A DNA stretch of 64,000 nucleotides. It comes from an uncultured Planctomycetia bacterium. Its GTDB lineage: Bacteria > Omnitrophota > Gorgyraeia > JABMRG01 > JAFGKX01. Positions within the stretch are counted from its first letter, which is position 1, and the number at the start of each line of letters is the position of its first letter. The stretch covers positions 17,441 to 81,440 of the forward strand of contig CAZMYR010000001.1 in the NCBI GenBank assembly GCA_964570585.1, given 5' to 3'. The notes beneath the pieces are model-generated. The model saw only the letters and a program-made list of their open reading frames with translations. It made no database searches and was not told the origin of the DNA. Both the position numbers and the translations under genes were made by a program. This document shows, piece by piece, positions 1-64,000 of this stretch.

Positions 1-3000
1 TAGTTTGTGGCTATGTTGAATTTAATCACTCCTGCTTTGGCTAATACAGCAAGTTCTTCCATATCGCCTTCGATGGTTTCCGGCTGGACAATAGCTACAT
101 TAAATCTCTCGGCTTCTTTTTGCAACTCTTCTGTAAGCCAGGGACTTATCTTGTCCACCTGTGGTATAGGAGCCAATGTCTTCATATCATAATCTATGCC
201 ATGGCCTGAGCCATTATTTGTGGCAATAAGGTCAAAAGATAGGTTCTTTAATTTAAGATACTCTCCCATTACCCTTATAACAGCAGGATGGGTCATCTTG
301 GGCTCAAGCTTACCGTCACGTCTTGGGTTTGGCACTTTCTTATCAACCTGGCCCACCTCTATCACTTTTCCAAAATGGCCAGTTAATTCAGGAGTATGTT
401 TATCCACTATCCTATCTATATATTCAAGCTGATGCGCTGTCTCTTCTGCGTTGCTGGTAGGAAGAAGTAGTAGCTTTTGTTTCTCGCTTATACTCTTTGA
501 GACTTCTGGGCTTAGGTCACCTGCTATAGTAGCCCTGGCAACTTCTCTCATTATTTTGTCATAAGCAGCAATAACTTCATCTTCCGAAATACTTTCCACA
601 GGGCTCTTTTCGGAGACACCTGGCCCACGAACATCTTTATACATACGAGCTTTCTTGCGTAAAACGCCAAAGGCTGCATTCATATTTCTAACAACGCTGT
701 CAATCTTCCCAGGCGCTCTATTACGTTTTTTCATATTCGAGATAACTGTTCCTCTTATATGGTCAAGTCTTGCCATATTGTCTTTATCATATGGATTTGC
801 CTTAAGAAAATCAGCGCCCCATTCAAGCGGCAGCATAGAGTTCCTCTCCAGGCTAACAACTAAATCCTCAGCAGGCGTGCCATTTTTCTCATAATAGTCT
901 AAGACGGCCTCACCAGCTACTCCATCATAAATAGTTGAAGCATCTATGCCTATTGAGGTAAACCCTGCTTCAATTAAGGATTCAATATCACTCTTTATTA
1001 TCGCGCGCTCTGCGCTGAGATTATCATTTAACCTCCTCTGGACGGCTTCCAAGATTTTCACATCAATAGTATCAATTCTTATCTTATCATTATATGTACC
1101 CTCACCATTTTCCTTCTCATATTCCTCTTTCAATATCGCCTTTGCGTCAAATAAATAATCTTCATACTGAAGACGGCCACCATGTAAAACCAACGGGTTT
1201 TTAAATCCAATTCGCTCTGCTACTTCTCTTACATAGGCAACCACTCTTTTTTCATGTAAAGCATAACTAAGCTGGGAACGACCTACTGCAAAAATAACAG
1301 CAGCATTTTGGGCCATCGCAGCCTTGAGATGACCCTCAATCTGATTATAGCTGACGATATCGGCTGCTATTAATGCCTTCCTTGCCTTTTTTACAGCCTC
1401 GAATGCATCATGCCCGGGGGTAAATAAGCCCTCTGAGGGCCCAATTATAGTAGCTGTGCCGGTTGAGCCGACAGTTTCTATATACTGGTCATCACGGTGC
1501 TGGATAAGTTCGGTGATGGCCTGCTGGACCTTCCCTCCAGCTTCTTGGATAAGCATCTGGCGTGCTTTATTAGCAGCCGCTTCATCCCCGCTAATTGTCT
1601 TACGATCCCACTTTCTTATCTCAGCAATCCTTTCTTCAGGTAGTTTGCCTGCCGAGGAGGATTTTGCTTCAGCTATTGGGAGACCAGTAAGCTCCAGTGG
1701 CAGTGGCTGTATGCCACTTGCATCCTTAGTAATCAAAAATCCGCTATGTCGGTCATTGAGGATGGCGTTGGGGTCAAAGGTTATGAATATCTCATTGGTA
1801 AGGAAAGGGACTTCGTCCCCTGCCACCAGGTGCGAAGCTTTTTCTACAGGAAGGCGATGGATAATCACAGAATCGCCATCTTCAATAAAGTCAGGTTTTG
1901 CTTGACCGGTCTGAATAAATTTGGCTTGAATGCCTGCTCCGTTAACATCAGTAACTTCAAATAGATAACGAGCCTTAAGCAGAAGCTTCTGTCCTATCTC
2001 TATATAAGGAAAGTCTTCTTCTTTGCGCAGGCGGGCTACATCCATAACCGCTAATTTGTCTTTTACTCGACGGGTTACATAACGAGCAGCGAGTAACTCA
2101 AGGCCTAACCTTCCCTTATCATCATAATCATAATTCAGGGCAGTATTATACTTTGCTGTCTTGGCCTTTAGGCTTCTTCCGTATATTTCGCGAATAGCCC
2201 TGGCAAGCTCGTCAGGAAGCCTATATCCAAGGAAGGTATCCACCATTTCTCCCAAGTCCTGCTCTTCAGGAATTAGCAAAGGATTATCAGAGCCAAGCAT
2301 CTTTTCAGTCCAGTGGACAATCCTGTCAAACCCCTCTTTTCTTTCGCCTTTAAAGCTGTAGAAGTAGCCAAGATTATCTCTATTTTTCACCCTTAAACCT
2401 TTTATTATTTTACCCTCAGCCAGGGCCTGTAAGGTCTCTTCAATTAATTGCTCGGCTAATCTATCCAGTTGTTTCTGAATTCTTTTAGGCAGTAACTGAT
2501 ATGCTAAACGAGGCAAGACTTCATAGACTATCCATAGGTCACGACTCAAGATTATAGCTGCTTCGCCTTTCTCCTTAGCTTCCTCGGTTAAAAGGTCGGT
2601 TGCATCAACCTGCTCAAAGAAGCCATACATCCAGGTTGCGATTGCATTACGAACCTCTATGCTATCTCCATCAACCCTGGTAATAATCTCATTCTGGGTA
2701 TTCGATTTTCTGCTTAAGAAAGAAACAAAATATTGTCCTTCATCGCATTTTACATAATATTTTGCACCATCTATCAAATCTAATGCGATTTCGCTTACAT
2801 TATGTAAGGTCATGCCGGTCAGCTTAATATCTACAGGCTGAGCAGGTTTATAGATGTAATAAAGCGAACCATATTTTCTTTTCCCTTCTTGATATTGGCG
2901 CCTGGTGCCGGCTTCTTCAAACCCTAATTTTCCAATATACTTCTTAAATCTCTCTAAGACCCTATTGACTACCTTTTGCTTTTCATAACGGCCAAAGTTA

Positions 3001-3344
3001 GCATGCGTTCCTATCCTAACCTCAGGGCTGGCAAAAGACTTGGGTAACTCATTGTATGCATCAAGGAATGCCCCGAATGTCCTATCTCCCATAACCATGG
3101 GGACCAGCATCTTATTGGTTATCTCCACTGCGCTCATTTCTGCTCCGCTTAAAGGTTCCATTCCGTGACCGCTAACCTCTGCCCCTCCACCAATGCGGGC
3201 ATTGTTACGGAGGTTTACCAGAAGATTGGACTTGCGGCCTCCAAAAATCAGAGTCTCCTCATTCTCTGCCATTATACTGCCTTCTGTCTGTTTCATTTCA
3301 TCCTTCACATAACCAAAACCTACCGGGCCCTCTAAAACATCCAT
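1..3344 (-). CDS. Partial large multidomain protein, >=1114 aa; the C-terminal part continues past the window start. Ends in a class-II (Zn) aldolase-like module.
   Basis: Hand translation of the minus strand, codons topping at positions congruent to 2 mod 3. Verified codon by codon for 3-1673 and 3120-3360, with spot checks at 2400-2460 and 2880-2940; no stop from the ATG at 3342-3344 to position 3. Starts MDVLEGPVGFGYVKDEMKQTEGS. A possible SD (AGGGGAA) lies 13 nt upstream. Class-II fructose/tagatose-bisphosphate aldolase family signatures: SLIEAGFTSIGIDAS (941-985), IATNNGSGHGIDY (~200-240), GVIKFNIATN (12-41). Linker motif AEAKSSSAGKLP at 1638-1673. Absent from the supplied ORF track because it runs off the edge. 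Confidence 0.55.
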   Translation of the reverse strand, partial: MDVLEGPVGFGYVKDEMKQTEGSIMAENEETLIFGGRKSNLLVNLRNNARIGGGAEVSGHGMEPLSGAEMSAVEITNKMLVPMVMGDRTFGAFLDAYNELPKSFASPEVRIGTHANFGRYEKQKVVNRVLERFKKYIGKLGFEEAGTRRQYQEGKRKYGSLYYIYKPAQPVDIKLTGMTLHNVSEIALDLIDGAKYYVKCDEGQYFVSFLSRKSNTQNEIITRVDGDSIEVRNAIATWMYGFFEQVDATDLLTEEAKEKGEAAIILSRDLWIVYEVLPRLAYQLLPKRIQKQLDRLAEQLIEETLQALAEGKIIKGLRVKNRDNLGYFYSFKGERKEGFDRIVHWTEKMLGSDNPLLIPEEQDLGEMVDTFLGYRLPDELARAIREIYGRSLKAKTAKYNTALNYDYDDKGRLGLELLAARYVTRRVKDKLAVMDVARLRKEEDFPYIEIGQKLLLKARYLFEVTDVNGAGIQAKFIQTGQAKPDFIEDGDSVIIHRLPVEKASHLVAGDEVPFLTNEIFITFDPNAILNDRHSGFLITKDASGIQPLPLELTGLPIAEAKSSSAGKLPEERIAEIRKWDRKTISGDEAAANKARQMLIQEAGGKVQQAITELIQHRDDQYIETVGSTGTATIIGPSEGLFTPGHDAFEAVKKARKALIAADIVSYNQIEGHLKAAMAQNAAVIFAVGRSQLSYALHEKRVVAYVREVAERIGFKNPLVLHGGRLQYEDYLFDAKAILKEEYEKENGEGTYNDKIRIDTIDVKILEAVQRRLNDNLSAERAIIKSDIESLIEAGFTSIGIDASTIYDGVAGEAVLDYYEKNGTPAEDLVVSLERNSMLPLEWGADFLKANPYDKDNMARLDHIRGTVISNMKKRNRAPGKIDSVVRNMNAAFGVLRKKARMYKDVRGPGVSEKSPVESISEDEVIAAYDKIMREVARATIAGDLSPEVSKSISEKQKLLLLPTSNAEETAHQLEYIDRIVDKHTPELTGHFGKVIEVGQVDKKVPNPRRDGKLEPKMTHPAVIRVMGEYLKLKNLSFDLIATNNGSGHGIDYDMKTLAPIPQVDKISPWLTEELQKEAERFNVAIVQPETIEGDMEELAVLAKAGVIKFNIATN

Positions 3345-3392
3345 ATGCAGACGGATTCCCTGCTTTAAATATTCTTGCTTCATCTTCTCCAC

Positions 3393-6300
3393 TAACAGCT
3401 TAAACCCAGCGTAGAATTTCACTTCAACATAAAATATTGTCCTCTGAGTATCTTTTTCGCCTAAACGCCTGGCTTTCTCTACATCCTGCCTGGCTATAGT
3501 CCTGGCGTACAAGGCCATCAGTTCATCGCCTTGAACCATCTTGGCTAATTGGGGCAGCCAGGTAATTAACCTGTCCTTGTCTTCATCGCCGATTATGGCT
3601 ATTTCTACATCTTTCTCTTCAAAGGTGGCCATCGCCTGTCGGACAAACCACGGTATATTAGGATAAGGTTCGCCATCCGGGAACATATAGTCAGGGTCAT
3701 CGTGGACTACCAAAACCTTTTGCCCTAAAGCTCTAAAGATAATCTGATCCATTCCCCCTGAACCATGCTGATAACCTAATCCAAGGGTGGGTAAGCTATA
3801 TTTCTCAAACGGTCGCTGCCAGCAGAGTAAAGGCCGTTCTGAAAACTTCTCATCAAACTCTTTCTGTTCAGCTCTAGAAAAGCCTAAACTCTTTCCTAAA
3901 TCTTTACGGATTGCCTCCCATTTATCATCCCAATCTAATTCCCGGGTAGCCATTATAAGCTCGCGTATTCCACCCTTCTGGTGGATAGCCCTTTTCCATA
4001 ACCATCCCCATATATCTCTTCCTAAACGAATATAGGCTATTGAATATAAATAGTGGGTATAGGCAACCTCTACTGCAGAGAGCACTTTTATTTCTCTCTC
4101 TTTCAGCTGTTCTTCTGGACAGGGCCTGGTTCTGCCAGCAATAATACCTTCTTTTAAACCCTGCATCTCCTCATCATTAATACTCAATACCTGGGCTAAG
4201 GTATGTTCCCTACCTTTTTTATCCAGTTTAATATCGAACCAGCTGAGCATCTGTTTCCAGCCGCTAAACTCCCAGGGGTTATGGCTGGCTGTGCCGTGGC
4301 CACCACCAAATAAAAGATGCTCTGCCTCTTTATAGGCTTCGAGTAAATCTCCTCTTCCTTCTCCTACACATATCCCATCATTCCAGAGCAGGTTGACAAT
4401 AAGATAATACATTGGGGTTGAGATAATACCTTTCTTTTCAAAATCTTCCGCCAATACATTAAATCTTTCCACATCTTCAGGGCGCAGACGTCCGGCATCA
4501 AGGTCTTCCTTTATCCATTTCATAGCACGGTCAAGGCCTTTCTTATTAGATTTTACTAAAAATACGTTTACTCCTGAATAAAGCAGGCCTAAGGCATAGA
4601 CATCTCTATGTTCCTGTATAGGTAGGCGGCATCCACCACTGACTAAACCCCAAACCTTTTCTCGAAGCTGCTGATGCAGTTTGGGATTTTTTTCTATTTG
4701 GCGTTTTAATTCTTCGTCTTTTAAACCCATGCCTTCTAACATAGTGGTACCTAATTCTATGGCTGAGGAGAAGATAAGCTTCTTAGACATCAAGGCCGGA
4801 TATCGCTCTGTAATCCCAGGAAGTTTTAAGTCTGTGGTTCTAAAAGCGGAGCGTAAATCATAGGTTCTATAGGAGAACCACTGGCCATGTTCCATAATAT
4901 CGAATCTTCTAATAATATCGCCCTCGCGAACCTCTATATGTTCCTGGATAGTAACTCCTTTTGCCTTAATCTCTCGGGTATCATCAAAAAGAATATTATC
5001 TACACATTGGAGTTTTCCCTCAGTCCTTTTTTCCTTATAGGTTATCTCATGGGGGTTATCAATGATTTCTACTCCTGCAAATGGCCTCATATGACCATTT
5101 TTCTCAGGAACTTCATTTAGGATATCACTTATCTCATTAAGGAGTTTAGCTGAATCTTTAACCGTTAAACCAAAGACTTGAGAAAAGCTTTCTACTCCTT
5201 CTTTCCTGCTTTTAGAAGACACTCTGTTAGCTGCTGTATATTGAGCATCTCTGGTCATTATCTGGTGATAGGCAACTATCTTGGTAAGCGTCTTGTATTG
5301 TTCTAAGTCAAACTCAGATTTATGTCTGCGGAGGGTTTCAGGATTATGAAGGGCTTGGGTAAGTATCGATAATTGATCGGTCTTCAAGTTTAATCCAGGG
5401 TGAAGCATAGCATAAAGCGAGGTCAACATCGTAAGTAATTCTTCTGGAGCTGCTTCTCCTTTTTCGAGTTCTGCTCTTCCTATCTCATAGCCGCCATTCT
5501 TCAGAACAGCATTATATGCAAAAATTGTCCGCCAGATATCGCCGGCTTCTAAATAAGCCTTAGCCACCGCCCGGTATAGATGGCGCCATTCCTCTGCCTC
5601 TACTTTTTGGGGTAGTTTACGTAATTCAGCGGCGTCGGCCTCTATATCTCCCCCGGTAACCTCTGCTAAAATCCCAAGTATCCGGCTATCATCCTTTGTC
5701 TCTTTGAATATATCCACTGCTAATGGTAGAAGCCGCAATATAAAGTGCAATCTTTCCAAGCGCTTAATCCTTCTGGATAAATCTTTTTCAGTCTCGGCAA
5801 CATCTACTCCGTGAGTTACATAACTGCCTGCTGAAGCAGATTTGGTGGCAATAGCACCAATAAGGCTTTTAACTTCTTCAACGGGCTTGAAGAACTTAAG
5901 AACCTCTGCTTCGCCTTTAGCGCTAAGTACATATCTGCCAACAGTTGATGGAACATAAAGCGATTGGCCCCTCTTAAGAGGGATATCTTTCCCGCCTGAG
6001 CTAATTACAACCTCGCCTTTTATAACAAGAATATCGTGAGAAGTACCTTCTACTGGCGCTACACTTAATTCAGCCTCAGCGCCTTTTCCTTTTCCATTAA
6101 GCGTAAATCTGTGCACATTAAAATATTCCTGGGGCCAGACATTGGGGTATGTGCCTTGGATAAGGACTTCTTCTTTTGCTATCAAATCCTTGCCATACCT
6201 ATCTCGCCATTTTCCACGCTCAATTTGAGGCTCTAAAACAAAATTCTTCTCCTCTGTTGTTGTATCCTTTAAACCTTTCCTGACGAACATCTCTATTGTC

Positions 6301-8702
6301 TCAAACTCTGCCTGTAAGAAATCCTCTTCTGATGTAGTCGGACGTCTGGCTAAATTCTTGCGCATTATTAAACCTTTATCTTTTTTGAAAACAATAGGGG
6401 TAAAAAAGTCTGCAAAACTGAAGGTAATATTAGAGGTTTGCTGGGGTTCAACAAGTATAAGATGTTCATTGCCGCCTGTATCGTTTACAGGTATTACTAT
6501 CCAGGCCTCATTTTTGGCCTGCGGTCCTTTCAGGGGATGGGTCTGGTGGGAAAGGCCAAATATACTATGGGGATAACCGACGGGTGAGAGGATAACCTTC
6601 CCGGGCTCAAGTTCAATCTCATTAAATAATTCTACAATCCTGGCTCTGACACCTTGGATTTTGCTCATAAGCTGGCTGATTCTACGCCGATTTTCACTCT
6701 TTACAAATTCTTTTATATCCGGGATAAAATCGCCCCACCATCTACTCCCTGCTTGATAGTCGCACCAGTTTGTATAAACTTCTTTAAATCTTCTAAAAGT
6801 CTCTTCGTCAGTTATATCCAGGAGGTTCTTTAGCTCATGCTCCAGCTCTCTCTCTTCCTTCAGCCACTCAATAAAAACTTCTATTCCGACCTCATTGAGC
6901 TTTTCGTTGAACCCCATATGTACTCTATCTACAAAGTTTGTGCATTCAAACTTCTCAAAATAACCCTTATCTAAAGACTCACCAAGCATTTCGGGATTAT
7001 ATCCGAGAAGTTCTTTTAATGTTATAGGAGCCACATCTCCTAACGCTGTATCAGGAATAGTTGATAAGCCATCGTTATGAGTTGAATTAAACCAGAGCTC
7101 TGCTATGGGGTTATTTTTATCTATCGGCCTGCCTAAAACTATCTGGTTGGCTATTCCGCCCCAGGCATAATTTTTTTCCGCAGGAGTAGTTATTAGGGGA
7201 CTGTATTTTGCCTGTTCTATCAAATCCTTAATCTGTTTTATTCTGGTTTTTGCCTGGTTATTAGTTATAAGTTCGGGTAGCGAATCATCTGAAACATGAA
7301 AGTGAATCTCCCCGATGTTTTCTACTACTGTTCTGATAAGGTCAGCTATCTTCTTCTCATTTAACTCTTGATAAAATGTAAGCAGGTCTTTCTTGCCTGT
7401 AAACTGCTCCAGCATCTCTGTAGGGTTACTAATCCAGATAGGTTTAGGTGCGTCTTCTATGGTCCTGAGCATATAGTGTTTACCACCGGTGGATATAGTA
7501 GTATACGGTGGAAATTCTGCGTTCTTAACAATAGTTGCAACTGCCCCTGCCAACATCGGATCATAAGCAGGGTTAATCTTTTTCATATCTTTTGGGTCAA
7601 GCTTAATCGATATATCATTAAATCTCAATCCCCCTAAATTTACCATAAAGTCGGCATATCCCGGAAGGGCAAATGTCCAGGAACCTGCACTGACCCTCTG
7701 GGCCAAGACCTCTATTATGTTACCCGCTTCATCATATAAGATATTAAACTGGATACCTTCCCCTTCTGTTACATATTTTATGTCCAGAGAAATACCTTGG
7801 TAGTGTCCTACTCCGGTGCTGGTTGCCTGGATTGAGCCTGGCATCATATCGTGCAGAAAGGAGGTTTCATGAATGGTGGATAATTTCTTTTCCCTGGTAA
7901 GTTTCTTAAGGACATCGGGCACCCCTATAAGGCAATGGGCCATAAGATAGATAAGCTGCTTATTTCTCGCTGTTTGGAATTTCTTTGAATCATAGCGGGT
8001 AAGGGTAGCAAAGGCTGGGTTTGAAACGCTGCCTACGCCAAGCTTATCAATGCCTTCTGTGCCTCTATGATAAAATCCGAGTCCGCCTTCTTCATCCACT
8101 ACCAAAAACGGCAAGGCACTGACATCCAGATAGCTTAATCCTTTAGGGCTGGTAGCCATTCTGTCCATATCTGCAGTAACTCCAAAGGCTTCTCCTTCTG
8201 GCACATCTCGCTTAATCCATGATATTATATTCAGGGCCTGTCCGGCCATAAGCTGGAGAGCCTTTGATATCTTTGAATTCTGCAAGGAAAGACTCAGCTT
8301 TATTACTGTTGTATAAAATTCTTTTACATAGGGCTCGATGGTTCTATTATCAATAAACTTTTCTTTTAACTCATTGCTTATGGCTTCAAGGGCCGAAGGC
8401 AACTGGACAGATTTATATGCATTAAATAAAACCTTCGCTGCCTCTTTTGCTTTATACCCACCAATAACCAGCTCTACCATGCTTTCTACTTCAAGCTTAC
8501 CTGCGGTGGAAAGATAAGACTTGCCTGTTGGTACCTCTGATAAACTACTTCTAATTTTTGCACCCACGGAAGAGGGTGTATTTCGTAGAGAAGTTGCTCT
8601 TAGGGCATCAGTATCAGCAAATGCAGTTGGCTGAATTGTGCTTACAGCGAATATTATCGCTACGATTAAACTTACCGCCTTCTTTAACACCCCTTTACCC
8701 AT
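3393..8702 (-). CDS. Secreted large multidomain protein (1769 aa) with an N-terminal signal peptide and two mannose-6-phosphate-isomerase-like cupin segments.
   Basis: Start ATG at 8700-8702, preceded by GAGGAG with a 7-nt spacer. An alternative in-frame ATG lies at 8727-8729. The frame was verified open codon by codon from 8702 down to the TAG at 3393-3395. N-terminus MGKGVLKKAVSLIVAIIFAVSTIQPTAFA-DTD has positive n-region, hydrophobic core and AXA cleavage site, typical of a signal peptide. A PMI class-I-like motif GLSHQTHPLKGPQAKNEAWIVIP lies near 6480-6560. A cupin barrel ending GQSLYVPST lies at 5941-6122. This ORF is NOT in the supplied ORF track. Confidence 0.6.
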
Positions 8703-8893
8703 TTTCAAATCTCCTCTTTTTTTTGTCATAGTCTTTCATAAATCTTTGCTTTGTTATGCTTAAGTTATAAAAGTCTTTAATTACCCGAATACAGCGCAAC
8801 CCTTTTGCCTCGGTTTGTCCCCCTCGAAAATTTTTTATGGAGACAGTAAAATCGAGGCCAAAGGGTTGTTTAAACGCTATAACTCTATAACCC

Positions 8894-11800
8894 TTATGCT
8901 GCTATCAGGGCAGCCCAGGCCTGGCGCTGGAGTCTCTCTATCTCTTCCTGGCTTAGTTTCTCAACACCTGGTAGAGTGGTTATTATAAGCTCAAAGACAC
9001 TCCAGGTACCTTCTCTTAGGGCTTGCTCAACTATAGCTTCTATAGTATTCTGGGTGTATTGCTGATACATCTTCTTTATAGCAGGGAACAGCTGGTTGAA
9101 GTTATCTTCATTGAGAGACAAAAGACCCCTGGCTACGGCAATAAGCTCTGCCATTGGAAGAAGTATATCATCTTTCTTAACCCCTATCTTAAAGAGTTTG
9201 ACATCAGCAAGCTGTTGTTTGTCTGAGATAAGGATGGTTTTCTTTCTGTTTAGGGTCTGTCTGTTTACATCAGCTAATAATACTATCTGGGTCTTTTTAG
9301 TTACTTGGCCTTTATCCTTAAAGGATAGGGCATATTCTAAGGCGTCACGGAGTCGGTGGTCTTTAAGCATAGAGATAACCGCCATCCTCTGTTTTATATC
9401 AGGAATGGCGTTGGCATCTACGATGATGGTGCCTTCTGATTCTATCCTGGCAATAGGGGCACAAACTCTGGCAAATTCTATTACACTGCGCTGGGTTGCT
9501 ATCTTAAGCTGGATAAGCTCTTCTTCAGCTGAGGTAAGAGTAGTTTCTACTTTTAACCTTGTTGCCTTTGCACTTAATTGAGTCAATTTCTGTAAAGACT
9601 CTGTAAGCAAGCTATCATTGAGTAGTTCTACCTCTCCAGGAACCTGGGTGGTCTCTTTAACCAGGGCGTCAAGAAGTATATTCTCGGCATTAAGTAATCC
9701 TCTATTAAGCTCTGCCAGAGCCCGGTTGCCGGCTGAGGAGGATTTATTAGGCTTGTCTGATGATTTCTCTCTGCCAACCATCATATCGTCCATAGCAAAG
9801 GCTTGCACTTTTTTAGCATAAGCCTTCTCTGCTTTTGTGTATTTGGCACCTGCTCTTCTAACTAAGATTTTCTCTGCATCAGGGAGTCGCTTCAATAATT
9901 CTTTTCTGGGCGCAGGACCGGCTACGAGATTCTGTTTCTGTAATTCAACTATCTGTTTTCCGGTAAGAATAGCTATGCCAGCCTCTGCAGATTTATCTCC
10001 GATTTTTTGCACCAGTGCAGCTACCGGCATAAACCCCTCTAACATATTTTGAAGATCCCTTACCTGATATAAAAGAATATAGGCACCCTCAGTTTCTTTT
10101 AGCGAAAGAAGGGTTATATTAAAATCGTCGCATTGTAAAAGTAGCAGCCCTTTCTGTCCAAGTTTAGCATCTTTTATAAACTGCTGGTCATATCCAAGTT
10201 TTGAAACCTGTTTTTTAAATCCAATTAACACATTGTATAAAAGCAGCAGCCGGGATGCCCTTACATCGTTCATAGGAATATCTAGAGCCAGCCTTACAAG
10301 AATCTCTGGTTCAATAACCTTAACTTCCTCACCGGCCAGTATTACACCCGATGAGGAGGATTTGGATGTGGAAATAGGTTTTGGCAGCAGTTTTGAAATA
10401 GCTGCTGTGTCAAGCTCAGAAACCAGCGTAAGGGGAAGGTCCTCGCTGGGTGGCAGGTATTTGGCGGCATAATCGCTCTTCCAATCCTCTGTGAGCTGAG
10501 CTATCACCTCTTGCTTAACTATAGCATAGATACTGCCTTTTTTATCAATGCGTACATCAACAAGAGGGTTATCGCCTTTATATTCCCACCATTTGTGTCC
10601 TATCTTGAATCCTGGCTTGTCAGTCTCCATATAGAGAGAACCCGGCCCAAAGATAACCGCACTTGTGTCTATGCCGGACTTTAAGAATATGAGTTTGCCT
10701 TGCTTAATTTTGACAGATGACCAGCGAGTATTGGCTCCCATATTTCTGAAGGTATAATCACCGGCGGAAGGTATCTCTGGTATATAGTTGATTGCATGCA
10801 ATGTCTTAAGAAGACTTGAGAAAATTTCTGTAACCGACTTCTGTTCCTTAGCTCCGGCTGAGGAGGACTTGGTAGATTCCTGTATCTGTGCCATTAGTCT
10901 AATATTGCGCTCTAATACATTTTGAGCAGCAATATTATGAGCTAAAGCCGGTTTATCCTTAATTCTTTCCATCTGTTCTTTTGTAAGATGTGCTATATAA
11001 GCCTCAAGGCTACGCCTGCCCTTTATTCTCATCAATATTTGTATATCTGCAAAACCAGACAGTTCTGCCTTCAAAAAGCTAATGTATGCGTTATCAATTC
11101 CGGGCATACGAAAACATCCAGTAATCTCAAAAGGTGTGTGTTCAAACATACTTTGAATCATTCGCTCATTCAAAGATATGTCTCCTACGCTTCTGGCTTC
11201 ACGGCTTAATTTTTCAAAATTGTCAAATGGGAAATTTTCTTTTATATGAGCAAAAACAAGTCCATTATTCGCCAGATTCTCGCGTGTAATATCTTCGACT
11301 TTAATACCAACATCACCTATCCGGACTATCTTGCCGGCTGACGAGGATTTGCCTGCAACAGGTATTATTGCTACCTCAGGAACTAACTCAAAGACAGCCC
11401 AGAGGTCATATCTGTTGGGTTTTCCTAATTCAATAAAGCTGCCACCACCTTCCCAGCGATGTTGACCATATGCTACTACACCACCTGCCGTGGTAACAGG
11501 TTTACCTGTTTCAGGGTCAAATCCCCAGAATGGACCATGGGCATGGCCTCTTGGCAGGGGAAGATATGCTGGCTTTCCACTCTCATTATAATAGACCATA
11601 CCGCCCTTACCGGTTCCATTGCGCATACAGAAGTGAATCTCACCAAATGTGGTGTCTTTGGTTAGTTCGCTATGGTCGTGGTCTGCACAGTTTACACCCT
11701 GGCCTGCGGTCCAGAACTGGATATAACAGACCTTTTTCTCTTCACCGTTTATTATCTCTATACCCTTGAGGTTATAGAAAGCTAAATTATCAAAATGCTC

Positions 11801-14800
11801 GCCCCAACCATAGGTATTACAGTTTACCCAATTAAGCAGGTCTGCTCTTGAGCCGGTGGTGATATCAGTCTGAGACATTTCAGTAACAACAGCGTCAGGA
11901 GTTGTGTCAACCATGATAGCTACTATGGCACCTTTTTCTCCTGCCTCGATATACTCTTCTGTAACCCGGGTGTTCCTGAGCTGCTTGGCAGGAGCAAAGG
12001 CATCACGGTTGATATTGCTTAATTTACCGGTTATAACATTAACATAGTTTTCACCGCGTGTATGATCCAAGGCTAATTTTGCACCTGGAGCTAATTGGAC
12101 ATACTGCATACTCCAGCCTGCCATCTCCCATTTTTCGGTGGCGTTTATCAGGCTTTCAGCCATAGTCTTGAATCTTATTGCTATTTTGCGCTCATCCTCC
12201 TCGGTTATCTTTGCATCAGGTGTTATTTTAGCCAAAACTACTGCTGGCATCTGTGAATTTCTCTCAAACATCATCTGTTTTCTATAGGTCTCGGCCATGC
12301 TTAGCTCATTATCGTCATTTACCCCTTGGAATTCCCTGATATCCGCCAAGGCAGGAGCGATAACACTTAATGTACCATTTTGGGCAAGAATAGCAGAAAT
12401 CTGAACAAAATTTATCTCTCCTTTCTTGTTGGCAGAACTATCATAAGGATTTAGAAAATCACCCGCACTATCTTTAGGGAATTTCTCCAAAGTACTGAAT
12501 ATATCTTTTGCTTTTCCCATAAAGAGTCCTACATCGTCGCAGCCAAAATCTAATTTTGCACCTTTTTTGCTGCCTATTACCCTTCCATTTTTATCTACCA
12601 TGATAGGAGCGTAGGGGTCCTTTTTATATGTAGTAGCTATGCTAAAGGAGACATCGCCTAAGGCTTGATGTATCATAGTAAGCCAAAGAACAGTCTCCGG
12701 ATTCAATACTGCCATATCTCCCCATACAACAAGTAGATCTCCATCAAATTGCGCTAAATTCTCCTTTGCAGAAAGTACTGCGTGGCCGTCACCTTTTATA
12801 TAGTCCTCAAAGACATATTCTGCATCAAACCCGCCTTTATCTAAAGCCTCTTTTATCTCTGCAAAATTTCCGCCTTTACCTTCTTTTCCTAATGCATCCC
12901 TCCATTGTTCGGAACGGACTACAACAACGGGTTTTTTATCTAAAAACGCTGTCTGTCTTAATACGTGATAGATTATAGGTTCGCCGCATACCTTCTGGAG
13001 AACCTTTGACTTCTTGTCTGTCATCCTGGTACCCAGGCCTGCAGCAGCAACAATAACCCGTACCGGCCTTTGAAGCTTAAATTCTGCTGAATCTTTTATA
13101 CCCAGGATATCAAGAGTTAACCTTCTAATAGTATCTTTATTCTTTTCATAATTAGCCCCATCCCTTATAAGGTCTCTTAAGACGCTCTTGGCTAAAAAGT
13201 TCCTTAATTCTGTTAGCTCTTTTTTAAATTCAGCTATAGAAGAAAAACCGCCTTTCGTGTCCTTGACTTTGTAGTGTAGCGCCAAGAACCTACTCTGTAT
13301 AAGCTTGTTTAAATCTGTGGCATTAACAAATTTCATCTTTTGTATAATATTTTCAATCTCGCCATAACCTGGCCGGGTGAAGAGGCCATAAATTAAGTAT
13401 TCCAGCTCACCGATGGGGTCAACTCGCATAACAGAATAATCTATTAAAAAAGGTGAACCATCGGGTTTTATTAAGATGTTTCTGGTGTTTATATTCCAAG
13501 TCCCGGGAACATCTTTGCCCTGCAGGTATGAAGCTACATCGGTTATATTTATAACTGTATCTATGAGCTCGATACCGCGATAACCCATAGCCCCTTCATT
13601 AATGCCCTCAAATTTCTCGCCAAAAGGTACACCTTCGGCATAAGGATAGACTATCGCCTTTGCATCTTCTAAGCCGGCCCATTTATCTTTACCGGCGCTC
13701 ATAACCACTGGCCTATATATATGGGGATAATCCTCCGGGACTCTTCGTAAAAATTCATATATCTCATCTGCTTGCCTTTCCATACCCTCTGTTTCTAACT
13801 TCTTAATAACAAAAAGCTGCCCACTTTGTTCATCTTCTGCTAACAAGAGTTTCTCGCTTCCGTGTATCGGCCCGATGATAATAAATGTTTTTTCACCCAT
13901 CTTGTTACACAGGGTCAGTTTTTCAACAACTCCCTCTTCTCCAGCCGAGCTGGCTTTGACCATAGTATCGGCGGCTGAAGCTACCTCGGATCTTTCAATT
14001 CTCTGTCTAACGCCCTTAAACTCATCCGTAGTCCTGGCAACATCCATAACATCTGGCCAGAAAAGAAGCGTTTCCCCGTCGCTTTGCATCTGTTTTCTTA
14101 CATCTTTTTCGACCTTTTCAATAAAGGCATCTTTCGTGCTATCATTTATTCCGCTCATATACCTTCTTTCATTTGGTTCTGGCATCTCATCAAATACAAT
14201 CTCTGTACCGTCTGCTAAGGTTATAGAATAACGCGTTTCCTGTTTCACCGCATCCCCATGCTTCGCTGGCATTTTGGTGGTTTTGATATCACTTCGTTTT
14301 ACGGTATGGGGAGGTCTGCTATCGTCTATTTCAAAGTAAACCACTCTGTCTTCTTTCTGCTTCACATCACCAACTAAATCCTCTATTATTATTACCGGCT
14401 TTAGCCTGATAATAGCTCCTGTTTGGTCTACTTCCATACGATATGTTGTCTCTACCGGATGTTTGGTGATTTTAGTGCCTTCTACTTTTTCCACCCCTGT
14501 TCTTGGTGGTAAAAATTCTACAACGAATTCGCCCGCAAGTATATTAAGGCTATCATGCAATTCTTTATTGCCATGTTTTAATGCCGCAGCGGCCTTCTTG
14601 GTAAGGGTGTTTATCCTTTCTATTGTCCTTGCCTGAAGGTTGTGTAGGGCCTCTTTGCGTTTGTCTGGAATCTCATAAATCTTCCCTTCTTCTATCATCT
14701 CTTTTCCAAGATACCTCATACGTTCTTTATAATCTACGCGGTCATCATATTTTTCCATAGCTTCGAATCTGTCCAGGGTTCTTCTTACCACCCTGTTTAA

Positions 14801-17800
14801 GATATGCCAATCTGCCATAGCGCTATGTTCCTTACGCACCTGTAGGGGTATATTGGGCCTTGTTGCGGTCTTTAATCTATGGTGTCCACCTACTGTCCTG
14901 GTCCATGTCATAAGCCGGCCTGTCACGACCCTTACCAGATAGTTAAAGTATGGCTCTTCTCTCCTGTACAGCTGGCCTATTGTTGGTATAGGAAAAACTG
15001 AATCATCAAAACTGAACATATTCATACACATAAAAATCCTTTTGGATAAAGTGGTATCTTCTTGCGGGTCAAGAAGTGCGGTAACAGCCTCTGGCCTTGC
15101 AAGATAGAGTACCTTAAGGGCCGCCTCCTGCAACATATCAGAATCTATGGCACCCCTTTCCAGAAATGAATCTATCTGAGCATCGGCTGATTTATCTCTA
15201 TCGTGATTAAAGTGGGTTGTTGCGCACTGATTCCTTAAAAAGCGAATCTCATCCACATTGCCTGTAAATACCGAGCCTGCAAAACCCCTCTTATCCTTAT
15301 CTACAATCATCGCTCCTGTATTTGGGTTTACTGCAAAGGCACCAAGCGCCCTATCTAATACGCCAAGATAATCCACTGTATATCTATCATATTCATATGT
15401 ATGATATTCTGGAAATTTTTTCTCTTTATCTTCTGGCTTATTATCAACATGGGCAAGTATCGCATCCTCTGATACTACAACCCGTTCAGGAAGTCCTGTA
15501 TCGAGTAAGGCATTAAATCGCGTAGTATTATCAACATTCTTTTGAACTATCTGTCCTGCCTTCTCTGGTATTAAGGCGGTAGTCTCCTTTTCCTCCGGGC
15601 TACTATATCCATAGTATATCCTTATAACATCTGTTACCTTCTTGGAAAGAGTTGGATGAGTTCTTAGATATGCTACAAAATCCGATTCAGACTTTATTTT
15701 TTGCTTAGCAGCAGTGTGTAATTCCTTGAAGAATTTTTTTCTCATATCCTTAACCTCTTGCCTTCTCTTTTCTAAAATATCATCAAGCACTTTCCTTTTG
15801 GCAACCCTCATAACCGGGAGAGAATCATCATCCACTGAAGCCATTCTGAGACCCATTGCAAGCATAATGGTAAAGTTTCTTATCCCAGATATATTAGAGG
15901 CAAACTGGTCAGCCAAAATTCTTTCCAGCTGTGGCCTAATAGAGTCTACATCCTTAAACTGGCGTAGAATATCTTCGCGCAACTTGTCCTGGCGCCAAAG
16001 ATCTGTATAACGTTCAGTAAGCGTATCGATTACCTTTTTTACGATGTTGTCTCTTACATCCCAATCGACATAGGTTATATTGAAACCTCTTTTTTTAAAA
16101 GTCTCAATTACCATCCTATCTAATTCCCCCCATTTCATAGCGCGTATATCCTTTGGTGTCTTTTTACCCCCAAAAAGGGTTTTATTTACCCATTCAACCT
16201 CTTCGTCTTTCATCGGCTCTGCCTTGGCTCCAGGACCTTTAGTGAGTACATTCGAGGTAACAGCTATAGGGATATTGCGGTGACCAAACTCATCTAGAAC
16301 TTCAGTTTGACGCTCCAATACTCTATATAATGCACTGGGTCTTCTATATGAAGGTATCCATAAGGGGCCCAGGGTTATATCTCGCGCGCGCGCCATAGTA
16401 GCTCCTTTTTTAATTAAACGCCTCGATTCATCTAAAGCTGTTTCTGCAAATTTCTTCATATATTTAGGGAGGTCTTCTGCAGCCAGCTCATAAAATACCC
16501 CTTTACCTCCTGCTACATCTGAAACAATAAGATAATCTTCAAGTGCGCTGGTAAGATTAAGATAGTCCGGGGCATAGCCATTTATATAGCCGTGATATCT
16601 TAATATGTCTTCATCATATATATAGTAATTGACACCCTCTGGCGTTTCTATTCTCTTGATATTAACCTTTTTGCCGGTCTTATAACCTATCACCCTTAAA
16701 AAGTAGAGAAAGTCCTTGCCAAAATCGGTTGGCTCATCTTCATCATTAAAAATCATCTTAATATCATCCTGAATAGCAGCAGGCCTTATGCCTAAAACTA
16801 CCTGCAGAAGAGGTGCATTGGCCTTTTCGAGTAAGAATCTCTTTATGGCTTTTCTGTTTTCGGGAACATTATCGGCAAAGGCCTTATTACTCACCTTAGT
16901 TTTATCATCTCTCAGCAGTCCGCTGGCAACATTAGATATTCTTCTTACATTATCGGTATATTCTATATCATCAAAAAGATAAGCCAATTTATCCCTGAGG
17001 GCATCAGCTGCCTCCCTAAGCCTGCTTCGTCCCGTTATAGTGGTTGGGTCGGTCTCTTCAATTGTCTTTATAGGCACAAAAGATCTATATCTGTCTATAA
17101 TAACCGGTATGTAAGGGAGGTTGAATGTAAAACCGGAGATGTTTCTTTCAATCTGAGCGCCCACATAGATAACAGGCCTTCCATGTTCATCTACATCTTT
17201 CTCCTCCTTTAAATTTATAAATGCGTGGGGTTCCTTCTTTGTAACCTGCTCAGTAATCTCTTCTATAGTAAGCTCTTTATCATAATTATCAGGCAGCTCA
17301 AACGTCTCCATAAGCCCATCTATGGAAAAGAGTATAGAACCGGTGTGGAAATAAGGAAAGTGAGTTCTTAATTGGTCTTTGTCTAATTCAGATACGTGCC
17401 TTTTAAATTCTTCTGTCATATCATTCTTATCAGCAATGACCATCTTACTTTCGCCTGTCTCCTTATCAATCGCTGTTAAAAGAAGCCCTCCTCTTTCATT
17501 TCTGTTTTCAGCAACGCCTACTAAAGCTACTGGGACCGGTCTACCATCCTCTCTCGCTTCCTCTATCTGCTCAGCCAAAAGACCCTTTAATTCTGCTGAT
17601 AACCTTCCGGCAGTATTATTCATATGGGCGTTCATCACAAAGTTTATATTGTCTCTTTTTAACTTTGCTAAAATACCGTTTAATATAAGCCACCTGACAA
17701 AATCCCAGTGCCCGGGAGGATTGGTTACTAATCTGCCATCTGAAAGCCTGAGCGGTTTTCCAATATGTTGTCTTTGGATAGCGATACCTCTGCGTAACGC

Positions 17801-18772
17801 CTCTAATTCTTCTTCGGAAATCTTTTCTTGCCGATAATCCTCCTCCTTTTGTTCAAGGTAGTGGATTAATATAGTTTCTGAGGGTGTAAATCTTATCTGT
17901 ATCCCCTGTTCAAATATCTCTATATCGTTGCGGTTATAGCCATAATGGTCATTCCTCTCCAAAATCTCTTTTATCATCTCTCCAGTTTCACCGCTCCCCA
18001 TGAAATATACTTTAACCCGGGCACTCTTATCTTTGGTTGCTTCTCTCAGTTCCTCTTGTGAACGTTTCGCTTCTGCTATCTTAAGCTGCACAAACCCATA
18101 AAGCTGGTCTGGATTATCCGAGTTTAATTCAGGTATAGCAAATACAAATCCGGCCCTCATCTCGCCTTTTGTCCGTGTGCTTAATCCTCCTGCAGAAGAC
18201 CCAAAAGACGCAGGTATTCTACTGCCACGTTCTCTGAGTTCATGCAGTCGCCTTTCTTCCATATTCATAATATCTATAGGGCCTCTCCTACCGGTGGGAT
18301 CTGTGGTTGGCGGCGATTTAAGTTCCATCGGCCTTCTTATATTAACATCTTCTACGTAGTGGGCCTTCTGGGCAAAGTTTCGCATCGCCTCAAATGTCGG
18401 TAGCTCAGTCTCAAAGAAATGAAACTCAAGTAAGTCCCGGGCCTGCTTAAGTATGCGCTGCGCTTGTTCCTTCTTACCCTGTTTCAGCGCCTGCTCAGCC
18501 AAATCAAGCTGGGTGTTGTATATATTGTATAACTTCCCGTGTAAATGCTCAGGAATAACAACATCTGGTTTTATTGGACGGTTACCGCTTGAACTACTCT
18601 TCAGAGCTGCTACTATTGGCGGCCTACCTTCAAAAACCCCGACTGAAGAAGGCCTCAGATGGTCCTGAAGAATCACTGTAGTATCTACAGGAGCTGCCCA
18701 TAAGGTATTGGTTATAGTAAATGTTATCGCTATACTCAAGTTTAAAACCTTCGCTAATATCTCTTTAATCAT
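8894..18772 (-). CDS. Giant secreted multidomain protein (3292 aa) containing an APH/anomeric-sugar-kinase-like module followed by a sugar-1-phosphate nucleotidyltransferase module, plus at least 7 copies of the K-S-S-S-A-G linker motif.
   Basis: ORF track entry. ATG at 18770-18772 with GAGGAGGA 5 nt upstream. N-terminus MIKEILAKVLNLSIAITFTITNTLWAAPV is signal-peptide-like. Stop TAA at 8894-8896. Confidence 0.85.
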   Translation of the reverse strand: MIKEILAKVLNLSIAITFTITNTLWAAPVDTTVILQDHLRPSSVGVFEGRPPIVAALKSSSSGNRPIKPDVVIPEHLHGKLYNIYNTQLDLAEQALKQGKKEQAQRILKQARDLLEFHFFETELPTFEAMRNFAQKAHYVEDVNIRRPMELKSPPTTDPTGRRGPIDIMNMEERRLHELRERGSRIPASFGSSAGGLSTRTKGEMRAGFVFAIPELNSDNPDQLYGFVQLKIAEAKRSQEELREATKDKSARVKVYFMGSGETGEMIKEILERNDHYGYNRNDIEIFEQGIQIRFTPSETILIHYLEQKEEDYRQEKISEEELEALRRGIAIQRQHIGKPLRLSDGRLVTNPPGHWDFVRWLILNGILAKLKRDNINFVMNAHMNNTAGRLSAELKGLLAEQIEEAREDGRPVPVALVGVAENRNERGGLLLTAIDKETGESKMVIADKNDMTEEFKRHVSELDKDQLRTHFPYFHTGSILFSIDGLMETFELPDNYDKELTIEEITEQVTKKEPHAFINLKEEKDVDEHGRPVIYVGAQIERNISGFTFNLPYIPVIIDRYRSFVPIKTIEETDPTTITGRSRLREAADALRDKLAYLFDDIEYTDNVRRISNVASGLLRDDKTKVSNKAFADNVPENRKAIKRFLLEKANAPLLQVVLGIRPAAIQDDIKMIFNDEDEPTDFGKDFLYFLRVIGYKTGKKVNIKRIETPEGVNYYIYDEDILRYHGYINGYAPDYLNLTSALEDYLIVSDVAGGKGVFYELAAEDLPKYMKKFAETALDESRRLIKKGATMARARDITLGPLWIPSYRRPSALYRVLERQTEVLDEFGHRNIPIAVTSNVLTKGPGAKAEPMKDEEVEWVNKTLFGGKKTPKDIRAMKWGELDRMVIETFKKRGFNITYVDWDVRDNIVKKVIDTLTERYTDLWRQDKLREDILRQFKDVDSIRPQLERILADQFASNISGIRNFTIMLAMGLRMASVDDDSLPVMRVAKRKVLDDILEKRRQEVKDMRKKFFKELHTAAKQKIKSESDFVAYLRTHPTLSKKVTDVIRIYYGYSSPEEKETTALIPEKAGQIVQKNVDNTTRFNALLDTGLPERVVVSEDAILAHVDNKPEDKEKKFPEYHTYEYDRYTVDYLGVLDRALGAFAVNPNTGAMIVDKDKRGFAGSVFTGNVDEIRFLRNQCATTHFNHDRDKSADAQIDSFLERGAIDSDMLQEAALKVLYLARPEAVTALLDPQEDTTLSKRIFMCMNMFSFDDSVFPIPTIGQLYRREEPYFNYLVRVVTGRLMTWTRTVGGHHRLKTATRPNIPLQVRKEHSAMADWHILNRVVRRTLDRFEAMEKYDDRVDYKERMRYLGKEMIEEGKIYEIPDKRKEALHNLQARTIERINTLTKKAAAALKHGNKELHDSLNILAGEFVVEFLPPRTGVEKVEGTKITKHPVETTYRMEVDQTGAIIRLKPVIIIEDLVGDVKQKEDRVVYFEIDDSRPPHTVKRSDIKTTKMPAKHGDAVKQETRYSITLADGTEIVFDEMPEPNERRYMSGINDSTKDAFIEKVEKDVRKQMQSDGETLLFWPDVMDVARTTDEFKGVRQRIERSEVASAADTMVKASSAGEEGVVEKLTLCNKMGEKTFIIIGPIHGSEKLLLAEDEQSGQLFVIKKLETEGMERQADEIYEFLRRVPEDYPHIYRPVVMSAGKDKWAGLEDAKAIVYPYAEGVPFGEKFEGINEGAMGYRGIELIDTVINITDVASYLQGKDVPGTWNINTRNILIKPDGSPFLIDYSVMRVDPIGELEYLIYGLFTRPGYGEIENIIQKMKFVNATDLNKLIQSRFLALHYKVKDTKGGFSSIAEFKKELTELRNFLAKSVLRDLIRDGANYEKNKDTIRRLTLDILGIKDSAEFKLQRPVRVIVAAAGLGTRMTDKKSKVLQKVCGEPIIYHVLRQTAFLDKKPVVVVRSEQWRDALGKEGKGGNFAEIKEALDKGGFDAEYVFEDYIKGDGHAVLSAKENLAQFDGDLLVVWGDMAVLNPETVLWLTMIHQALGDVSFSIATTYKKDPYAPIMVDKNGRVIGSKKGAKLDFGCDDVGLFMGKAKDIFSTLEKFPKDSAGDFLNPYDSSANKKGEINFVQISAILAQNGTLSVIAPALADIREFQGVNDDNELSMAETYRKQMMFERNSQMPAVVLAKITPDAKITEEDERKIAIRFKTMAESLINATEKWEMAGWSMQYVQLAPGAKLALDHTRGENYVNVITGKLSNINRDAFAPAKQLRNTRVTEEYIEAGEKGAIVAIMVDTTPDAVVTEMSQTDITTGSRADLLNWVNCNTYGWGEHFDNLAFYNLKGIEIINGEEKKVCYIQFWTAGQGVNCADHDHSELTKDTTFGEIHFCMRNGTGKGGMVYYNESGKPAYLPLPRGHAHGPFWGFDPETGKPVTTAGGVVAYGQHRWEGGGSFIELGKPNRYDLWAVFELVPEVAIIPVAGKSSSAGKIVRIGDVGIKVEDITRENLANNGLVFAHIKENFPFDNFEKLSREARSVGDISLNERMIQSMFEHTPFEITGCFRMPGIDNAYISFLKAELSGFADIQILMRIKGRRSLEAYIAHLTKEQMERIKDKPALAHNIAAQNVLERNIRLMAQIQESTKSSSAGAKEQKSVTEIFSSLLKTLHAINYIPEIPSAGDYTFRNMGANTRWSSVKIKQGKLIFLKSGIDTSAVIFGPGSLYMETDKPGFKIGHKWWEYKGDNPLVDVRIDKKGSIYAIVKQEVIAQLTEDWKSDYAAKYLPPSEDLPLTLVSELDTAAISKLLPKPISTSKSSSSGVILAGEEVKVIEPEILVRLALDIPMNDVRASRLLLLYNVLIGFKKQVSKLGYDQQFIKDAKLGQKGLLLLQCDDFNITLLSLKETEGAYILLYQVRDLQNMLEGFMPVAALVQKIGDKSAEAGIAILTGKQIVELQKQNLVAGPAPRKELLKRLPDAEKILVRRAGAKYTKAEKAYAKKVQAFAMDDMMVGREKSSDKPNKSSSAGNRALAELNRGLLNAENILLDALVKETTQVPGEVELLNDSLLTESLQKLTQLSAKATRLKVETTLTSAEEELIQLKIATQRSVIEFARVCAPIARIESEGTIIVDANAIPDIKQRMAVISMLKDHRLRDALEYALSFKDKGQVTKKTQIVLLADVNRQTLNRKKTILISDKQQLADVKLFKIGVKKDDILLPMAELIAVARGLLSLNEDNFNQLFPAIKKMYQQYTQNTIEAIVEQALREGTWSVFELIITTLPGVEKLSQEEIERLQRQAWAALIAA
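12380..13080 (-). other. Sugar-1-phosphate nucleotidyltransferase (NTP_transferase fold) module inside the 3292-aa protein
   Basis: VIVAAAGLGTRM verified at 13021-13074. This is the G-x-G-T-R glycine-rich loop of GlmU, RmlA and MurU-type nucleotidyltransferases. Downstream LLVVWGDMAVL fits the family. Boundaries are approximate. Confidence 0.55.
13380..13700 (-). other. Protein-kinase-like / aminoglycoside-phosphotransferase-fold sugar kinase module inside the 3292-aa protein
   Basis: Translation PGTWNINTRNILIKPDGSPFLIDYSVMRVDPIGELEY (verified at 13451-13510). It resembles the HGDxxxxNxxxxxxxxxxxIDxE catalytic/Mg loop of APH, choline-kinase and AmgK-type kinases. Boundaries are approximate. 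Confidence 0.4.
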
Positions 18773-18898
18773 CTCATCCTCCTCATTTGTTTAAAAAGTC
18801 TTAAAAAATCCAGGCACAAAAAATCCCTCTCATCTAAAGTAAACTCATTTTTGGAATCACTCCTGACTTAACCAGGTGGATTCTAAATTTTAGGTTTG

Positions 18899-18928
18899 GT
18901 TATACCCTTTCTGCTGTACTTTATGCAA
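18899..18928 (-). promoter_or_regulatory. Candidate sigma70-like promoter for the 3292-aa gene (TTGCAT-18-TATAAC on the minus strand)
   Basis: Read from the reverse complement of 18893-18930; sits directly after the upstream terminator. Confidence 0.3.
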
Positions 18929-18950
18929 GAAAATCGCCTTCGGCGATAAC
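18929..18950 (-). terminator. Rho-independent terminator of the 1900-aa gene (minus-strand reading: ATCGCCGAAGGCGAT followed by TTTTCTTGC)
   Basis: Perfect 6-bp stem with a TTCG-type loop at 18933-18947, and a T-run on the transcribed strand. A second hairpin GCCCCGAAGGGG lies at 18961-18972. Confidence 0.5.
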
Positions 18951-19161
18951 TCTGACCTGTGCCCCGAAGGGGTATGCGCGATTTTCAGTGGTACCTGATT
19001 TTGAAATTCCATACCATAAATTATAAATATACTTTTTTAAAACTTATTTAAATTATACCAAAACTTCTTCATATTGTCAATTATTTTCTTACTAAAATCT
19101 CAGATTTTTCGGTAGATAAAGAGAAAATTTTATTCAGGCCTACCAAAAGACGAAATATATA

Positions 19162-22100
19162 CTATGCGGCGGCATTTATGAATTGGACAATTCTAAAATC
19201 AGCATCGGGCTTCAGATATCTTCTGTCCGTCCTATCTGCATCTTGCACCTTGTCGCCTTCAGTGGCTTTTGGTTCAGGTTCCTGTCTGGTGGTATCACTG
19301 GATAAATCCTTTCTACCTAATAATCTGGCTAACCCGCCACTTACGCTGAGTTGACCAGCTGCTCCTTCTCCGGAAATATCTGGAATTCCAAATTGGGCCA
19401 GATTTTTATTACTGAACTCGGGACGGCCTGTAACATCAATAACTCTGCCAATACCTTCTGGAAAAGAAGGTATTGTTGTCTTCTCATCCGGAAGCTCTAC
19501 TTCAAGAGTTACCAGCCCCTCAAGTTTTCCATAGTATCGGTCTGTTTCTGCCGTTAATCCGTCTTTAAGGGGAACGCAATATCTATCCTTAACAATAACT
19601 CTTTCGTTCGCAAGAGGCCCAAGTCTTTCATAAGTTTCAGCTGATATCGGAATTTCTATTTCTCTTCTTGAAATTCCTTCTCCTATCTTAATGGTAAAGA
19701 AATATTTAGTGCCTTTTTGCCTAATTCTTACTTCCGTATCGCCTTCTATGAATAGATAACGTTGAATAATCCTTGCCGGTGTATAAGAATTCAAAAATTC
19801 CGGAAAATCAAAAAGTAGAAACTTCCTTTCTATCTCCAGGCCTTCTTCTTTTGCCTTAAGCTGAGTTGCAATCTTTTCTAAAATCTCCTTAAGCAAAGCC
19901 TGCCTTAGTCCGACATCATCTATAAGTCCGGTTAGAATATCTGTTATTCTCAAATATAAATCTCTTATATGTTCATTTTTCCAGACGTCTTCTTTAGGCG
20001 GTACCAAAACTGTTTCTTCCCCACTCAACTCTCCGTCAGGCCTCTTTCTTTCAACGATTAACTTAGAGCCTGCTCGTAAGTTTCCCTCATTATCAAGACC
20101 AAGCACGGCATAGACCACAGGCGCATTCATAGGAACGCTTTCCGGATCCTTAACTGCACAATATCCTTCTCTGCCCATAGAACCATCCCTATCGACCAGG
20201 ATAGGCTCGGTATTTATCTGCTTAAAACCAGTAATCTCACCGACATACCTCATAAATTGTGCAGCCGGCCTCATATTTATCTCGGTGTTACCATCAGGTA
20301 AAACCTTTGTTCCAACGTTAATGGGCTTAATCTCCACATGGGTCGTCATTCTGTTGGTTGCATTCTTTACCTTTTCCAAAAGCCCTGCCTGAGAAATCTG
20401 CGCATATTCCTCTAAATTCAAATCAAATAATCTTAAGATTGAATTAACCTTAATATAAAATTGATTGCTGCTAAAATTATCTCCTGGAAGCGGCTGGTCC
20501 AAATTCATATCCTTGCCTTTGCTTAAGACATGGACAAATGTTCCGCCTTTTTCTACTTCACCCTTAATGCCAGGCTTTAGCCTTTTTCCTTTGAAAATAA
20601 TACTCAGTTTATCTCCTTCTAACTTTAGCTCTATACCTTTTGGGAGCTTGGATGACCTTATAATTTTCCCTTTTCTTGCGATAACCCTAAATTCTTTATC
20701 CTCTCCTTGGAAACAAGCAGGGTCAGTAGACCGAAAACTACCGAATATCTTATCGTCCTTGTTTATACTATAAACGGTGTTCTTCTCTATCAGAAGAGTC
20801 AAGATATCGACATCTTTCTTTCTCATAAGATAAGCGGCCTTGGCCGGATCCAGCATACCACCTACATCATCGCCATTTGCTATATGAAGTACTTTAGCGC
20901 CTCTCTGGGCCAACTCGAATAATCTCCTGCTTAAGACCAGCTTGGCAATGATATCGAAATGGCCAACCGGCTTACCGGTATACCCGCCGTCGTCATTTCT
21001 GAATATATCTCCCATATCGCCATTATCGGATAACCATTGTTCTACATTTGCATCAGCATCTTTTCCGTGAGGCAGGTTATATTTTTTACTATCTAAAGGG
21101 GCACCTGAAGCTCTTATGTCTTTATCTGTCGGATTAACCCTGGGTATCTCCCCCTGGGCATATAAGTATAAATCATTCGGAGAATAAATCCCGTATCCGG
21201 CTACCCTTTTCCCAAGATAACCGATATTATTACCACTGCCCATAATCGCCAAGGGTATATATCCCCGGCGAGCTTTTTTAACCAGGTATTTTAAATACAT
21301 CATCTTTACTTCAACGCTGCTAAATAGCCTTCCTGCTATCTTCCATATCGGGGCAAGGAGCTTCAACTTCTGTGATTCTGGTATCTTTACCTTATACCCA
21401 TAGAACCTGCCGGAAGTGCCACCGCCCGGAATTACTTCAGCAATCTCTTCGTTCTCCACCATTTCCATCCCTTCATCATCAAGTTCCTGTATATTCATTC
21501 CGCTTTCTGAAACCGCATCTTCAAAACTCCTGACCTTACTTTTTGGCGGGGCAATCTCTGACTCAGGAAAGCTGCTCTTTTCGACACTAAGCTTACCTGT
21601 TTTATATTGTCTTTGTAATCCTAAAAATTCCTCAAAATCTACAGAAGCAGAAGTATCAGGGTCATCTTCATTAAGAGGAGGAAAATACTTCTTTATTATC
21701 TCTAAAGCCTCTTGAGGGTCTTTCTTTTTTGTCAACTCAAAGATAGTGTGCGAATCGTATTTTTTTAGCCTGGGCTCATATATCCTGACCATCGGGTCGC
21801 GTAACAGGTACTTAATAAATGGGCAAGAATAACCGTTATCAATCAACAATCTTCCAAAAGACGTCTCTTCTATTGGAATATCAAAGATTGAATGCATTTC
21901 GCTAACTGCCTCTAATGGTCCAGAACTCAGGTGAGCTACGTTCTTCTGTCCATTAAGCTGTCTTTTGTCTGATGGGTCTATACCAAGAGGAAGTTTTCCC
22001 AAAACAGCATCCCGTCTAATGCTGCCGGCTATATTATTACCTCTGGGATTATTATCATCACCTAATAACCCTATCCTGCTCTCCTGCCAGGTAGCGCTCT

Positions 22101-24864
22101 TATTATTTGCATTCCTGATTATAATCGCAATCGTCTTTGTCCCTGAATTCTCTTTAAATAGTCTAAATAGGCTTGGCACATAGCCGTTCATTACCAAAGT
22201 AGGCCGGCCATTGTTTATCCTTGGGTCTTTTACAGGAAAGATATTTCTTGCATGCCCGACTTTATTTAGGCCAAAACATAATCCGTTTCTAAACCATGCT
22301 ATACTCTCTCCGTCGTCTCCCAAAAAAGCTTTACTAAGAACTAACTCCTTATCTTTCTTCCTTAGGCGAATCCAGTCTCCTTCTACGGCTATCTCATCGA
22401 TGGAGAATCGTCTCTTAAGCTCTTCAAAAGATATATCCGGCCTTGACACATTCCAAAGTTCAGTAATATCTTCCTCCGATAAACCTTTATTAAGAAGTTC
22501 GGCTGCAGGCATAACCATATCCTCGCTGAAAGGCTCATCAAAGAAGAACTCAAAATCTGGCGTATTATAAAGCTTTCCTATATTATACATAACAGTCGGC
22601 GGAAATTCCCATGAGATATATCCTTGGTAAGCTTCCTGGTATAAAACAGATATCTTCTCAGGATATTTTTTAAAATAAGCCCCATCAAAAACTCTCATCC
22701 CAACTATTTCATATCCAAAATATTGCACCCTTCTTAAAATATCTTCCACCGTAGCATGGTTTGATGTAAATGGCGGTTTCAATAATAATACCGACTCTTT
22801 GGCAGGTTTGCTTACAGATGGTATAAGCGCGCCAACAGAAAGTTCATCAGTGCCATCTTTTTTTGAGGAGGCAACTGTATCAGTCTCGCCCATAACCTTC
22901 TCAAGAAGTTCTCTTGATAATACCGATTCTTCCCCAGCCAGCTTTTCAGGGGAAGCCTCTGGTAATTGAATATAAGCCATCCTGCTGGTTTGAAAGACCA
23001 TATCCAGGGCAGCCATATCCTGGGCCCTCTGTCTCTCAATATCGCCGGCACCCTTATTGTAATTGTAGGGCCTAACCTGGCTATATACATATACATTCTT
23101 ACCTTCTACATACTTTATGTTGAAGTCTTCAAAATACTCTGCGCAGTGAATGCATAATGGAGTACTGCTGGATATATCTATTAGCCTTTCATACACAATG
23201 TCCTTTTTCTCTTCTTCACTCATCCTTTGGTTAGAAATTCTTCTGGTCTTGATCTGGCCGGTATCGATATTTCGAAATCTTACCAGAACGCCGCCATCCT
23301 CCAAATCAACCCCTGCCAAAAGCTCTACGCAAGGTATGCCTTCATCATAGGATATTATCCTGGCAATCGAATGAGCCATCTTAGCGCCTCTTTCGGCACA
23401 TTTTGATGGGCACATATTTCTTGGCCTATAAGGAATTTTGCTCATCCAGTCCGTCTTATGCCTCCGGCAATAGGGCTGACCGATGGCATTAGAAATTATA
23501 GAGCAAGGGATTACATTGATAGCTATATCGCTAAGCTCTTCTTTTCTAAAACCCCTCTCTATCAATAAACCTTTATACAGCTGTTTGCACTCTTGCAATT
23601 TTTCTTCCGCCAATGCTGGAATCTTTGATTCATCTTCTCCCATCTCCCTAAGAGCATCTTTAATGGCCTCTTTAGACTCTTCTGGGGTAAACAGATTAAA
23701 ATGATTAAGGAATTGGAATCCGCTGCTTCCATCGACTGCATAATACCGCCTGCCTGCAACCTGGTCTTTTTCCACCATTATCTCAATCGAGCCTACTGGA
23801 TTATACGGACAGGTCGTGCAACCTCGATTGGCATTGGCAAGCTTTAATAATTGCTGAAGAGCAGGCATCTCCTCAGTCGCCTTTGAATCACTCCTGTAAT
23901 CTACAAGAGAAATATTGGTATATAGCGGTATGTATTTCATTCCGTAGGGCAGTGTCTCTCTGAGCCTGGCATCAAAACTTCTCTCAAATCCCTCCCTAAC
24001 AAAAACTATTTTGTAATATATATCTCCATTCTCTCTCAAAAGTACCAGTTTGCCATTAAATCCTAAACAATTCTTTGGCATAAAGGTATGAATCTTGTAT
24101 TTTGCATCGCCGGTTACAAATCTACAAAGCTGTTCAATCAGCTCTCCAACACTATCAGTAGATATCAGCGCTTCTATCTCTTGCCTGACCTCATCCAGGT
24201 ATTCTGCTTTTTTAAGTAAGACAGCCCCTCTTCTTGTTTTATAATCTTGTGAGGGAGTAAATTCAACAACATCTACTCCTTCTAAACTGGTCAAACTACG
24301 TAAAGAGGCCATCAGAGATTCTGCTTTTTCCTCTGGTAGTTTTTCGTCCTCGGGTAAGTCTAAACTGATACCATAAACTTCTCTTAGTTTATTTACATCT
24401 GGATTTCCTCTGTTTTTAAGTAAGAATTGCCAGATAGTAGAGGGGTTGTATTTCTGCCATGACTGTCTTATTGCGGGTATGTTACAAAAAAGAGAGCACC
24501 ATACCCTGATATCCTCTTGAGAGGTTGCCCTGGAGGCTAACATTCCCATAACATTCAAGGCTTCGGATGTAATTTCAACAGTTGGCTGTTTTATCTTACC
24601 AAAGGTCAATTCAGGATTGGCTTTCAAAAATGAGCTGTGAACCTCAAATATTCTGCCCACCCTATGATAAGCATCAGCTGTACTCAGTCTCCTTAATTCA
24701 CGATTAATAGCGCTGCAATGCTTCTGAAAGATATCGTCGCCTAAATGACCAGGAAGCTGTATACCCGTGGCGCATGGGCGTAGATAGCCCTCTCCGGGAT
24801 AGACCGGTATGGCCAGTTGGTTAATAGCAAATGTTACAATTAGAATAACTTGTACGATTCTCAT
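19162..24864 (-). CDS. Large secreted multidomain protein (1900 aa) containing a UDP-sugar pyrophosphorylase (UDPGP family)-like module
   Basis: ORF track entry. ATG at 24862-24864, stop TAG at 19162-19164. N-terminus MRIVQVILIVTFAINQLAIPV is signal-like. The region around 20300-21300 reads LHIANGDDVGGMLD and PVGHFDIIAKL, which resemble the NVDNLGA and GHGD motifs of eukaryotic-type UTP-sugar-1-P uridylyltransferases. This is a family-level similarity from memory only. Confidence 0.8.
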   Translation of the reverse strand: MRIVQVILIVTFAINQLAIPVYPGEGYLRPCATGIQLPGHLGDDIFQKHCSAINRELRRLSTADAYHRVGRIFEVHSSFLKANPELTFGKIKQPTVEITSEALNVMGMLASRATSQEDIRVWCSLFCNIPAIRQSWQKYNPSTIWQFLLKNRGNPDVNKLREVYGISLDLPEDEKLPEEKAESLMASLRSLTSLEGVDVVEFTPSQDYKTRRGAVLLKKAEYLDEVRQEIEALISTDSVGELIEQLCRFVTGDAKYKIHTFMPKNCLGFNGKLVLLRENGDIYYKIVFVREGFERSFDARLRETLPYGMKYIPLYTNISLVDYRSDSKATEEMPALQQLLKLANANRGCTTCPYNPVGSIEIMVEKDQVAGRRYYAVDGSSGFQFLNHFNLFTPEESKEAIKDALREMGEDESKIPALAEEKLQECKQLYKGLLIERGFRKEELSDIAINVIPCSIISNAIGQPYCRRHKTDWMSKIPYRPRNMCPSKCAERGAKMAHSIARIISYDEGIPCVELLAGVDLEDGGVLVRFRNIDTGQIKTRRISNQRMSEEEKKDIVYERLIDISSSTPLCIHCAEYFEDFNIKYVEGKNVYVYSQVRPYNYNKGAGDIERQRAQDMAALDMVFQTSRMAYIQLPEASPEKLAGEESVLSRELLEKVMGETDTVASSKKDGTDELSVGALIPSVSKPAKESVLLLKPPFTSNHATVEDILRRVQYFGYEIVGMRVFDGAYFKKYPEKISVLYQEAYQGYISWEFPPTVMYNIGKLYNTPDFEFFFDEPFSEDMVMPAAELLNKGLSEEDITELWNVSRPDISFEELKRRFSIDEIAVEGDWIRLRKKDKELVLSKAFLGDDGESIAWFRNGLCFGLNKVGHARNIFPVKDPRINNGRPTLVMNGYVPSLFRLFKENSGTKTIAIIIRNANNKSATWQESRIGLLGDDNNPRGNNIAGSIRRDAVLGKLPLGIDPSDKRQLNGQKNVAHLSSGPLEAVSEMHSIFDIPIEETSFGRLLIDNGYSCPFIKYLLRDPMVRIYEPRLKKYDSHTIFELTKKKDPQEALEIIKKYFPPLNEDDPDTSASVDFEEFLGLQRQYKTGKLSVEKSSFPESEIAPPKSKVRSFEDAVSESGMNIQELDDEGMEMVENEEIAEVIPGGGTSGRFYGYKVKIPESQKLKLLAPIWKIAGRLFSSVEVKMMYLKYLVKKARRGYIPLAIMGSGNNIGYLGKRVAGYGIYSPNDLYLYAQGEIPRVNPTDKDIRASGAPLDSKKYNLPHGKDADANVEQWLSDNGDMGDIFRNDDGGYTGKPVGHFDIIAKLVLSRRLFELAQRGAKVLHIANGDDVGGMLDPAKAAYLMRKKDVDILTLLIEKNTVYSINKDDKIFGSFRSTDPACFQGEDKEFRVIARKGKIIRSSKLPKGIELKLEGDKLSIIFKGKRLKPGIKGEVEKGGTFVHVLSKGKDMNLDQPLPGDNFSSNQFYIKVNSILRLFDLNLEEYAQISQAGLLEKVKNATNRMTTHVEIKPINVGTKVLPDGNTEINMRPAAQFMRYVGEITGFKQINTEPILVDRDGSMGREGYCAVKDPESVPMNAPVVYAVLGLDNEGNLRAGSKLIVERKRPDGELSGEETVLVPPKEDVWKNEHIRDLYLRITDILTGLIDDVGLRQALLKEILEKIATQLKAKEEGLEIERKFLLFDFPEFLNSYTPARIIQRYLFIEGDTEVRIRQKGTKYFFTIKIGEGISRREIEIPISAETYERLGPLANERVIVKDRYCVPLKDGLTAETDRYYGKLEGLVTLEVELPDEKTTIPSFPEGIGRVIDVTGRPEFSNKNLAQFGIPDISGEGAAGQLSVSGGLARLLGRKDLSSDTTRQEPEPKATEGDKVQDADRTDRRYLKPDADFRIVQFINAAA

Positions 24865-25007
24865 AGTTAACCTTTATGCAGTAGTGAATGAATTTATTAT
24901 CGCGCACCCTTCGACTTTTGTATATTCTGCATCCATGGCAGCTTTAAATCTCCTAAACTTCCTTCTTTCTTTCATCTTAATTACCCTTTCTGCTAGGTTT
25001 GGGTTTG

Positions 25008-25122
25008 CCCACCAGCATCAAAAGATGCTGGTGGGCTGGGGGCTAAAGCCATGTTATATGGCTTTACTTTATTCCGTCATTGCGAGCCCTTGACGTCTTC
25101 GATGTCAAGGGCGAAGCAATCT
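25008..25122. promoter_or_regulatory. Two strong hairpins downstream of the giant gene's stop: GCCCACCAGCATC-AAAA-GATGCTGGTGGGC (25008-25037) and an imperfect ~20-bp stem around CCCTTGACGTC...GATGTCAAGGG (25078-25122)
   Basis: A perfect 13-bp inverted repeat is seen directly. No clear T-run follows, so a terminator or RNA-processing role is inferred only. Confidence 0.4.
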
Positions 25123-25174
25123 CAAACGTAGAGATTACTTCGGTTGACTCCGCCAGCTTCCATTAGACTTGATA

Positions 25175-28100
25175 TTAAGCCTGCGAAAGAACCTGTTCAT
25201 GCTCCCTGATATAATCTTCATGCAGATCGCTCAGATCAGAGATAATCTCAAACCTCTTATCCTTAAGCAGCATAATGAGCGCCTCTACTACTTTCTGTCT
25301 GGTCCAGACATCAAGGTCTTCTTTCGCTGATGCGAATACGCGTACCTGTGTTATGCCGTCTTTACTCTGTAACTTGTATGCTATATTCTCTACATTCATT
25401 TGTGCAGTAAATACATAATCGAAATGGTCCCTGGTTATACCTTTTACTTCCAGACTTGCAAGTAAAGTATGCATATTTCTTTCTTTATTCACAAGGCAGA
25501 ATTTCCTGCCGTCTCTTCCGGCAGAAAGCACAAGCTGCTGCAATGCCCTGCTTTCTTTAAGGGCATCGGAATAAATAACTATTGCCTGATTATTCAGCTT
25601 AACTGCTATTTCGCCTTCAGGTGCATAATCGAGTAGAGCCTTTGCAATCTGATATTCAAGCGAATAATCTGCTATCTGTGTTAGGTTAAGACCGCGGATT
25701 TGCTCAGGCATAGGCTCTTTTGCTGGAGGAGCCTTGGCTACCTCTTTGGAGGCGGCAACCTCCATTAACGATTTTATAACATACCTATCAGCAAATAATC
25801 TGAGCGCATAGGTTGCCATCTCCCGAACAAATATATCTGCTTTCTCATCCTGCAAAACAGCTAAAAGCGCCTGCTTCGCTGCTTCAATATCTTCCTGCGG
25901 AATATCTTGGTTTGAATATATTATATTCTCTATGGCAGCGATATTTTCGACACCTGCAAATGATGCGGTTTTGTTTTTATTTAATTCTTCTACCTGAACT
26001 TTTATTTCGCCGGCAGAGGAGGCCTTTGGAGCCTCTGTTTTTGTAACTGAGGGTTTCCCTGCAGCGCCGATAGTAGATGTTGACTCAGGCGGTGGTGTAG
26101 TCTTACCTATAAACCTTGCCAATTCTTCCTTTGCCTTTTGTATATCAGCAGGTATCTCAACCGCAACCATAAAACCTTTGCCAGCAGGCCCATACTCTGT
26201 TAGTTTAGGAACCTCTTCCACCGCAAGCTCAGCAAAATATGGAAACTCATCTATTAGTGTCGAGGTGTCTATAGGCGGTGCATAGCCTATGCGTCTAATC
26301 CTTAAATAAGAGCTGTTTTCGGGTCCATTAACAATCTTATCATATGTAGCTACTGTCCTTCTTTGAAGCATCGGGTGCTGCATTAATATCACCGTGTCCA
26401 GCTCATTGAGGCTGCAATGATTATCCCTGACCTTTTGCTTTTCGGCGCGCCTATCCTCTGAATCAGAGCTATTCACTTCTGCGCTTAATACATCCAAACC
26501 ATTTCTTACGTTTTCTTCTGTCTGCGTAGAAGCTGTTTCTATGATTATATGCGATTCATCAACACCTTTCATTATAAGGGTTTCTTTTATAAGCCTTGCT
26601 TCTGAGACACCGGCCGTTTTCAGTTCCTGGTTTGACTTTTTCTCTATATCCGGAATTTCATCAAAAATAGGCAATTTATACCCGGCCTTTTTAAGATTAG
26701 TTATCAGGAATTTTGTCTCGTGCCCAACCCCGCCGCTTATAAATATGTTTTTGACATTTCCTGCGCGATATAATTCCTCCGCTCTCATTATGTATTCGAG
26801 TCTGCTATTACCGAATAGCCATAGCAGGTCTGCAGAAGGCTGTTCGGTATCTCTCTGCGCGAGGTAATCGAATATCTTCACCAATGCATCTATAATCTCC
26901 TTCTTCAGGACGGTGCCTGCAGAAGAAGCTTTTGTCTTTCCCTCTGTCTGAGTAAGGCTCACGTTGGCAAGTTCCCTGCTGCAGTAGGTTTGAGTAATCG
27001 GGCCTTCCCAGACAGCATATAATATGTTGTTAGCCGTAGCTTTTCCTATATATTTATTTCTATTTTTATTTACCGCATCAAATAACTGCTTTAATTCATC
27101 AGCAGAAACTGGCCTATTTACCCTGCCTAAAACTACATGAACAGCATCCTGTCTAAAGCTGCCGGGGAAAATCTTCTTGGGGAAAATTCCAGACATATTA
27201 TCTCTTATCTGAGTCAGCTGCGGATTGTCAACATATCCTATTGCCATCACAATGCCAACCGAACTTAAAATGGCGCCTTCAAATGTTACATCAAAAGGTT
27301 CTGCCTTTTCTAATATCCTCTTTACACTATCTGTCTTTAACAATATATCTTCAGGCGCATCGCCTTTGTAATCTTTTTTGGAAGAGAAAACGCTGGTATG
27401 GAATCCCACCGCACCATTTTCTGCCGGGGTAGTCCTTTGCGGCTTGCTCCATAAGACTATATCGCCTGGTATATCCCTGGCAATCTGTTCCTGCAGAGAA
27501 ACCAGATTGGCAATCAACTCCTGAGACTGCGGCTGTTTCGGCCATTCTATTACCGCCCCTACTGCCTGGCCTGTTAATGGCTGGCCTGTTTCTGTATAAT
27601 AATCTCTGTTTCTGGTTAAATCATCCCTTGTTATACCCCGGTCCTGTTCTATTTTTTTTCTTGTTTCGTTGTGCAAAGTGTCATATTTCTTATCGAGCGC
27701 GGAACGTGATTCGGGATATATCTTTTTTTCTCCAGAAGGTGAACTCTTTGAAGTTTTTACTGGATAATATAATTTTAGTGAGCTTGATGCTAACTCCTGT
27801 AGCTGTGCATCAACATCTGTATCTGGCTCTCTCCTTGCCTGTCTTAATATTGCTCTCCATTCATCACCAAATAAGGCATTTTTGACTTGTGGATAAAGGA
27901 CTACCTCGGCAGCTTTTAAGAGCTCTGGATTGGCTTTAAAATATTCAACTGTAGCTTCAAGGGCCTCGTATTCTAAGGCATCTGGATGGTTAAGGTGCCA
28001 TACCTCATGCCATACAACGCCGTGTAAAAATGCGTCGTAGGTTTTGGTGTGTCTGGCTTGCCTTTTCGCAAATTCCTCTTTGGTTTCCTCTTTGGTTCCG

Positions 28101-31100
28101 GTTTTTAATTGTTCAAGCCACGGTTCTTGGAGTAAGTATCTGTTAATTTCAATAATGCTTGGTTTATGCTGGCCAACCTGTTCTTGGTCAGAGCTTACAA
28201 CTACAGTAAAGGTTACATCATCTTTTATGCCCTGCTCACTAAATGCCCTTGTCAGGTGTTGCTCAAGTTTCTTCTTCTCGCCTGGCTTAAACTCACCTTC
28301 TGTGGCTGTTAAAGTTACTCTTCCATCTGAATATGTAGCTGTTGCAGTAACAGAAGGCACTACATCAGTTACGGTTGTGGTTGCTGGGTAAGGCTGGGAT
28401 AGCTGTTTAAAATCAGTATCCACATTACAACCGAGTTTTTTAAGGACTCTAATGGCCTTAGCTTTAGTGCGAGCTGAAACGTTAGACTCATGCAATAGCT
28501 TAAATAAAGATCCCGCTGCTCGTTTATCGCCAAGCCCACCTAAAATAATAGCCGCCTTGACTCGATTCGGAGAATCGGTAGTGGCCTTATTAAATAAAAC
28601 CTGTTTCGCCCGATCATCTCCTATTGCACCTAAAGCTATAATGATTGCGCGATAACGTTTTAATCTCATATGCCATATTTTACATCTAGCATCCCAATAA
28701 GGAGACACTTCCCCCCACCATTCATAAAATTCTTTTAATATGCCAAGCACGAAAGGAGTAATAAATATAATTAGCAGTATTAATAGGCTTATTTCATCCT
28801 TACTCATTTTATCTTTATTACGAAAACAACCTGTTAACAACATAGAAAGACTGCTAAGTAATAAGAATATTGAGTTATTTCTGGCGAAATATTTTATTAT
28901 ATTTTTAATTTTTTTAATTAAAATTTTGATTTTGTTTGCACGAAGTTTTTTGGATTCAGGGGCTATCTGTGGCAAAAGTTCTTTCAAATCTTTAGTTTCC
29001 TGTTTAATCAATTTATAAGCGCGCTGGTGCCATAAAATCCTTAGCTCTTGCACCAAATCTCCACCTACGGCTATTTCATAACGCATTTCAGGATGTCCCT
29101 GTCCCCTGCGCATATCATAATATCTTTTCTCTAAATCGCTGATTTTCCTTGAATATTTCTTAAACAGTACATTATCTGCCAAATGGCTTATTATCACAAA
29201 CGTCAGTGGAAGAGTTATTAAACCTGCAAATACTAAAATTAATCTGTTTGCATTCAAGACCCAAAATGGCACATCTAAAGCTATTGGCAATGGCACAGCG
29301 GCTGCAGCAACAATCCAGACAGATAGGAATGCGCTAATTGCAAAAGAGCGGAATATCGTAGAAATTATCCTGGCACGTTCAGGATGCGTCTTTACCATTT
29401 CTTCCACTGCCCGCTGATACTGGCGGAATAAATAACCGATAAATACCAAACCTGCCAAAGTAGGCGCTAAAGCCCACCACCCGGCTATTGTAATTCCCAG
29501 TCCAAGGCCTACCATAACACCAATGCCCAAAGCCGCGCCAAAAACCTTGGCCATAAAATAGGCTATATTGCCAGGCCTATCTCCTATAGGATTAAACATC
29601 ACATATGGACCTAATAGCATACCGCTGGTAAATATAAGATGTATGCCAAGCAAAACTACATTAGAAATTCCCAATATGCTAATTGCCCATAAATTAAATA
29701 TAAACATTATAGCGCCCAGCACCATTACAGCTTTCAGGCCACCAAGGAATCCCTGCGTATCAGATTTTAAATTCTTAAGGATATCCCGCGTAAAGTAATC
29801 TCTTATGCTCTTTATCCGTTCTATTACAAATATACCCTTATTAACGCTTAAACTATCTATTTTTGTCTCTGCCTTTGAAGCCACAAATTCATAAGTAAGT
29901 CCAAGATAGGCCCTTATCTGTCCAAATGCCTCAATTCCTAAACGCGGAGCAAATAGTATCATATCAAAAAAGAGTGTCTCAATCCATTCTCCGAAGCCAA
30001 CTAAAAATCCGCGAGCCCTTATCCTTGCTAACATACCATTAAGTCTCAATATCTGATTATAGAATGTACCTATCATCCAATATATTATATGTACACCTAT
30101 AAACGGTGTTGCGTTAAACAGAATCTCGAAAGGCAAGGCTATTATGTTAAGAAGAGACATAGGCGAATCCATAAAGTAGCTTCCATACCCTCTTCTTATC
30201 CTCTTCTCAAAATAGGACTCAGGTCCCATGTGATTGGCAAATTGGACTAAAGGTTCACCTTCGGCCTGATAGAGTCCTCCGGACCATCTAGTCGGTGCTT
30301 TACCGCTCCATTCATCAAGGCCGAAAGATTCCCTCATCTTAAAGGCAATGGCTTCTGATATGGCAGACTCAGGAACTTCGCCAAGTGATATCTTATTATA
30401 AACCTCCAATAACACCGCTACTAAGTCCTCGCTCTGATGCGGGGCATTTGGAGAATAGCCTATCATTCCGAAGAATCTGTCAAGGTAAGAATTGCTAAAT
30501 TGCTCCATACCTCTTGTTATAGGAGCAAGGGGATAATTAAGCCCGAGTTCTTTGGCTAACAGTTTTCTATAAGATACCGAACTTATATTCTCCCAGCCTG
30601 TTCCTACCTTATCAACAATACCATGCATGGCCTGGCCATGGCCAAACTCAATAAGAAAAGATGATATCGCAGTAGGTGTGCCAAGGAAGGTGGTGTTTCT
30701 ATATGCAGGCATAATAGATATATTGGGATTCTCTCTCATTCTCATAACATCTTCTGCAAACTTCGGTGTATTTAACTTGGTGGCATTTCTGTCAACAATT
30801 ACCATGGAGGTTGCGCCTACCATAAGTTCGGGCTTCGTAAACATAGCATTCATAGCGCCTGCTTTACAGGAGAATGGGGTTGAATGCCTGAAGGTCTCTG
30901 CCCTGCATCTCCTTGTCTCTCTATCTGCGGCTTGTATGCCTCTTTCGTCCAGGTACTTCTGATACCCGATATTGCTTCCAAGTTCGATAAGGCGCGCTAA
31001 TTTCTTCTGCCATTTCACAAAACCAGGAGCTTTTCCCTCGGCCCATCGAGATGCTACCTGTCCTTCTTGTTCGTATTCTTTTATCTGGTTTTGAACTATC

Positions 31101-34100
31101 AGGAAATTGAATTTATCAGGAATTCCTTCTTTTCCAAGTGCAACAGACTTCGTATACAGGTTTGCCGCAACATCCCTACATTTGCTAACAGCCATTAGCT
31201 CTGTTACGTGACGGGCTATTTCCGCACCGAGTAGAATCTTGGCCTTTTCTTCATTCGTTAAATTGTAATCCAAGGGGGCGTCCTTATCGTCACTACGTTT
31301 TATGCCTATCCTTAGGTCCCTTGGCATATCTTCCTCAAACTGATCAGGTGTTACAAACATTACTTCTGAATCATGCTCAGCTTTATGCATGAAATCCACC
31401 CAATCATAAAGGTCTTTTTCTGTTATCTTCTTATCCTTAAGAAGAACCTTAAAAAGCGGCAAGCCATCTAAATCTAAAGCTCTCCACCCTTTATAATCGT
31501 ACCCCATATTCTCCATTATTTTCTCTATCGAGCCGTCCTTATACTTCTTGGGTAACGCGCTCCATGCTCTCATAACCTCTTTTGTTATATCCGCCGGCTT
31601 GCCTCTCGATGGCGAATCCAGCGGATCTCCTACATATATAATAAGGGTCTTTTCTTCGCTGCGTTTCTGTTTCTCGGCCTCTGCGAGAGGTTTACCCGTA
31701 AGAGGCAGGCTGTCCTTCCCGGGTCCTTTTGTCGGTTTCAGCCAAGAGAAGATAAAAGTCATAAAATGGTAAGTTCCGGTCTTCATAAGATAAGCGGCTC
31801 TGAAAAATGCGAATGCCGACCACCAGGTTCTTAACAAATGCTCCCCAAAATGCAGGCCAAACCAATTAAGTGAAGCAGAACCCATAAAAGTGCCCACGGT
31901 TAGGAATATGATGTGTTGCATTAATACCAACAGAACGGCGCGGGGCCTGCCCACATAAGCAGACGGCCTGGAAACGTCATATACCATAAGCCCTAAAAGG
32001 GAACGGCTAAATGCTAACAGGCTGAATGCCTCTAATGCAAGAATGCTCTTAACAAGCATGAGTAATAAGACTGCGCCTATTCCCATGCCTGGTAAAGAAA
32101 GCATGCTCAAGAAAACAATCCCTGCCACAGGTACAACAGCTAAGAATTTGCGAGCAATTCCTTTCCCATTGAAATGAGCCAAGCTGTAACATTCTGTAAT
32201 AATATTTATGATAAGAGCGGCTGAAATAAATATGATTACCGGTATAAGAAGCCATGATAAAGACAAAGAAGCAAGCGCTGTAGTAATACCATACCATAAT
32301 CCAGCTGCTGAACCTGTGATGCCGGCCTGTGTACCAAAATGCAGGATATTTAACATAAGAAGTACAAAATCAGGCAGAAAATCCGATATCCTGAATAGTA
32401 TAGGGTTAACTCCCCTTGGACCCTTAGTTTTGCTAAACTTTTCGTACTCTTCTCGCCTAAAGGTACCCTCTGTGATACCCGATTCCTCTAATATTCCTCT
32501 GTATTCTCCATCGTCTTCTTGCTCAGCTCCTTGTACTATAGCATCTCTTATTCTGCCTCTTATTTGAAATAGGTAAGTCTCAAGATGGCTAATCAAAGCA
32601 TTGTTATATTTTCCAGGCACCCTGGCTCTTCTTAACATATATCTGATAGTGGCTGGAAGCCCATCGAATTCTTCCTTTGACATCGTGTAACTCTGCAAGG
32701 CATCTTTTTGTGCTTGGGTTAAATTATTGAATGCATTTAAGTACCTATTAGGTCTTCCTGGTAATGCACCAAATTGCTCAAGCACCTTCTCAAGCCTAAG
32801 CTTACCATTTACATAATCCCCTCTTTCTGCATCCGGTCTTACGTGGACATGTATTTCCACCCTGTCTTCTTTCTCATCTACATCAAAGACATAATTGCCC
32901 TTTACTATCTCTCTTCCGAAATAGGAACCAAGATCCTTTACGTAATTATCCAGACTATCCAGTCCGCGTGTTGTCTTTGCCTTTAAAATAGCGTGCCTTA
33001 ATTCCATTCCTGGATTGTTATCCTTTATATCACTTACTTCTTTGGCAAATATCAGATTATAAATGGCCATTAAGCTGTAAAGGAATGTTACCTCTGCCCT
33101 TGCGTCTGATGCTGTAAATTTCCTTTTGATAAATAACTGTCTTTCTTTATTACTCATAAACGGAGTAACTGTCTCAAGCACCTTATCTGCAAATCTCTTA
33201 TGGGCGGCATTAATAATCTGCTCTCTTTCCTTTTCTGTGCCTAATATTTCTGATGGGGTCTCATCTTTTGCCCTTCTGTAATACCTCTGAGCTGTAGTCT
33301 GCCATATTCTGGAATAGATTAGTACGACCAGCTTATAAGTAGGCAGGACAAACAGAAGAACAACATTCCAGTGTGCAGCCAGCCATTTAATTAATATCGC
33401 TGCAGCAGGAGATAATCCTAAGAATGCAACAGCAACGACTCCAACAACTACGGAAGTAATAACTGTAATCTTCTTACGCCTTGAAAGCTTTAAAAACCAT
33501 CTCTTTATGCCAGATAATAATGACGTCAACGCATTCTTTATAATTGAGAACGATAATGTCCAGGTCATTGTACAAGCAACGATTTCGCCATACCCTGCAG
33601 CATGGATCTTTTCGTGAGAAAGTATTACAGATTCGGCTATACTGGTTAAAAGAGGGATATTAGGTAGGTTGTCGAAAACTCTTTTGCGTCCTTCTAATCG
33701 GCCTTCAGGTCTATATTCTTCATCTAGGCATAGATATTCTATTTGGCGGGCATTGGGGTCGGCATTATAGTGGACAATTTCTCTTTCCTGCCCATCCGGG
33801 CCTCTAATATTAATGTTGCTGTTTACAAAAGCTCTTCTTATAAAGATCAATGTTATGATTCTTCTTATTGTATATATAGAGGCCAGGCCGCTAAGTATCG
33901 CAAAAATAACCGGCAAATCAAACAAGAATGCCATAATACCAAATGCGGTTGCGGTTACTGCACCTGCTCCTGAGCACCATTTTAATATCCTTGTACTTAT
34001 TGGCATTTTTTGATCTTCGGTAGGCTCCTTATCCCCATCTGGAATTACTGGAGGGCTTCCTGTTTTAGGATGTCTCTTTCTCTTGGCTGGCTTGGTTTTA

Positions 34101-37100
34101 GCTACCCTACTCTTAACAATAAGATGCCTTGAGACCCCCAATATAATTAGGGCTGCAACCAATAGGCTCGATGCGTTTATCCAGGTCTCTATACTATAAT
34201 CTGCAATAAACCTTTCTGTGTCTCTTTGTGCCACGGGCACTGCCGGCATTGTGCTTTCTATTACACGCCCTTCTGCATCTAGGAGAATCTCTGCAGTAGA
34301 GATAGAGGGGCTTCCTGGAATAATTATGAATCCTTGTCCTGAATCTACGTTATTTTGAGATATTTTATCAAAATCTTTTACTATCAATTCAGGCATCAAT
34401 GAAGCTCCAACAGAAGGGTATTTATTCAACTCCGCAATGGCCCAATTTGTGGCATTACCATGGTTTAGTTTCACGGCCATTCTCAAGAACCTTGCGGTAA
34501 GTTCAGGAGAAATAGCATCGCCTTCTCTCCTTAGAGTTATTTTATTTTTCCAATCAAGGCCCCATTTTCCATCGACAGTTACGCCATGCGCCCGGACAAG
34601 GTTGTCCAAGGAAGCCTTTAACTTCCCTCCATTTACTCCCATCACATTAGCTGCCTCAAGGAATGATAGCCAGTCATCAGGTGAGGACAGAAACTCTGCG
34701 AGCAATCTAATCTTTCCTGAACGCCAATCTTTCACCTCTCTAATACTTTTCGGCACGCATCCCTGCTCCTCAAGAACTGGCAACACATGGTTTATCAACC
34801 ATTCCTTCTGCTTTTTCAGGACATCAGCTATATTAATATTAATCTCTTCTAATCTCTTCTTTATTTCTTCCGGCAAGGTATCCTTATCCAATTCATCCAC
34901 ATATTTCAGCAAAAGGTATGCTTCCGAATTAGTGCCAACCGGATAATATACCTTTTCCTTTCCGGCATATTCCATATATTGGGCAAAACCGTCATCACCG
35001 GCTTTCCTCCTGAAACTCAATGCTGTTTCCAAAAATCTTCTGGCTGTCGCTATTGCCGCCAACTTATCCTCTTCCCGCTCAGCTTTTTCAGCAAGCTTAA
35101 ATGCCGCATCTGCGGCAGCTATTTGCGCCAAAGCCGTAGCTTTTGATTCAAATACTACAACCTCGTCCTCTGCGCTCTTTAATATTAGTTCTTCCGGATT
35201 GCCTGTATACAGATGATAGAATCTGGTTAAAGCTTTTTGTTTTCCATCTATGGTTCTCTGGTTGCTGTAGAATTCTAATATTTTCTTAACCGCAGCAAGC
35301 GCTTCGTCTTTTTTAGAGCGGAGTAAAAAAGGCACGATATATTTTAATTCATAAACAGTATCGACGTAATCAGAATATGGTGAGGTCGGTATTAGGCCTG
35401 TTTTTTCGTTTTGTGAATTTATCAGCATCTCTACTGCAGCATCAAGCTCTACACCTCCTATGGCTAAAGGCGCAACCTCCTCTGAATAAGGCAAAGTTAA
35501 ATTTTCAAATAGAGTGGGTAATAATTTTATTTGTTTATACCGATTTTCATATTCTTCAATTGTGGTTATTTTCGGCGCTCTTTTCTTGACTTCTTCGTCA
35601 ACATTGGGGTCTTTTAATAAGCCCAGCTTTCTGGCCACAGTCGGAACTACATTCACATGCAATGCACTGAAATGTCTTCCAAGCCAATCATCTCCTTTTA
35701 CAGGATAGACTATATCGTAATTGTCTCCATAGGCAAGGGCAACAACCCCCTCCAGCTGATTCATAATAGCGGGATTTACAACTGTTAGTACATTGCCCGC
35801 TATGCCATCAGGATCAGGAATTTCATAAATTGCTACTCTTCCATCTGGCAATTTTGCCATTTTGCATAAACTGATGAAGTTACCATTAGCATCCAGGATA
35901 TAACGTGGTATAGGCTCATCCTGATTTGAGTTAACATCATATACTGTGGTATACCATCTGGGTTGATTTGCTTCCAGTCTCGGTGAACGAACTCCAAGCA
36001 AGTGGCTTCCGTCTCTGTCCATTATTCTAAACGTGGTCGTTCCCTGGCGGGAGGTAAATGTGGCAAGAATATGGTCTGAATCAACATCGACACCACTTAT
36101 AATGTGGTTTTTGTATATGCGCTTTAGCTCTTTGCCTCTTCCTGAGATTGCACCATCCCCTAAAAGCTGCACAGTAGTAAAGCCAAGCCTTATCGGCTCT
36201 GCCCCTTTATAATACAATCTTACAGCCTCTATCGAGGTAATATCAATCCCTGCATCTTTGAGGGCCTGGATGGATAAAACTCTTATATTTCCATGCTGGA
36301 TAGAATCTATCGGGGCAACAACTACGGAATATCTATCTGCCTCTTTACCGTTCTTAAAATGAATCTTATTCATACCTACAGGAATCCACAACGGTACCTT
36401 TTTAGTTGTTCTGCCGTCAGTTACTTCAACCTCAAATTCTACCGTATCCTTATCCGCGTCTAAGTAGAAATATAGAAATTCAAATCCTGAAGCATCATCT
36501 CTGCCATTAGCTAATCTAAGATCGAGATGGTTGCCCGGAACAAGGGTATGGTATGCAAAAGGAGTGTCTGTAACTTCAGGAAGAGAATATACTATCTTCT
36601 GGGCTGGCTCACCCTTAGACCCTATTCTCCTATCTATAACCAACCTCTCCTCTCCTGTCCTCGCATCAACCCATACCTCTCCAGTATATAATATATCGCC
36701 GTTAGGCGCATACTTAGTAGATTTCTTTACTATATAACGGCCTGCCAGCATATCAGGCAGATATGGGTTTCGCATTATATCTCTTTTTACTACATCGTCT
36801 TCCCGCTTCTTTGTCTCTTTGATTATGTTATTATTTTCATCAAGCACTACATCATAAGTTATGCTGTTATCTTCAAAACCTCGCCTATCATAATTAATCA
36901 CGGTATATATCGCATTTCCAAAAGAGAACCTTCTGATAAGGTAATACAGTAACCCTTCAGAATCTACAATCATACTTAGCCATCTACCATCTGGCAGTTT
37001 GTTCATATCCTCATAGTAAACTTTTCTATCGTCCTGCTCTAATCTGTAAAAAGCTATATAATAGTCGTTAATTACACCTGCTCCATGGCCATGTTTGTTC

Positions 37101-40100
37101 ATTCTATCCTTTGCGGCCTGGGGCAAATCCTCAAAATTTACCCTTACACTCTTACCAAAGAATTTGTCAAAACCTATAGTGCCATTGGGGTTATCTATGC
37201 GCTCATATGTTTTTGATACAACGTCGCCTGGCTGCGGATTCTGTGATTTATGCTTTATGACAATCTCAACCGTATCATCCCAGATTCTGGCGTAGGTCTT
37301 ATCCCTGCCGGGAATACGGGCACAGTAGAGAGCCAAGGGTGGGATTGGCACATTGGACTTATTATTATGCATCTGGGCTATTCTGACTATTCTTTCTACT
37401 GCAGGAGCGTAGCGATTGATACCTAATTCTGTTAAGTCGGCAGCGGTAAGAATATAACGGCCTCTGCCGATGCCAACCTCTTTGAGTTTATCATCAGAAA
37501 TATCTAACTTTGTTGTATCAACTATATAGACATAAGATTGGCCCTTGTAATGGCCGCTTTCGGGGTCAGCGCTCCAGGATTCAAGACGGGCTATATCAAG
37601 CGCTGTCTCAAAGAGTTTCTCGCCTTCATTGAGCTTAAAGGCATGCTCGCCCTCTTCCTGGTTAAGCTCATCATATCTGCTGTAGCTGAATATGCGCTTC
37701 TGTACATCATAGTAGCCTACGGTCCTGCCAAGTTTATCTATATTAACAGCTACAGGTTTTAAGGTTCCGTCCGGCTGGCGCTTTTTAACATCTGTTGCAA
37801 TAGGCGCGTATTTATCAATCTCACCGGCTACCTCTTTAAGGGTTAATTTAAGGTTATCTTTTTCCTCGCCCTCCGGCTTCATCTCTACATTGCGCGGGTT
37901 CTCTGCAACCTCATCTGCCTTTCTGCCTTCAAAAGCCATCTCATTTTCATCTATATAATACAGGAGCGCTCCTTTAGGATTGCCTTTTGAATCTAGTAAT
38001 TCAACGCTCAATGTGCCATATACCTGCGTAGTGGCGTCGATATTAATGGGCTTTTGGCCGTTTAATGTATAATTTTCTATCTTTATGCGCCTCATTCCGC
38101 CTTTTTGAGGCTCAAATATGCCAACATAGGTAAATGCGTCAGTAGTGCTATGCACTTCACTCACGCGGCCTTTTATGGTTTCTTCAATCTCGATGCCTTT
38201 ATTTTCCGGCTTATTTTCAAATTCTATAAACTTCTTCTGGGCTTCATATAGTGACTTTCCGTAGAATGCTCTTGTTATTTTGTCTCCAAAAGTATCGCCT
38301 TTAATTATTGCCACAACTGCAAACTCTCTAAGTTCTTCTTTAACCTTGTGCTTTGAAGAGTACTCTTTGGGCCTTTCTTCGATATTCGCTAAGTTATTAT
38401 CTTTGCAGATAAAGTTTAACTGCTCTATAGCTTTACCATCTTTCGTCTCAAGCCCCAGGTGCCTTATATCTACTACAAACCTTTTATCTCTCGCATAAGC
38501 GCTTCTGTCATTTGCCTGTTCAATCTCAGAGTTCCCTTTTGCATATTCGATGTGAACCCACTGCAATTCTTCACGCTCCTCGCCATTCTTCATCTCGTGC
38601 ACGTCAGAAGCAGTAGCAGTTATCACCTTGTCGTAGCCAGTTGCTGGCTTTGAAGCAAGCACAGCAACTGTAGTATTTTGCGGGTTTAGTTCGCCGTCGG
38701 AGACGGCTCCTACACCCGGGTTTATTCCTATATATACGCGCCGTGAATTATTGGAATACCTTTTGAGTTCTCCTATTTGCTCTGTAGCTTCATTGTATTT
38801 GTAGGTATTTTCACCTATTACCTTTCTTGCCTTATTTAAAACAGCAAAGCTTATCTCGCCATTTATTGCTTTGGCTATGCGCACACCATCATGCCTTATA
38901 TCAAAGAACTCGATATCCTGCCAGCCATCGTCAAGGCGGAAATTCTTTGCTGCCTTTACTTCTGTGAAGCGGACGTAACCGCTGGCATCAAGCTCTTCGA
39001 GAGAGTTAAATGTTTTATATTTAACATCTTTTTGAGCAGGCGCATATTGATATCCTATGAAGAAATTACCAAGAGAAACAGGTATGGATACTATTCCCAG
39101 CTTCAATGCCTTTTGGATGTTTTCAATCGTCTGCGTCTCTTTAAATGCTTTTGCGATTTCAATATACTCATCCCTTTTCCTCTCTTTGTATTTGTCTTTA
39201 TTTTCAAATGTAATCCTTAAATCTTCTTCACCTGAATCCTTATAAGTTATAATTGTAAATTCCCCATTTACAATATTCTCTTCTTCAATTATCCGGCTTT
39301 GTTCATCAAGGGTAAATCTTATTTCAGCAACCCTGTGGCCGGATCTGTCATATTCTGTCCTGGTATATGCCCTTATCTTGTAGGCTTTTCTCTTGGTAAA
39401 GCCGGTAACATGACCAATGTCTTCAAAATAGGTTATCTCGCTAAAGTCGTAGAATAAACTACCGTCATCAACTCTAATGGTTTTGAGAGGATAACCCTTC
39501 TCTTCATGATAGGTGGTAGCTATATCTACAAAGCCTTCATCAGGCAGCCAGATGCCTTCTTCTTCCTTTCTTACCAGCCAGCCATTCCTGAAGGTGGATA
39601 TGGAGCTCTTTTTGGTTACCTTATTGTAGACCTCGTAAACCACCTCATTTTTACTCTTATCTTCGCTGATTTTTTCTTTTACCACATCGGCCCAGTTAAA
39701 ACCTAACTGAAGATAGCCCTTATTTGCATCTTTTCCATCTAAGGACTCTTTCACAAAATCAACCGGATACCAGTTCCATTCACCATTTATTTCTACCCTG
39801 GCAAAGGTAACCAGGTGGGCTTTTTTGGTGTATTTATCAACTATCAGCTTCTTTCTGAGCGCATATTTTGAAAGGCCCTCTTTTGTCTTTATATATTCAT
39901 CTTCTCCATCGGACACCCTTATAATGGCATAATTGTCTTGAATGCGGGTAAGTTCCTCATTTATTCTTGCTTTGCTCAGGCACATTACAACCTTAGGGAG
40001 TCTTCCATCCTGAGGTATCAATCTCATATATCTTATATCAAGGGAAGGTGCATATTGCATCGGGACAGGGATATCGGCATCAAGGTCCTCTCTTCCTTCC

Positions 40101-43100
40101 TTTCCGCCTGTTTCTTTGTATCTTTCTTCATCTATTATTACATAATAACCCTCTGAGTCTTTTTTGATATCGCTTAATTCAAACAGGGTCTTTTCTACGA
40201 GGTTGCCTTTTTCATCCTCTACAAAAACGGCCTCTTCTTCCATCATCTCTGGCGTATAAACCAGGCCTTCAAGATAATGCCTTTCACCACCGGGCAGGGC
40301 TATGTAGTGTAATATACGGCCATCATCAGCAGTAGTCTCATCGATATTTACATAACAAAGTTCTCTCTGCTCAGGTGTCATATAACCTAATACGAGTATT
40401 CTGTTGAAATCCTGGCCTGTTAGCTCTTCTACCTTAAAGGTATCCCAGCTAACAGCGAGACCATTCTTGCCTCCAAGGAGATTCCTGTATTCTATAAGTG
40501 CGGCAAGGGTGGCACGCATAATCTCCGGCAGATGGACTACCTTAAGAAGTCTGCCGGTCTTTTTATCCACTAAAAGCTTATCCGCTGCGGTAAGGATTAT
40601 CTTTCTGGGCTTTCCTTTTTCTTCGGCTTCAAGGAGATAAACTACAGAACCGTCGTCTTGGACAGTCTTTATAATATGGTATCTTTCGGCAAGGGTCCTT
40701 TTGTCTGTATTTCCTATAAGCAGGGCTTGAGCCTCTATCTTATCTATGTTGATGTCTGTCTCAGACATCCGCCTGTAACGTTCTATCTCCTCTATATATT
40801 TATCTGTATCTCCTTTGAAAAGCCCCTCAATTTTAATCTGGCCGGTATGATTGACAAAATTATATTCAGTAAAATCATATAACTTAGCAGCGGTAAAGGA
40901 GGGGACAAACAGATAGCGCTTCAGGCCTCTGCCTTCTGTTGCCTCTTCAATATACTGCTGTCTTTTCCGGGCCTCCTGGATAAACTTTTTATATTTTTCA
41001 TCTATTTCTCTCTGTCTCTGGGCTTCTTCTCCTGCCAATTTGTCATCTGGAATACCCTGGCGATAGACTAAACGATAGAATGCGGTTATGCCCGGGTCTG
41101 CCCTGCCTCGGTCTATAACTGAACCCTCTCTGATATAACGTGGGAAGCTTCCTCCTGCCGTAGTTATGGCTGAATCCTGAAGGTTGTGGTTGACTACTCC
41201 AATTAGGGATGGGCTAATCTTTTGCTTATATACGTATGCCCGAAGTAAAGTAGCCTCAACATCAACTTCACCTTCTTTTTCGCCGATTCCGCTTATCGTA
41301 ACTTCTCTATACTGACCTGTTCCTTCTTCTATCCTGGCGGTTACGGTCTTATGGTTATCCTTTCCTATGGAATGGAGAATGCTTCTTAGGTCGCTACCGG
41401 TAACCCTTTCGACTTCACCCTCTTCAAGGAATAATAGCCAGGCCAGGGCCTCTCTTAAATTTCCTGGTTCTTTCTGTTTATATTTAATAGATTTAAATAA
41501 ACCAAATAATCCTTTGGTTTGCCCGGCGGTTATTCTTGAATAGACCCGATTATACTGGCGGTTCCAGATTAAGGCTCTGTTTCTGTTTACCCATCGGGTT
41601 ATCCTTTCAGCAGCTTTAGTGTATCTTTTGGGTTTACCCGGCTTTATCCTGAGGTGCTTGGAATACTCATTAAGAAATTTACGCACGGTTAAGTTATCGA
41701 GCGGGTTTATTTCGGTATGTCTTTTGTCCGCATAAATAGCTCCGTCTTTACCCTGGCGCCTTAAGATATCCTCTGCCAGTTGATAGAGATAGCTACCAAT
41801 CTGCTCAGAAATATCGGCTTCAGGGTACCTTTTTATATGCCTCAGCATGCTCAAGCCTAAGCGGACGCTGGAAGTAATATCCTCTCTCTGCCCGGGTATC
41901 TTTCTTTCGGCATTATCAACCCCAATTCTGTCATTAAAGAAGGCTGTTGCCTCTTGCTCAGAAACGGGCTTGATAGACCTGGCCTTTCGGTTAAAGATAT
42001 CAAGGTAAGTCTCGTATATCTGTGGTGCAAGCCCTTCATCCGATTCTGCCACATAGACGTTATTCCTGGTAAGAGTAAATGAGAGTCCCGGCCTGGTCGG
42101 AAAGCCTGTTGGATTCTGGGCCATCTGGCGGATAAAATGCTGAGTGCCGGAGGTCATCGGACTTCTGGCCGGGGAGACCCCAAACTCTTCCATAGCCTCA
42201 TCAATTCTTACTTCGCCGGTTAGTCCGGGCCAGGGCATACCCCGGACTTCCTCAGTGGGCAACGAAGTTCTCTTTATCCAGGCCTTGGCCTCATCAAGCA
42301 TATCCTTGGTGGTCGGTATCTCACCGTAGGCAAACTCAAGCCCGCTACTGTATAGAGTCTCACTTCCTAAGAATGCCCTGCCTTCAAATCTGGCCTGCAG
42401 ATTATCAGCTATATCAATATAAGGAGTTTCTATCCCGCTATCGACTCCGCTATCTTCACCAAACCGCTCCAGGCCTAAGGTCATCTTGATTCCGGTCCTG
42501 GGGTCGGTGTAATTAAATCCTGCTCCGGTGTTAAAAATACTGGCCTTAGCCGAAGGTTTAATCCCAATCGGATTTCCGTCAAAATCATGGATATTCGTTA
42601 TACCGGTGGCCTTACCGTCTACCCATCCGGTCTTGGCAAAGAGGCTGAAGTTCCCGCTAACGGTGTAATCAATCTTTCCGCCCATAGCGGTAGTGGTTCC
42701 CTCAACCTGATTAAGCCCGTTTCCTTCGTTTACCGCCAGAAGTCCTACTCCGCTTAACATAACCCGGTCGTTTATATCAATGCTCGGATGGGCGAATAGT
42801 CCGTAAACGGTGCTGGTGGTCTCTGTAAATTTCCTCCGGTTAGAAACCATATCCAAATCCAGATACTCTATATATTCACCTGCAAATGGACCGGCCATTA
42901 AGGTTCCGGCGGATTTTTTATCTTTGCCCTCCCATTCAATCTCCAGCGGTAGAGCTACGAGTTTGATAAACTTACCATCAGCAAGTTTGTGATTTACCAA
43001 CAACCCGTGAACCCTGGCATTTCTATTTATTCTATAGATATCCTCAATAGCAGAGGTGCGGGTATTAAGCTCATAGCCTATCGGAAGGGCCAGGAGTCTC

Positions 43101-46100
43101 TCCCAGTTTATCCAGTCAAATCCAGTAACTTCACCAAAACCTATATTATGAAGTTCCTCATAGGTAAAGATTAAATCTGAAAATGCATCCCGGTTTAAAG
43201 CAATCTTAACTGAGAAGTCCCGGACATGGCTTAAGGCCCTTTGAGTATATTCTGCAGACCATTCTTCTTTAGCCGCTATCTTCTCTACTGCATCCTCAAG
43301 ATAGGCCCGAATCTGTTTTGAGCTGGCAGCCAGGGTCTTTTCCAAATCCTCTTCTACCTCAGGAGTAATCTGACCTAAAACCTTAGTCCTCAGCATCCGC
43401 ATATGGCGTTCTTCAAGCAGAAATTTAAAACTCTTATCCAGCACCGCCTCTGCGGCCATAGATAATCTGGCCTCTGAGGCATCCAGGCCCAAATACCAAT
43501 CGTAGGCATCTATTATGGTCTCCTCCCGGTATTTAAAATATCCGGCATCTCTGGCCAATATCTCTAAAAATTCCTCCCTGGCCTCCTCCGGCATCTGGGC
43601 TAAGTAATCTTCAAAATCCATCTGACCATAATATCCCCAGTTTACATTCCGGGCATACCGCTGTAACTCTGTCCATCGATTATTTGCTCCATTGGGATTG
43701 TTTTCAAAATCAACCGCAACACCATAGCGGTCTATGTCGCTCTGCATGCCCCCTATGTTGGCCTCTATACCCTCTATTCCATCCTCACAGGACAGAATAT
43801 AATTTTCCAGCGCCTGTTTCATTGCAGGGTCCATGCCGGGGTTATCGGCAATAGTCTCTTCTGTCTGTTCTATGCGTTGACGTAACTCATCCTGTTCATC
43901 CTGGTATTCCTGGATAAGGCCATTTATGTCATCAATCACCTCTTTCTGCCATTGGTTATACTGAAGCTGCAAGGCCTGGAAGTATCTCTCATATTGAAGT
44001 TTGGCGGTTAGCGCCCCGGTCTGCTCAAGCATCCTTATCACACTCTGGAGTCTTTCCTTTCTAATATTCTGCCGGCTGATAAGGTGTTCTTCGTTTCTTT
44101 TAAGATATAAATATAATATCTGTTTGTACTCTTCTAAGCTGAGGGAGGCTGATTCTGCCTCTTTTTTGAGTTCTTCCTCTATGGCTTGAGGCGACTTCTC
44201 GGTAATATCAAGGAGTCTCTTCACTAACCCCTTTTTACCTCCGAAACGCTTGATATTCTCAAGAATATAGGCCCTAATCTTTTTCCCATACTCTGTCTCA
44301 AAGAGGCCAAGCGCTGTCTCTTCAACTTTGGGCTCGCGGACTGTAGGTATGCGGGTATAGGGGTTGAGCTGATATCCAAATGTTCTTTCGCCAAGATATG
44401 GCAGTCTATCGCCTATGGTCCGAGAGGCCTCAGCCTCCTGGCGTTTCTCTTCCATCTGATGGTGGGTATCGGTATATTCTATTACTGCAGGGATAACCTG
44501 GGGGTTGCCCTCTGAATCTATATAGGTAACCTGATTGGGATACTCAAAGCTAACCAGAGTATCTTCGCCAAGAGTCACCTCGCCGATACCAGGATAATTA
44601 ATTTTTTTGCCAAACAGGTCGATGACCCGATTCTCCTTTATTATATGAAGGGCCAGAGGCTTGCCTTCCAGACTCTTATATTCTGTGATAATATTGCCGG
44701 AAATATCTCTTAACCTGCCTTCTATATCCTGCAGATAGATAGCATCCGGAGTGTAGATAATGGCCTTAATATTTTTAACCACATCGGCCTCAAACCCAGC
44801 CACAAAATTCTGCTCATTTTCTATGACAGCACCTAAATTGATTTCGAGGCTGTCCTGGTCTATGTCTTTGCCATCTATTGTTACCGAAGTTATTCTTCCG
44901 TCTACATCAACCTCTATCCTGACAGGCTGACCGTATTCTGTCTTTAGATTTACTTCTTCCACATTGGGCATAAAGTAAAGGTGGGCAGCTTCTTTCTTAT
45001 CCACCTCGGTAAAGCCCAGGCTTTCAAGATAGGCTTTATCTTTAGTTTCTATGCGATATTCATATCTGGTCACCTCTTTTATTTTGGGCTTGCCGTTTTT
45101 GAGGATATCTTCAAATAGCTCTATATTTTTCTTTAGCGCCTCTGCGCTCTCTTTCAGCTTAGCTTGCTCTGTGGTACCAGCAGCAAACCTTAGCTGTTCA
45201 TTGACTCTCTTTAATCTATCCTCCAGTTGCTTAAGGAGGCGCTTGTAGAAATCTCTCTCTGGGCGGGTGAGCTTCTGGCGGATAAGATTACCTTCTGCAT
45301 CTTTAGCCCGCTCAAACCGCTTTATCGGTATCCTTCTGAATATCAGATTAGCCGGCAGCAGGCCTTCTTCATCCACAATCTCCGTAGTCTCATCAAGCCG
45401 CACCCCGCAGAGGATTCGTTTACCGGTAAATAGCTGATAGCGTAAATCCATATCCCTTAATGAAGGCATTACCAGCTCTCCCCGTCGGGAGACAAAGCTC
45501 TGGGTCATCAAAAAGCTCTCCCCATCATTGGCCCTGGTGAAGGTATTCTTTCTGGCTAAGGGCATATTGGCCGGAATAATCGAAGGTATATCCTCGCTGA
45601 AGAAGGGTTTTCCGGTCTGAGGGTCAATCAACACTGCTCCTCTGGCTTCCTGCATATAGGTAATAATCTGGGACATCCGCTGCATATCCCTTCCGGTAGG
45701 AATAAGGAACATATGCCCTTCTTTTAACCAGCGGTTTTCTTCAGGTCTATCACTCTCAAGGAATTTTCTTACTCTTTCATCATACATTCTTAACTGATAA
45801 AGGACCTGCTTCTGGAGTTTATACCTTCCGTTCTCCTTTATCCGGTTGCCTCTTCCGTCTCTTAAATAAACATAGCGGCAGGCCTCCTGAATCTGAGTCA
45901 GGCGGGCATCAGTATGGTAGATTTTCTGGTCGCTTACCTTAAAGAAGTAGGCCTTCTCTGGATTCTTGGGATGGTAAACATAAAAGCCTTTTCCTTCTAC
46001 GAAGCTGTTGGCTTCAGCAATTATGGCATCTTGACCGAATATTCCTAAGAACTTGCGATTTTTAGTTAGGGCCGCTTTAATCTCTCTTAAGGATTTTATA

Positions 46101-49100
46101 TCTTCAAGGCCTTCAAAGCCGAGCCTTCTCAACTCCTCAGTAGTAAGTTCTTCCCCAAGCTCCACATCCGGTCTTTCTATGCTCCAGTAGGCAGTATCCG
46201 TATCAACTTCAGTATCTGCTGCTGCCAGCAGCCAGACCATAAGCTGCTCCGGAGCAAACTGATAGGTTCCAAGCTCATCACCTAAGGCCAGGCGCAGCCA
46301 GGTTACCAACATATGAGGCAAGTCTGTAAAGTTCTGAGGACCAGCTAATTTTGCCTTGGTCCAGTTTCCTTCAATTATATTAATGCTAGTCCTTTTTTCT
46401 CCATCTTCACCTTTTATCTTCTTACTTTCATAAAGCAAATTCTGGGGATTATTAACCCAGACATGGACACAAAAGGCGTCCGGCAATAAACCTCCACCCT
46501 TTTCTTCAACTTCTTTAATGGCCGGTGCAGTAGTCAACTCATATAGGACAGCTAAGGCTAAAGCAGGATAGGCCTCTGGGGAAATATCAGTGCCGGCCAA
46601 ACCAGCACCGACTACATCCAGAACCTGCTGGAGGTTGAAATTATTCGGAGTTTCAACGCCAATGAAGTTTCCGTCTCCTAATCTGACCAGGCCTGCTCCC
46701 AGAGAAGTGGGTGTGCCTATATGAAACTTTAGCTTAAAGCGCTTATCCATATGCTCAAACATCTCTGCGGCGTACCATTTGTGGGTTCTCTTATATTCAT
46801 CATAGTCAACTATGAATCTTAAGAACTGCTCCAGGCCCCCTTCTGCATCGCTCTCCGCCTTCTCTTTCTGTATCTTATAGTATTCTTTGGCCTTCATCCG
46901 CCTCTGGATATCATCGGCGATGAGCTCTAATTGCTTCTTAAGGTCGTTCTGGGCCTCTTCAGAAAGCTCTTCGTTCTTCTCAACTAACTTTTTAGCCCGC
47001 TTCTTAAACTCCTCCCAGGCCTGTTTTGCCTCATCGTTCATCGGCATGGTAGGTACGTCCTTATGCCTGCGTAAGATATCCTCTTGCCTTGCTGCTACTA
47101 CTGGCTGGGTTACAGGTTGAACTGCTGCAGGCGGGATTGTCTTTATCACGGCTTTTATGGCAGCTCTTAATATCTGCAAGCTGACTAAGACATTCGGGTC
47201 TGTTATGCCCAATCTTCTGGCCTTTTCAGTAAGTTGTGCGCGGGCAGCAGCTAATTTCCGCTGTTGAGTGGTTAACTCATCCTGCCTCTTATTAAGCTCT
47301 TCTAACTGTTCAAGAACAGCCTCAAGCTGGGTGATATATTCCAGTTCTTTGTTGATAGCTGGGTCTATCTCCTGCTCAAGCTGGGTTAAGGAGTTGGTGG
47401 TATCTGCTAATGCTTTCTCGAGCTTGGTAAGCTGTTCTTTAAAGGCCTGGAACTGGGGTAGGGCCTGGGCCTGTTGGCTTAGTTTTTCAGTAATGGCCTG
47501 AATCTTTTTTTGTAAGGCGGCCTGCTGGTCTCTTAAGGGCAGGATCTTTCTGGTAGTATCTGAGGAGGAGTCGATGATATCTTTTATCCGGTATCTTAAG
47601 CTATGCTCATTTAAACGAGCGGCTAAGTCGATTAGGCCTAATTCCCTAATGCTTTCGGCAAGTTCACTGCGGGCTTCTTCTATAGACCGGGCCTGGGCTG
47701 ATAATTCATTCTCTTTCTGCAGCAGCTGCCCCAATTCTCCAAGCAGCGCTTCCAGTTGGGGTATATTCTCTGGGGCTATTGCTGGCTGTGCTTGAGGCTG
47801 GGCTGGTTGAGCTGGTCTTTTCTCTTCGGCTGGTTTTTCTACTTTGGCTGCTCTTTCCGCTTGGGCTGCTCTTTCTGGTGGCGGAGGCGGTACTACTGTC
47901 CCAGCCTCAGGTTCTTCATATTCTCGCTGTAAAATCTGCACAAGCTGCTCCAGTAATTGTAACCGCTGCTCCAGCCGTTTAATCTCTCCTTCAAGATGAA
48001 CAATGTGGGCAGGGATACCGACTTCTGGCGCAAGAAGCTTCTCTTGTTCCTGGAGGAGTCTCTCTTTAGTAAGGTCTTCTGCTGGGAAGTCAGGGTCTAT
48101 CTCTTGGACTTTTTTTAAGAGGTTCTGGTCTATCCGTGGCTGCAATGATAAAAGCCCTGCGATATTTGCAAGCTGAGTTTTTATCTGCTCAGCTTCTTTT
48201 ATTTGCTCATCTGTAGCTTTCTTCTGTATCTGCTCAAGGATGTACTTCTGTTGCGCAAGCATAAGTTCTGCTAACTTAGCCTGTGCGGTTGTTTTCTCAA
48301 GAGGGGTCTCTGCCTGCCCTAACTCCTGCTGGGCTTTTTCTATGCCTGGTTTAAACCTTTCTTCTGCATCAGGAGCGAGTCTGGCATATGCGGCAAGGCG
48401 GGTTGAATGTTCTTTTTTGAGGCGTAACCGTTGTAATGCGTTATTTAATTGCTCAATCTCTCTTTCAATATCAGCAATATCCTCAACCCGAACAATGTGA
48501 GGTCCAATGCCTATCTCTGATATAAGAAGCTTCTGTCTAATTTCGCGGAGGGCTACTGTTAAACGAGCAGATATATTCTTTTCTTCTGCTTCTTTATTAT
48601 ACGATTCTATTAAGTCGTTTAACTCCTGCTCTACAGCACTAATTTGTAGGGTAAGGGTCTCTATCTCTTTATCAAGTTCTTTCTGTGCTTCTTCTTTTTC
48701 TTCAGAAGCCCTTTGCTCTTTTAATCCTTTCAGCGTTCGTTTTTGCTGATTAAGAAAAGTATCTAATTGTTCTATCTGTTGCCTTAATGACAGCAGTGTT
48801 TCGATATCTTCTAATCGCTGCTTTATTATATCGAGCTCTTCTTTTTGCTCATCAGTTGCGCTGTTTCTAATCTGCTCAAGGATGTATTCCTGCTGTGCCC
48901 GAATAAGCTCAGTGAGCCTGATTTGCGCAGTTACCTTATCAGGGTCTGTTACAGCCTCACTTAATTCTTTATGGGCATCTTCTATCTGCGATTTAAATTT
49001 TTCTTCAGCATCGGGGGCAAACTTTCTATATAAGGCAAGGCGCTTTCTCTGTTGCTGGCCCTCTTTTATGCGTTGCCTGAGTTGCTTAAATTGTCCTTCC

Positions 49101-52100
49101 CAATCAATAACGATTTCAGCTGGCGTCTGTTCGCTTACCTGTGGCGCGTGTATGATATTATCTATTGCCCTTGAAGCCAAAAGTGTGCAATAATCGAGCA
49201 ACTGTTTTGGCGCTTCTGCCACATTAATCTCTGCTTTTGTATAAGCAACACCTTCATGCTGGCTCTGCGCTACAACCGCAGCAGGCGCTGAAGCAAGCAT
49301 AGAAACACCCATAGCAGGCATAAGAATTGCGTTTAGCGCTTTTGTTACTTTCTCGGGGTCTCTGGCTAAGTGGCTTAATCTGCTAAACCCTACTTTGGCT
49401 ATGTTAAGTTCGACCAGGGCATCTGTAATTGCTTTTCTGAAAGCAGGTTTCTGTTCATCAGGTAGTATTTCGGAAGGGATCTTGAAAATCATGAGGTCGA
49501 TTTCCGGCTGGGAGAAGAATCCTCCGTCTTTCGGCGGAGAATGGGCCTGCATCTGTTCTAAAAATTCCTGCATAAGCCTGTGTTTGCCGGCAGCCTCTGC
49601 CAAAACATTAAATGACAGCTGCAATGGGTTTTGCGTTCCCGTTACATTATCTTTAAAATTTTTGACAGCATTGCGTATAGATTCGGAAACATCTCCAAGA
49701 CCTGAAGCTGATAAATTGCGTATAGACCCGTTAAATGTCCATGCCTGGCTTTTGGCAAGATGGGAATAGTCTAATCTCTTTTCCATTCTTTTTGTTATAA
49801 TCGCCTCTGTGCGAAATCCCAACCAGGTTGCTATCCCAAGAAGCGACAAAGCGGTTATGCCTTTTATTATAAATAAAACTGTGCCTGAAATTGCCAACGG
49901 TACTGCCCAGCCGCCAACAAATAAAAGCACTATTCCCAAAATTGCTCCGGCGGCTATCATGACCGCCCTGGCATTAAGTGCAGCCGCCCTGCCCACATAA
50001 GCTAACCTGCTTATTCTTTTAGCCTCTGTTTCACCTTTTATAATAGCCTCGTTTTCTGCAATTCTCTGAGAAAAACGCCACTGGGACATCATGAGTAAAA
50101 CACCTTGAATGGCAAAAAGGCCCATTATAGGATAGCCGATAATTGCTAAGATTCCACCCCCGGATATGCTGCCTGCTGCAATAGCCGCTGTGACGGAATT
50201 AATTACAAAGGCGCCGAAAAGTGCTGTTAAACCAAGCCCCAGGAAGCCTATTAAGATACCAGCACCAAATCCTGCTATAATCATCCATCGGTTTTTAGCA
50301 ATAGAATCATTACTGTATGCGAAAATCCTATATGCAAGAATGCCTCCCAATGCAACTGCTGAAAGTCCTGGCACAAAGAGCATAAGAGCTGATGCCTCTA
50401 CTGCTGCAACCAGTAAAGCAGAAACCCCGAGGGTAGTTAAAAACCCTCCGATAAACGCTCTAAAAAACCTCTTTGGCGTGCTCATAGGTAATCTGGGCGC
50501 CTGTGAAAGGTCTTTACGCGCAGTGCCCAGCAATGCTAAGGAAGATATAAGCCCTATAATGCCCAATACAGCTGATGCAAGAAAGAAAATTGCACCAACC
50601 GTAGGGGCGGTAAATGGCGCGGTTCCTACAAGCGAAAGCAGCGCCATAGCACCGACAAAAGGAGAAAATGTGGCCATTATTGTAAGTGTCTTTCTCCAGG
50701 TGGATAAACCAGCAGCCTCAAGTGCATCTTTCCATGTTGTCTGCTCGCCAAGGGCAATAGCATTTGCCATCTTTGCAGCAGCTGTATCTGTTTGTGAGAG
50801 CCTTTTAATTTGAGAATTTAGTGCCCATGTTATCATAATGGCCACAACCCCAATAACAACAAGCCCTACAGGCCCGGCAGCAAGTAAAACCGACAGGAGA
50901 TTGCCTATTACCGGCAGGCCTAAAGCTGTACCAACCCCTCCGACTGTAAGCGCTTTAAACACCCATCCTAAGAAAAACGCAAGGCCAATGTTAGCGGCAA
51001 TGGCAAAGGCGGCAGGGAGTATTTTTAAGGATGAACGCTTGAATCTGTCACCTAAGGAAATCTTTCTTTTTTTAGCCAGCTCTTTGGCTGCTTCTATTTG
51101 TTGCTGTTCTGGGGGGATTACGCCGGCAAGATGATGGGCAAGGGCTGTGACCTCTTTCCCCATCTTTTCCTCTCTTTGCCTTTCCATGGTTTTGTACGAT
51201 AGTGCTGTCAGGCGTTTTATTTCTCCATATATCTGCTGCGGATTGAGAAAGGTCCTTTCATATCCAGGGCGTGAAGACGCCTGCTGAAGTCTGTGTTTGC
51301 TTCTTCCTGCTTCATCAGTAAACTTCATCCACCCTTCGTGAATTATCTCCAGTGCCTTAGATTTAAGGTGATCTGTAATAATATCATATATTAGTTCGCA
51401 CGCCTTCGGCGGAGTAGCATCTTTCTCTAATTGCAGCTCTGCCTTCAGAAGAGGGAGGATATCTTTCCCAAATTCCGTCTCCATAAAACGTAAGATATCT
51501 TCCCTTGAAAGCGTGGCTTTTTGGCTCCCACCTATAAAATTTGTAGCTGCCTTAACTATCCTCTGTGCAATGGCGTCCAGTATTTCCTTTTCAATGAGCG
51601 GTGCTATGCCATGGCGAACTATTTGAAGCCTGAATTTAATCTGCGGCATATTGAATTCTTTCCCTGTAAATTTGCCGAATTCGATTTCCTGGCGCCTCAT
51701 ATTTTGCTCATGGTCATTAATGGCCTCTCTCATCTGCTCAATAACTTTTAAGTTTTCTTTGGCTTCCTTAGATTTTTCAGAGTCAAGATTAAACTTAAGG
51801 TCATATACCTGCGCACCTTTTGTCTTTCTCTCAAAATATCCGAGTTCTTCCTGGATAATATTGCGGTATTTTATGAAAATGTCATCCTTCAGCGACCAGA
51901 CACCTATCCAAAAACCGATTTTACCGTTTCTTGCAACCCTGCCTCGGAACTGTATATCCTCTACGGTCAGAGGACAGTAGGTAGATATAGCAACCATTTT
52001 ATCGCCTTTAAAATCTACGCCTCTTCCACTTAAGTTTGTAGAAACAATTATGACATTCTTATATTTAGATAATTCCTCAACCATATCCTTCAGCTGATAA

Positions 52101-55100
52101 TAATTGCCAGATGTAAATTCCACAATTACCGTATTTATAGAACCATCCCGTGCCATTTCCTCTAAAATGGCTTTTATCTCCTCCGGGTTCTTATCCATTA
52201 AATCTTTTATGGAATCGCTTTTTACTATATTATCTAATACTTTCCTAATTATATCCTCAATTATAGTCTGCCTATTTGCGCTCTTATCTTCTAACCTTGC
52301 TAATATGTCACTTAACTCCGATGTCATGCTATCTACATCGGCTACCTCTATATGCCCTTGATTTGATAATTCACCTAAAATTTCACTCACTTTTTTTACT
52401 GCCTCTTCTACTGTCTGTGACCTTTCAACCTCTTCTGCTAAACGCCTCAAATATCCCTCCATATACTGATCTGTAACTTTACCATTTTGCCTTACGCGCC
52501 TGTAATTCCCCTGGCCAATTCGTGAGCGATGAAGAAGAGAATCCACATGATTACTTACGGTCCTGTCTGATTCGCAATTTAGCAGTATGGAACCTACTTC
52601 TTCAGGAACACCTTCAGTAATCATCTCAGCAGGCAACTTGTGGTTTATATGTAACCGCTCCACTAAACCAGTGGTCTTCTGTCCGGAAGTGCCTTTATCA
52701 GGACACATAAAACCATAATCTGTACGTTGAGGTTTTGGCTCTTCGCCCTTTCCTGCTTCTGCTTCGCCTTTTTCTACTCTTGCCATTCGAATAAGCTCCT
52801 TGGAAGATACAAAAGGCAACTTATAATCATCTGCTGTATCTTTCCCAACAGTAGCTGAAGCTAAAGATATTCCTGAAACAAGTCCCATTTCAGGGTTGAG
52901 AACCTCCGGCGTTGTCATCGAGGCAGAAGACATCCTTTCTTTTTCAATCTTTAAGTTAGCATTATTTAACCTGTTTTCCTTTATTCTTACAGCCGTATCA
53001 AGCCCAAAGCTCCATTGTCTTCCTTCCAGCTTTCGGCCGCTTGCGTCCTTATCAATAATATTCAGCTTCCCTCCGGATACATCATATTGCTCTTTCCTGT
53101 TTTGATAAAGATATGCACCGAGCGCCAATTCCATATATTCCTGCCACAAATGGGTATCGCCTATGCCAAAAAGTTTTCCCTTATTTGCTTTATATTCATC
53201 TATTGTATCCAGTATTTGTCCAAGCCACACCTCTCCTGTTCTTTTAAAGGTTACTAAGGAATCGCCTCTTTTACAAAGTTCTCTATTAACATAAAATTTT
53301 CCGTTTCTTTCGAATATGAGCCTGTGTTTCCAGATAAGTTCATCGGCAATTTGTTGCATCCTGAGCCTTTGTTCAGCAAGGTCTGCCAACCCCTGTAGTA
53401 TGCCTGTCCCTGATATAACGCAAGGGGTAAACACATGTTTCTTTAAGGGGTTATCACCTTCATCAAAATAGATAAAGTATGTCTGCCCTTCCCGCACCAA
53501 TGCCAGGTCTTCTTCCTTTCTGGACATAAAGACATCATCCTCGTACCTATGGATGAAGTTATATATATTAATATAAATTACATCAGCTTCTTCAAAAAGC
53601 TTTCTTTCCGTGGTATCCTGCCTGTTGCCTTGCGCATCCACAAAATAGGCCTTTCTGTCTCCTGTTCCTGCCTCTGAAATAACATATCCTGTCTTAGCGC
53701 CAAAATATGCATTAACCCTGCCCGCCTTTCTTCCGTCTCTTTCTATCAGGTTTTCTTCGGTATGAATAATAGCCACATCTCTCTTGCCAGGCCTTTTGCC
53801 TGTTTTCTCACGTTCCCATACATAAGGAAGGCTCTTTAGGAGTGATGTGCCATTAAACACGAATGTCTTTCCGGCGGATGTGGGCATCTCTACTGCGGCG
53901 CCGTTTCTCATAACTTTAGCAACCGCTGCCTGAATCTTCCATTTTTCACGATCCCATTCAATCTCGTGGGTTACCGCATCCTCAGTAAGGCCGCTGGCCA
54001 CTATTGCCTGCTCTATCAATTCTAACAACAGGTCTTTATCAAAATCTACACCTTGTGATTTTAATGACTTTAAAATAACACTAAACCTATCCTGAAATTC
54101 TTCTATCGTCATCCGCTCAAGTACAGGCCCCACTTTTGCAACCTTTTCGCCTTCTGGCACCGCTGGTTTCCTGTCGCTTTCTACCCTTGCTTTTTGCGAG
54201 GTCTCCTGCAGCTGTGCGCGCAGCTTCTTTATAGTATCTTGGGCTCTGGCAAGTTCTTCTTTCTGCCTTGCTTTTTCCCTTCGGGTTTTTTCTAATTCTT
54301 CTTGAACTTCCGCAAGTTTTCTTTCTGCTTCCTCAAGCCTCCCGGTAAGTTCATCAAGTCTCTCGCCGGGAAATAAGGCATCAAAAAGCGGCGTATTTAT
54401 TGATTTGGCAACATCAGGGTCTACTTTAGAAAGGTCTATATTGCTTTCACTGCCATAATATTTTTCTTTGTCGATGCGGTGAAGGCCTCTGAAGTTTCCT
54501 AAAGTAATAGGAACCCGGCCTGCCAGAACCCTGATTCTTCTGCTTAAGGTATCTGCGTTGTGCTTAAACATCCAGGGCCGGATAGGAAATTTTATGCCCT
54601 GTTTTCCGAGTTCTTTATTTAAGGCAACTATATTTTTAAGTTTCTCAATAAATAAAACGCGATTGCTTTTAAGGCTTTTGCGTATTTCCTCAGATTTAAC
54701 AAGCCGCTCTGTATCTTCAGCTGCAAATTCTTTATTTGCCCCGATGTCTTCTAATATTCCTTTCAGAGTCTTTCCGGCAGAGGAGGCTTTGACTTTGGCA
54801 CCAGGAGCCAGGGTCAGTCTCAGTTTCTTATCCTCCTTATCGATTCTGTCAAGCCCGGCCTCATCATTTGCATATAATCTTTTTAGCTTATCTAACTTAA
54901 CTGCATATATATCTTTACCCTCTTCCCATGCAGATGTAAGCTCTTCGAGTCTTCTCTTAAAAAGTTCTTCTTTCGCTTTTTCTATCTTACTTCTTACATC
55001 TTGATAGGCATCCGCCCCTTTAAGGCGTTCAAATTCTTTGGTAAGGTGGGCGGCAACCTGAAATTCAACGCTCGATTTCTCTGTCGGCTTAATCGGTCTC

Positions 55101-57106
55101 TCTTCAAATCTTTCTAATGCGCGCGTTCTTTCAGCGCCTTCTAAAACAGATATATGGAATTTATCTTTATCATCTTTTGAAAGGGAAACCTTAAATACAT
55201 TCTCATAAAAACCAACCAAAATATAGGCATTTTCCTCATCTGGCTCTGCCCTGAAATTCATATGTTGGAGTATCCTGTTAAACTGTTCAGAAGTAACAGG
55301 CCCGGGCATTTCATCCTTTAATTGACTTTCCCCGAGCAGCCTTTTAAAATTACTAAACCAGGCTCCGTGTAATTCTTTTGCATCAACATTAGGATGGCGA
55401 AGATAAGCCTCTGCCGCGCTGCCTATTACCTCTGTAGCTAATCCGACTAAAATTTCCAAACTCTGAAGCATATTCGAATACAGGGTCGCAGCAGCAAGGT
55501 AATATTCGTTATTGGAGAGAATTTCCTCAAATGGCTCTTTTTTGTTTAAGATGATATCTTCATATGGCCTTTCTAATGCATTATGGGAAAATTTGGGGAG
55601 GACTACTATGTAGGAGACGCCTTTGTCTTTTAGGAGTTCTTTCACTCCCTGGGTGTGGAAACCACCGGTGATTAAGACTGCCAACTGGCAACTGTCTACG
55701 TCCATCTTGGCAAGGGTATTTTTGACTATTGCCTTGTCTCTTTTTGCTGCTACTTCATAAAATCTTTCTACTATCGGAAGGGTTTTTGCTATAATCCTCA
55801 TCTCAGGCACTAAGTTTGTGGTAATATTATGCTTTATCATCATCCTGGTAAGCTGGTGGGCTATTGCCTGAGGAATGAATTCATCCCGGTGAGCTTTATA
55901 ATAGGCGAGGTCTCTGTTTATTATCTTGGCATCCAAAAGGTCTACTAATATGTCTGCCCTTCTTGATATCCGGGCAAGTTGTCTCTGGTCATCGTTTTGG
56001 AATAATCTTTCTTCTATTTGCCATCCTAACTCATCCATCTCCTGAAAAAGTTTATCTTGTAGTACAGAGTCGTACATATTGATGTATTCTATGTAATTTT
56101 CAAGGTCCGGATATGCTGTAAAATCTATATCCGCCTTTTTGGCTAAATCGGATAAGTGGTTATGGAAGGTGGAGGACGGAATTTTGTTTAATCTGAAAGA
56201 GAGGCTTTCTGAAAGAAGTTTTTCTATATCCTTTTCGGAAAGTTTTTCTGAAAGAATATTTATAAGTTCTTTTCTTTGGGTTTCTGCTTCTTTAAAATTT
56301 ATTTCTTCTTCTAAGCCGGACGCCTTAAGAAGGGAAAATACGCTTTTATATTTTGATACATCTATTCCTAAAGAGCGGGCTAATCTACCAAGGTGCTGCC
56401 AGTATTCTTTAAATGAGAGCCTTTCGGTTTGATAGGCCCGCCTTTTCTGGTCTAATTCTATTAATCTTCCGGAGTAGATTCCCTTTTTTAGGTCTGAGAC
56501 GGTCTTTTTTAATGTTATGACTGCCTTGTGGATTTCACCTTTGTTATTAAGAGATTCAATATAGGCGCTGACGTTGTCTTTGTAGAGTTGAGGGTCTTCT
56601 GCGCCGTATAATTTTACGTTGGATTTCGATATCGCTTTATAGTATTCAGCGGCATTTATCTTTCCGCGGTTTAAGAAATACTGGGCAAGGTCTTTTCTTA
56701 TTTTATCATGGGGGTGAGAAGAAAGGGGTGAAACATCTACAAAGCCATAGGCGCCTTCGAGCAAAATCAATTTAAGGTTGTAATCTTTAACTAGAACGCC
56801 AAGGAGTTTGCTTATCGATTCCTGCGCGCCTAAATTAGAGTGGGCATCCTGGATATGAATTATAATGCGGTTATTGCCGGCATCAAAGACTTCTCGGACA
56901 ATTCCGTAATCTTCCGGAATGGAGATTTTGGAAAGCTTAACAAAATCCTTAGCCTGCGCATTTAATACCTGATTGCCTCTTACAAATGACCATAAATGTG
57001 TTCCGTTTCCTGCCCAGGCTATCTGCTGGACAAAAAAACAAAAGGCTACAAATAGACTAATAACTTTTATAATTAAGCTATATCTACCTGTAGCCTTTTC
57101 TATCAT
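25175..57106 (-). CDS. Giant membrane-anchored multidomain protein, 10,643 aa (a 31.9-kb gene). N-to-C order: TraB/GumN-like region, SF2-helicase-like ATPase, 10-12-helix TM bundle, ~900-aa coiled coil with internal tandem duplication, Pro-rich linker, long beta-rich regions, three further polytopic TM bundles, HExxH motif, HEAT repeats, DUF218 (SanA/YdcF/ElyC-like) module.
   Basis: ORF track entry: single uninterrupted ORF. ATG at 57104-57106 with an AAGGGGG / AGGG SD-like run upstream. The N-terminal hydrophobic segment LIIKVISLFVAFCFFVQQIAWA is a signal anchor. Domain calls come from motifs read in the translation (see sub-features). Confidence 0.85.
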   Translation of the reverse strand: MIEKATGRYSLIIKVISLFVAFCFFVQQIAWAGNGTHLWSFVRGNQVLNAQAKDFVKLSKISIPEDYGIVREVFDAGNNRIIIHIQDAHSNLGAQESISKLLGVLVKDYNLKLILLEGAYGFVDVSPLSSHPHDKIRKDLAQYFLNRGKINAAEYYKAISKSNVKLYGAEDPQLYKDNVSAYIESLNNKGEIHKAVITLKKTVSDLKKGIYSGRLIELDQKRRAYQTERLSFKEYWQHLGRLARSLGIDVSKYKSVFSLLKASGLEEEINFKEAETQRKELINILSEKLSEKDIEKLLSESLSFRLNKIPSSTFHNHLSDLAKKADIDFTAYPDLENYIEYINMYDSVLQDKLFQEMDELGWQIEERLFQNDDQRQLARISRRADILVDLLDAKIINRDLAYYKAHRDEFIPQAIAHQLTRMMIKHNITTNLVPEMRIIAKTLPIVERFYEVAAKRDKAIVKNTLAKMDVDSCQLAVLITGGFHTQGVKELLKDKGVSYIVVLPKFSHNALERPYEDIILNKKEPFEEILSNNEYYLAAATLYSNMLQSLEILVGLATEVIGSAAEAYLRHPNVDAKELHGAWFSNFKRLLGESQLKDEMPGPVTSEQFNRILQHMNFRAEPDEENAYILVGFYENVFKVSLSKDDKDKFHISVLEGAERTRALERFEERPIKPTEKSSVEFQVAAHLTKEFERLKGADAYQDVRSKIEKAKEELFKRRLEELTSAWEEGKDIYAVKLDKLKRLYANDEAGLDRIDKEDKKLRLTLAPGAKVKASSAGKTLKGILEDIGANKEFAAEDTERLVKSEEIRKSLKSNRVLFIEKLKNIVALNKELGKQGIKFPIRPWMFKHNADTLSRRIRVLAGRVPITLGNFRGLHRIDKEKYYGSESNIDLSKVDPDVAKSINTPLFDALFPGERLDELTGRLEEAERKLAEVQEELEKTRREKARQKEELARAQDTIKKLRAQLQETSQKARVESDRKPAVPEGEKVAKVGPVLERMTIEEFQDRFSVILKSLKSQGVDFDKDLLLELIEQAIVASGLTEDAVTHEIEWDREKWKIQAAVAKVMRNGAAVEMPTSAGKTFVFNGTSLLKSLPYVWEREKTGKRPGKRDVAIIHTEENLIERDGRKAGRVNAYFGAKTGYVISEAGTGDRKAYFVDAQGNRQDTTERKLFEEADVIYINIYNFIHRYEDDVFMSRKEEDLALVREGQTYFIYFDEGDNPLKKHVFTPCVISGTGILQGLADLAEQRLRMQQIADELIWKHRLIFERNGKFYVNRELCKRGDSLVTFKRTGEVWLGQILDTIDEYKANKGKLFGIGDTHLWQEYMELALGAYLYQNRKEQYDVSGGKLNIIDKDASGRKLEGRQWSFGLDTAVRIKENRLNNANLKIEKERMSSASMTTPEVLNPEMGLVSGISLASATVGKDTADDYKLPFVSSKELIRMARVEKGEAEAGKGEEPKPQRTDYGFMCPDKGTSGQKTTGLVERLHINHKLPAEMITEGVPEEVGSILLNCESDRTVSNHVDSLLHRSRIGQGNYRRVRQNGKVTDQYMEGYLRRLAEEVERSQTVEEAVKKVSEILGELSNQGHIEVADVDSMTSELSDILARLEDKSANRQTIIEDIIRKVLDNIVKSDSIKDLMDKNPEEIKAILEEMARDGSINTVIVEFTSGNYYQLKDMVEELSKYKNVIIVSTNLSGRGVDFKGDKMVAISTYCPLTVEDIQFRGRVARNGKIGFWIGVWSLKDDIFIKYRNIIQEELGYFERKTKGAQVYDLKFNLDSEKSKEAKENLKVIEQMREAINDHEQNMRRQEIEFGKFTGKEFNMPQIKFRLQIVRHGIAPLIEKEILDAIAQRIVKAATNFIGGSQKATLSREDILRFMETEFGKDILPLLKAELQLEKDATPPKACELIYDIITDHLKSKALEIIHEGWMKFTDEAGRSKHRLQQASSRPGYERTFLNPQQIYGEIKRLTALSYKTMERQREEKMGKEVTALAHHLAGVIPPEQQQIEAAKELAKKRKISLGDRFKRSSLKILPAAFAIAANIGLAFFLGWVFKALTVGGVGTALGLPVIGNLLSVLLAAGPVGLVVIGVVAIMITWALNSQIKRLSQTDTAAAKMANAIALGEQTTWKDALEAAGLSTWRKTLTIMATFSPFVGAMALLSLVGTAPFTAPTVGAIFFLASAVLGIIGLISSLALLGTARKDLSQAPRLPMSTPKRFFRAFIGGFLTTLGVSALLVAAVEASALMLFVPGLSAVALGGILAYRIFAYSNDSIAKNRWMIIAGFGAGILIGFLGLGLTALFGAFVINSVTAAIAAGSISGGGILAIIGYPIMGLFAIQGVLLMMSQWRFSQRIAENEAIIKGETEAKRISRLAYVGRAAALNARAVMIAAGAILGIVLLFVGGWAVPLAISGTVLFIIKGITALSLLGIATWLGFRTEAIITKRMEKRLDYSHLAKSQAWTFNGSIRNLSASGLGDVSESIRNAVKNFKDNVTGTQNPLQLSFNVLAEAAGKHRLMQEFLEQMQAHSPPKDGGFFSQPEIDLMIFKIPSEILPDEQKPAFRKAITDALVELNIAKVGFSRLSHLARDPEKVTKALNAILMPAMGVSMLASAPAAVVAQSQHEGVAYTKAEINVAEAPKQLLDYCTLLASRAIDNIIHAPQVSEQTPAEIVIDWEGQFKQLRQRIKEGQQQRKRLALYRKFAPDAEEKFKSQIEDAHKELSEAVTDPDKVTAQIRLTELIRAQQEYILEQIRNSATDEQKEELDIIKQRLEDIETLLSLRQQIEQLDTFLNQQKRTLKGLKEQRASEEKEEAQKELDKEIETLTLQISAVEQELNDLIESYNKEAEEKNISARLTVALREIRQKLLISEIGIGPHIVRVEDIADIEREIEQLNNALQRLRLKKEHSTRLAAYARLAPDAEERFKPGIEKAQQELGQAETPLEKTTAQAKLAELMLAQQKYILEQIQKKATDEQIKEAEQIKTQLANIAGLLSLQPRIDQNLLKKVQEIDPDFPAEDLTKERLLQEQEKLLAPEVGIPAHIVHLEGEIKRLEQRLQLLEQLVQILQREYEEPEAGTVVPPPPPERAAQAERAAKVEKPAEEKRPAQPAQPQAQPAIAPENIPQLEALLGELGQLLQKENELSAQARSIEEARSELAESIRELGLIDLAARLNEHSLRYRIKDIIDSSSDTTRKILPLRDQQAALQKKIQAITEKLSQQAQALPQFQAFKEQLTKLEKALADTTNSLTQLEQEIDPAINKELEYITQLEAVLEQLEELNKRQDELTTQQRKLAAARAQLTEKARRLGITDPNVLVSLQILRAAIKAVIKTIPPAAVQPVTQPVVAARQEDILRRHKDVPTMPMNDEAKQAWEEFKKRAKKLVEKNEELSEEAQNDLKKQLELIADDIQRRMKAKEYYKIQKEKAESDAEGGLEQFLRFIVDYDEYKRTHKWYAAEMFEHMDKRFKLKFHIGTPTSLGAGLVRLGDGNFIGVETPNNFNLQQVLDVVGAGLAGTDISPEAYPALALAVLYELTTAPAIKEVEEKGGGLLPDAFCVHVWVNNPQNLLYESKKIKGEDGEKRTSINIIEGNWTKAKLAGPQNFTDLPHMLVTWLRLALGDELGTYQFAPEQLMVWLLAAADTEVDTDTAYWSIERPDVELGEELTTEELRRLGFEGLEDIKSLREIKAALTKNRKFLGIFGQDAIIAEANSFVEGKGFYVYHPKNPEKAYFFKVSDQKIYHTDARLTQIQEACRYVYLRDGRGNRIKENGRYKLQKQVLYQLRMYDERVRKFLESDRPEENRWLKEGHMFLIPTGRDMQRMSQIITYMQEARGAVLIDPQTGKPFFSEDIPSIIPANMPLARKNTFTRANDGESFLMTQSFVSRRGELVMPSLRDMDLRYQLFTGKRILCGVRLDETTEIVDEEGLLPANLIFRRIPIKRFERAKDAEGNLIRQKLTRPERDFYKRLLKQLEDRLKRVNEQLRFAAGTTEQAKLKESAEALKKNIELFEDILKNGKPKIKEVTRYEYRIETKDKAYLESLGFTEVDKKEAAHLYFMPNVEEVNLKTEYGQPVRIEVDVDGRITSVTIDGKDIDQDSLEINLGAVIENEQNFVAGFEADVVKNIKAIIYTPDAIYLQDIEGRLRDISGNIITEYKSLEGKPLALHIIKENRVIDLFGKKINYPGIGEVTLGEDTLVSFEYPNQVTYIDSEGNPQVIPAVIEYTDTHHQMEEKRQEAEASRTIGDRLPYLGERTFGYQLNPYTRIPTVREPKVEETALGLFETEYGKKIRAYILENIKRFGGKKGLVKRLLDITEKSPQAIEEELKKEAESASLSLEEYKQILYLYLKRNEEHLISRQNIRKERLQSVIRMLEQTGALTAKLQYERYFQALQLQYNQWQKEVIDDINGLIQEYQDEQDELRQRIEQTEETIADNPGMDPAMKQALENYILSCEDGIEGIEANIGGMQSDIDRYGVAVDFENNPNGANNRWTELQRYARNVNWGYYGQMDFEDYLAQMPEEAREEFLEILARDAGYFKYREETIIDAYDWYLGLDASEARLSMAAEAVLDKSFKFLLEERHMRMLRTKVLGQITPEVEEDLEKTLAASSKQIRAYLEDAVEKIAAKEEWSAEYTQRALSHVRDFSVKIALNRDAFSDLIFTYEELHNIGFGEVTGFDWINWERLLALPIGYELNTRTSAIEDIYRINRNARVHGLLVNHKLADGKFIKLVALPLEIEWEGKDKKSAGTLMAGPFAGEYIEYLDLDMVSNRRKFTETTSTVYGLFAHPSIDINDRVMLSGVGLLAVNEGNGLNQVEGTTTAMGGKIDYTVSGNFSLFAKTGWVDGKATGITNIHDFDGNPIGIKPSAKASIFNTGAGFNYTDPRTGIKMTLGLERFGEDSGVDSGIETPYIDIADNLQARFEGRAFLGSETLYSSGLEFAYGEIPTTKDMLDEAKAWIKRTSLPTEEVRGMPWPGLTGEVRIDEAMEEFGVSPARSPMTSGTQHFIRQMAQNPTGFPTRPGLSFTLTRNNVYVAESDEGLAPQIYETYLDIFNRKARSIKPVSEQEATAFFNDRIGVDNAERKIPGQREDITSSVRLGLSMLRHIKRYPEADISEQIGSYLYQLAEDILRRQGKDGAIYADKRHTEINPLDNLTVRKFLNEYSKHLRIKPGKPKRYTKAAERITRWVNRNRALIWNRQYNRVYSRITAGQTKGLFGLFKSIKYKQKEPGNLREALAWLLFLEEGEVERVTGSDLRSILHSIGKDNHKTVTARIEEGTGQYREVTISGIGEKEGEVDVEATLLRAYVYKQKISPSLIGVVNHNLQDSAITTAGGSFPRYIREGSVIDRGRADPGITAFYRLVYRQGIPDDKLAGEEAQRQREIDEKYKKFIQEARKRQQYIEEATEGRGLKRYLFVPSFTAAKLYDFTEYNFVNHTGQIKIEGLFKGDTDKYIEEIERYRRMSETDINIDKIEAQALLIGNTDKRTLAERYHIIKTVQDDGSVVYLLEAEEKGKPRKIILTAADKLLVDKKTGRLLKVVHLPEIMRATLAALIEYRNLLGGKNGLAVSWDTFKVEELTGQDFNRILVLGYMTPEQRELCYVNIDETTADDGRILHYIALPGGERHYLEGLVYTPEMMEEEAVFVEDEKGNLVEKTLFELSDIKKDSEGYYVIIDEERYKETGGKEGREDLDADIPVPMQYAPSLDIRYMRLIPQDGRLPKVVMCLSKARINEELTRIQDNYAIIRVSDGEDEYIKTKEGLSKYALRKKLIVDKYTKKAHLVTFARVEINGEWNWYPVDFVKESLDGKDANKGYLQLGFNWADVVKEKISEDKSKNEVVYEVYNKVTKKSSISTFRNGWLVRKEEEGIWLPDEGFVDIATTYHEEKGYPLKTIRVDDGSLFYDFSEITYFEDIGHVTGFTKRKAYKIRAYTRTEYDRSGHRVAEIRFTLDEQSRIIEEENIVNGEFTIITYKDSGEEDLRITFENKDKYKERKRDEYIEIAKAFKETQTIENIQKALKLGIVSIPVSLGNFFIGYQYAPAQKDVKYKTFNSLEELDASGYVRFTEVKAAKNFRLDDGWQDIEFFDIRHDGVRIAKAINGEISFAVLNKARKVIGENTYKYNEATEQIGELKRYSNNSRRVYIGINPGVGAVSDGELNPQNTTVAVLASKPATGYDKVITATASDVHEMKNGEEREELQWVHIEYAKGNSEIEQANDRSAYARDKRFVVDIRHLGLETKDGKAIEQLNFICKDNNLANIEERPKEYSSKHKVKEELREFAVVAIIKGDTFGDKITRAFYGKSLYEAQKKFIEFENKPENKGIEIEETIKGRVSEVHSTTDAFTYVGIFEPQKGGMRRIKIENYTLNGQKPINIDATTQVYGTLSVELLDSKGNPKGALLYYIDENEMAFEGRKADEVAENPRNVEMKPEGEEKDNLKLTLKEVAGEIDKYAPIATDVKKRQPDGTLKPVAVNIDKLGRTVGYYDVQKRIFSYSRYDELNQEEGEHAFKLNEGEKLFETALDIARLESWSADPESGHYKGQSYVYIVDTTKLDISDDKLKEVGIGRGRYILTAADLTELGINRYAPAVERIVRIAQMHNNKSNVPIPPLALYCARIPGRDKTYARIWDDTVEIVIKHKSQNPQPGDVVSKTYERIDNPNGTIGFDKFFGKSVRVNFEDLPQAAKDRMNKHGHGAGVINDYYIAFYRLEQDDRKVYYEDMNKLPDGRWLSMIVDSEGLLYYLIRRFSFGNAIYTVINYDRRGFEDNSITYDVVLDENNNIIKETKKREDDVVKRDIMRNPYLPDMLAGRYIVKKSTKYAPNGDILYTGEVWVDARTGEERLVIDRRIGSKGEPAQKIVYSLPEVTDTPFAYHTLVPGNHLDLRLANGRDDASGFEFLYFYLDADKDTVEFEVEVTDGRTTKKVPLWIPVGMNKIHFKNGKEADRYSVVVAPIDSIQHGNIRVLSIQALKDAGIDITSIEAVRLYYKGAEPIRLGFTTVQLLGDGAISGRGKELKRIYKNHIISGVDVDSDHILATFTSRQGTTTFRIMDRDGSHLLGVRSPRLEANQPRWYTTVYDVNSNQDEPIPRYILDANGNFISLCKMAKLPDGRVAIYEIPDPDGIAGNVLTVVNPAIMNQLEGVVALAYGDNYDIVYPVKGDDWLGRHFSALHVNVVPTVARKLGLLKDPNVDEEVKKRAPKITTIEEYENRYKQIKLLPTLFENLTLPYSEEVAPLAIGGVELDAAVEMLINSQNEKTGLIPTSPYSDYVDTVYELKYIVPFLLRSKKDEALAAVKKILEFYSNQRTIDGKQKALTRFYHLYTGNPEELILKSAEDEVVVFESKATALAQIAAADAAFKLAEKAEREEDKLAAIATARRFLETALSFRRKAGDDGFAQYMEYAGKEKVYYPVGTNSEAYLLLKYVDELDKDTLPEEIKKRLEEININIADVLKKQKEWLINHVLPVLEEQGCVPKSIREVKDWRSGKIRLLAEFLSSPDDWLSFLEAANVMGVNGGKLKASLDNLVRAHGVTVDGKWGLDWKNKITLRREGDAISPELTARFLRMAVKLNHGNATNWAIAELNKYPSVGASLMPELIVKDFDKISQNNVDSGQGFIIIPGSPSISTAEILLDAEGRVIESTMPAVPVAQRDTERFIADYSIETWINASSLLVAALIILGVSRHLIVKSRVAKTKPAKRKRHPKTGSPPVIPDGDKEPTEDQKMPISTRILKWCSGAGAVTATAFGIMAFLFDLPVIFAILSGLASIYTIRRIITLIFIRRAFVNSNINIRGPDGQEREIVHYNADPNARQIEYLCLDEEYRPEGRLEGRKRVFDNLPNIPLLTSIAESVILSHEKIHAAGYGEIVACTMTWTLSFSIIKNALTSLLSGIKRWFLKLSRRKKITVITSVVVGVVAVAFLGLSPAAAILIKWLAAHWNVVLLFVLPTYKLVVLIYSRIWQTTAQRYYRRAKDETPSEILGTEKEREQIINAAHKRFADKVLETVTPFMSNKERQLFIKRKFTASDARAEVTFLYSLMAIYNLIFAKEVSDIKDNNPGMELRHAILKAKTTRGLDSLDNYVKDLGSYFGREIVKGNYVFDVDEKEDRVEIHVHVRPDAERGDYVNGKLRLEKVLEQFGALPGRPNRYLNAFNNLTQAQKDALQSYTMSKEEFDGLPATIRYMLRRARVPGKYNNALISHLETYLFQIRGRIRDAIVQGAEQEDDGEYRGILEESGITEGTFRREEYEKFSKTKGPRGVNPILFRISDFLPDFVLLMLNILHFGTQAGITGSAAGLWYGITTALASLSLSWLLIPVIIFISAALIINIITECYSLAHFNGKGIARKFLAVVPVAGIVFLSMLSLPGMGIGAVLLLMLVKSILALEAFSLLAFSRSLLGLMVYDVSRPSAYVGRPRAVLLVLMQHIIFLTVGTFMGSASLNWFGLHFGEHLLRTWWSAFAFFRAAYLMKTGTYHFMTFIFSWLKPTKGPGKDSLPLTGKPLAEAEKQKRSEEKTLIIYVGDPLDSPSRGKPADITKEVMRAWSALPKKYKDGSIEKIMENMGYDYKGWRALDLDGLPLFKVLLKDKKITEKDLYDWVDFMHKAEHDSEVMFVTPDQFEEDMPRDLRIGIKRSDDKDAPLDYNLTNEEKAKILLGAEIARHVTELMAVSKCRDVAANLYTKSVALGKEGIPDKFNFLIVQNQIKEYEQEGQVASRWAEGKAPGFVKWQKKLARLIELGSNIGYQKYLDERGIQAADRETRRCRAETFRHSTPFSCKAGAMNAMFTKPELMVGATSMVIVDRNATKLNTPKFAEDVMRMRENPNISIMPAYRNTTFLGTPTAISSFLIEFGHGQAMHGIVDKVGTGWENISSVSYRKLLAKELGLNYPLAPITRGMEQFSNSYLDRFFGMIGYSPNAPHQSEDLVAVLLEVYNKISLGEVPESAISEAIAFKMRESFGLDEWSGKAPTRWSGGLYQAEGEPLVQFANHMGPESYFEKRIRRGYGSYFMDSPMSLLNIIALPFEILFNATPFIGVHIIYWMIGTFYNQILRLNGMLARIRARGFLVGFGEWIETLFFDMILFAPRLGIEAFGQIRAYLGLTYEFVASKAETKIDSLSVNKGIFVIERIKSIRDYFTRDILKNLKSDTQGFLGGLKAVMVLGAIMFIFNLWAISILGISNVVLLGIHLIFTSGMLLGPYVMFNPIGDRPGNIAYFMAKVFGAALGIGVMVGLGLGITIAGWWALAPTLAGLVFIGYLFRQYQRAVEEMVKTHPERARIISTIFRSFAISAFLSVWIVAAAAVPLPIALDVPFWVLNANRLILVFAGLITLPLTFVIISHLADNVLFKKYSRKISDLEKRYYDMRRGQGHPEMRYEIAVGGDLVQELRILWHQRAYKLIKQETKDLKELLPQIAPESKKLRANKIKILIKKIKNIIKYFARNNSIFLLLSSLSMLLTGCFRNKDKMSKDEISLLILLIIFITPFVLGILKEFYEWWGEVSPYWDARCKIWHMRLKRYRAIIIALGAIGDDRAKQVLFNKATTDSPNRVKAAIILGGLGDKRAAGSLFKLLHESNVSARTKAKAIRVLKKLGCNVDTDFKQLSQPYPATTTVTDVVPSVTATATYSDGRVTLTATEGEFKPGEKKKLEQHLTRAFSEQGIKDDVTFTVVVSSDQEQVGQHKPSIIEINRYLLQEPWLEQLKTGTKEETKEEFAKRQARHTKTYDAFLHGVVWHEVWHLNHPDALEYEALEATVEYFKANPELLKAAEVVLYPQVKNALFGDEWRAILRQARREPDTDVDAQLQELASSSLKLYYPVKTSKSSPSGEKKIYPESRSALDKKYDTLHNETRKKIEQDRGITRDDLTRNRDYYTETGQPLTGQAVGAVIEWPKQPQSQELIANLVSLQEQIARDIPGDIVLWSKPQRTTPAENGAVGFHTSVFSSKKDYKGDAPEDILLKTDSVKRILEKAEPFDVTFEGAILSSVGIVMAIGYVDNPQLTQIRDNMSGIFPKKIFPGSFRQDAVHVVLGRVNRPVSADELKQLFDAVNKNRNKYIGKATANNILYAVWEGPITQTYCSRELANVSLTQTEGKTKASSAGTVLKKEIIDALVKIFDYLAQRDTEQPSADLLWLFGNSRLEYIMRAEELYRAGNVKNIFISGGVGHETKFLITNLKKAGYKLPIFDEIPDIEKKSNQELKTAGVSEARLIKETLIMKGVDESHIIIETASTQTEENVRNGLDVLSAEVNSSDSEDRRAEKQKVRDNHCSLNELDTVILMQHPMLQRRTVATYDKIVNGPENSSYLRIRRIGYAPPIDTSTLIDEFPYFAELAVEEVPKLTEYGPAGKGFMVAVEIPADIQKAKEELARFIGKTTPPPESTSTIGAAGKPSVTKTEAPKASSAGEIKVQVEELNKNKTASFAGVENIAAIENIIYSNQDIPQEDIEAAKQALLAVLQDEKADIFVREMATYALRLFADRYVIKSLMEVAASKEVAKAPPAKEPMPEQIRGLNLTQIADYSLEYQIAKALLDYAPEGEIAVKLNNQAIVIYSDALKESRALQQLVLSAGRDGRKFCLVNKERNMHTLLASLEVKGITRDHFDYVFTAQMNVENIAYKLQSKDGITQVRVFASAKEDLDVWTRQKVVEALIMLLKDKRFEIISDLSDLHEDYIREHEQVLSQA
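26500..26900 (-). other. DUF218 (SanA/YdcF/ElyC-like) module near the C-terminus
   Basis: LLWLFGNSRLEYIMRAEELYRAGNVKNIFISGGVGHET, verified at 26630-26760. It matches the R-x-A-x-LY...-ISGG core of DUF218. Confidence 0.45.
27990..28025 (-). other. HExxH zinc-metalloprotease-like motif (VVWHEVWHLNH)
   Basis: Seen in translation at 27931-28030. A single short motif is weak evidence. Confidence 0.25.
28430..28660 (-). other. PBS-lyase/HEAT-like repeats
   Basis: RAIIIALGAIGDDRAKQVL ... AAIILGGLGDKRAAGSL ... AKAIRVLKKLG. This is the repeated xALxxxGDxRA pattern. Confidence 0.45.
28740..34010 (-). other. Three further polytopic TM bundles (about 33300-34010, 31750-32600, 28740-30250) separated by soluble regions
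   Basis: Examples are ISTRILKWCSGAGAVTATAFGIMAFLFDLPVIFAILSGL, KITVITSVVVGVVAVAFLGLSPAAAILIKWL, PDFVLLMLNILHFGTQAGITGSAAGLWYGITTALASLSLSWLLIPVIIFISAALII and KAVMVLGAIMFIFNLWAISILGISNVVLLGIHLIFTSGMLLG. Coordinates are approximate. Confidence 0.5.
46600..49300 (-). other. Extended coiled-coil region followed by a Pro-rich linker (PPPPPERAAQAERAAKVEKPAEEKRPAQPAQPQAQP, about 47790-47900)
   Basis: Heptad-like Q/E/K/L-rich sequence over ~900 aa. Coordinates are approximate. Confidence 0.5.
48200..49190 (-). repeat. Intragenic tandem duplication (two ~636-bp / 212-aa units) inside the coiled coil
   Basis: Protein units LALYRKFAPDAEEKFKSQIEDAHKEL...ILEQIRNSATDEQKEEL and LAAYARLAPDAEERFKPGIEKAQQEL...ILEQIQKKATDEQIKEA. 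They are mirrored by the paired antisense ORFs 48240..48500 (MYFCCASISSANLACAVVFSRGVSA...) and 48882..49193 (MYSCCARISSVSLICAVTLSGSVTA...). Confidence 0.7.
49790..51020 (-). other. Polytopic transmembrane bundle 1 (about 10-12 helices)
   Basis: Runs of Ala/Gly/Leu/Ile/Val-rich ~20-aa segments, e.g. AAFAIAANIGLAFFLGWVF, GLVVIGVVAIMITWAL, IIAGFGAGILIGFLGLGLTALFGAFVI. The Ala/Pro-rich plus-strand ORFs 50166..50813 and 50838..51134 are their antisense shadows. Confidence 0.6.
51830..53930 (-). other. SF2 helicase-like ATPase module (Walker A, DEGD, motifs V/VI) with a long insertion
   Basis: EMPTSAGKTFV verified at 53858-53890 (P-loop). Further motifs are FIYFDEGDNPL (motif II-like), IIVSTNLSGRGVDF (motif V-like) and QFRGRVARNGK (motif VI arginine finger). 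Confidence 0.55.
55600..56900 (-). other. TraB/GumN/PrgY-like region at the N-terminus of the giant protein (tentative)
   Basis: RIIIHIQDAHSNLGAQESIS and AVLITGGFHTQGVKELL resemble the two GTAH / GAAH motifs of the TraB family. The similarity is weak. Confidence 0.25.
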
Positions 57107-57815
57107 CTGACCCTAACCCCCTTGGAGCATTAGTCCCCTTAGAACTTAAATCTGAATATCGGCCTGTTTTTAGGGTAAGCCTTCAAAAGATTTATGATGT
57201 TTTTTTCACATTTTTTAAAGACTTTTTTAACTGGCGTAATAAGTATACCATATAAATGCCTGATTGTCAAGGGTTCCTGTGATTTTTTTGCTTGGTCTGC
57301 CCTGCTAAGAAAACTCAGCTTTTGGCAGGTCCGGAGATGCTGTTTAGAAGCTTTTCAAATGCTGTTTATCGACTGAACTTTAATTAATCTTTGTTATAGC
57401 TTATATATTGTATTGCAAATATTATAAGCCCAAACCTCACTGATGTCAAGAATTTTTTTAAAAAATACAGACGTTTCCCAACTCAATCGGGAAACTGCCC
57501 CATTTTCAATCGGGAAAGTGTACCCTGCCATGATACACCAAAACCGAGGAGCATTATGGAGCGAGACATTAGGAATTTTTTGCTATACAAAACGCCATAA
57601 GCGAAGCAATCACCTATGAGCAGTGATAGCATTTTTTTAGCATTTTACGAACGAGAATGAGCGAGCCCCGAAGGTTCGGGGCGAGCGAAGGAAAGTTTGT
57701 GTTTGAGCCCGAACACATCATAAGATGTGAGGGCGAGTTAAATTTTCCCGAAGTGAGTAAAATGCGTGCCAAAGGCAAAAAATGCGTGCTGCGAGTAGGT
57801 GATTGCTGAGCACGT

Positions 57816-57837
57816 AACCGTATCATAACCGTATCAT
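57816..57837. repeat. Perfect tandem direct repeat 2 x AACCGTATCAT
   Basis: Seen directly. A second direct pair AAAATGCGTGC is at ~57759-57769 and ~57779-57789. A hairpin GCCCCGAAGGTTCGGGGC is at 57665-57682. Confidence 0.5.
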
Positions 57838-57889
57838 TGTCGTAACTCATTGTTTTTATTAATGATAAAAGAGCTCAAAAAAACCGGCA

Positions 57890-57917
57890 TCTCAAAATTC
57901 TATATAGAATTTTGAGA
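57890..57917. promoter_or_regulatory. Perfect 28-bp palindrome TCTCAAAATTCTATATAGAATTTTGAGA (candidate dimeric-repressor operator)
   Basis: Its reverse complement is identical to itself. It lies in the ~1-kb spacer between the divergent giant gene and the brnTA operon. Confidence 0.45.
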
Positions 57918-58074
57918 CAATTGTCCTAAAAATTCAAGTATTTTTAAAGAATTGCTCATCGGGATACTCCTTCTCGGTAAAATTATGGGAAAAGGTGAAA
58001 ACGCCCGCACGGTAGCATTAAGGTTAAGTTAACTTTTGTGCCAGGAGTTAGGGGGGGGTATCAGGTTGAGAATA

Positions 58075-58100
58075 AAAAAATTAAAATTAAAATTAAAATT
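58075..58100 (+). promoter_or_regulatory. (AAAATT)n A-tract array immediately upstream of the -35 box (UP-element-like)
   Basis: aaaaaattaaaattaaaattaaaatt. It is preceded by a G8 homopolymer at 58051-58058. Confidence 0.35.
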
Positions 58101-58104
58101 GTTG

Positions 58105-58133
58105 TTGACAAAGGGCACACATTGTGTTATATT
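58105..58133 (+). promoter_or_regulatory. Sigma70-type promoter TTGACA-17 nt-TATATT driving brnTA
   Basis: -35 box at 58105-58110 and -10 box at 58128-58133, with consensus spacing. Confidence 0.55.
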
Positions 58134-58438
58134 TATATGCATTGAGGTATTATACGTGGAATGATGAAAAAAATAAAAAGTTAATCGTAGAACGAAATAT
58201 CTCTTTTGAAGAAATAATTTTCTATATTGAAAAAGGTTGTTTGCTTGATACTTTAGACCACCCAAACAAGAAAAGATATAAGAGGCAACGCATATTTGTG
58301 GTGAGAGTAAAAAATTATGTTTACCTTGTACCTTTTGTTGAGAAAGAGAAAAACATTTTTTTAAAGACAATTATTCCTAGTCGTAAGGCTACGCGAATAT
58401 ATTTAAAGGAGGATAAAAAAAATGGCCAAACTAGATAA
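58124..58438 (+). CDS. brnT: BrnT-family (DUF497) ribonuclease toxin
   Basis: WNDEKNKKLIVERNISFEEIIFYI ... IFVVRV ... KTIIPSRKATRIYLKE matches BrnT hallmarks (WD..K...N..KH.ISFEE and RIISARKAT). The track start is GTG at 58124, which overlaps the -10 box. An in-frame TTG at 58142 is the more likely, leaderless start. Stop TAA at 58436-58438. Confidence 0.75.
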   Translation: MLYLYALRYYTWNDEKNKKLIVERNISFEEIIFYIEKGCLLDTLDHPNKKRYKRQRIFVVRVKNYVYLVPFVEKEKNIFLKTIIPSRKATRIYLKEDKKNGQTR

Positions 58439-58694
58439 AAAAGAAAAAGCAATCCTTAAATCCTATGAGAAGGGAGAGTGGCGGTCAGTAAGGAACTTAA
58501 AATCAAAATTGAAAGATTATAAGATGTACGCAAGGGCAACTCTTAAAAAAGATAAACGAATAAATATTAGAATACCTTCACAGGATTTAGAAGGAATTCA
58601 AAGAATAGCTATTGAGGAAGGGCTTCCTTACCAAACTTTTATAACAAGCATTCTTCATAAATATGTTACAGGAAGGCTTAGGAAGGCCGGCTAA
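58422..58694 (+). CDS. brnA: BrnA-family antitoxin
   Basis: AAAGGAGGA lies 8 nt upstream of the ATG. The start overlaps the brnT end by 17 nt. KRINIRIPSQDLEGIQRIAIEEGLPYQTFITSILHKYVTG is close to the BrnA consensus (RISIRL...DLE.IK..A.EEGIPYQTLI.S.IHKYV.G). Toxin-first gene order is typical of BrnTA. Confidence 0.8.
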   Translation: MAKLDKKEKAILKSYEKGEWRSVRNLKSKLKDYKMYARATLKKDKRINIRIPSQDLEGIQRIAIEEGLPYQTFITSILHKYVTGRLRKAG

Positions 58695-58695
58695 T

Positions 58696-58716
58696 AAAAG
58701 GGGACCGTCCCCTTTT
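58696..58716 (+). terminator. Rho-independent terminator after brnA (AAAAGGGGACCGTCCCCTTTT)
   Basis: 5-bp GC stem with a 3-nt loop, flanked by an A-run and a T-run. Confidence 0.65.
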
Positions 58717-58729
58717 ACCTAAATTTAAA

Positions 58730-59100
58730 AACTTCTATTATATCTCAAATGGTCCTGGAGGCCTTGACAGTCAACTACCCCACGCCTAAAGGTGGAGGGC
58801 TTGTGAGAATAAGCCTGGTTGACTAGGGGGCATTGAAAGATGCAGAAGTTAAGAGAAAGAAGGATAACCAACACACCTACGGTTATTACGCACGACCGTA
58901 GCAACTGTGGTCTGTCATTAAACAGCCCTGAGGGTAGGGACAGTGTGGCAGGCTTAAAAACCTCTCTTAACAGCCCCGATGCGTCTCTAACTGCGAGTCC
59001 CGCCCTTTTACAAAAGGGCGGGACGAGAGGACACGCAGGACAGAACCCGAGGGTATCTGTCGTTTACCCCCACACCAAAAGTTTTGGTGTGGGGGTTTAT
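58730..59100 (+). ncRNA. Candidate omega-RNA (OMEGA guide/scaffold RNA) upstream of, and overlapping, the iscB start
   Basis: Strongly structured. Perfect 13-bp hairpins GTCCCGCCCTTTT/ACAAAAGGGCGGGAC (58997-59024) and CCCCCACACCAAAAG/TTTTGGTGTGGGGG (59067-59095). The track's 5' extension of the iscB ORF (58840-59088) translates to low-complexity, non-protein-like sequence. The extent is approximate. Confidence 0.4.
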
Positions 59101-60315
59101 GTCCTCAGTAAAAAGGGCAAGCCACTCATGCCCTGTTCGCCAAGAAAGGCAAGAGTGCTTCTCAAAGAGACCAAGGCAAGGGTTGTAAAGAGGGCTCCCT
59201 TCACAATAAAGCTTAATATCGCCACGGGAGAAGCAGAGCAACCGATTACTCTTGGTGTTGACAGCGGATACAACTCATTGGGCTTATCAGCAGTATCAAA
59301 AGATAAAGAGCTTTATAGAGCTCAAGTAAGGCTAAGAGAAGACTTGGTAAAACTTAATTCAGAACGAAGGCAGTATCGCCGGGGGAGGAGATACCGCAAA
59401 ACATGGTACAGAAAGCCCAGATTTCTTAACCGAAAGAAACCCCCAGGATGGTTGGCACCTTCCATCCAGCACAAATTGGACTCACATATCAAATTAATCA
59501 CCAAGGCCAAAGAGATACTGCCCATTTCAAAGATTAGTATTGAAGTGGCAGCATTTGACATCCAAAAGATTAAGAACCCTGACATTGAAGGCGAGGGTTA
59601 TCAAAAAGGCAAACAGGCGGGATTCTGGAATGTAAGGGAGTACGCACTTCACCGGGATAACCACCAGTGTCAGCACTGTAATGGCAAATCCAAATCCTCG
59701 GTATTGGAGCTACACCATATCATATCAAGACAGACAGGAGGAGACAGACCTGAAAATCTGATAACTTTATGTTCTATCTGCCACGATAAGGTATCAAAAG
59801 GCCAATTAGAACTTAAAGCCGAACCATCCAAGGGATTCAAAGCTGAAACCTTTATGTCAACAGTTAGATGGAAGTTGATTAATAAGCTGCGAGACTCTGG
59901 TAATATGGTAACACACACTTATGGTTATGTAACAAAAAGCAAGAGGATAGAGTTGGGGATACCAAAAAATCACACCAACGATGCCTTTGTGATAGCAGGT
60001 GGGACTACTCAGAAAAGGACAACATCGGAAGATTTCATCAAACAGGTCAGAAGGAGTAACCGTAAGTTGTTTAAAGGAGACAGGAGTCAGATAAGGAATA
60101 CGGCCGAGAGGTTTGTCTGTGGATTTCAGAGGTTTGATAAAGTGCTATACAATGGTGTGGAGTGCTTCATTTTTGGCAGAAGAAAAACAGGCTATTTTCA
60201 TCTAAGAAAATTGGATGGAACTAAAATTCATTCTTCAGCAAAACAAACAAAGCTAACTCTGCTTGAGAGCGCAAAAACTTTACTGATAGAAAGAAGGCTG
60301 GCTCTCCTCCCCTGA
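59089..60315 (+). CDS. iscB: IscB RNA-guided nuclease (PLMP domain, split RuvC with inserted HNH)
   Basis: The proposed GTG start at 59089 gives MGVYVLSKKGKPLMPCSPRKARVLL, the PLMP motif. Other motifs: RuvC-I LGVDSGYNSLGLSAV; Arg-rich bridge helix RRQYRRGRRYRKTWYRKPRF; RuvC-II ISIEVAAFD; HNH CQHCNG...LELHHI...NLITLCSICH; RuvC-III NHTNDAFVIAGG. The track ORF is 58840..60315; stop TGA at 60313-60315. Confidence 0.75.
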   Translation: MGVYVLSKKGKPLMPCSPRKARVLLKETKARVVKRAPFTIKLNIATGEAEQPITLGVDSGYNSLGLSAVSKDKELYRAQVRLREDLVKLNSERRQYRRGRRYRKTWYRKPRFLNRKKPPGWLAPSIQHKLDSHIKLITKAKEILPISKISIEVAAFDIQKIKNPDIEGEGYQKGKQAGFWNVREYALHRDNHQCQHCNGKSKSSVLELHHIISRQTGGDRPENLITLCSICHDKVSKGQLELKAEPSKGFKAETFMSTVRWKLINKLRDSGNMVTHTYGYVTKSKRIELGIPKNHTNDAFVIAGGTTQKRTTSEDFIKQVRRSNRKLFKGDRSQIRNTAERFVCGFQRFDKVLYNGVECFIFGRRKTGYFHLRKLDGTKIHSSAKQTKLTLLESAKTLLIERRLALLP

Positions 60316-60346
60316 ACCTTTTGGCAGGGGTTTGCGAGCCGGAGTT

Positions 60347-60374
60347 TTTCAATGAAGCGATTATAGGGTATAAT
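60347..60374 (+). promoter_or_regulatory. Candidate promoter of fic (TTCAAT-16-TATAAT), bracketed by 13-bp direct repeats AATGAAGCGATTA at 60351-60363 and 60385-60397
   Basis: Consensus -10 TATAAT at 60369-60374. The repeats are seen directly. Confidence 0.35.
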
Positions 60375-60407
60375 TATATCAGAAAATGAAGCGATTAGAG
60401 GTGCTAA

Positions 60408-61535
60408 ATGATTTACATATGGAAGCAAAAAAAATGGCCTCAGTTAAAATGGCAAAGCGATAAACTGCTGCCATCTTTAAGCCAGGCACGCTTCCTTCAA
60501 GGGGAACTGTTAAGCAAGATCCGTTCTCTGGGCTTAAACCAGGGCAAGGAACCAAGTGCTGAAATACTGGTAGAGGAGACTGTTAAAACCGCTGCTATTG
60601 AAGGAGTCCGGCTGGATAAGGATGCTGTGCGTTCATCCGTAGCGAGAAGATTAGGCCTGCCTACAGCAGGTTTAAAATCACCAGATAAAGACGCAGAAGG
60701 CCTTGTCAGCGTGCTCCTGGATGCTACTAGAAATTATAAAAAACCACTTACTGTCAAACGCTTAAAATCATGGCAGGCGGCACTATTTCCGACAGGTTAC
60801 TCAGGGCTTTCTAAGATAAGGGTAGGAAAATGGCGTGGAAAAAGTCCGATGCAAGTAGTCTCAGGACCTATTGGTCGTAAGAGAGTTCATTTTGAGGCCC
60901 CGCCATCAGAAAGAATAGATACAGAAATAAAAAAGTTCATAAAATGGTGGCAGAAACCCCCAAAGAACTTAGACAGCTTATTAAGGGCAGGCATTGCCCA
61001 TTTCTATTTTGTTACCATTCATCCTTTTGAAGATGGCAATGGCCGTATAGCCAGGGCATTAACAGATATGGCCTTATCTCAGGATGAGAATCTTCCAAAG
61101 AGGTATTATTCTCTTTCAACCAGTATAATGGCAGGAAGAAAGGCATATTACGATATCTTGGAGAAATGCCAAAGAGGCACGCTTGATATAACAGAATGGC
61201 TGTTGTGGTTCCTGAAATTCTATTTAAAGGCAATTGAGGAATCAGAAAAGGCTATTCAAAAATCATTGCAAAAGGCAGAATTTTGGCAAAAGCATGCTCA
61301 AACCAACCTGAATAATAACCAACGGAAAGTAATTAATCGCTTGCTTGATGCCGGTCCAAGTGGCTTTATAGGAGGCTTAACCACGCGAAAATACGTAGCA
61401 ATGACAAAGACAAGCAGGGCCACGGCTTATAGGGATATCTCTGATCTGGTAAGAAAGAAGATACTGGCTCGCTCTAAAGCTAAAGGCAGAAGCGTCTCCT
61501 ACGAGCTCATCTTTGTTGAAAAATTACAGACGTAA
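60408..61535 (+). CDS. fic: Fic/DOC family protein (AMP-transferase-type Fic domain with DUF4172-like N-terminus and C-terminal wHTH-like tail)
   Basis: The Fic active-site motif HPFEDGNGRIARAL (HxFx[DE]GNGRxxR) is present. The N-terminus MIYIWKQKKWPQLKW is typical of DUF4172-Fic proteins. GAGGTG lies 6 nt upstream of the ATG. Confidence 0.8.
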   Translation: MIYIWKQKKWPQLKWQSDKLLPSLSQARFLQGELLSKIRSLGLNQGKEPSAEILVEETVKTAAIEGVRLDKDAVRSSVARRLGLPTAGLKSPDKDAEGLVSVLLDATRNYKKPLTVKRLKSWQAALFPTGYSGLSKIRVGKWRGKSPMQVVSGPIGRKRVHFEAPPSERIDTEIKKFIKWWQKPPKNLDSLLRAGIAHFYFVTIHPFEDGNGRIARALTDMALSQDENLPKRYYSLSTSIMAGRKAYYDILEKCQRGTLDITEWLLWFLKFYLKAIEESEKAIQKSLQKAEFWQKHAQTNLNNNQRKVINRLLDAGPSGFIGGLTTRKYVAMTKTSRATAYRDISDLVRKKILARSKAKGRSVSYELIFVEKLQT

Positions 61536-61621
61536 AATATATCGCATCGTTAAATTTACTCTACGGCTGGACATAACCCGACCCGACCGTAATGGCTAGG
61601 GGGGGCATTTTTGGTCAGGTA

Positions 61622-62806
61622 TTATTTTTCTTTTTTCTTTTCTTGCACAAATTTCCTCTGAAGATAATCTACGACTTGTTTAAACTTGTAAAGCCTGTCG
61701 GCATCCTCATCGGGAATATCAATGCCAAGCTCTTCTTCAAAGGTCATTGCGATTTCAATGCTGGCTAAAGAATCCACACCTAAATCCTTTACAAGATGGG
61801 CATTATCATGGATTAAGTCTTTTGATATGCCTAATTGTTCCGCGATAATTTTTCTGGCTACATCCGGAATATCTTCTTTCGTTATCTCTTTTTTCTTTTC
61901 TTCCGGCGGTTTAGGAGACGCTTTATATTTTAGTCCGAGCGCCGGTATTCTAACAGCTTTATCTGTCTTAAAATATAAGTTGTTTTTTATGGCAGTGTCT
62001 CTTACTAATCTACCGAGTTTATCTAACCTAACATCAACTGCCGGAGGAAGATTTGAGAGATTAATCCCTTCTGTCTTCTCGTCCTCTGGTTTATTACTGT
62101 AAACAATTATATCTTTCGGTTTATCGTCCGATTTAGTTATGGCTTTATATATCTCACTTTTAGCCCCTAGCACTATTTGATTCCCTAATACAATATCAGG
62201 CCTGAAATTGTGAAGCTCTTTTTTTATGTCTTCTTCTACCCCCCCTATTTTGCTTGAATCAAATGTTTTGACGCCTACGAACAACATCTGCATTGAGTAT
62301 TCACCGCCGCATTTTTCTTTACTCTCAAAATATATGTTTTTAGGAACAAAGTAGTTAAGAGCAAGGTCTATAAACAAAAGTTTCGCCTTCGGCATTATAT
62401 AAGGATCATTATATATAGGGATTTCTTCTTTTTTAATTATTCTTCTGCCTTCTAAAACATCTTTTGCTGTCTCAACTATAGTATTGGGGCTAAATGGTTT
62501 TGCCATAAAGGCATCATATTTAAGCCCCTTTACTTTTTCTTCATATTGTTCACCATATCCTGTTAAAATTACAACTTTTGTTTTTGGGTACTTTTCGTTT
62601 ATTATCTCTAAAACACCAGGGCCGTCTAAACCTTTCATTTTCATATCTAATATGACAAGGTCGATACCTTTTGATTCTAGTTTCTTCACGGCTTCTTCGC
62701 CGGATAAGGCAATAGCTACACTATGGCCTTCTTTTGAAAAGAAATACTCAAGGGTAGATGTAAGTTCTTTTTCATCGTCTATAACAAGGATATTTTCATT
62801 TGGCAT
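61622..62806 (-). CDS. Response regulator receiver domain fused to an unknown middle domain and a C-terminal acyl-carrier-protein (phosphopantetheine-binding) domain
   Basis: REC domain: ILVIDDE...DLVILDMKMKGLDG...KPF. C-terminus: IAEQLGISKDLIHDNAHLVKDLGVDSLASIEIAMTFEEELGIDI is a classic ACP helix-II DSL motif. No DNA-binding output domain was recognised. Confidence 0.7.
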   Translation of the reverse strand: MPNENILVIDDEKELTSTLEYFFSKEGHSVAIALSGEEAVKKLESKGIDLVILDMKMKGLDGPGVLEIINEKYPKTKVVILTGYGEQYEEKVKGLKYDAFMAKPFSPNTIVETAKDVLEGRRIIKKEEIPIYNDPYIMPKAKLLFIDLALNYFVPKNIYFESKEKCGGEYSMQMLFVGVKTFDSSKIGGVEEDIKKELHNFRPDIVLGNQIVLGAKSEIYKAITKSDDKPKDIIVYSNKPEDEKTEGINLSNLPPAVDVRLDKLGRLVRDTAIKNNLYFKTDKAVRIPALGLKYKASPKPPEEKKKEITKEDIPDVARKIIAEQLGISKDLIHDNAHLVKDLGVDSLASIEIAMTFEEELGIDIPDEDADRLYKFKQVVDYLQRKFVQEKKKEK

Positions 62807-62825
62807 CTTTTTGCTCCTTATGTTT

Positions 62826-64000
62826 TTATATAGCTGGTAAAGTTATTTTAAAATATGTTCCTTTGCCATATTCCGATTCAACGTCAATTGTTCCTTTATG
62901 GTTTTCTATCATTGCTTTTATCACAGATGAGCCTATGCCCGTGCCTTTTTCGGTTGTAGCTTTGGTAGTAAAAAATGGTAAAAAAAGCTGGTCCGATTCC
63001 TCTTTTGTCATACCAATACCATTATCGGATAACTCTATACGCCAGAGATTGTTATCTGTAAAAGCCTTTATTTTTGTTTCAGGTATATAATCTTTTTGGT
63101 TTTGTTTCTTTTGTTGTTCCGCATCATGAGCGTTGTCTAAGAGATTAAAGAATATATCCTGAAGTTGCGCCATATCACCTTTTATTTTAAGGGGCGTTTT
63201 CTCTACATCGGTTTTGAGATTAAGTTCTGTAATATCGAATTTGTATGATAAAAGTTCAATAGTTGCAGTTATAACCTCATCGAGATCGACTAGCTTATAT
63301 TTTGTCTCCTTCCGGGAAAATACTGTTAAGTGTTTGGTGATGTTGCCTCCTAAATTAGCGTTTTCTGCAATGCTTTTCATTGCTTTTTCGGCTCTTACCA
63401 AGAAAGTTTTATTCTCATTGGATAAACTTACTTTTTTCATTCCATCCTGCATAATATCAAGTGCCTCTTCTGCTTTTGCCCAGATGGCCTGAAAACGGTT
63501 GTTAATTTGATGCCCCATCATAGAACCCATCTGTCCTATAGAGCGAAGCCGGTGTTCATGAAACTGCTGGGCTAGAGATTTTCCGGTTTCTTCATAAAAT
63601 ATGGCATTTTCAATGGCTAAAGCTGCCTGATTAGCCAATACCTGAAATACTGCTAAGTCATCTGATGTATACATATCGCCTGAGAGTTTCTTGCCCATTG
63701 CCAGGAAGCCTATTAACTCATTTTGGATGAAACTAGGAATTATTATATCAGCTTGCATGTCTTTCATGTTTTTAGCTATGTTCTTTCCCTCCGGCATAAG
63801 AGCTGCCTCATCATATATTAAAATGTCCCTATGGCCTTTAAGCCATTTTATTAAGGGTATGTTGCTTTGTATCTTCCCTGCAGGGAGATTTGATATATTT
63901 TGTCTGTTTCTTTTTGCCCTTAGGTTATATTCGTCTGCTTCGGGATTTCGTAGATATATATAAGCATGACTAACACCAATGGCTTTGCTCATTACGCGTA
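62826..64000 (-). CDS. GAF-domain sensor histidine kinase (HisKA + HATPase_c); may extend beyond the window end
   Basis: H-box FHEHRLRSIGQMGSMMGHQINN, N-box LLDNAHDA, G-boxes DNGIGM and GTGIGSSVI. The first ATG is at 63990-63992 and no stop lies between it and 64000. The gap to the downstream regulator is 19 bp. Confidence 0.75.
   Translation of the reverse strand, partial: RVMSKAIGVSHAYIYLRNPEADEYNLRAKRNRQNISNLPAGKIQSNIPLIKWLKGHRDILIYDEAALMPEGKNIAKNMKDMQADIIIPSFIQNELIGFLAMGKKLSGDMYTSDDLAVFQVLANQAALAIENAIFYEETGKSLAQQFHEHRLRSIGQMGSMMGHQINNRFQAIWAKAEEALDIMQDGMKKVSLSNENKTFLVRAEKAMKSIAENANLGGNITKHLTVFSRKETKYKLVDLDEVITATIELLSYKFDITELNLKTDVEKTPLKIKGDMAQLQDIFFNLLDNAHDAEQQKKQNQKDYIPETKIKAFTDNNLWRIELSDNGIGMTKEESDQLFLPFFTTKATTEKGTGIGSSVIKAMIENHKGTIDVESEYGKGTYFKITLPAI

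Follow-up and report, generated by a model that had tools for sequence, protein, structure and literature searches.

A four-gene Omnitrophota-type locus with a 10,643-aa membrane protein carrying a SecA-like domain

Open reading frames (ORFs) of more than 20 kb are common in Omnitrophota, the Velamenicoccia being an example (77 of 116 genomes), and a giant protein of Velamenicoccus archaeovorus is up-regulated in prey-attached cells (PMC10066038). The Archaeovorin type is the 39,678-aa protein of V. archaeovorus LiM (10.1101/2023.11.21.568195). Archaeovorin giants carry divergent SecA_DEAD and SecA_PP_bind domains by transmembrane (TM) regions, many TM helices and HEAT repeats, as well as PGM/PMM and fructose-bisphosphate-aldolase-type domains, and the "extracellular" placement predicted for these enzymes may be wrong (West-Roberts 2023, 10.1101/2023.11.21.568195). 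Nielsen & Lui 2026 (10.64898/2026.06.07.730766) described 916 Omnitrophota proteins that reach 10 kAA or more, with a "multi-enzyme metabolic" class, a SecA DEAD-like (PF07517) architecture cluster and a sugar-metabolism module; 46% of the long proteins were TM-only with cytoplasmic bulk. In the Omnitrophota giants of the literature, SecA_DEAD and PP_bind occur without canonical anchoring, and self-export and interaction with the prey cell wall have been proposed (10.1101/2023.11.21.568195; 10.64898/2026.06.07.730766; PMC10066038). A type II secretion (T2SS)/T4P-like locus upstream and pilZ/sugar-import genes downstream are frequent, not strictly defining, at the published loci. Outside this phylum, the abstract on Apilactobacillus kunkeei Giant1-5 describes five genes in a row that encode extracellular surface proteins, 3,000-8,000 aa in length, linked to aggregation and cell interaction (PMC12863079).

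The locus described here lies on the minus strand of a stretch of 64,000 nucleotides, which was analysed as a whole (the window). On its predicted domains we file it as a further case of the Omnitrophota kind, Archaeovorin-like and of the "multi-enzyme" class. A first-pass annotation had recognized a same-strand cluster of large and giant genes such as have been described in Omnitrophota, and rightly so; its statement that the architecture matches no described system was too strong, as the same domain mix is published for Omnitrophota giants (10.1101/2023.11.21.568195; 10.64898/2026.06.07.730766). Like Archaeovorin, the product of the largest gene, D, has a signal-like N-terminus, a domain-poor N-region, mostly unannotated sequence, divergent SecA_DEAD and SecA_PP_bind domains by TM regions, many TM helices, HEAT repeats and relatives in Omnitrophota metagenome-assembled genomes. 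The PGM/PMM and FBP-aldolase-type domains are also shared, but are found on gene A. In contrast to Archaeovorin, D has 10.6 kAA rather than more than 30 kAA, and the sugar-phosphate enzymes are carried by three separate downstream genes instead of lying inside the giant ORF. No glycosyltransferase (GT), methyltransferase, glycoside hydrolase, peptidase or NUDIX domain was detected at E≤1 in 1,000-aa tiles of D or at E≤0.1 in tiles of A-C, and within the window neither a T2SS/pilus locus nor a clear pilZ gene lies next to the giant genes.

By size, D falls under the definition of Nielsen & Lui (at least 10 kAA) and below that of West-Roberts (more than 30 kAA); A, B and C lie outside both. With the classes of Nielsen & Lui the locus shares the tier of at least 10 kAA, the SP+TM topology class, the TM density (27 segments in D, compared to a mean of 22 at ≥10 kAA), sequence uniqueness with a small number of homologues, a sugar-metabolism module with PGM/PMM and a mobile-element flank (IscB, toxin-antitoxin pair). 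It differs in the near absence of Pfam enzyme domains from D, the enzymes being encoded by its neighbours; the starch-synthase/GT1 content typical of the sugar module is missing. Consecutive same-strand, very large signal-peptide genes filling much of the locus are likewise described for A. kunkeei Giant1-5 (PMC12863079), although that system belongs to a different phylum and the likeness refers to its abstract-level description, that is to gene arrangement rather than domain content.

Gene layout and soundness of the assembly

Four very large consecutive ORFs, A to D, occupy 87.8% of the window, all on the minus strand. Gene A (3-8702) starts at 8702 and encodes at least 2,900 aa, its 3' end being cut by the window edge. 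Gene B (8894-18772) encodes 3,292 aa, gene C (19162-24864) 1,900 aa and gene D (25175-57106) a giant polytopic membrane protein of 10,643 aa. The sizes of the latter three ORFs and the spacers of 191, 389 and 310 bp had been annotated correctly. Five large or giant ORFs had been claimed, however, the left-end pair being a partial ORF (≥1,114 aa) and a 1,769-aa ORF with a 48-bp spacer. The supposed stop between them (3393-3395) is TAA on the plus strand and reads TTA (Leu) in the gene frame. This frame is stop-free from 3 to 8735 on the minus strand (2,911 codons), and the pair is the single gene A.

The earlier report of a 32-kb ORF without internal stop was confirmed: 693 in-frame stops would be expected in D from base composition (log10 P of no stop = -311), and the other five frames over D hold 313-903 stops each. 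None of the genes A-D contains an in-frame stop, compared to 133-693 expected per gene. In D, G is more frequent at codon position 1 (0.32-0.37) than at position 2 (0.14-0.17), and evenly so along all 32 kb. A search of the window for DNA repeats of ≥30 bp found none, and its tandem repeats amount to four trivial ones, which makes mis-assembly by repeats unlikely. Two independent JGI metagenome contigs match the window at 59457-61815 (100% identity) and 23845-26256 (99.96%), and the latter reproduces the D stop, the D/C spacer and the C start.

A Shine-Dalgarno (SD)-like site and a signal-like N-terminus had been proposed for each gene. This holds for A, B and D, with putative cleavage sites AFA/D, WA/A and AWA/G, respectively, and less clearly for C. 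Upstream of D, two near-consensus sigma-70-like promoters were found by consensus match only, TTGACA-17-TATAAT (57449-57421, minus strand) and TTGACA-17-TATACT (57270-57242, minus strand). A further consensus match, TTGACA-17-TATAAT with TG (19052-19080, minus strand), lies upstream of B, and two GC-rich hairpins just past the D stop (25008-25111, minus strand) are possible terminators or processing sites. Upstream of D the window holds a BrnT/BrnA-like pair, IscB with omega RNA, Fic, a response regulator and a histidine kinase. The visible 7 kb upstream of D contain neither type II secretion or pilus genes nor pilZ, and C, B and A follow downstream. Phylogenetic marker genes, tRNA and rRNA genes were not found in the window.

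The SecA-like motor of D, its membrane domain and their relatives

Domain searches and sequence scans recovered all the parts named in the first-pass annotation: the ATPase, the membrane bundles, the coiled-coil segments and the metabolic enzyme domains embedded in the proteins. The ATPase is a divergent SecA-like translocation ATPase at aa ~987-1970 of D (51197-54148, minus strand), comprising NBD1, a preprotein cross-linking domain (PPXD), NBD2 and long post-NBD2 helices. Pfam assigned SecA_DEAD (1.2e-9), SecA_PP_bind (1e-5) and Helicase_C (2.8e-5); PDB sequence matches were to SecA only, and the best NCBIfam matches were secA and secA2. With hhalign the motor aligned to residues 95-444 of E. 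coli SecA (98.4%), with no match past residue ~444. Both hhalign and phmmer aligned the preprotein cross-linking domain, inserted in NBD1, to SecA 189-361. An AF2 model of the motor (pLDDT 80.7, pTM 0.81) was compared with the PDB by Foldseek. The top 23 matches were all SecA/SecA2, the best TM-score being that of SecY-engaged SecA (5eul_A), and the alignments covered nearly whole SecA chains. As to a possible helical scaffold domain, in the model a 53-residue helix directly follows NBD2. A SecA two-helix-finger motif seen by eye at aa 1918-1965 was rejected, as it scored 33 compared to 36 ± 5 in shuffled controls.

Motor motifs are TSAGKT (1076), FDEGD (1214), GRQWSFGLDTAVRIKE (1362), TNLSGRGVDF (1690) and QFRGRVARNG (1719). 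The relatives have in common the Walker A motif, a DExD-like box, RxWSxGL...KE, TNxxGRGxD and QxRGRxxR. Judged by these comparisons D is no orthologue of SecA but a protein with a SecA-like domain, and TIGR00963 gave 53 bits against an equivalog cut-off of 800 bits. With canonical SecA/SecA2 it shares the NBD1-PPXD-NBD2 order, the ATPase motifs, the RxWSxGLxxAxxxKE signature and the fold match. Unlike these, the motor of D is embedded in a 10,643-aa protein, its NBD2 has a helical insertion of ~100 aa, a wing domain and a C-terminal tail are not detectable, and it is fused to a non-SecY-like 12-TM domain.

This membrane domain of ~12 helices (aa 2029-2612; 49271-51022, minus strand) directly follows the motor and is 38-60% identical in six relative loci. 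The two co-occur, co-linear, in every relative found. A reading as SecY was rejected: a 7-sequence profile compared with E. coli SecY by hhalign gave a probability of 0.07%, and Pfam returned no SecY match. The AF2 model of the domain (4 sequences, pLDDT 46.6) was too poor for fold comparison. A coiled-coil-like helical region was delimited by a composition scan at aa ~2664-3323 (47138-49117, minus strand); tiled self-BLAST revealed two local tandem duplications in it, 2664-2780/2875-2994 (E 7e-24) and 3077-3180/3217-3323 (E 1e-6). Motor, membrane domain and coiled coil form the conserved core of D, ~2,100 aa at aa ~960-3100.

A Kyte-Doolittle scan of D gave 27 hydrophobic 19-mers, the signal-like N-terminus and 26 more in four clusters. 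The N-terminus (aa 1-33; 57008-57106, minus strand), a signal peptide or signal anchor, has K4, R8 and a hydrophobic stretch at 11-29. In three related loci (L003, L004 and L007) the homologues open with a comparable helix, after which comes W/FAAGGDLRW or, in L007, MASGGDLSW. The following conserved domain (aa 58-534; 55505-56935, minus strand) is of no recognized fold, has no match in Pfam or PDB and was delimited by tblastn/blastp matches of 30-33% identity to L003 ORF 690-2447, L005 and P0012; in L003 its counterpart is a separate upstream gene. A Tiki/TraB/ChaN-like reading of this domain found no Pfam or PDB support and was dropped. Three further TM clusters with Pfam-dark loops are located at aa 7641-7932, 8286-8408 and 9119-9457 (28736-34186, minus strand). 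The C-terminal region (26126-28663, minus strand) contains a HEAT/alphaRep-like part at aa ~9482-9575 (Pfam HEAT_2; PDB alphaRep, 2.9e-16) and a DUF218/YdcF-like part at aa ~10106-10327 (Pfam DUF218; PDB YdcF, 2.9e-6). Some 7,000 aa of D carry no annotation at all. A processive glycosyltransferase at aa ~8420-9120, suggested by a SED...TRW spacing seen by eye, had no Pfam or PDB support, and the two HExxH motifs at 7831 and 9700 are not significant against an estimated ~0.4 expected by chance.

The family of D appears to be rare and of Omnitrophota affiliation, its closest relative (50-55% identity) being labelled "Clostridia bacterium". An exhaustive HMMER scan returned 55 matches, 12 of them at or below 1e-10. 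A word-indexed homologue search gave no match with the SecA-like region and, with the core alignment, only P0001, named Candidatus Omnitrophica hypothetical protein. Among the six genome loci with relatives, four carry the label Candidatus Omnitrophota and one that of the PVC group. A second metagenome scan found the same organism only.

Enzyme domains of genes A, B and C

Gene A (3-8702, minus strand) encodes a type-I phosphomannose isomerase-like domain (aa 508-931), a PGM/PMM-like domain (aa 1471-1823) with TASHN and DEDKDR, and a class-II FBP-aldolase-like domain (aa 2432-2507). Gene B (8894-18772, minus strand) encodes a UAP/UDPGP-like domain (aa 100-304), a GlmU-type nucleotidyltransferase (aa 1900-2170) with AAAGLGTRM and an AUDH-type cupin (aa 2205-2464), with matches to Pfam AUDH_Cupin (7.8e-38) and NTP_transf_3 and to PDB 4a7k (1.3e-19) and GlmU (4.6e-11). 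Gene C (19162-24864, minus strand) carries a UDP-glucose pyrophosphorylase-like domain (aa 1145-1356) with GGGTSGR and a CYTH domain (aa 1676-1823). The three genes together hold three NDP-sugar pyrophosphorylase-like domains, and a motif check found the key catalytic motifs of the enzyme domains intact. The enzymes are predicted to form a coherent sugar-phosphate/nucleotide-sugar set.

Apart from their signal-like N-termini, A, B and C contain no hydrophobic segment, and no adhesin or dockerin domain was detected in A, B, C or D. A word-indexed search with C gave a single homologue among 5.8 billion proteins, P0056 (52% identity). Relatives of B were absent from the JGI contigs, and no homologues of A, B or C were found in the 10-kb flanks of the related D-like loci.

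Possible roles of the locus

We infer that the locus is probably an Omnitrophota-type giant locus in which D acts as a self-export motor and A-C carry out envelope sugar chemistry where the cell meets a host or prey. D would be an envelope protein anchored by ~27 hydrophobic helices, with its motor placed on the cytoplasmic side, next to the membrane domain of D itself. Using ATP, the motor would thread the long, lineage-specific distal part of D across or into the membrane, and it might also export the downstream, signal-peptide-bearing A, B and C. These would contribute a Fru-6-P/Man-6-P isomerase, a hexose-phosphate mutase, a class-II aldolase, three NDP-sugar pyrophosphorylase-like domains, a sugar-dehydratase-type cupin and a CYTH triphosphatase. 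The assembly may be a cell-envelope "coat" for sugar activation or remodelling at the host or prey interface, a reading suggested by the coherence of this enzyme set and its intact catalytic signatures. Several observations, a paradoxical topology among them, count against the favoured explanation. Only one hydrophobic helix precedes the ATPase of D (aa 11-29, signal-peptide-like and N-in by the positive-inside rule), which would place an ATP-dependent motor outside the cytoplasm. Likewise, the signal-like N-termini of A-C are at odds with enzymes that need cytoplasmic NTPs and sugar phosphates. Further points against it are that A-D showed no glycosyltransferase, glycoside hydrolase, peptidase, adhesin or dockerin domain, that the upstream 7 kb differ from many published loci in having no type II secretion, pilus or pilZ genes, that ~7,000 aa of D are unannotated, that the window contains no phylogenetic marker gene and that the closest relative bears a "Clostridia bacterium" label. 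A bolder version is unlikely to be correct: the core of D, a motor fused in cis to a ~12-helix domain without detectable SecY similarity, would be a self-contained, SecYEG-independent translocon and a dedicated secretion system of a new type, exporting its own distal 7,500 residues and A-C as cargo from the same operon-like array, with an extracytoplasmic or host-directed nucleotide-sugar pathway as the result.

In an alternative reading the N-terminal helices would be uncleaved anchors, with the ATPase and enzymes staying in the cytoplasm as a membrane-tethered metabolon. Activated sugars (GDP-Man, UDP-Glc, UDP-GlcNAc-like) would then be made at the membrane to serve the envelope or a storage glycan of the producing cell, and the SecA-like module would only insert the TM segments of D. 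The DUF218/YdcF family, to which a domain of D is similar, is linked to envelope biogenesis and fits this alternative. So do the intact catalytic motifs, the need of enzymes and ATPase for cytoplasmic substrates, the 46% of long Omnitrophota proteins that are TM-only with cytoplasmic bulk and the sugar-metabolism module (10.64898/2026.06.07.730766), and the caution that "extracellular" enzymes may be a prediction error (10.1101/2023.11.21.568195). We nevertheless regard it as rather unlikely, since canonical AXA-type signal-peptidase sites follow a short positive N-region in A, B and D, A, B and C have no other segment to hold them at the membrane, and no glycosyltransferase was detected that would use the activated sugars.

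Signal peptides on enzymes able to work only where NTPs and sugar phosphates exist would also fit delivered effectors. A, B and C, possibly with released parts of D, would enter the host or prey and divert its cell-wall precursor pools, in line with the up-regulation of the V. archaeovorus giant in prey-attached cells (PMC10066038). This purely inferential idea is decidedly unlikely, as the searches detected no domain of a translocation, pore-forming or toxin type and the window is without secretion-system genes. An artefact or decaying DNA, be it a chimeric assembly, mis-assembled repeats or an array of pseudogenes, is highly improbable. The metagenome origin of the DNA and the lack of homologues for most of D would agree with it, but the stop-free frames and uniform codon periodicity, the absence of long repeats, the independent contig identical across the D/C junction, the SD-like and promoter-like sites at each gene and the catalytic motifs kept in relatives at 35-55% identity all argue against it.

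The giant proteins of Omnitrophota rank with the largest known from prediction, and their size of 30-147 kAA makes experiments nearly impossible; to our knowledge no member of the class has been biochemically characterized. The A-D locus sharpens the paradox of this class, ATP- and NTP-dependent domains behind signal peptides. It is a compact, "unbundled" example, with a motor and membrane core of ~2,100 aa in D and the enzymes on separate genes of 1.9-3.3 kAA (A at least 2.9 kAA), whose motifs map to one predicted pathway from Fru-6-P/Glc-6-P to NDP-sugars. The compact core and the separate enzyme genes would make hypotheses on the motor ATPase, SecY dependence, the mutase and pyrophosphorylase activities and topology testable with ordinary constructs.

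Gene number and coding integrity of the locus

A six-frame scan of the window yielded stop-free minus-strand frames at 3-8735, 8897-18790, 19165-24873 and 25178-57112. These hold four large genes, together 87.8% of the window: A (3-8702, at least 2,900 aa, with its 3' end beyond the window), B (8894-18772, 3,292 aa), C (19162-24864, 1,900 aa) and the giant D (25175-57106, 10,643 aa). The first-pass annotation had counted five giant ORFs, the leftmost two being a partial one of at least 1,114 aa and one of 1,769 aa. The boundary between these is absent: positions 3393-3395 are a plus-strand TAA, read as TTA (Leu) in the gene frame, and the translation of A is continuous across them (...FKLLVEKMKQEY...). 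ORFs B, C and D and the spacers of 191, 389 and 310 bp were identical to those described before, and the earlier observation is largely correct except for the gene count.

An assembly artefact or a pseudogene array is very unlikely, because several independent measures agree on intact coding sequence. By base composition, D should contain 693 in-frame stops but has none (log10 P = -311); for A, B and C the expectation is 133-220 per gene, while the other five frames contain 53-903 stops each. The G content of D codons is 0.32-0.37 at position 1 vs 0.14-0.17 at position 2, steady across every 1,000-codon block. No direct or inverted DNA repeat of ≥30 bp was found in the window, and its only four tandem repeats are trivial. 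Two short JGI metagenome contigs from independent assemblies match the window, one at 100% identity over 59457-61815 and the other at 99.96% over 23845-26256, the latter spanning the last 1.1 kb of D, its stop, the spacer and the first 338 codons of C. Exact-sequence matching put B, C and the proteins encoded beside the giant genes on a single NCBI contig of 113,767 bp. Further support is provided by an SD-like site before each of the four genes and by near-consensus sigma-70-like promoters on the minus strand, two before D (57449-57421, 57270-57242) and one before B (19080-19052).

GC-rich hairpins lie directly 3' of the D stop. Exactly two copies of the 13-mer AGCAGAAAGGGTA are present in the window (18903-18915 and 24982-24994, minus strand; 0.18 expected). 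One precedes B and the other C, each within the spacer and in sense orientation, with GC-rich hairpins immediately 5' of it; the two copies may constitute a common element for regulation or processing. The spacer between D and C also carries an upstream ORF of 33 codons (24876-24977, minus strand; MKERRKFRRFKAAMDAEYTKVEGCAIINSFTTA, then stop), which shares the reading frame of C, with TAA and 9 nt between it and the ATG of C. It starts with RRxxxR like the beginning of a PilZ domain, the peptide being far too short for a domain assignment, and may be a remnant. pilZ genes are often located downstream of Omnitrophota giant genes.

The SecA-like motor and membrane domain of D

The N-terminus of D (MIEKATGRYSLIIKVISLFVAFCFFVQQIAWA/G) resembles a Sec signal peptide or anchor. 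It is followed by a domain (aa 58-534) that is conserved among relatives and had no Pfam or PDB match, and by a SecA-like ATPase (aa ~987-1970), here called the motor. Pfam assigned SecA_DEAD (1.2e-9), SecA_PP_bind (1e-5) and Helicase_C (2.8e-5), and SecA was the sole PDB sequence match. Profile comparison with E. coli SecA gave 98.4% probability over SecA 95-444. The best NCBIfam models were secA and secA2, yet at 53 bits vs a cut-off of 800 bits. An AlphaFold2 model of aa 960-1900, built on an alignment of 43 sequences, reached a mean pLDDT of 80.7 and a pTM of 0.81. Searched against the PDB with Foldseek, its top 23 matches were all SecA or SecA2 (E 7.5e-20 to 6.7e-14), followed by RIG-I-like helicases at only 1e-6; the highest TM-scores were obtained with SecY-engaged SecA (5eul_A, 0.66 normalised to target). 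The motifs Walker A TSAGKT (1076), FDEGD (1214), GRQWSFGLDTAVRIKE (1362), TNLSGRGVDF (1690) and QFRGRVARNG (1719) are intact and are kept in relatives. In the model a 53-residue helix follows the second nucleotide-binding domain at the position of the SecA scaffold helix; a wing domain and a C-terminal tail were not detectable. A two-helix-finger-like motif spotted by eye at 1918-1965 was without statistical support.

Immediately C-terminal to the motor, aa 2029-2612 comprise about 12 hydrophobic helices with 38-60% identity across six related loci. Profile similarity of this domain to SecY is absent (probability 0.07%), and its AlphaFold2 model (pLDDT 46.6) is too poor for use. The coiled-coil-like region beyond it (aa ~2664-3323; 47138-49117, minus strand) contains two local tandem duplications, 2664-2780 vs 2875-2994 (48-50% identity) and 3077-3180 vs 3217-3323 (34-38%), which were missed by whole-protein self-BLAST and are the only internal repeats in the 18.7 kAA of A-D protein. 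Neither a TM segment nor a domain match was found in the ~4,300 residues of aa ~3300-7600. TM clusters occur at 7641-7932, 8286-8408 and 9119-9457, and the C-terminus bears HEAT/alphaRep-like repeats (~9482-9575) and a DUF218/YdcF-like domain (~10106-10327). At aa ~9400-9427 (~28820-28900, minus strand) there is an internal lipoprotein-signal-like stretch with a lipobox (…KYFARNNSIFLLLSSLSMLLTGCF…), which may be left over from the fusion of a once separate lipoprotein gene or may serve as a site of processing within the protein.

Enzyme genes and the region upstream of D

A, B and C have one hydrophobic segment apiece, at the N-terminus, and the signal peptides of A and B end at AFA/D and WA/A. 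The three proteins show no paralogy among themselves or to D. In A, a catalytic and a cupin domain resembling type-I phosphomannose isomerase are paired at aa 508-931. The protein also has a PGM/PMM-like domain (aa 1471-1823; phosphoserine loop TASHN, metal loop DEDKDR), and its aa 2432-2507 resemble class-II fructose-bisphosphate aldolase (33.8 bits vs a 25.5-bit cut-off). In B, aa 100-304 are UAP/UDPGP-like, aa 1900-2170 form a GlmU-type nucleotidyltransferase (AAAGLGTRM, PDB 4.6e-11) and aa 2205-2464 an AUDH-type cupin (Pfam 7.8e-38, PDB 4a7k 1.3e-19). C combines a UDP-glucose-pyrophosphorylase-like domain (GGGTSGR, aa 1145-1356) with a CYTH domain (aa 1676-1823; PDB 2fbl and 3typ, 2e-17). 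Because of the established functions of these families, the domains would form a coherent pathway that leads by isomerase, mutase and pyrophosphorylase in turn from the hexose phosphates of glycolysis to nucleotide sugars, probably with a sugar-modifying cupin and a triphosphate hydrolase as additions.

Upstream of D, two overlapping plus-strand ORFs of 104 and 90 aa (58124-58694) match a BrnT toxin (2.6e-7) and a CopG/BrnA-type antitoxin (4.5e-6), both just below the Pfam cut-offs, and are a predicted type II toxin-antitoxin pair between D and a mobile element. The latter, ~1.7 kb upstream of D and divergently oriented, consists of a HEARO RNA (58770-58991, plus strand; Rfam RF02033, 119.7 bits, E 3.8e-24) overlapping the 5' end of a 491-codon ORF (58840-60315, plus strand) with RRXRR (1.2e-63) and HNH domains. 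We read the pair as an OMEGA-type mobile element made up of an IscB nuclease and its omega RNA; the true start codon probably lies downstream of the RNA. A DUF4172-Fic protein is encoded upstream of D on the opposite strand. A GAF-HATPase_c histidine kinase (62826-63992, minus strand) adjoins a 394-aa response regulator (61622-62806, minus strand) in which a receiver domain (3.5e-22) is fused to a C-terminal phosphopantetheine-attachment domain (2.4e-11), an ACP-like output domain unusual for a response regulator. No tRNA genes were found in the window.

Relatives of D and possible role of the locus

The D core family is rare. A word-indexed search among 5.8 billion proteins gave no match to the motor region. 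When 1.84 billion cluster representatives were scanned exhaustively with HMMER, 55 matched, mostly fragments of large proteins (only 2 at ≤1e-30 and 12 at ≤1e-10). Several of them have the motor followed by the TM domain, a linkage in cis that is conserved, and one (P0012) also has the N-terminal domain of D. With each GTDB species represented by one genome, a scan yielded six related loci, labelled as Candidatus Omnitrophota MAGs (four), 'PVC group bacterium' (one) and 'Clostridia bacterium' (one). The last (WJOT01000045.1, 36731-55643) is the nearest relative of D at 50-55% identity, the whole 18.9 kb examined being one ORF of at least 6,304 codons; its label suggests mis-binning or mislabelling. 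Likeness to D is limited in all six loci to aa ~58-534 and ~961-3109, and the remainder of D has no counterpart there. Some relatives resemble one another farther downstream, outside the D-like parts. In locus L003 the counterpart of aa 58-534 is a separate upstream gene (690-2447), and gene fusion or fission has thus occurred in this family. In L003 and L007 three same-strand Pfam-dark ORFs of 586-1,070 aa precede the giant gene; clusters of large dark genes around a motor-bearing giant therefore recur. C has a single homologue (52% identity), and B has no relatives in JGI contigs.

Full-length Omnitrophota giant genes encode numerous TM regions, and most have divergent SecA DEAD and preprotein-binding domains without canonical membrane association, for which anchoring by neighbouring TM regions and a role in the giant protein's own export were proposed (West-Roberts et al., bioRxiv 10.1101/2023.11.21.568195). 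The HEAT-repeat-rich 'Archaeovorin' type includes PGM/PMM and fructose-bisphosphate-aldolase domains, 'predicted extracellular', possibly by topology error according to the authors (bioRxiv 10.1101/2023.11.21.568195). Among 916 catalogued Omnitrophota proteins of ≥10 kAA, overwhelmingly sequence-unique and frequently flanked by mobile elements, 94% carry a signal peptide or TM helices, the mean helix number being 22, a 'multi-enzyme metabolic' class has a sugar-metabolism module including PGM/PMM, and a SecA DEAD-like architecture cluster comprises 20 proteins (Nielsen & Lui, bioRxiv 10.64898/2026.06.07.730766). ORFs >20 kb occur in most Omnitrophota genomes, e.g. 77/116 in Velamenicoccia (Seymour et al., PMC10066038). 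Since these descriptions fit every major feature of the window, we assign the locus to a described but functionally uncharacterised protein class; it is not a new system. However, D is at the low end of the size range, the search of its 1,000-aa tiles at E ≤1 detected none of the GT, MT, GH, peptidase and NUDIX domains, three separate genes downstream of D carry the sugar enzymes, and no T2SS/pilus or clear pilZ genes occur in the 7 kb upstream of D.

As to topology, substrates and biological role, we infer that the motor, seated beside its own 12-helix domain, would drive insertion or export of the long distal segments of D and possibly also export of A, B and C. The products would make up an assembly at the envelope that activates or remodels sugars where the cell meets a host or prey. 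The main difficulty is topology: a signal-peptide-like helix lies ahead of an ATP-dependent motor in D, and signal-like helices lie ahead of NTP-dependent enzymes in A, B and C. This difficulty is addressed by a cytoplasm-facing, tethered metabolon, whose helices are anchors and whose catalytic parts are all inside, which we regard as rather unlikely. It is also addressed if the proteins are delivered effectors with enzymes acting inside a victim cell, an explanation we find improbable. The locus is of value as a compact representative, open to dissection, of a class of proteins still unsolved, and not as a novel type of system.

Follow-up and report, generated by a model that had tools for sequence, protein, structure and literature searches.

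Giant proteins of the 'Archaeovorin' type in Omnitrophota have been described as carrying domains of TPI, GPI, FBPase, PGM/PMM and fructose-bisphosphate aldolase, together with numerous transmembrane helices and divergent SecA_DEAD domains (West-Roberts et al., 2023, 10.1101/2023.11.21.568195). Their loci are characterised by one ORF that reaches 30,000 aa or more, with PilZ genes downstream and type II/IV secretion genes upstream (West-Roberts et al., 2023). The occurrence of aldolase domains inside Omnitrophota giant proteins is already published in that work, in which the terms 'catalytic residues' and 'active site' are absent (10.1101/2023.11.21.568195). Here, we describe an aldolase-like module that keeps the fold and most of the conserved positions, and in which the catalytic Asp, two of the three Zn-ligand His residues and the phosphate loop have been replaced. 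This loss of the active site is targeted, and it is new with respect to the published aldolase domains of Omnitrophota giant proteins.

The 64,000-nucleotide stretch of DNA analysed here (the window), which probably derives from an Omnitrophota bacterium, contains four consecutive ORFs of 10,643, 1,900, 3,292 and 3,924 aa, which sum to 19,759 aa. The largest of them (positions 25175-57106) resembles the published loci in carrying SecA_DEAD, together with SecA_PP_bind and Helicase_C domains, and about 24 hydrophobic helices. The arrangement differs in that the load is split over four ORFs, the largest of 10,643 aa, whereas each published locus concentrates it in one ORF of 30,000 aa or more. 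The 57-64 kb segment yielded no secretion genes; a related locus (L036) contains a PilZ gene.

The ORF at the left edge of the window (ORF1) lies on the minus strand in a frame that is open from 8735 to the edge, with 2,911 codons and no stops. It matches P0014, a complete protein of 3,924 aa in public data, with 100% identity across the 2,900 visible residues. Exact look-ups of P0014 and of the 3,292-aa neighbouring protein gave no record that would extend the contig to the left. The ATG of ORF1 at 8702 is preceded by AAGAGGAG, and a Shine-Dalgarno-like GAGGAG precedes the starts of both ORF1 and ORF2. Apart from the aldolase-like module, the modules of ORF1 are very divergent and score below the Pfam and NCBIfam cut-offs, and those upstream gave no BLAST match within the aldolase-containing ORFs of the relatives L001-L016. 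In the PGM-like module, solved PGM/PMM structures align at a TASHNP phosphoserine loop (4275-4292) and at a D-x-D-x-D-R metal loop (3570-3590); a homologue search with this module and a PDB search with its C-terminal half returned no matches. Putative sugar- and phosphate-binding loops, GAEVSGH and SRKSNT, were also picked out in it by eye. ORF1 and ORF2 have a C-terminal domain in common, for which one homologue only (P0137) was found and AlphaFold gave a poor model (pLDDT 58.7). This domain and the tail of ORF4 are not similar. The features of ORF1 are collected in Table 1.

Table 1. Features of ORF1 in window coordinates.
Feature	Position	Strand	Remark
ORF1, visible part (aa 1-2900 of 3,924)	3..8702	-	Left-edge giant protein; identical to public P0014
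Signal-peptide-like N-terminal segment, MGKGVLKKAVSLIVAIIFAVSTIQPTAFA/DT	8616..8702	-	By eye and hydropathy scan
Mannose-6-phosphate-isomerase-like (MPI-like, cupin) module	5910..7175	-	Every match under curated cut-offs
KSASAG, variant of the junction motif	5826-5843
Phosphoglucomutase/phosphomannomutase-like (PGM-like) module	2523..4835	-	Loops align to solved PGM/PMM structures
K-S-S-S-A-G junction motif	1647..1664	-	Just upstream of the aldolase-like module
Class II aldolase-fold module, visible part (aa 2390-2900)	3..1535	-	Eight barrel strands and two helical insertions
D2448, end of beta1	1359..1361	-	Invariant Asn in the family and in canonical aldolases
G2509-R2510	1173..1178	-	In place of the catalytic Asp and the neighbouring Zn-ligand His
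GFTSIGIDAS, beta4	936..965	-	Kept save one Ala to Gly change
V-I-E-V-G-Q, beta5	348..365	-	Altered E-x-E-x-G motif
GSGHG	198..212	-	Sole surviving Zn-ligand His, H2834 (codon 201-203)
P-E-T-I-E-G	66..83	-	In place of H-G-T-S-G-S (canonical HGGSG)
GVIKFNIATN, beta8	3..32	-	K-x-N-x-x-T kept

Several lines of evidence place the module among the class II (metal-dependent) aldolases, as a TIM barrel of a rare 'long' subfamily that carries two helical insertions. A Pfam search matched PF01116 at 27.4 bits (gathering score, 25.5) over aa 2443-2518 of the open frame, and a profile-profile comparison with hhalign supported the class II aldolase assignment over 273 columns (99.94%, E 1.6e-36); neither a GatZ_KbaZ-like nor a UxaE match was found by the Pfam search. 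The AlphaFold model (pLDDT 87.6, pTM 0.88) has eight strands in beta-alpha order, and the predicted (beta/alpha)8 barrel superposes on solved class II aldolases. The best 40 Foldseek matches in the PDB are exclusively class II FBA, tagatose-bisphosphate or sulfofructose-phosphate aldolases. A phmmer search of the PDB with the module sequence alone gave no matches and a family profile was required; its matches were restricted to class II FBAs. In the profile alignment, GFTS..IDAS corresponds to GFTSVMIDAS and QHGTSGS...KFNIAT to FHGGSGS...KMNIDT. The insertions comprise about 65 residues between beta3 and beta4 and about 180 residues between beta4 and beta5. No second aldolase-like module or intact partner was found in the six frames of the window.

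A sequence-only reading of the window had proposed a class II aldolase-like module here on the strength of GFTSIGIDAS, GSGHG and GVIKFNIATN. The three motifs are real, lying on the minus strand in the open frame described above, and the profile and structure searches agree on the assignment. The proposed location needs correction. The module does not form the C-terminus of the protein: it spans approximately aa 2390-3021 of P0014, with about 900 aa beyond it, and about 120 residues of its C-terminal helices fall past the window edge. Nor is it confined to positions 1-1000, which cover no more than beta4-beta8; the module starts at 1535. The fusion to upstream sequence with no intervening stop was correctly recognised, with a length of 2,389 aa in place of the suggested ~1000 aa. 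An internal start that would make the module an independent gene had been considered and is rejected, since the sole in-frame ATG close to its border (aa 2383, window 1556) lacks a Shine-Dalgarno-like sequence. The proposed sugar-metabolism setting is borne out by the MPI-like and PGM-like modules of ORF1, by NTP_transf_3 and AUDH cupin domains in ORF2 and by a weak UDPGP match in ORF3.

The residues needed for catalysis give a different picture, and a check of the catalytic and metal-binding positions came out against a working aldolase: the catalytic Asp and two Zn-ligand His residues are gone, and the GSGHG His and K-x-N-x-x-T are present. The Asp-His site reads HGDH in the family, HLDH in canonical aldolases (D83/H84 in the Giardia enzyme, PDB 3gak) and H-G-G-R in the window. 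In beta5, the first Glu of E-x-E-x-G is replaced by Val at V2780 and a family-invariant His by Gln at Q2785, with the second Glu intact. The loop that reads H-G-T-S-G in the family and H-G-G-S-G in the canonical member P0115 is P-E-T-I-E here, so that the loop has lost the third Zn-ligand His along with its phosphate-binding glycines and serine and has gained two acidic residues. H2834 provides the second Zn-ligand His (G-x-x-H-G), and the K, N and T of beta8 are intact in KFNIAT at window 6-23. The other 30 full-length modules share 57 columns without variation; in P0014, 47 of these are kept and ten are altered (NDHAEHHGGS to DGRGVQPEEG), including the Ala to Gly change in GFTSIGIDAS. The lost columns include the Asp, three His, one Glu and the phosphate-loop Gly/Ser; no fewer than seven of the ten map to catalytic, metal- or phosphate-binding positions. 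Changes at invariant columns number zero to three in each of 29 other modules and ten in the most divergent one (P0040), none of which falls in its DH, GSGHG or QHG motifs. Sequencing error was rejected as the source of the substitutions, because more than ten separate codons are replaced in frame within an otherwise well-conserved module.

The long aldolase-module family, as delimited here, comprises P0001-P0044 and L001-L035. Its HMM scores 951.8 on P0014 aa 2393-3038, and eight of ten search matches show 41-59% identity across 99-100% of the module query. The family is rare: only 43 representatives reached E<=1e-30 in a search of 1.84 billion proteins. Motifs were checked in 22 relatives, about 45 representatives from the 1.84 billion proteins and 19 metagenome loci; about 65 relatives retain the catalytic Asp-His, the family-specific His, GSGHG and the QHGTSGS loop. 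DH, GH(V/I)D, GSGHG and QHG(T/S)(S/T)GS are invariant among relatives, with P0014 and P0039 as the only exceptions. No close orthologue of the module was found, the best identity being 56-59%. Scanning genome and metagenome contigs with single proteins likewise gave no close relative, and alignment-based scans yielded 35 loci, each at most 56% identical to the module and each catalytically intact. In relatives, the long aldolase module shares one polypeptide with other glycolytic enzymes, as in FBA-GPI-PFK-GAPDH-PPDK (L008), FBA-PFK-GAPDH (L006), PGM-PGI-FBA (L005) and HAD-FBA-TIM (L011).

P0039 is altered at the same positions as P0014 (FHGN-, VGQ, PSYG, QHEIPG). Its nearest relative is P0005 (48%), compared with 39% to the P0014 module, and its polypeptide also holds a class I DeoC/LacD aldolase module. 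Judged from these sequence relationships, the active-site loss in P0039 is independent of that in P0014.

The module can be set against three known kinds of aldolase or aldolase-like protein. Class II FBAs (PF01116; PDB 7nc7, 4to8, 3gak, 1rv8, 1b57) are enzymes of 280-360 aa, whereas the P0014 module is an internal part of a 3,924-aa protein, lacks their Asp-His pair, the His/phosphate loop H-G-G-S-G and one conserved Glu, and carries the helical insertions after beta3 and beta4. With the long modules of Omnitrophota multi-enzyme proteins, it has in common both insertions, the C-terminal helical region and 41-59% identity. It differs from them in having lost the catalytic and metal-binding positions, every one of which is kept in all long modules but P0039, and in its partners, which are MPI-like and PGM-like rather than GPI, PFK, GAPDH, PPDK, PGM, PGI or TIM. 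From GatZ/KbaZ/AgaZ-type proteins (PF08013) it is separated by the lack of a PF08013 match and by a sequence that belongs to the long PF01116-type family; a partnership with an active aldolase would be hypothetical for the module.

With its catalytic and metal-binding residues gone, the module most likely persists as a non-catalytic remnant with some other role. Going by the residues replaced, we infer that it would be unable to bind the catalytic metal or to cleave a ketose bisphosphate. Since dimers or tetramers are the working form of class II aldolases, a structural or oligomerising role would be the likeliest for a retained pseudoenzyme: the module would hold the multi-module protein together, or dock it to an active partner. 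The remaining P0014 modules look like enzymes of mannose-phosphate and nucleotide-sugar metabolism. Taken as a whole, we consider it probable that an aldolase-fold module has lost its active site and been retained as a pseudoenzyme for such a role.

Alternatively, the module could be a decaying remnant that lost its function after duplication or fusion and drifts without a role, its frame kept open only because it lies inside a long translated gene. The loss of the active site fits such decay, as do the divergence of the other P0014 modules and the failure to find a close orthologue sharing the altered state. Moreover, of the columns that at least 80% of members conserve, the module keeps 84%, the third-lowest retention of 30, so that some general relaxation of constraint is possible. 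However, the mean identity of the module to the family is ordinary (48.5%, in a family range of 40-53%), its unique changes at invariant columns concentrate on functional positions instead of being scattered, the AlphaFold model is confident, and neither the two helical insertions nor the C-terminal helices are disrupted. P0039, an independent lineage, likewise retained the fold after loss of the site. We therefore regard simple decay as unlikely.

A remodelled pocket might instead bind a sugar or metabolite without turnover, as a sensor or as a handover site for the PGM-like and MPI-like modules. Some ligand binding is conceivable from the sequence, since one Zn-ligand His, the Lys/Asn/Thr of beta8 and the second Glu are kept. 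The acidic P-E-T-I-E in place of the phosphate-binding loop argues against such a module, as phosphorylated sugars should be disfavoured; the known non-aldolase members still use a metal site, and the negative Pfam result for GatZ_KbaZ-like and UxaE domains points the same way. A ligand-binding or regulatory role thus seems doubtful.

A further reading takes in the whole locus. The motif K-[AS]-S-S-A-G occurs 11 times at module junctions, against 0.0055 occurrences expected, and also borders modules in some long-aldolase family members. A literature search for KSSSAG/KASSAG as a sequence motif returned nothing relevant, and the junction motif is new. Because it is conserved and bounds the modules, each of these may be released or modified post-translationally. 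GatZ is known to pair with GatY. The four giant ORFs could accordingly be pictured as polyproteins that are cut or cross-linked at K-[AS]-S-S-A-G after export, with the dead aldolase module as a dedicated non-catalytic partner: it would pair, in the manner of GatZ and GatY, with an active long-aldolase module of another chain, and a sugar-phosphate enzyme complex, either extracytoplasmic or attached to the membrane, would be assembled by this pairing. This joint proposal is rather improbable; if true, the junction motif would be the first concrete, testable processing site of Omnitrophota giant proteins. The motif could make the question of giant-protein processing directly testable by proteomics.

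Finally, that the module is a working class II sugar-bisphosphate aldolase, one enzyme of a sugar-metabolising megaprotein as the sequence-only reading had it, is very hard to sustain: homology and fold are clear, GFTSIGIDAS, GSGHG and KFNIATN are in place and the intact relatives resemble real enzymes fused to other glycolytic enzymes, but the catalytic Asp is Gly and the adjoining Zn-ligand His is Arg, another Zn-ligand His is Pro in a loop where two Glu replace phosphate-binding Gly/Ser, and Val stands in for the conserved Glu and Gln for the family His, all at positions that do not vary among about 65 relatives.

Extracellular or membrane-bound sugar processing has been read from the results of domain searches on the giant proteins of Omnitrophota. 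The probable pseudoenzyme domain described here indicates that at least some of their 'enzyme' domains are pseudoenzymes, and therefore that a domain name by itself overstates metabolic capacity. The two independent losses in P0014 and P0039, set against about 65 intact fused relatives, provide a clean natural experiment on the behaviour of an aldolase fold that has ceased to catalyse.

A stop-free frame of 2,911 codons on the minus strand runs over the left edge of the window, from 8735 to 3. Its gene, ORF1, starts with an ATG at 8702 (sequence immediately upstream, AAGAGGAG), and the product begins MGKGVLKKAVSLIVAIIFAVSTIQPTAFA-DT, a putative Sec-type signal peptide as read by eye and by hydropathy scan. 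The complete public version of this protein, P0014 (3,924 aa), was recovered by searching 1.84 billion representative proteins with a profile of its family, the 'long' class II aldolase modules of Omnitrophota multi-enzyme proteins; the visible ORF1 product corresponds to residues 1-2,900 of P0014, all identical. A sequence-only reading of positions 1-1000 had quoted three aldolase-like motifs, all of which are found in this frame (see table), and had placed them at the C-terminus of the protein, behind ~1000 aa. The module spans approximately aa 2390-3021 of P0014, and since 2,389 residues precede it and ~900 follow, it is neither C-terminal nor preceded by only ~1,000 aa; its internal position in a multi-module protein is established. 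Because it starts at window position 1535, the segment 1-1000 holds barrel strands beta4-beta8 only, and the sole Pfam-significant stretch lies outside that segment, at 1182-1409. Close to the module border just one ATG is in frame (aa 2383, window 1556), and no SD-like sequence precedes it. Plus-strand ORFs of 61-79 aa over the same bases were rejected as by-products of the long minus-strand frame, an Rfam search of the left-edge region gave no match, and the whole window is uniform in base composition.

The proposed homology to class II aldolases is borne out by Pfam, profile-profile comparison and AlphaFold/Foldseek, which establish both homology and fold. Pfam F_bP_aldolase matches the module at 27.4 bits (gathering score 25.5), and a profile built from the module plus nine homologues matches nothing in the PDB but class II fructose-bisphosphate aldolases, aligning the family motif HGDH with HLDH (residues 83-84 of Giardia 3gak), GFTSiaiDAS with GFTSVMIDAS, and QHGtSGSD...GViKFNiAT with FHGGSGSE...GVIKMNIDT. 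Profile-profile comparison with a class II aldolase set including the canonical member P0115 (motifs HLDHG, GTVHG, HGGSG and KVNIGT) gave 99.94% probability (E 1.6e-36). The AlphaFold model is confident (pLDDT 87.6, pTM 0.88): its eight strands follow the beta-alpha order, and helical segments are inserted after beta3 (~65 residues) and beta4 (~180 residues). All of its best 40 Foldseek matches in the PDB belong to the class II aldolases acting on fructose, tagatose or sulfofructose phosphates.

The long module has few homologues (43 representatives at E<=1e-30 among the 1.84 billion proteins), almost all of them from Omnitrophota metagenome-assembled genomes. A check of the catalytic motifs covering 22 sequences, ~45 representatives and 19 metagenome loci found five to be essentially invariant, L/I/V-H-G-D-H-I-Q-Y, E-x-E-V-G-H-V-D, N-N-G-S-G-H-G, A-Q-H-G-T-S-G-S-D and K-F-N-I-A-T, where the window copy reads LHGGRLQY, VIEVGQVD, NNGSGHG, VQPETIEGD and KFNIATN, respectively. 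With residue roles mapped through the PDB alignment of the family profile and the profile-profile comparison, the catalytic Asp and two Zn-ligand His prove to be replaced, and the expectation of a working aldolase is not supported for this copy. This loss of metal and catalytic residues, with the rest kept, is established; the GSGHG His (H2834), the second Glu and the beta8 Lys, Asn and Thr are retained. A leave-one-out comparison of 31 full-length modules gave 57 columns without variation among the 30 modules other than the window copy, which departs from them at 10 (NDHAEHHGGS to DGRGVQPEEG). Of the other members, 29 show 0-3 changes each, mostly conservative; the most divergent member, P0040, also has 10 changes, yet keeps its DH, GSGHG and QHG motifs. 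Overall, the window module diverges to a degree ordinary for the family (mean identity 48.5%, family range 40-53%), and of the columns conserved in >=80% of members it keeps 84%, the third lowest value of 30 (range 78-97%). Such a pattern, a preserved fold with its active site removed, is that of a pseudoenzyme.

Features of the window, of the ORF1 aldolase module and of related loci (positions are those of the window unless marked aa or given with a locus)
Feature	Position	Strand	Details
ORF4		minus	10,643 aa; SecA_DEAD, SecA_PP_bind, Helicase_C, HEAT, DUF218; ~24 hydrophobic helices
ORF3		minus	1,900 aa; weak UDPGP match
ORF2		minus	3,292 aa; NTP_transf_3, strong AUDH cupin match
ORF1		minus	3,924 aa; MPI-like cupin, PGM/PMM-like module, aldolase module with lost active site
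GFTSIGIDAS	936-965	minus	in ORF1 frame
GSGHG	198-212	minus	in ORF1 frame
GVIKFNIATN	3-32	minus	in ORF1 frame
Catalytic Asp	aa 2509		family D, window G
Adjacent Zn-ligand His	aa 2510		family H, window R
Third Zn-ligand His	aa 2874		family H, window P
Phosphate-binding Gly/Ser loop			family G-T-S-G, window E-T-I-E
First Glu of E-x-E-x-G	aa 2780		family E, window V
Family-invariant His	aa 2785		family H, window Q
beta1 Asn	aa 2448		family N, window D
Junction-motif copies, KSASAG variant included	1647-1664, 5826-5843, 9728-9745, 10853-10870, 11333-11350, 13940-13957, 26009-26026, 26915-26932, 54773-54790	minus	
Shared C-terminal domain, ORF2	8897-9943	minus	
Shared C-terminal domain, ORF1	P0014 aa 3594-3924		
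ORF2-ORF1 spacer	8703-8896	minus	hairpin arms 8853-8867 and 8798-8812
HEARO RNA	58770-58991	plus	Rfam RF02033, 119.7 bits
IscB-type ORF	58840-60315	plus	RRXRR and HNH domains
DUF4172-Fic ORF	60408-61535		
Receiver/carrier-protein ORF	61622-62806	minus	
GAF-histidine kinase ORF	62826-63992		
L008	9719-19630		3,304 aa; FBA - cupin GPI - PFK - GAPDH - PPDK
L006	9665-15262		1,866 aa; FBA - PFK - GAPDH
L005	3-6338		2,112+ aa; PGM - PGI - FBA
L011	92-7102		2,337 aa; HAD - FBA - TIM

The window module probably neither binds the catalytic metal nor cleaves sugar bisphosphates, and its likely role is that of a structural or oligomerising unit. Class II aldolases as such are obligately dimeric or tetrameric, and the GatZ-type proteins provide examples of aldolase-fold partners that do not themselves catalyse. 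Simple decay is an unlikely explanation. A ligand-binding or regulatory role for the module seems quite unlikely. That it is a still-active aldolase is highly improbable.

ORF1 is one of four consecutive giant ORFs on the minus strand, all with signal-like N-termini in the hydropathy scan. The sugar-metabolism theme attributed to these neighbouring proteins is real, since domain matches in ORF1-ORF3 carry it and the TASHNP and D-x-D-x-D-R loops of the ORF1 PGM/PMM-like module align with solved mutases; the ORF1 modules are all very divergent, those resembling PGM and MPI scoring under the curated cut-offs. No second aldolase-like module was found within the 64-kb window.

Three of the giant ORFs repeat the peptide K-[AS]-S-S-A-G at module borders; across all four proteins (19,759 aa, counting the P0014 residues past the window edge) it has 11 strict matches, against 0.0055 expected from shuffles, and there is one variant, KSASAG. 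In P0014, copies at aa 2347 and 3022 flank the aldolase module, and further copies lie at 3372 and 3658. The copies differ in synonymous codons, so the constraint acts on the peptide and not on the DNA. The motif occupies the same borders in some relatives (P0005, P0016, P0017/L001, P0027/L004, P0039 and the partial Omnitrophota protein P0137), flanks the aldolase module in some of the relatives too, and is a concrete candidate site of cleavage, processing or modification. KSSSAG also stands in front of a C-terminal domain common to ORF1 and ORF2 (~280 aa, 36% identity over ~330 aa), which ends ...IERLQRQAWAALIAA. Its sole other homologue is in P0137, on whose contig a 960-aa ORF, a PilZ gene and a 2,044-aa ORF follow downstream, and its AlphaFold model (pLDDT 58.7) is too poor for classification.

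The spacer between ORF2 and ORF1 can form a long hairpin (MFE -50.6 kcal/mol, z -4.6 versus shuffles), with no further copy of its arm sequence in the window. Elsewhere, a HEARO RNA overlapping the start of an RRXRR/HNH ORF constitutes an IscB/omega-RNA-type element, and a DUF4172-Fic ORF is next after it. A further ORF, adjoining a GAF-histidine kinase ORF, unusually pairs a response-regulator receiver with a phosphopantetheine-binding (carrier protein) domain.

Intact modules mostly lie within large proteins with a hydrophobic N-terminus and glycolytic enzymes in series; the position of these ATP-/NAD-dependent enzymes behind an export-like signal is puzzling. The closest relative of the window module, L001:304-4689 (= P0017), has another class II aldolase module upstream of the long one in the same polypeptide, shorter and of canonical appearance (aa 246-640; VHLDHNQ, GFTSVALD, AYHGFSG, KVNINTD), with KSSSAG between the two. 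In P0007, P0030, P0036, L014:5354-9628 and L015:3-4148 the module halves are swapped (beta5-beta8, C-terminal helices, then beta1-beta4), suggesting circular permutation or a tandem-duplication remnant. L009:1-18810 (= P0011, 7,819 aa), from a single-cell genome, carries in one ORF two long modules 99% identical and ~900 aa apart, the product of a recent internal duplication or else of misassembly.

That giant proteins of Omnitrophota contain aldolase domains is, as a general phenomenon, already published: fructose-bisphosphate aldolase, TPI, GPI, FBPase and PGM/PMM domains have been listed, possible extracellular sugar pre-processing discussed, and cleavage of giant proteins into several products proposed (West-Roberts et al., bioRxiv 10.1101/2023.11.21.568195). 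The terms 'catalytic residues' and 'active site' are both absent from the text of that paper. New here are the selective active-site loss in the window copy, its independent recurrence in a second protein, P0039, and the junction motif.

P0039 (2,361 aa) is the sole other member with a degraded site among those examined, reading FHGN-LQY, KVGQ-N, NNVPSYG and AQHEIPGAN at the motifs. Its module shares 48% identity with that of P0005, its closest relative, but just 39% with the window module; the two sites were therefore lost independently. The same chain holds a class I DeoC/LacD aldolase, PGK and TIM modules, suggesting that catalysis passed to another aldolase and that the class II module of P0039 was retained thereafter.

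Follow-up and report, generated by a model that had tools for sequence, protein, structure and literature searches.

A recurrent Lys-to-Gly hexapeptide at module edges of giant Omnitrophota proteins, a candidate processing site

The window, that is, the whole 64,000-nt stretch of DNA analysed here, carries four giant ORFs, G1-G4, on its minus strand, and the relatives found for its proteins belong to Omnitrophota MAGs. An earlier note on this DNA had pointed out a short motif, K-[AS]-S-S-[AS]-G, recurring in the giant proteins, and the ORFs are listed here with the copies found in each of them.

3..8729, minus strand: G1, with its N-terminus at 8729 and its C-terminus beyond the window; two motif copies
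8897..18772, minus strand: G2, 3292 aa; six motif copies, four of the six within the last 820 residues
19165..24864, minus strand: G3, 1900 aa; no motif copy
25178..57106, minus strand: G4, 10643 aa; three copies, all KASSAG

Residues of G1 are numbered from base 8705. The giants of 3292 and 10,643 aa described previously are confirmed as G2 and G4, while the protein given as 1769 aa is G3, with 1900. G1 shows partial or weak Pfam, NCBIfam and PDB matches to MPI cupin, PGM/PMM and class II aldolase; G2 contains a GlmU-like nucleotidyltransferase (aa 1901-2170) and an AUDH cupin (aa 2205-2463); and G4 includes a SecA-like ATPase and about 27 hydrophobic segments. The same architecture, with tiled sugar-metabolism/kinase Pfams, a SecA DEAD-like domain and many TM helices, is that of the 'class 1' multi-enzyme Omnitrophota giants (bioRxiv 10.64898/2026.06.07.730766). 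No paralogous segments common to different giants were found. At a distance of 3 kb from the operon, a gene for a Fic-domain protein lies beside an IscB element.

The window contains ten strict K[AS]SS[AS]G copies and one variant, KSASAG, in three of the four giants (G1, G2 and G4).

1647..1664, minus strand: KSSSAG, G1 aa 2348; codons AAA TCC TCC TCG GCA GGC
5826..5843, minus strand: KSASAG variant, G1 aa 955; about 15 residues past the extrapolated end of an MPI-like module
18584..18601, minus strand: KSSSSG, G2 aa 58; right after the hydrophobic N-terminus; wholly different codons, AAG AGT AGT TCA AGC GGT
13940..13957, minus strand: KASSAG, G2 aa 1606; divergent codons
11333..11350, minus strand: KSSSAG, G2 aa 2475; 12 residues past the last matched AUDH cupin residue and 5 past the end of homology to P0003
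10853..10870, minus strand: KSSSAG, G2 aa 2635; also in the identical JGI fragment P0002
10346..10363, minus strand: KSSSSG, G2 aa 2804; also in the identical JGI fragment P0002
9728..9745, minus strand: KSSSAG, G2 aa 3010; exact match to the 18-nt consensus AAATCCTCCTCAGCCGGC
54773..54790, minus strand: KASSAG, G4 aa 773; in a segment, absent from orthologues, that separates the N-terminal Tiki/ChaN-like domain from the SecA-like ATPase
26915..26932, minus strand: KASSAG, G4 aa 10059; N-terminal edge of the YdcF-like module
26009..26026, minus strand: KASSAG, G4 aa 10361; conserved in contig L131, where it holds the homologous position

The coordinates given in the earlier note for the copies that it had located are correct, but the motif had been assigned to four giants, and the 'KSASGS' variant attributed to one of them occurs nowhere in the giants. 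The sequence SFGSSAGGLS, also counted as a copy, has no Lys and falls inside the segment of G2 (aa 162-579) aligned by BLAST to the UDPGP-type protein P0001. This FGSSAG (G2 aa 190, 18188..18205, minus strand) was rejected as a motif copy and, from a reading of the two sequences, appears to correspond to the P0001 'ISAGGLSTRTGG' loop, a UDPGP-type nucleotide-binding/catalytic loop.

Twelve further copies were found on two unrelated metagenome contigs, ten on L131 (0.002 expected) and two on L017, giving 23 together with those of the window. Across all of them the motif is K-[A/S/T]-[S/A]-S-[A/S]-G, and Lys, Ser4 and Gly are invariant. It is strongly enriched: from composition 0.004 copies are expected in the window and the maximum in 2000 shuffles was one; the counts exceed composition more than 2,000-fold in both the window and L131. 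Among hexamers of the giants, KSSSAG and KASSAG rank highest in enrichment, and only 4- and 5-mers derived from the motif are enriched in both the window and L131. Such statistics refute, as a general explanation, the proposal that the motif is a by-product of composition or a catalytic or nucleotide-binding loop (Walker A, nucleophile elbow), to which we give almost no weight. It is true that the motif is made of common small residues, that one copy reads SSAGKT, resembling the SecA-like Walker A 'TSAGKT' of G4, and that the look-alike FGSSAG is itself read as a genuine catalytic loop. However, K-[ST] follows the motif in only one of the 23 copies (as K-T), the Walker A P-loop pattern [AG]-x4-G-K-[ST] is absent from the giants, and the modules flanking the motif have unrelated folds. 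In L131, the true P-loop is a GSGKS located 6-11 residues downstream of the motif. Moreover, no copies occur in 64 homologous proteins (the window's own fragment and P0067 set aside) or in six other Omnitrophota loci, which together amount to about 47 kaa.

The motif is also sharply defined. A search of the giants with the loose pattern [KR][ASGT]{4}G recovers motif copies only, so that near-miss variants are absent; a generic flexible linker would not behave in this way. No conserved residues exist in the flanks, which are mutually unrelated, and positions -12 to -1 have no consensus. Nothing on this motif was found in the literature, in agreement with the earlier remark that no described motif of this form was known for giant bacterial proteins.

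Several copies are located at the edges of recognisable modules, the relevant ones being as follows.

5931..7202, minus strand: mannose-6-phosphate-isomerase (MPI)-like module, G1 aa 502-925; weak matches; ends shortly before KSASAG
11384..12160, minus strand: AUDH-type cupin module, G2 aa 2205-2463; E = 4.7e-37, 55% identity to P0003; ends shortly before the motif
25238..26008, minus strand: last G4 module, aa 10367-10623; 43% identical to the module after KASSAG in P0067/L131
26027..26914, minus strand: YdcF/DUF218-like module, G4 aa 10065-10360; size of a complete stand-alone enzyme; a motif copy on each side
55487..56944, minus strand: G4 N-terminal domain, aa ~55-540; Tiki/TraB/ChaN/erythromycin-esterase-like core; candidate hydrolase only

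The clearest case is the YdcF-like module, bracketed by two copies, which has a DUF218 match and in which residues 10-248 of the 266 of YdcF structure 3CA8 align to G4 aa 10068-10327; residue 10 of 3CA8 corresponds to aa 10068, four residues past the Gly of the aa 10059 motif. At the other side of the motif, copies sit 12-15 residues past the ends of the AUDH cupin, whose profile reaches position 307 of 308 at G2 aa 2463 and whose alignment to P0003 stops at aa 2470, and of the MPI-like module, in which residue 306 of 319 of 1QWR aligns to G1 aa 925, although this last alignment is weak (E = 0.034) and the Pfam cupin matches are below cut-offs. The two adenylate-kinase modules of L131 have their first residue right behind the motif Gly, and three paralogous modules of this contig start at the motif, their upstream flanks being unrelated. 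The position between modules that had been claimed previously is therefore borne out by the copies around the YdcF-like module, after the cupin and MPI-like ends and before the L131 adenylate kinases. The motif nevertheless marks only a minority of domain junctions, and the suggestion that it cuts the giants into modules does not hold in general: G3 has no copy, G4 has none over 9,286 residues (aa 773 to 10059), and the GlmU-like to cupin junction of G2 lacks it. For some copies, 80-290 residues separate the motif from the next recognisable domain. A structure model of G2 aa 2400-3292 has a pLDDT of 35 and is unusable for judging the exposure of the motif.

The peptide is conserved between distantly related organisms. 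Residues 172-433 of L131 ORF2 align to G4 10361-10623, and the homology begins exactly at the motif Lys; the KASSAG copies at G4 aa 10361 and L131 ORF2 aa 172 differ in three of six codons, all synonymously, with no amino-acid change, as expected from the conservation at peptide level proposed in the earlier note. The upstream neighbours of this module are different, YdcF-like in G4 versus PHP in L131. Since module homology begins at the Lys with synonymous differences only inside the motif, selection acts on the peptide, and these alignments point to purifying selection on it. The near-absence of AGY among the motif Ser codons, almost all of which are TCN (AGY makes up 4 of 30 window codons and 2 of 22 L131 codons, versus baselines of 38-39%), is what would be expected if the Ser may never be lost.

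These data bear on whether the motif could be a functionless remnant of one ancestral linker, copied together with the modules. The TCN codons are compatible with common descent, and in duplications the motif travels with the downstream module. Nonetheless, all six residues are kept beside a module with only 43% identity left and despite unrelated upstream flanks, the window copies have no remaining similarity in their flanks, and decayed near-miss copies are absent, which makes neutral inheritance highly doubtful.

At the DNA level the picture is more complex, and the earlier view that the codons differ and that no DNA repeat is involved stands only in part. Divergent-codon copies do keep the peptide, but seven window copies lie within three mismatches of the 18-mer AAATCCTCCTCAGCCGGC (0.03 expected), and codon identity between window copies is above the codon-usage expectation (p = 0.002). 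At motif positions 2-3, TCC is used in 11 of 17 Ser codons versus 14% gene-wide (p = 2e-6), whereas position 4 uses TCA, TCT or TCG and never TCC. The three G4 copies are all KASSAG, and those of G1 and G2 are mostly KSSS-type. This excess codon identity within the organism is unexplained, and a signal acting purely on the peptide would not predict it. The excess would fit an 18-nt microhomology or recombination site for in-frame duplication, insertion and shuffling of modules, the peptide being its tolerated translation; the position-specific codons, the grouping of variants by giant, the duplication and homology breakpoints falling at the motif and the direct copies flanking the YdcF-like module would also fit. 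We regard such a joint as unlikely, however, given that the 23 copies share a single reading frame, that the peptide persists with entirely different codons (G2 aa 58 and 1606; L131), that the homologous G4 and L131 copies differ only synonymously, that the 18 nt hold all of the information content, neither a dyad nor a longer site being seen around them, and that no copy is found on the opposite strand or in non-coding DNA. Recombination sites usually have at least 25 bp with dyad symmetry and are conserved independently of reading frame. An att-like site-specific recombination site or DNA repeat was thus rejected, taking into account the 18-nt length, the single frame and strand and the peptide kept with different codons.

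Edge position and peptide conservation are what either a processing site or a docking peptide would show. We tentatively favour, at slightly less than an even chance, that the motif is the recognition site of a protease releasing modules from the giants. It would be a functional peptide signal directly before gene-sized modules of polyprotein-like multi-enzyme giants, in one Omnitrophota sub-lineage, recognised by a dedicated, probably cytoplasmic endopeptidase. We infer that the cut falls inside the motif or immediately behind it. It could come after the Gly, or between Ser and [A/S]-Gly, the latter in keeping with a rule of small residues at P3 and P1. A YdcF-like, adenylate-kinase or other module located downstream would be freed with an almost native N-terminus, while a short floppy tail would stay on the upstream product. 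The motif sites are probably cytoplasmic, because the neighbouring modules use ATP or sugar phosphates and the copy at G4 aa 773 is in the same TM-free stretch as the SecA-type ATPase. Consequently, processing of signal-peptidase type would be a poor fit, and so would the O-glycosylation suggested in the earlier note if periplasmic; as for the lipid attachment suggested alongside it, the motif cannot be a lipobox, having no Cys.

Short motifs recurring at borders between unrelated flanks, as this one does, characterise the processing sites of viral polyproteins and MARTX toxins. The MARTX inter-effector sites are likewise short linker sites between the modules of giant bacterial proteins, which would be released in a similar manner if the motif is cut. 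Those sites are Leu↓X in unstructured linkers (the arrow marking the cut); they are read and cut by a recognisable cysteine protease domain (CPD) within the toxin itself, which host inositol hexakisphosphate activates, and toxins are released. Here, in contrast, the site is K[AST]SS[AS]G, no CPD or other peptidase domain was detected and the modules are metabolic enzymes of housekeeping type. Viral polyprotein sites are motifs of 4-7 residues at the borders of functional proteins, with flanks that are not conserved; that of birnavirus VP4 is (S/T)-X-A↓(S/A)-G, and Ser-Lys dyad peptidases follow an 'Ala-X-Ala' rule. The motif shares with them small residues at the would-be P3 and P1 followed by [A/S]-G, but its invariant Lys and Ser have no counterpart in the viral consensus sequences, the organism is cellular, no S24, S26, S50 or S16-type domain was found and the cleavage is putative.

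In Omnitrophota, C39 peptidase domains, which cut double-glycine leaders, are common in other giants (bioRxiv 10.64898/2026.06.07.730766; bioRxiv 10.1101/2023.11.21.568195) and have been proposed to process them (bioRxiv 10.1101/2023.11.21.568195). Cutting after a small-small dipeptide ending in Gly, as at double-glycine sites, would also yield native-like module N-termini. A double-glycine C39 site was rejected, since a cut behind the last Gly would place Ala or Ser, not Gly, at P2 in 23 of 23 copies, and an LSxxELxxIxGG-type leader is absent; Pfam scans found no C39 domain in the four giants. Other known signals were discarded as well: a signal peptidase I site (the small residues are present, but no hydrophobic stretch precedes any copy and the neighbours are ATP and sugar-phosphate enzymes), a lipoprotein lipobox (no copy is followed by Cys) and a sortase, exosortase or rhombosortase signal (the copies are internal, followed by soluble modules).

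Pfam and NCBIfam searches of the 18.7 kaa of giants found no peptidase domain. The sole protease candidate is the Tiki/ChaN-like domain predicted at the G4 N-terminus by a medium-confidence model. A Tiki-like endopeptidase fold is also found in MARTX (RRSP; PMC6254334). The Tiki/ChaN-like domain of the giants is present also in relatives lacking the motif, and its superfamily includes non-proteases.

The same enrichment, edge position and conservation would be produced by an uncleaved functional linker, a docking or modification site (e.g., Ser phosphorylation or AMPylation, or Lys modification) regulating or organising the modules of the intact giant. The three hydroxyl residues and invariant Lys suit this explanation, as do the lack of a protease in the giants, the nearby Fic-domain gene and the description of multi-enzyme giants as single polypeptides in the literature (bioRxiv 10.64898/2026.06.07.730766). 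However, docking or modification needs no contact with the first residue of the next module, and such contact is seen for the adenylate-kinase and YdcF-like modules; in addition, no partner domain recurs with the motif, and the Fic gene, being beside the IscB element, may be unrelated cargo. We consider an uncleaved linker somewhat unlikely.

Returning to the protease site, whether Omnitrophota giants are cleaved is a standing question in the field, where known cleavage points have explicitly been said to be lacking (West-Roberts et al., bioRxiv 10.1101/2023.11.21.568195); term searches of that work and of bioRxiv 10.64898/2026.06.07.730766 gave no report of a junction motif or cleavage points. 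With the motif there is now a first concrete candidate for such a cleavage point, at which these giants might be split into functional enzymes. As a long shot, the giants might be built from in-frame module cassettes, the 18-mer serving both as a joint for copying, insertion and exchange between giant genes and later as a polyprotein cut site; this, if true, would combine a cellular integron-like system inside ORFs with virus-style polyprotein processing.

As a further point in favour of the processing site, the 12 residues upstream of the motif are slightly less hydrophobic than the background (p ~0.04) and the 12 downstream slightly more so (p ~0.05).

Four consecutive giant ORFs occupy most of the window, all on the minus strand. 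Their matches in Pfam, NCBIfam and PDB are sparse and mostly enzyme-like, several of them being partial or under curated cut-offs:

3-8729 (-): G1, more than 2,900 aa (a lower bound, as the window edge cuts the ORF); MPI-type cupin, PGM/PMM, class II aldolase
8897-18772 (-): G2, 3,292 aa; GlmU-like nucleotidyltransferase, AUDH cupin
19165-24864 (-): G3, 1,900 aa
25178-57106 (-): G4, 10,643 aa; SecA DEAD-like ATPase, about 27 hydrophobic segments, HEAT repeats, DUF218/YdcF-like domain

Relatives of the G4 core, with 35-55% identity, come nearly all from Omnitrophota MAGs, and the window giants share the architecture of the "multi-enzyme metabolic cluster" class described for Omnitrophota giants (bioRxiv 10.64898/2026.06.07.730766). 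When whole G2 and its C-terminus were searched for homologues, nothing was found beyond a UDPGP protein of distant relationship, a JGI fragment of identical sequence and a single cupin homologue. Look-ups of exact counterparts to window proteins in public assemblies brought up no record.

The hexapeptide K[AS]SS[AS]G is present ten times in these proteins (G1 has one copy, G2 six and G4 three), together with a single KSASAG variant in G1, whereas composition predicts 0.004 copies and 2000 shuffles gave one at most. No hexamer of the giants is more over-represented than KSSSAG and KASSAG, and the motif is sharply defined, since the loose pattern [KR][ASGT]{4}G retrieves motif copies alone. Chance is a negligible candidate as the explanation of this recurrence. 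Thus, the motif reported in an earlier note is real, although it is found in three giants and not in four, with no copy in G3. The variant "KSASGS" described there does not exist in the giants, and "SFGSSAGGLS", taken for a copy, lacks the Lys and lies inside a G2 segment aligned by BLAST to a UDPGP-type Elusimicrobiota protein, where it may be read as the nucleotide-binding loop of that family. The four small neighbouring genes, which serve as the ordinary-protein comparison set of the window, contain no copy in 1.6 kaa.

Repeated domains as the source of the motif were ruled out, as an all-against-all BLAST of the giants detected no paralogous segments at E <= 0.01. The flanks of the copies, when compared, have nothing in common and, taking both results into account, each copy is a six-residue island in unique sequence. 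A P-loop reading, prompted by the SecA-like Walker A "TSAGKT", was rejected because just one copy is followed by KT.

The earlier note had also placed the motif between modules, and where a module edge can be defined, the copies do lie at it. In G4, aa 10068-10327 align with residues 10-248 of YdcF from E. coli (3CA8, 266 residues), so that the KASSAG copies at aa 10059 and 10361 bracket one complete enzyme of stand-alone size. The G2 copy at aa 2475 starts 12 residues past the point where the match to the AUDH cupin profile ends (position 307/308) and 5 past the end of homology to P0003, a 55%-identical protein that runs on beyond the cupin into different sequence. In G1, KSASAG is found about 15 residues past the extrapolated end of the MPI-like module, the alignment in this case being weak (1QWR residue 306/319 at aa 925, E = 0.034). 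The only structure model covering motif copies, an AlphaFold prediction of G2 aa 2400-3292 run without alignment, left all four motifs in coil, with a mean pLDDT of 35 that is too poor to judge burial.

The motif also lies at module borders in a second organism. The protein P0067 is encoded on L131, a 31.6-kb ENA metagenome contig (GC 0.39) without DNA similarity to the window, whose large multi-enzyme ORFs contain ten K[AST]SSAG copies in about 6.5 kaa (0.002 expected). Both adenylate-kinase modules of this contig begin right after the motif Gly (KASSAG|IVLIGLPGSGKS), and the motif is the start of three paralogous modules with unrelated upstream flanks. In the alignment of L131 ORF2 with the last G4 module (43% identity), the first aligned residue of either protein is the Lys of KASSAG, and the upstream neighbour of this shared copy differs, being PHP in L131 and YdcF-like in G4. 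Motif 4- and 5-mers are the only ones enriched in both the window and L131. The motif is, therefore, a strictly conserved peptide signal tied to the N-terminal border of modules whose folds are unrelated. In the same contig, an in-frame TAG (8144-8146) splits a PHP domain between two ORFs of one frame (2..8143 and 8147..9511), for which a sequencing error, a pseudogene and a read-through or recoded stop are all possible causes.

A metagenome scan with the DNA pattern AARTCCTCCTCAGCCGG gave at least 120 stretches, nearly all of them matching by chance (GC-rich or off-frame), and the only true relative among the matches listed was the contig L017 (GC 0.40). It belongs to the same JGI sample series as the identical G2 fragment and could derive from the window's own population. 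Two KSSSAG copies are found here in a signal-anchored protein with a cupin-type glucose-6-phosphate-isomerase domain, which adjoins a stand-alone homologue of the G4 N-terminal domain. L017 also carries, on the minus strand (ORF 1-2361, near aa 660-690), a tandem repeat TAAGI[KE] x5 (ETAAGIKTAAGIKTAAGIKTAAGIETA) and, near the contig end, a Lys-less look-alike, "IKPSSAGM".

Neither the motif nor an analogous small-residue motif was detected in six other Omnitrophota loci (1.7-8.3 kaa each) and 64 homologous proteins. An exhaustive search with the G4 SecA-like region retrieved 63 relatives, all of them without the motif, although the motif positions of G4 are outside the conserved core. A groundwater contig of about 91 kb from another organism (L008-L010) has the layout of the window: its giant reaches about 13 kaa and precedes three proteins (1648, 1827 and more than 1400 aa). 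CofD-like domains recur at this locus, which also carries an AUDH cupin with 55% identity to the G2 one; no junction motif was found there.

Both the peptide and the DNA levels carry signal, and the peptide level dominates. Two copies have completely different codons (AAG AGT AGT TCA AGC GGT and AAA GCC AGC TCG GCT GGA), the peptide is kept with varied codons in L131, and the KASSAG shared by L131 ORF2 and G4 shows three synonymous differences in its six codons and no replacement. The Ser codons of the motif are nearly all TCN, AGY accounting for 4/30 in the window and 2/22 in L131 versus 38-39%, a pattern expected if Ser can never be lost. Thus, the earlier proposal of conservation at the peptide level holds as the main component, whereas its exclusion of a DNA-level signal does not, taking into account the excess of codon identity between window copies (p = 0.002). 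Seven of these copies are within three mismatches of AAATCCTCCTCAGCCGGC (0.03 expected), the 18-mer has a GC content of 61% in a 41% GC genome, and all three G4 copies belong to the GCC/GCT (Ala) subtype. TCC represents 11/17 of the Ser codons at motif positions 2-3, compared with 14% over the whole genes and 17% for Ser-Ser pairs elsewhere, while the Ser at position 4 is encoded by TCA, TCT or TCG and never by TCC in the window copies and L017. This position-dependent codon choice goes beyond peptide selection alone, and the excess identity within the organism could reflect copies that spread recently, or a constraint at the nucleotide level.

It might be argued from these biases that the motif is a DNA-level joint for module shuffling, but the restriction of the DNA information content to 18 nt and the location of all copies on one strand and in one frame point to selection on the peptide. 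This explanation is considered improbable, and a neutral inherited linker even more so. No shared RNA fold was detected around the copies, and an RNA structure/anti-Shine-Dalgarno idea was discarded, the UCCUCC core being inconsistently paired with no recurring GGAGG partner nearby; inspection by eye of the copies revealed no start codon after the reverse-complement "GGAGGA".

It is quite possible, if somewhat short of probable, judging from sequence, that the motif is a cleavage site. In the most economical reading, a sequence-specific endopeptidase would recognise it and free the downstream module with a near-native N-terminus, so that an adenylate kinase would begin with its first beta-strand and the YdcF-like module near residue 1. 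The cut could be after the Gly or, alternatively, at Ser|[A/S]-Gly, where it would follow the rule of small P3 and P1 residues of Ser-Lys dyad peptidases. The factor that reads the motif is probably cytoplasmic, since no TM segment separates the G4 copy at aa 773 from the SecA-type ATPase, and the modules next to the motif have ATP or sugar phosphates as substrates. Such a setting argues against signal peptidase I, sortases, lipoprotein processing and periplasmic O-glycosylation, and thus against the glycosylation or lipid attachment suggested earlier. That the motif is an uncleaved docking or modification site is somewhat less likely than cleavage; this alternative would equally involve a strict peptide signal at module borders, and no peptidase family was detected in the giants.

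As a lead only, the G4 N-terminal domain (aa about 55-540; IHIQDAH ... LLEG ... ITGGFHT) is a candidate enzyme. It matches no Pfam family, and a profile search of PDB sequences gave nothing significant; a medium-quality model would place its core in the Tiki/TraB/ChaN/erythromycin-esterase superfamily, which includes sequence-specific endopeptidases (Tiki, the MARTX effector RRSP; PMC6254334), esterases and a haem binder. This domain type is a stand-alone gene beside giants in L017 and L002, is fused to giants in L004 and P0015, and also occurs in relatives without the motif.

The giants of Omnitrophota (10-150 kaa) are a recent puzzle, and two papers devoted to them ask whether they are single chains or are cut into many products (bioRxiv 10.1101/2023.11.21.568195; 10.64898/2026.06.07.730766); term searches of both revealed no junction motif or cleavage point. 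According to the former, cleavage points are not known, and their absence prevented module-wise structure prediction. A text search of the literature with the hexapeptides gave nothing relevant, in agreement with the earlier note, and the motif fits the defining features of none of the closest systems, namely MARTX inter-effector sites, viral polyprotein sites and C39 double-glycine sites. It has been rated as a junction or processing motif with a new setting and a new sequence. It makes the question of single versus cut chains directly testable: it predicts exact termini for (meta)proteomes, gives rational boundaries to split giants for structure prediction and expression and, as a sequence handle, allows a cognate enzyme to be sought through phylogenetic co-occurrence. 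Should it be a processing site, ordinary metabolic enzymes (adenylate kinase, YdcF-like, sugar-nucleotide enzymes) would be made as polyproteins by a free-living or predatory bacterium, mainly a viral strategy; even if uncleaved, a strict six-residue signal at the starts of unrelated modules is an unusual bacterial protein architecture.

A second recurrent peptide, EDILR(R), occurs six times in the window giants (0.04 expected) with dissimilar flanks: G2 aa 721 and 933, G3 aa 707, and G4 aa 1869, 3342 and 5112. It is absent from L131 and L017, and around G4 aa 1869 "EDIL" is common to the orthologues P0004 and P0005 (consensus of alignment A1). Other features are found beyond the giants:

58770-60312 (+): HEARO RNA (Rfam RF02033, 119.7 bits) overlapping the start of a 491-aa RRXRR + HNH protein
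60408-61532 (+): DUF4172 + Fic-domain protein, a possible AMPylase, between the preceding element and the two-component genes
61625-62806 (-): 394-aa protein with a response-regulator receiver and a phosphopantetheine-attachment (ACP-like) domain, an unusual pairing
62829-63992: GAF histidine kinase, adjoining the 394-aa protein

The first of these combinations, which we take to be the signature of an IscB/omega-RNA (OMEGA) element, lies just upstream of the giant-gene operon.

Follow-up and report, generated by a model that had tools for sequence, protein, structure and literature searches.

The closest described systems are the giant multi-enzyme proteins of Omnitrophota, for which two accounts served as comparison: the "Archaeovorin" type (West-Roberts et al. 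2023, bioRxiv 10.1101/2023.11.21.568195) and the "multi-enzyme metabolic cluster" class (Nielsen & Lui 2026, bioRxiv 10.64898/2026.06.07.730766). For Archaeovorins, PGM/PMM, fructose-bisphosphate-aldolase and glucose-phosphate-isomerase domains are listed (10.1101/2023.11.21.568195); the same PGM/PMM-, aldolase- and glucose-phosphate-isomerase-like set occurs in gene A, the last in a row of four large genes on one strand (10,643, 1,900, 3,292 and 3,924 aa) in the locus studied here, and it also matches the sugar-metabolism module of the Nielsen & Lui catalogue (10.64898/2026.06.07.730766). Many sugar-metabolism enzyme-like domains are tiled on one gene A polypeptide, whose signal- or anchor-like N-terminus is a further likeness to Omnitrophota giant proteins, and the run of very large same-strand genes around it is like their loci. 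The SecA-like domain and transmembrane (TM) segments of neighbouring gene D, as well as a flanking IscB/HEARO mobile element, agree with what is described for Omnitrophota giants and their mobile-DNA flanks.

At 3,924 aa, gene A lies under the size thresholds of the two papers (Nielsen & Lui require at least 10,000 aa, West-Roberts et al. at least 30,000 aa), and within the array only gene D, at 10,643 aa, passes the lower one. A Pfam and hydrophobicity scan revealed neither a SecA-like domain nor internal TM helices in gene A, and HEAT, TPR, GT5 and peptidase domains were not detected in it by Pfam. The locus appears to belong to the already known Omnitrophota multi-enzyme giant-protein kind, of which it would be a mid-sized further example. 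Among 24 homologues of gene A, roughly one in three has a named source, in every case Candidatus Omnitrophota or Omnitrophica, and one related metagenome-assembled genome (MAG) is labelled "uncultured Planctomycetia".

Within the window, that is, the whole 64,000-nucleotide stretch analysed, gene A is a single uninterrupted coding sequence on the minus strand (3..8702) of 2,900 codons that continues past the left edge. Its ATG at 8702, for which ATG 8729 is an in-frame alternative, lies 8 nt downstream of a Shine-Dalgarno (SD)-like AAGAGGAG read from the sequence (8711..8718, minus strand), and the public gene call likewise begins MGKGVLKK. The latter belongs to an NCBI-derived protein of 3,924 aa (P0001) on a contig of 113,767 bp, which is 100% identical to gene A residues 1-2900, adds 1,024 further residues beyond the window part and, as called by its depositor, spans the region in dispute. 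An earlier note had suspected a single gene of at least 2900 aa, and both the open frame and this identical public protein bear that suspicion out. It had also correctly remarked that the ORF list has no minus-strand entry within 1-8893 despite ~2,900 open codons; gene A is missing from the list because ORFs that run off the end of the source go unlisted, and the empty minus-strand track over 1-8893 is explained by an ORF that leaves the window. ORF lists that omit edge-truncated ORFs can in this way hide the largest genes.

That note nevertheless placed a possible gene junction at 3340-3430, on the grounds that the frame read from ATG 8702 ended near 3393. The frame does not end there: the minus-strand phase of ATG 8702 (8702-3k) holds 0 stops over the 2,911 codons from 8735 to base 3, as opposed to 248-293 stops in the other two minus phases over 8735..3, and a phase-by-phase count gives 0 stops in the gene phase, the remaining phases having 241 and 287. 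Across 3340..3430 (minus strand) the translation runs through continuous codons from about Tyr1758 to Asp1788 and reads QRTIFYVEVKFYAGFKLLVEKMKQEYLKQGIRLHMDVLE, with FYVEVKFYAGFK spanning the alleged break. The TAG that had been given as 3393-3395 in fact occupies 3392..3394 (minus strand), where it lies in phase +1 across Leu1770 (TTA) and Val1771 (GTG), inside CTG-TTA-GTG, and is no stop of the gene. A peptide said to lie there in a different phase, KFYAGFKLLVEKMKQEYLKQ, is indeed open and protein-like, but shares the phase of both flanks; and the seamless sequence obtained by joining the pieces was correct, although it is simply the true translation, with nothing joined.

The origin of the supposed terminus, RTIFYVEVNSTLGLSC followed by a stop, can be traced to one base. 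When a single A is removed from GTGAAATTC (3422..3414), at GTG-AAA-TTC, the translation becomes QRTIFYVEVNSTLGLSC followed by a stop, which is letter for letter the earlier string; the terminus is therefore an artefact. These codons, GTG AAA TTC for Val1761-Lys1762-Phe1763 (3414..3422, minus strand), lie within a conserved EVKF motif. In a by-eye translation the AAA was almost certainly taken as AA, which slid the reading into the +1 phase; nine codons further on, the slipped reading ran into the first TAG of that phase, and it regained the true phase at an internal Met. A +1 slip anywhere in gene A reaches a stop within nine codons with P ~0.54, so that the TAG near 3393 carries no significance. 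More generally, hand translation of long stretches can drop a base and then "recover", producing an apparent compensated frame disturbance.

The site lies inside a four-domain module that resembles alpha-D-phosphohexomutases (PGM/PMM) but carries insertions (2583..4652, minus strand; aa ~1351-2040) and was identified by motifs, an AF2 model and Foldseek. Its four catalytic motifs, all on the minus strand, follow in canonical order, two on either side of the alleged junction: the TASHNP phosphoserine loop (4275..4292; Ser1473), the DEDKDR metal (Mg2+) loop (3570..3587; aa 1706-1711), the AEVSGH sugar loop (3165..3182; aa 1841) and the RKSNT phosphate loop (2697..2711; RKSNTQ at aa 1998), after which gene A has Asn in place of the Pro usual in relatives (RKSNTQP). 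D356, D358, D360 and R361 of DEDKDR, together with E492, S494, G495 and H496 of AEVSGH, are invariant in alignment A1. The module is modelled with a pLDDT of 85.8 and a pTM of 0.87. In this model the alleged junction is a well-ordered strand-helix-strand element of domain III (TIFYVE / AGFKLLVEKMKQEYLK / MDVLEG; strand at model residues 405-410, helix 415-430, strand 437-442; pLDDT blocks 94/82/94/95/85), placed after the Mg loop (aa 1706) and ahead of the sugar loop (aa 1841) of the same enzyme module.

A Foldseek search of the PDB with this model returned phosphohexomutases for all of the top 50 matches (E down to 5e-16), with 9du5, 1wqa, 2f7l and 1pcj at E 5e-16 to 4e-13 and target-normalised TM scores of 0.66-0.68; at the sequence level, phmmer against PDB sequences recovered 1wqa at 3e-5. 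Family profiles score lower: Pfam gives PGM_PMM_II 21 bits, under its cut-off of 29.3, and does not report domains I, III and IV, while Arch_GlmM and PgmG match only partially (Arch_GlmM 31.6 bits, its cut-off being 439). The four-domain fold and the TASHNP, DxDxDR, ExSGH and RxSNT loops in canonical order are shared with solved phosphohexomutases such as Pyrococcus horikoshii PMM/PGM (1wqa) and P. aeruginosa PMM/PGM (1k35). Unlike these, however, the gene A module is ~650-690 residues long rather than ~455, has large insertions within domains I and II as well as ahead of domain IV, forms part of a 3,924-aa polypeptide and shares only 11-14% sequence identity with the solved enzymes. The retention of all its catalytic motifs is compatible with the embedded enzymes being active.

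Homology crosses the site without a break. Because the first 24 homologues of gene A align only to aa ~27-967 and none covers aa 1351-2000 (local phmmer of this segment against them found nothing), the junction could not be tested on them, and a wider HMMER scan with aa 1351-2000 as query was therefore run against 1.84 billion representatives. At least 10 of its 24 hits cover the alleged junction (query 410-440), among them P0026, which is 64% identical over query 3-650. The aligned consensus over the site is F..EVKFS......GG..I..P.GF..IK, with EVKF, EVKY or DIKC aligned at the alleged slip in 13 sequences. Two genomic loci extend this to codons: in L001 one frame stays open for at least 5,244 aa and is colinear, with 68% identity over aa 955-2325, and L002 is likewise colinear, with 66% identity over aa 960-2023. 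Across the site, 12 relatives and these two loci remain homologous in one frame, and the codon-level alignment there has no gaps in close relatives, L001, L002 and P0026 being among the residue-for-residue matches. VKF is encoded in the three loci by GTG/GTT/GTC, AAA/AAG and TTC, and Met1787 is kept in both L001 and L002 (CAT ATG GAT). The earlier note had proposed looking for homologues that also terminate at this position, which presupposed a real stop; none do, and all read through in one frame.

Relative to L001, the 31 junction codons carry 4, 5 and 14 substitutions at codon positions 1, 2 and 3, respectively, and aa 1400-2000 carry 131, 82 and 296. Such a third-position excess is expected only if the gene A frame is translated. 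Base calls were taken as deposited, and the fold, together with two MAGs that stem from other projects, backs the frame independently. Positions 3340-3430 are thus almost certainly ordinary uninterrupted coding sequence in mid-gene with no junction, a reading that no feature of the sequence contradicts and which removes a false lead, there being no assembly error, frameshift or gene boundary at this place. Separately, an apparent frame break in L002, at the equivalent of aa ~2023-2102, is not biological: 38 N (7562-7599) fill a gap in the scaffold there.

Among the other readings of the site, the least improbable, though still very improbable, would keep the gene continuous and add internal initiation at Met1774 (3381..3383, minus strand) or Met1787 (3342..3344, minus strand), yielding a shorter product too. 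A GGAG just upstream of ATG 3383 speaks for it, and TGGAGAAG, which had been called a good SD, does precede that ATG (3383..3381); yet this element consists of the end of the Val1771 codon followed by those of Glu1772 and Lys1773, and its GGAG core ends 3 nt before Met1774, a spacing that is too short. A start inside domain III would moreover split a folded enzyme module, and since an SD-like core precedes six further internal ATGs at a better spacing (5-16 nt), such SD-ATG pairings in gene A occur by chance.

Two separate genes, the upstream one ending at the TAG near 3393 and the next starting at ATG 3344 or at ATG 3383 with TGGAGAAG as its SD, can be given scarcely any credence. Both ATGs exist and are in phase, the only other argument for this reading being the earlier hand translation; but the TAG is out of frame, no in-frame stop occurs in 8735..3, and the two ATGs are 2 of the 62 in-frame internal Met codons of gene A, so that the "restart" at 3342-3344, although present in the gene phase, is internal Met1787 and restarts nothing. 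The close GGAG spacing and the coding nature of the supposed SD count against this reading as well, as do the position of the site in mid-domain and the homologues that read through it. A pair of compensating indels, introduced by misassembly of a MAG and shifting 3345-3422 out of the phase of its flanks, deserves equally little belief: MAG assemblies may carry indels in general, but nothing in this sequence supports them here, 3345-3422 being in phase with both flanks and the peptide aligning residue by residue with L001, L002, P0026 and others. The Lys codon, AAA in gene A and AAG in both other loci, is intact, and a run of 3 nt is too short to count as an indel-prone homopolymer.

The weakest reading, a programmed +1 ribosomal frameshift site, has nothing in its favour and a negligible probability, given that it needs the zero frame to close, which here stays open for 2,900 codons, whereas the +1 phase shuts after 9 codons and holds 8.3 stops per 100 codons. 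In programmed +1 frameshift genes such as prfB, the only likeness to gene A is the earlier note's impression of an SD-like element before a supposed shift; unlike them, gene A lacks an in-frame stop, a second frame and a conserved shift site. As no break exists, the three explanations that had been offered for one (compensating indels, two genes or a +1 frameshift site) are moot.

The continuous gene A encodes a protein in which a hydrophobic N-terminus is followed by cPGI-like cupin, PMI-like, PGM/PMM-like and class-II-aldolase-like modules. The first of these elements is a signal-peptide- or membrane-anchor-like segment, MGKGVLKKAVSLIVAIIFAVSTIQPTAFA (8616..8702, minus strand), with TM-like hydrophobicity; it contains the sole TM-like hydrophobic segment of the protein (aa 4-22, KD 1.87), from which we infer that the product is exported or anchored. 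It is followed by a conserved module made of a helical bundle and a cupin barrel (7143..8552, minus strand; aa 51-520), recognised from homologues, a predicted structure and its structural matches. This module is common to at least 25 large Omnitrophota proteins, with homologues aligning to aa ~50-965 of gene A, has 30 invariant alignment columns and is predicted with a pLDDT of 85 and a pTM of 0.86. Among structural matches of some extent, those to cupin-type phosphoglucose isomerases of archaea are the best (1x82, 1x7n and 1j3r; E 4e-5 to 2e-4, target TM 0.52-0.64).

A class I mannose-6-phosphate-isomerase-like region (5910..7175, minus strand; aa ~510-931) is suggested by weak matches below curated cut-offs, with MPI_cupin_dom at 1.3e-5, Cupin_2 and, at aa 510-579, TIGR00218 manA at 1.4e-7 (Pfam/NCBIfam). 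Closer to the window edge, aa 2432-2507 (1182..1409, minus strand) match the N-terminal part of class II fructose-bisphosphate aldolases (PF01116, 27.4 and 33.1 bits against a cut-off of 25.5, partial at profile positions 5-79 of 277), cbbA matches at aa 2431-2590, and the aldolase-like module probably continues toward the edge. Since phmmer against PDB sequences gave nothing for aa 1-1350 or aa 2353-3021, this assignment depends on the partial Pfam match; and because Pfam/NCBIfam scores for the PGM/PMM, PMI and cupin families fall under curated cut-offs, the module assignments depend mainly on motifs and predicted structure. That the modules of gene A are active as enzymes is presumed.

As to the rest of the array, gene D combines a divergent SecA_DEAD / SecA_PP_bind domain with ~28 TM-like segments, its domain scan having covered the N-terminal 3,667 aa, and gene B joins a GlmU-like nucleotidyltransferase to an AUDH cupin. 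A TM-like segment was scored at the N-terminus of genes C and D; that of gene B looks hydrophobic by eye, its score being under threshold. A search of the stretch separating genes B and A gave no terminator-like site and weak promoter-like matches (9/12 positions). The four large genes are presumably co-transcribed.

A hexapeptide, KSSSAG, occurs in gene A at aa 2347-2352 (1647..1664, minus strand), and its generalised form K[AS]SS[AS]G is present 13 times across the giant genes A, B and D, where the number of exact KSSSAG copies expected from composition in A and B together is 0.0004. A full-text literature search for KSSSAG found no paper, and the K[AS]SS[AS]G linker motif does not appear in the accessible portions of either giant-protein paper (10.1101/2023.11.21.568195; 10.64898/2026.06.07.730766). 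That the copies are lineage-specific processing or modification sites in the large proteins A, B and D is a long shot; if so, each multi-enzyme protein would, once exported, be cleaved between its enzyme modules as a polyprotein, or be covalently modified there. West-Roberts et al. propose post-translational cleavage only in general terms (10.1101/2023.11.21.568195). The copies themselves have differing codons and unrelated flanks, and several of them sit at module ends.

The minus-strand gene at 3..8702 (gene A) continues as a single open frame through positions 3340-3430, and the break alleged there by an earlier note is a reading artefact: the region holds no frame disturbance, frameshift site or gene boundary, and no assembly problem is indicated. 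When stops were computed for the three minus-strand phases over 1-9000, the phase of gene A (ATG 8702) contained none from 8735 to base 3 (2,911 codons) and the remaining two contained 293 and 248; translation of the minus strand over 3200-3560 in this phase gives the disputed stretch, unbroken, as QRTIFYVEVKFYAGFKLLVEKMKQEYLKQGIRLHMDVLE. The TAG reported to end the frame at 3393-3395 actually lies at 3394..3392 in phase +1, where it straddles two codons of the gene, taking TA from TTA (Leu1770) and G from GTG (Val1771). Removal of one A from GTG-AAA-TTC (3422..3414) produces QRTIFYVEVNSTLGLSC*, identical to the peptide originally reported, so that the apparent disturbance amounts to a one-base slip in hand translation; phase +1 contains 8.3 off-frame stops per 100 codons, enough for a slip at any point to hit a stop within nine codons ~54% of the time. 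The supposedly different open phase, KFYAGFKLLVEKMKQEYLKQ, is the true phase of gene A, and the proposed SD, TGGAGAAG, is made up of the end of Val1771 and of Glu and Lys codons, its GGAG ending 3 nt before Met1774. A restart codon, ATG 3344, does exist in phase, but it encodes the internal Met1787 of gene A and is no new start; the gene has 62 in-frame Met codons, and SD-like cores are found 5-16 nt upstream of six other internal ones. Two genes, a +1 frameshift site, and compensating indels or an assembly error had all been put forward as explanations, and there is no frame break for any of them to explain.

The suspicion that one gene encodes 2,900 aa or more was well founded, in that a public NCBI protein (P0001; 3,924 aa, from an assembly contig of 113,767 bp) matches all 2,900 window-encoded residues with 100% identity, the depositor's gene caller having placed one gene across the site with 1,024 codons more past the window's left edge. 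As had also been correctly observed, the ORF list has no minus-strand entry in 1-8893, gene A being missing because ORFs running off the source ends are not listed. The first 24 other homologues were uninformative on the site, their alignments covering gene A aa ~27-967 only; with aa 1351-2000 as query against 1.84 billion representative proteins, 24 matches were obtained, of which at least 10 cross the site in one stretch, and the homologue P0026 shows 64% identity across query residues 3-650. In the alignment of homologues the motif F..EVKF falls exactly on the alleged slip, with EVKC or DIKC replacing EVKF in distant phosphomannomutase-like proteins. A scan of species-representative genomes returned two loci, L001 (CAZEQA010000002.1), which stays open in one frame for at least 5,244 aa and has 68% identity to gene A aa 955-2325, and L002 (MHFD01000013.1, Omnitrophica bacterium RBG_13_46_9), with 66% identity to aa 960-2023. 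Both are colinear with gene A at the site, codon for codon, and on the question of whether homologous loci encode one fused protein, homologues and both loci alike read through. Relative to L001, gene A differs 4/5/14 times at codon positions 1/2/3 within the 31 codons of the junction and 131/82/296 times across aa 1400-2000, and this third-position excess is the hallmark of purifying selection acting on the gene A frame. An apparent split of L002 into two overlapping frames is a scaffolding artefact and no real division of the orthologous gene: it coincides with a 38-N scaffold gap (7562-7599), on either side of which the sequence matches gene A.

The site falls within a PGM/PMM-like module (aa ~1351-2040). 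By PDB sequence search, aa ~1465-1740 match phospho-sugar mutases (1wqa, E 3e-5), the alignment including the serine loop (TASHNP) and the metal loop (D-x-D-x-D-R); all four alpha-D-phosphohexomutase catalytic loops, which are invariant in alignment A1 of the homologues, are found in canonical order, namely TASHNP (Ser1473), DEDKDR (aa 1706-1711), AEVSGH (aa 1841-1846) and RKSNTQ (aa 1998-2003), and their intactness in the sequence is compatible with activity. An AlphaFold2 model of aa 1351-2000 (15-sequence alignment; mean pLDDT 85.8, pTM 0.87) folds the disputed residues into strand TIFYVE, helix AGFKLLVEKMKQEYLK and strand MDVLEG (block pLDDT 94/82/94/95/85), and its top 50 Foldseek matches in the PDB are phosphohexomutases only (9du5, 1wqa, 2f7l, 1pcj; E 5e-16 to 4e-13, TM 0.66-0.68 on target). 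In the model the alleged junction thus belongs to domain III, with the metal loop before it and the sugar loop after it in one and the same enzyme module; a gene boundary at this point would split a folded domain.

For gene A the start codon is ATG 8702 (-), which has AAGAGGAG 8 nt upstream; the in-frame ATG at 8729 is a weaker candidate. The only hydrophobic segment of the gene A product is the N-terminal MGKGVLKKAVSLIVAIIFAVS. The N-terminal module (aa 51-520), whose conservation extends to 25 or more large Omnitrophota proteins, is modelled as a helical bundle and a cupin barrel (pLDDT 85). Among its extended structural matches the best are Pyrococcus/Thermococcus phosphoglucose isomerases of the cupin type (E ~4e-5, TM 0.52-0.64 on target), a lead suggesting likeness of fold only and no family membership. 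Weak class I mannose-6-phosphate isomerase signals (aa ~510-931) precede the mutase module. After the latter comes a module resembling class II fructose-bisphosphate aldolase (from aa 2432 to 2507 and beyond; PF01116, 27-33 bits, cut-off 25.5); a further ~900 residues gave no matches. In L001, the ORF holding the block equivalent to aa 955-2325 (923-16654) begins with ~860 aa unrelated to gene A and carries the cupin module downstream of that block (aa 2402-2790, 34% identity), preceded by two TM helices, so that modules are shuffled between close relatives.

Three further large genes lie upstream on the same strand: gene B (8894-18772; 3,292 aa), gene C (1,900 aa) and gene D (25175-57106; a 10,643-aa ORF), the first of the four. 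No terminator-like site was found between genes B and A. Gene B encodes an unusual combination for a single polypeptide: a GlmU-like nucleotidyltransferase domain for sugar 1-phosphates (aa 1901-2178, E ~3e-21) and, directly after it, an AUDH (aldos-2-ulose dehydratase/isomerase) cupin (aa 2205-2463, E 4.7e-37). A Pfam scan of the N-terminal 3,667 aa of gene D identified a divergent SecA_DEAD / SecA_PP_bind / Helicase_C region (aa ~987-1728), and ~28 TM-like segments occur in three clusters of the protein. Genes C and D have a TM-like segment scored at the N-terminus; that of gene B is hydrophobic by eye and scores below the TM threshold.

We suggest that the gene A product is a putative Sec-exported or membrane-anchored scaffold, which would carry in series several enzymes that interconvert hexose phosphates (G6P-F6P, F6P-M6P, hexose-6-P to hexose-1-P, FBP cleavage) and may act together with the gene B nucleotidyltransferase. 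The Archaeovorins of West-Roberts et al. 2023 bear SecA DEAD-like domains and many TM regions as well as PGM/PMM, fructose-bisphosphate aldolase and glucose-phosphate isomerase domains, and in Nielsen & Lui 2026 the sugar-metabolism module of the 'multi-enzyme metabolic cluster' class includes PF02878/02879/02880. The Omnitrophota giant-protein loci of the former and this class of the latter both match the gene A-D locus. Gene A itself is below the length thresholds of the two studies and has no SecA-like or TM content of its own. Gene A is best regarded as a medium-sized member of an Omnitrophota giant-protein locus, a new example of an already known kind of gene.

The hexapeptide K[AS]SS[AS]G occurs 13 times on the minus strand: four times in gene A (1647-1664 and three copies past the window edge), six in gene B (9728-9745, 10346-10363, 10853-10870, 11333-11350, 13940-13957 and 18584-18601), three in gene D (26009-26026, 26915-26932 and 54773-54790) and never in gene C; composition predicts 0.0004 exact KSSSAG copies in genes A and B. 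Because the copies differ in codons and have unrelated flanks, what is conserved is the peptide. A number of them mark the ends of modules, such as right after the gene B AUDH cupin and before the gene A aldolase-like module, making the hexapeptide a candidate linker, processing or modification site. None was present in 47 homologues and the two related loci examined, L001 having TM helices instead after the same module end, and no paper was found to mention the motif.

Beside the gene D start, an OMEGA/IS200-IS605-type element adjoins the giant-gene array. Its ORF (58840..60315, +; 491 aa), with Pfam RRXRR (aa 86-257, 1.2e-63) and HNH (aa 277-319) domains, is predicted to encode an IscB-like RNA-guided nuclease. 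Immediately 5' lies a full-length HEARO (omega) RNA (58770..58991, +; Rfam RF02033, E 3.8e-24, bit score 119.7, gathering score 83) that overlaps the mechanically called ORF start, so the true protein start is probably near 59000-59095. Further along are genes for a Fic/DOC and DUF4172 protein (60408..61535, +), a GAF and HATPase_c kinase-like protein (62826..63992, -) and, between them, a protein (61622..62806, -) whose response-regulator receiver is joined to an ACP-like, phosphopantetheine-binding domain, an uncommon fusion.
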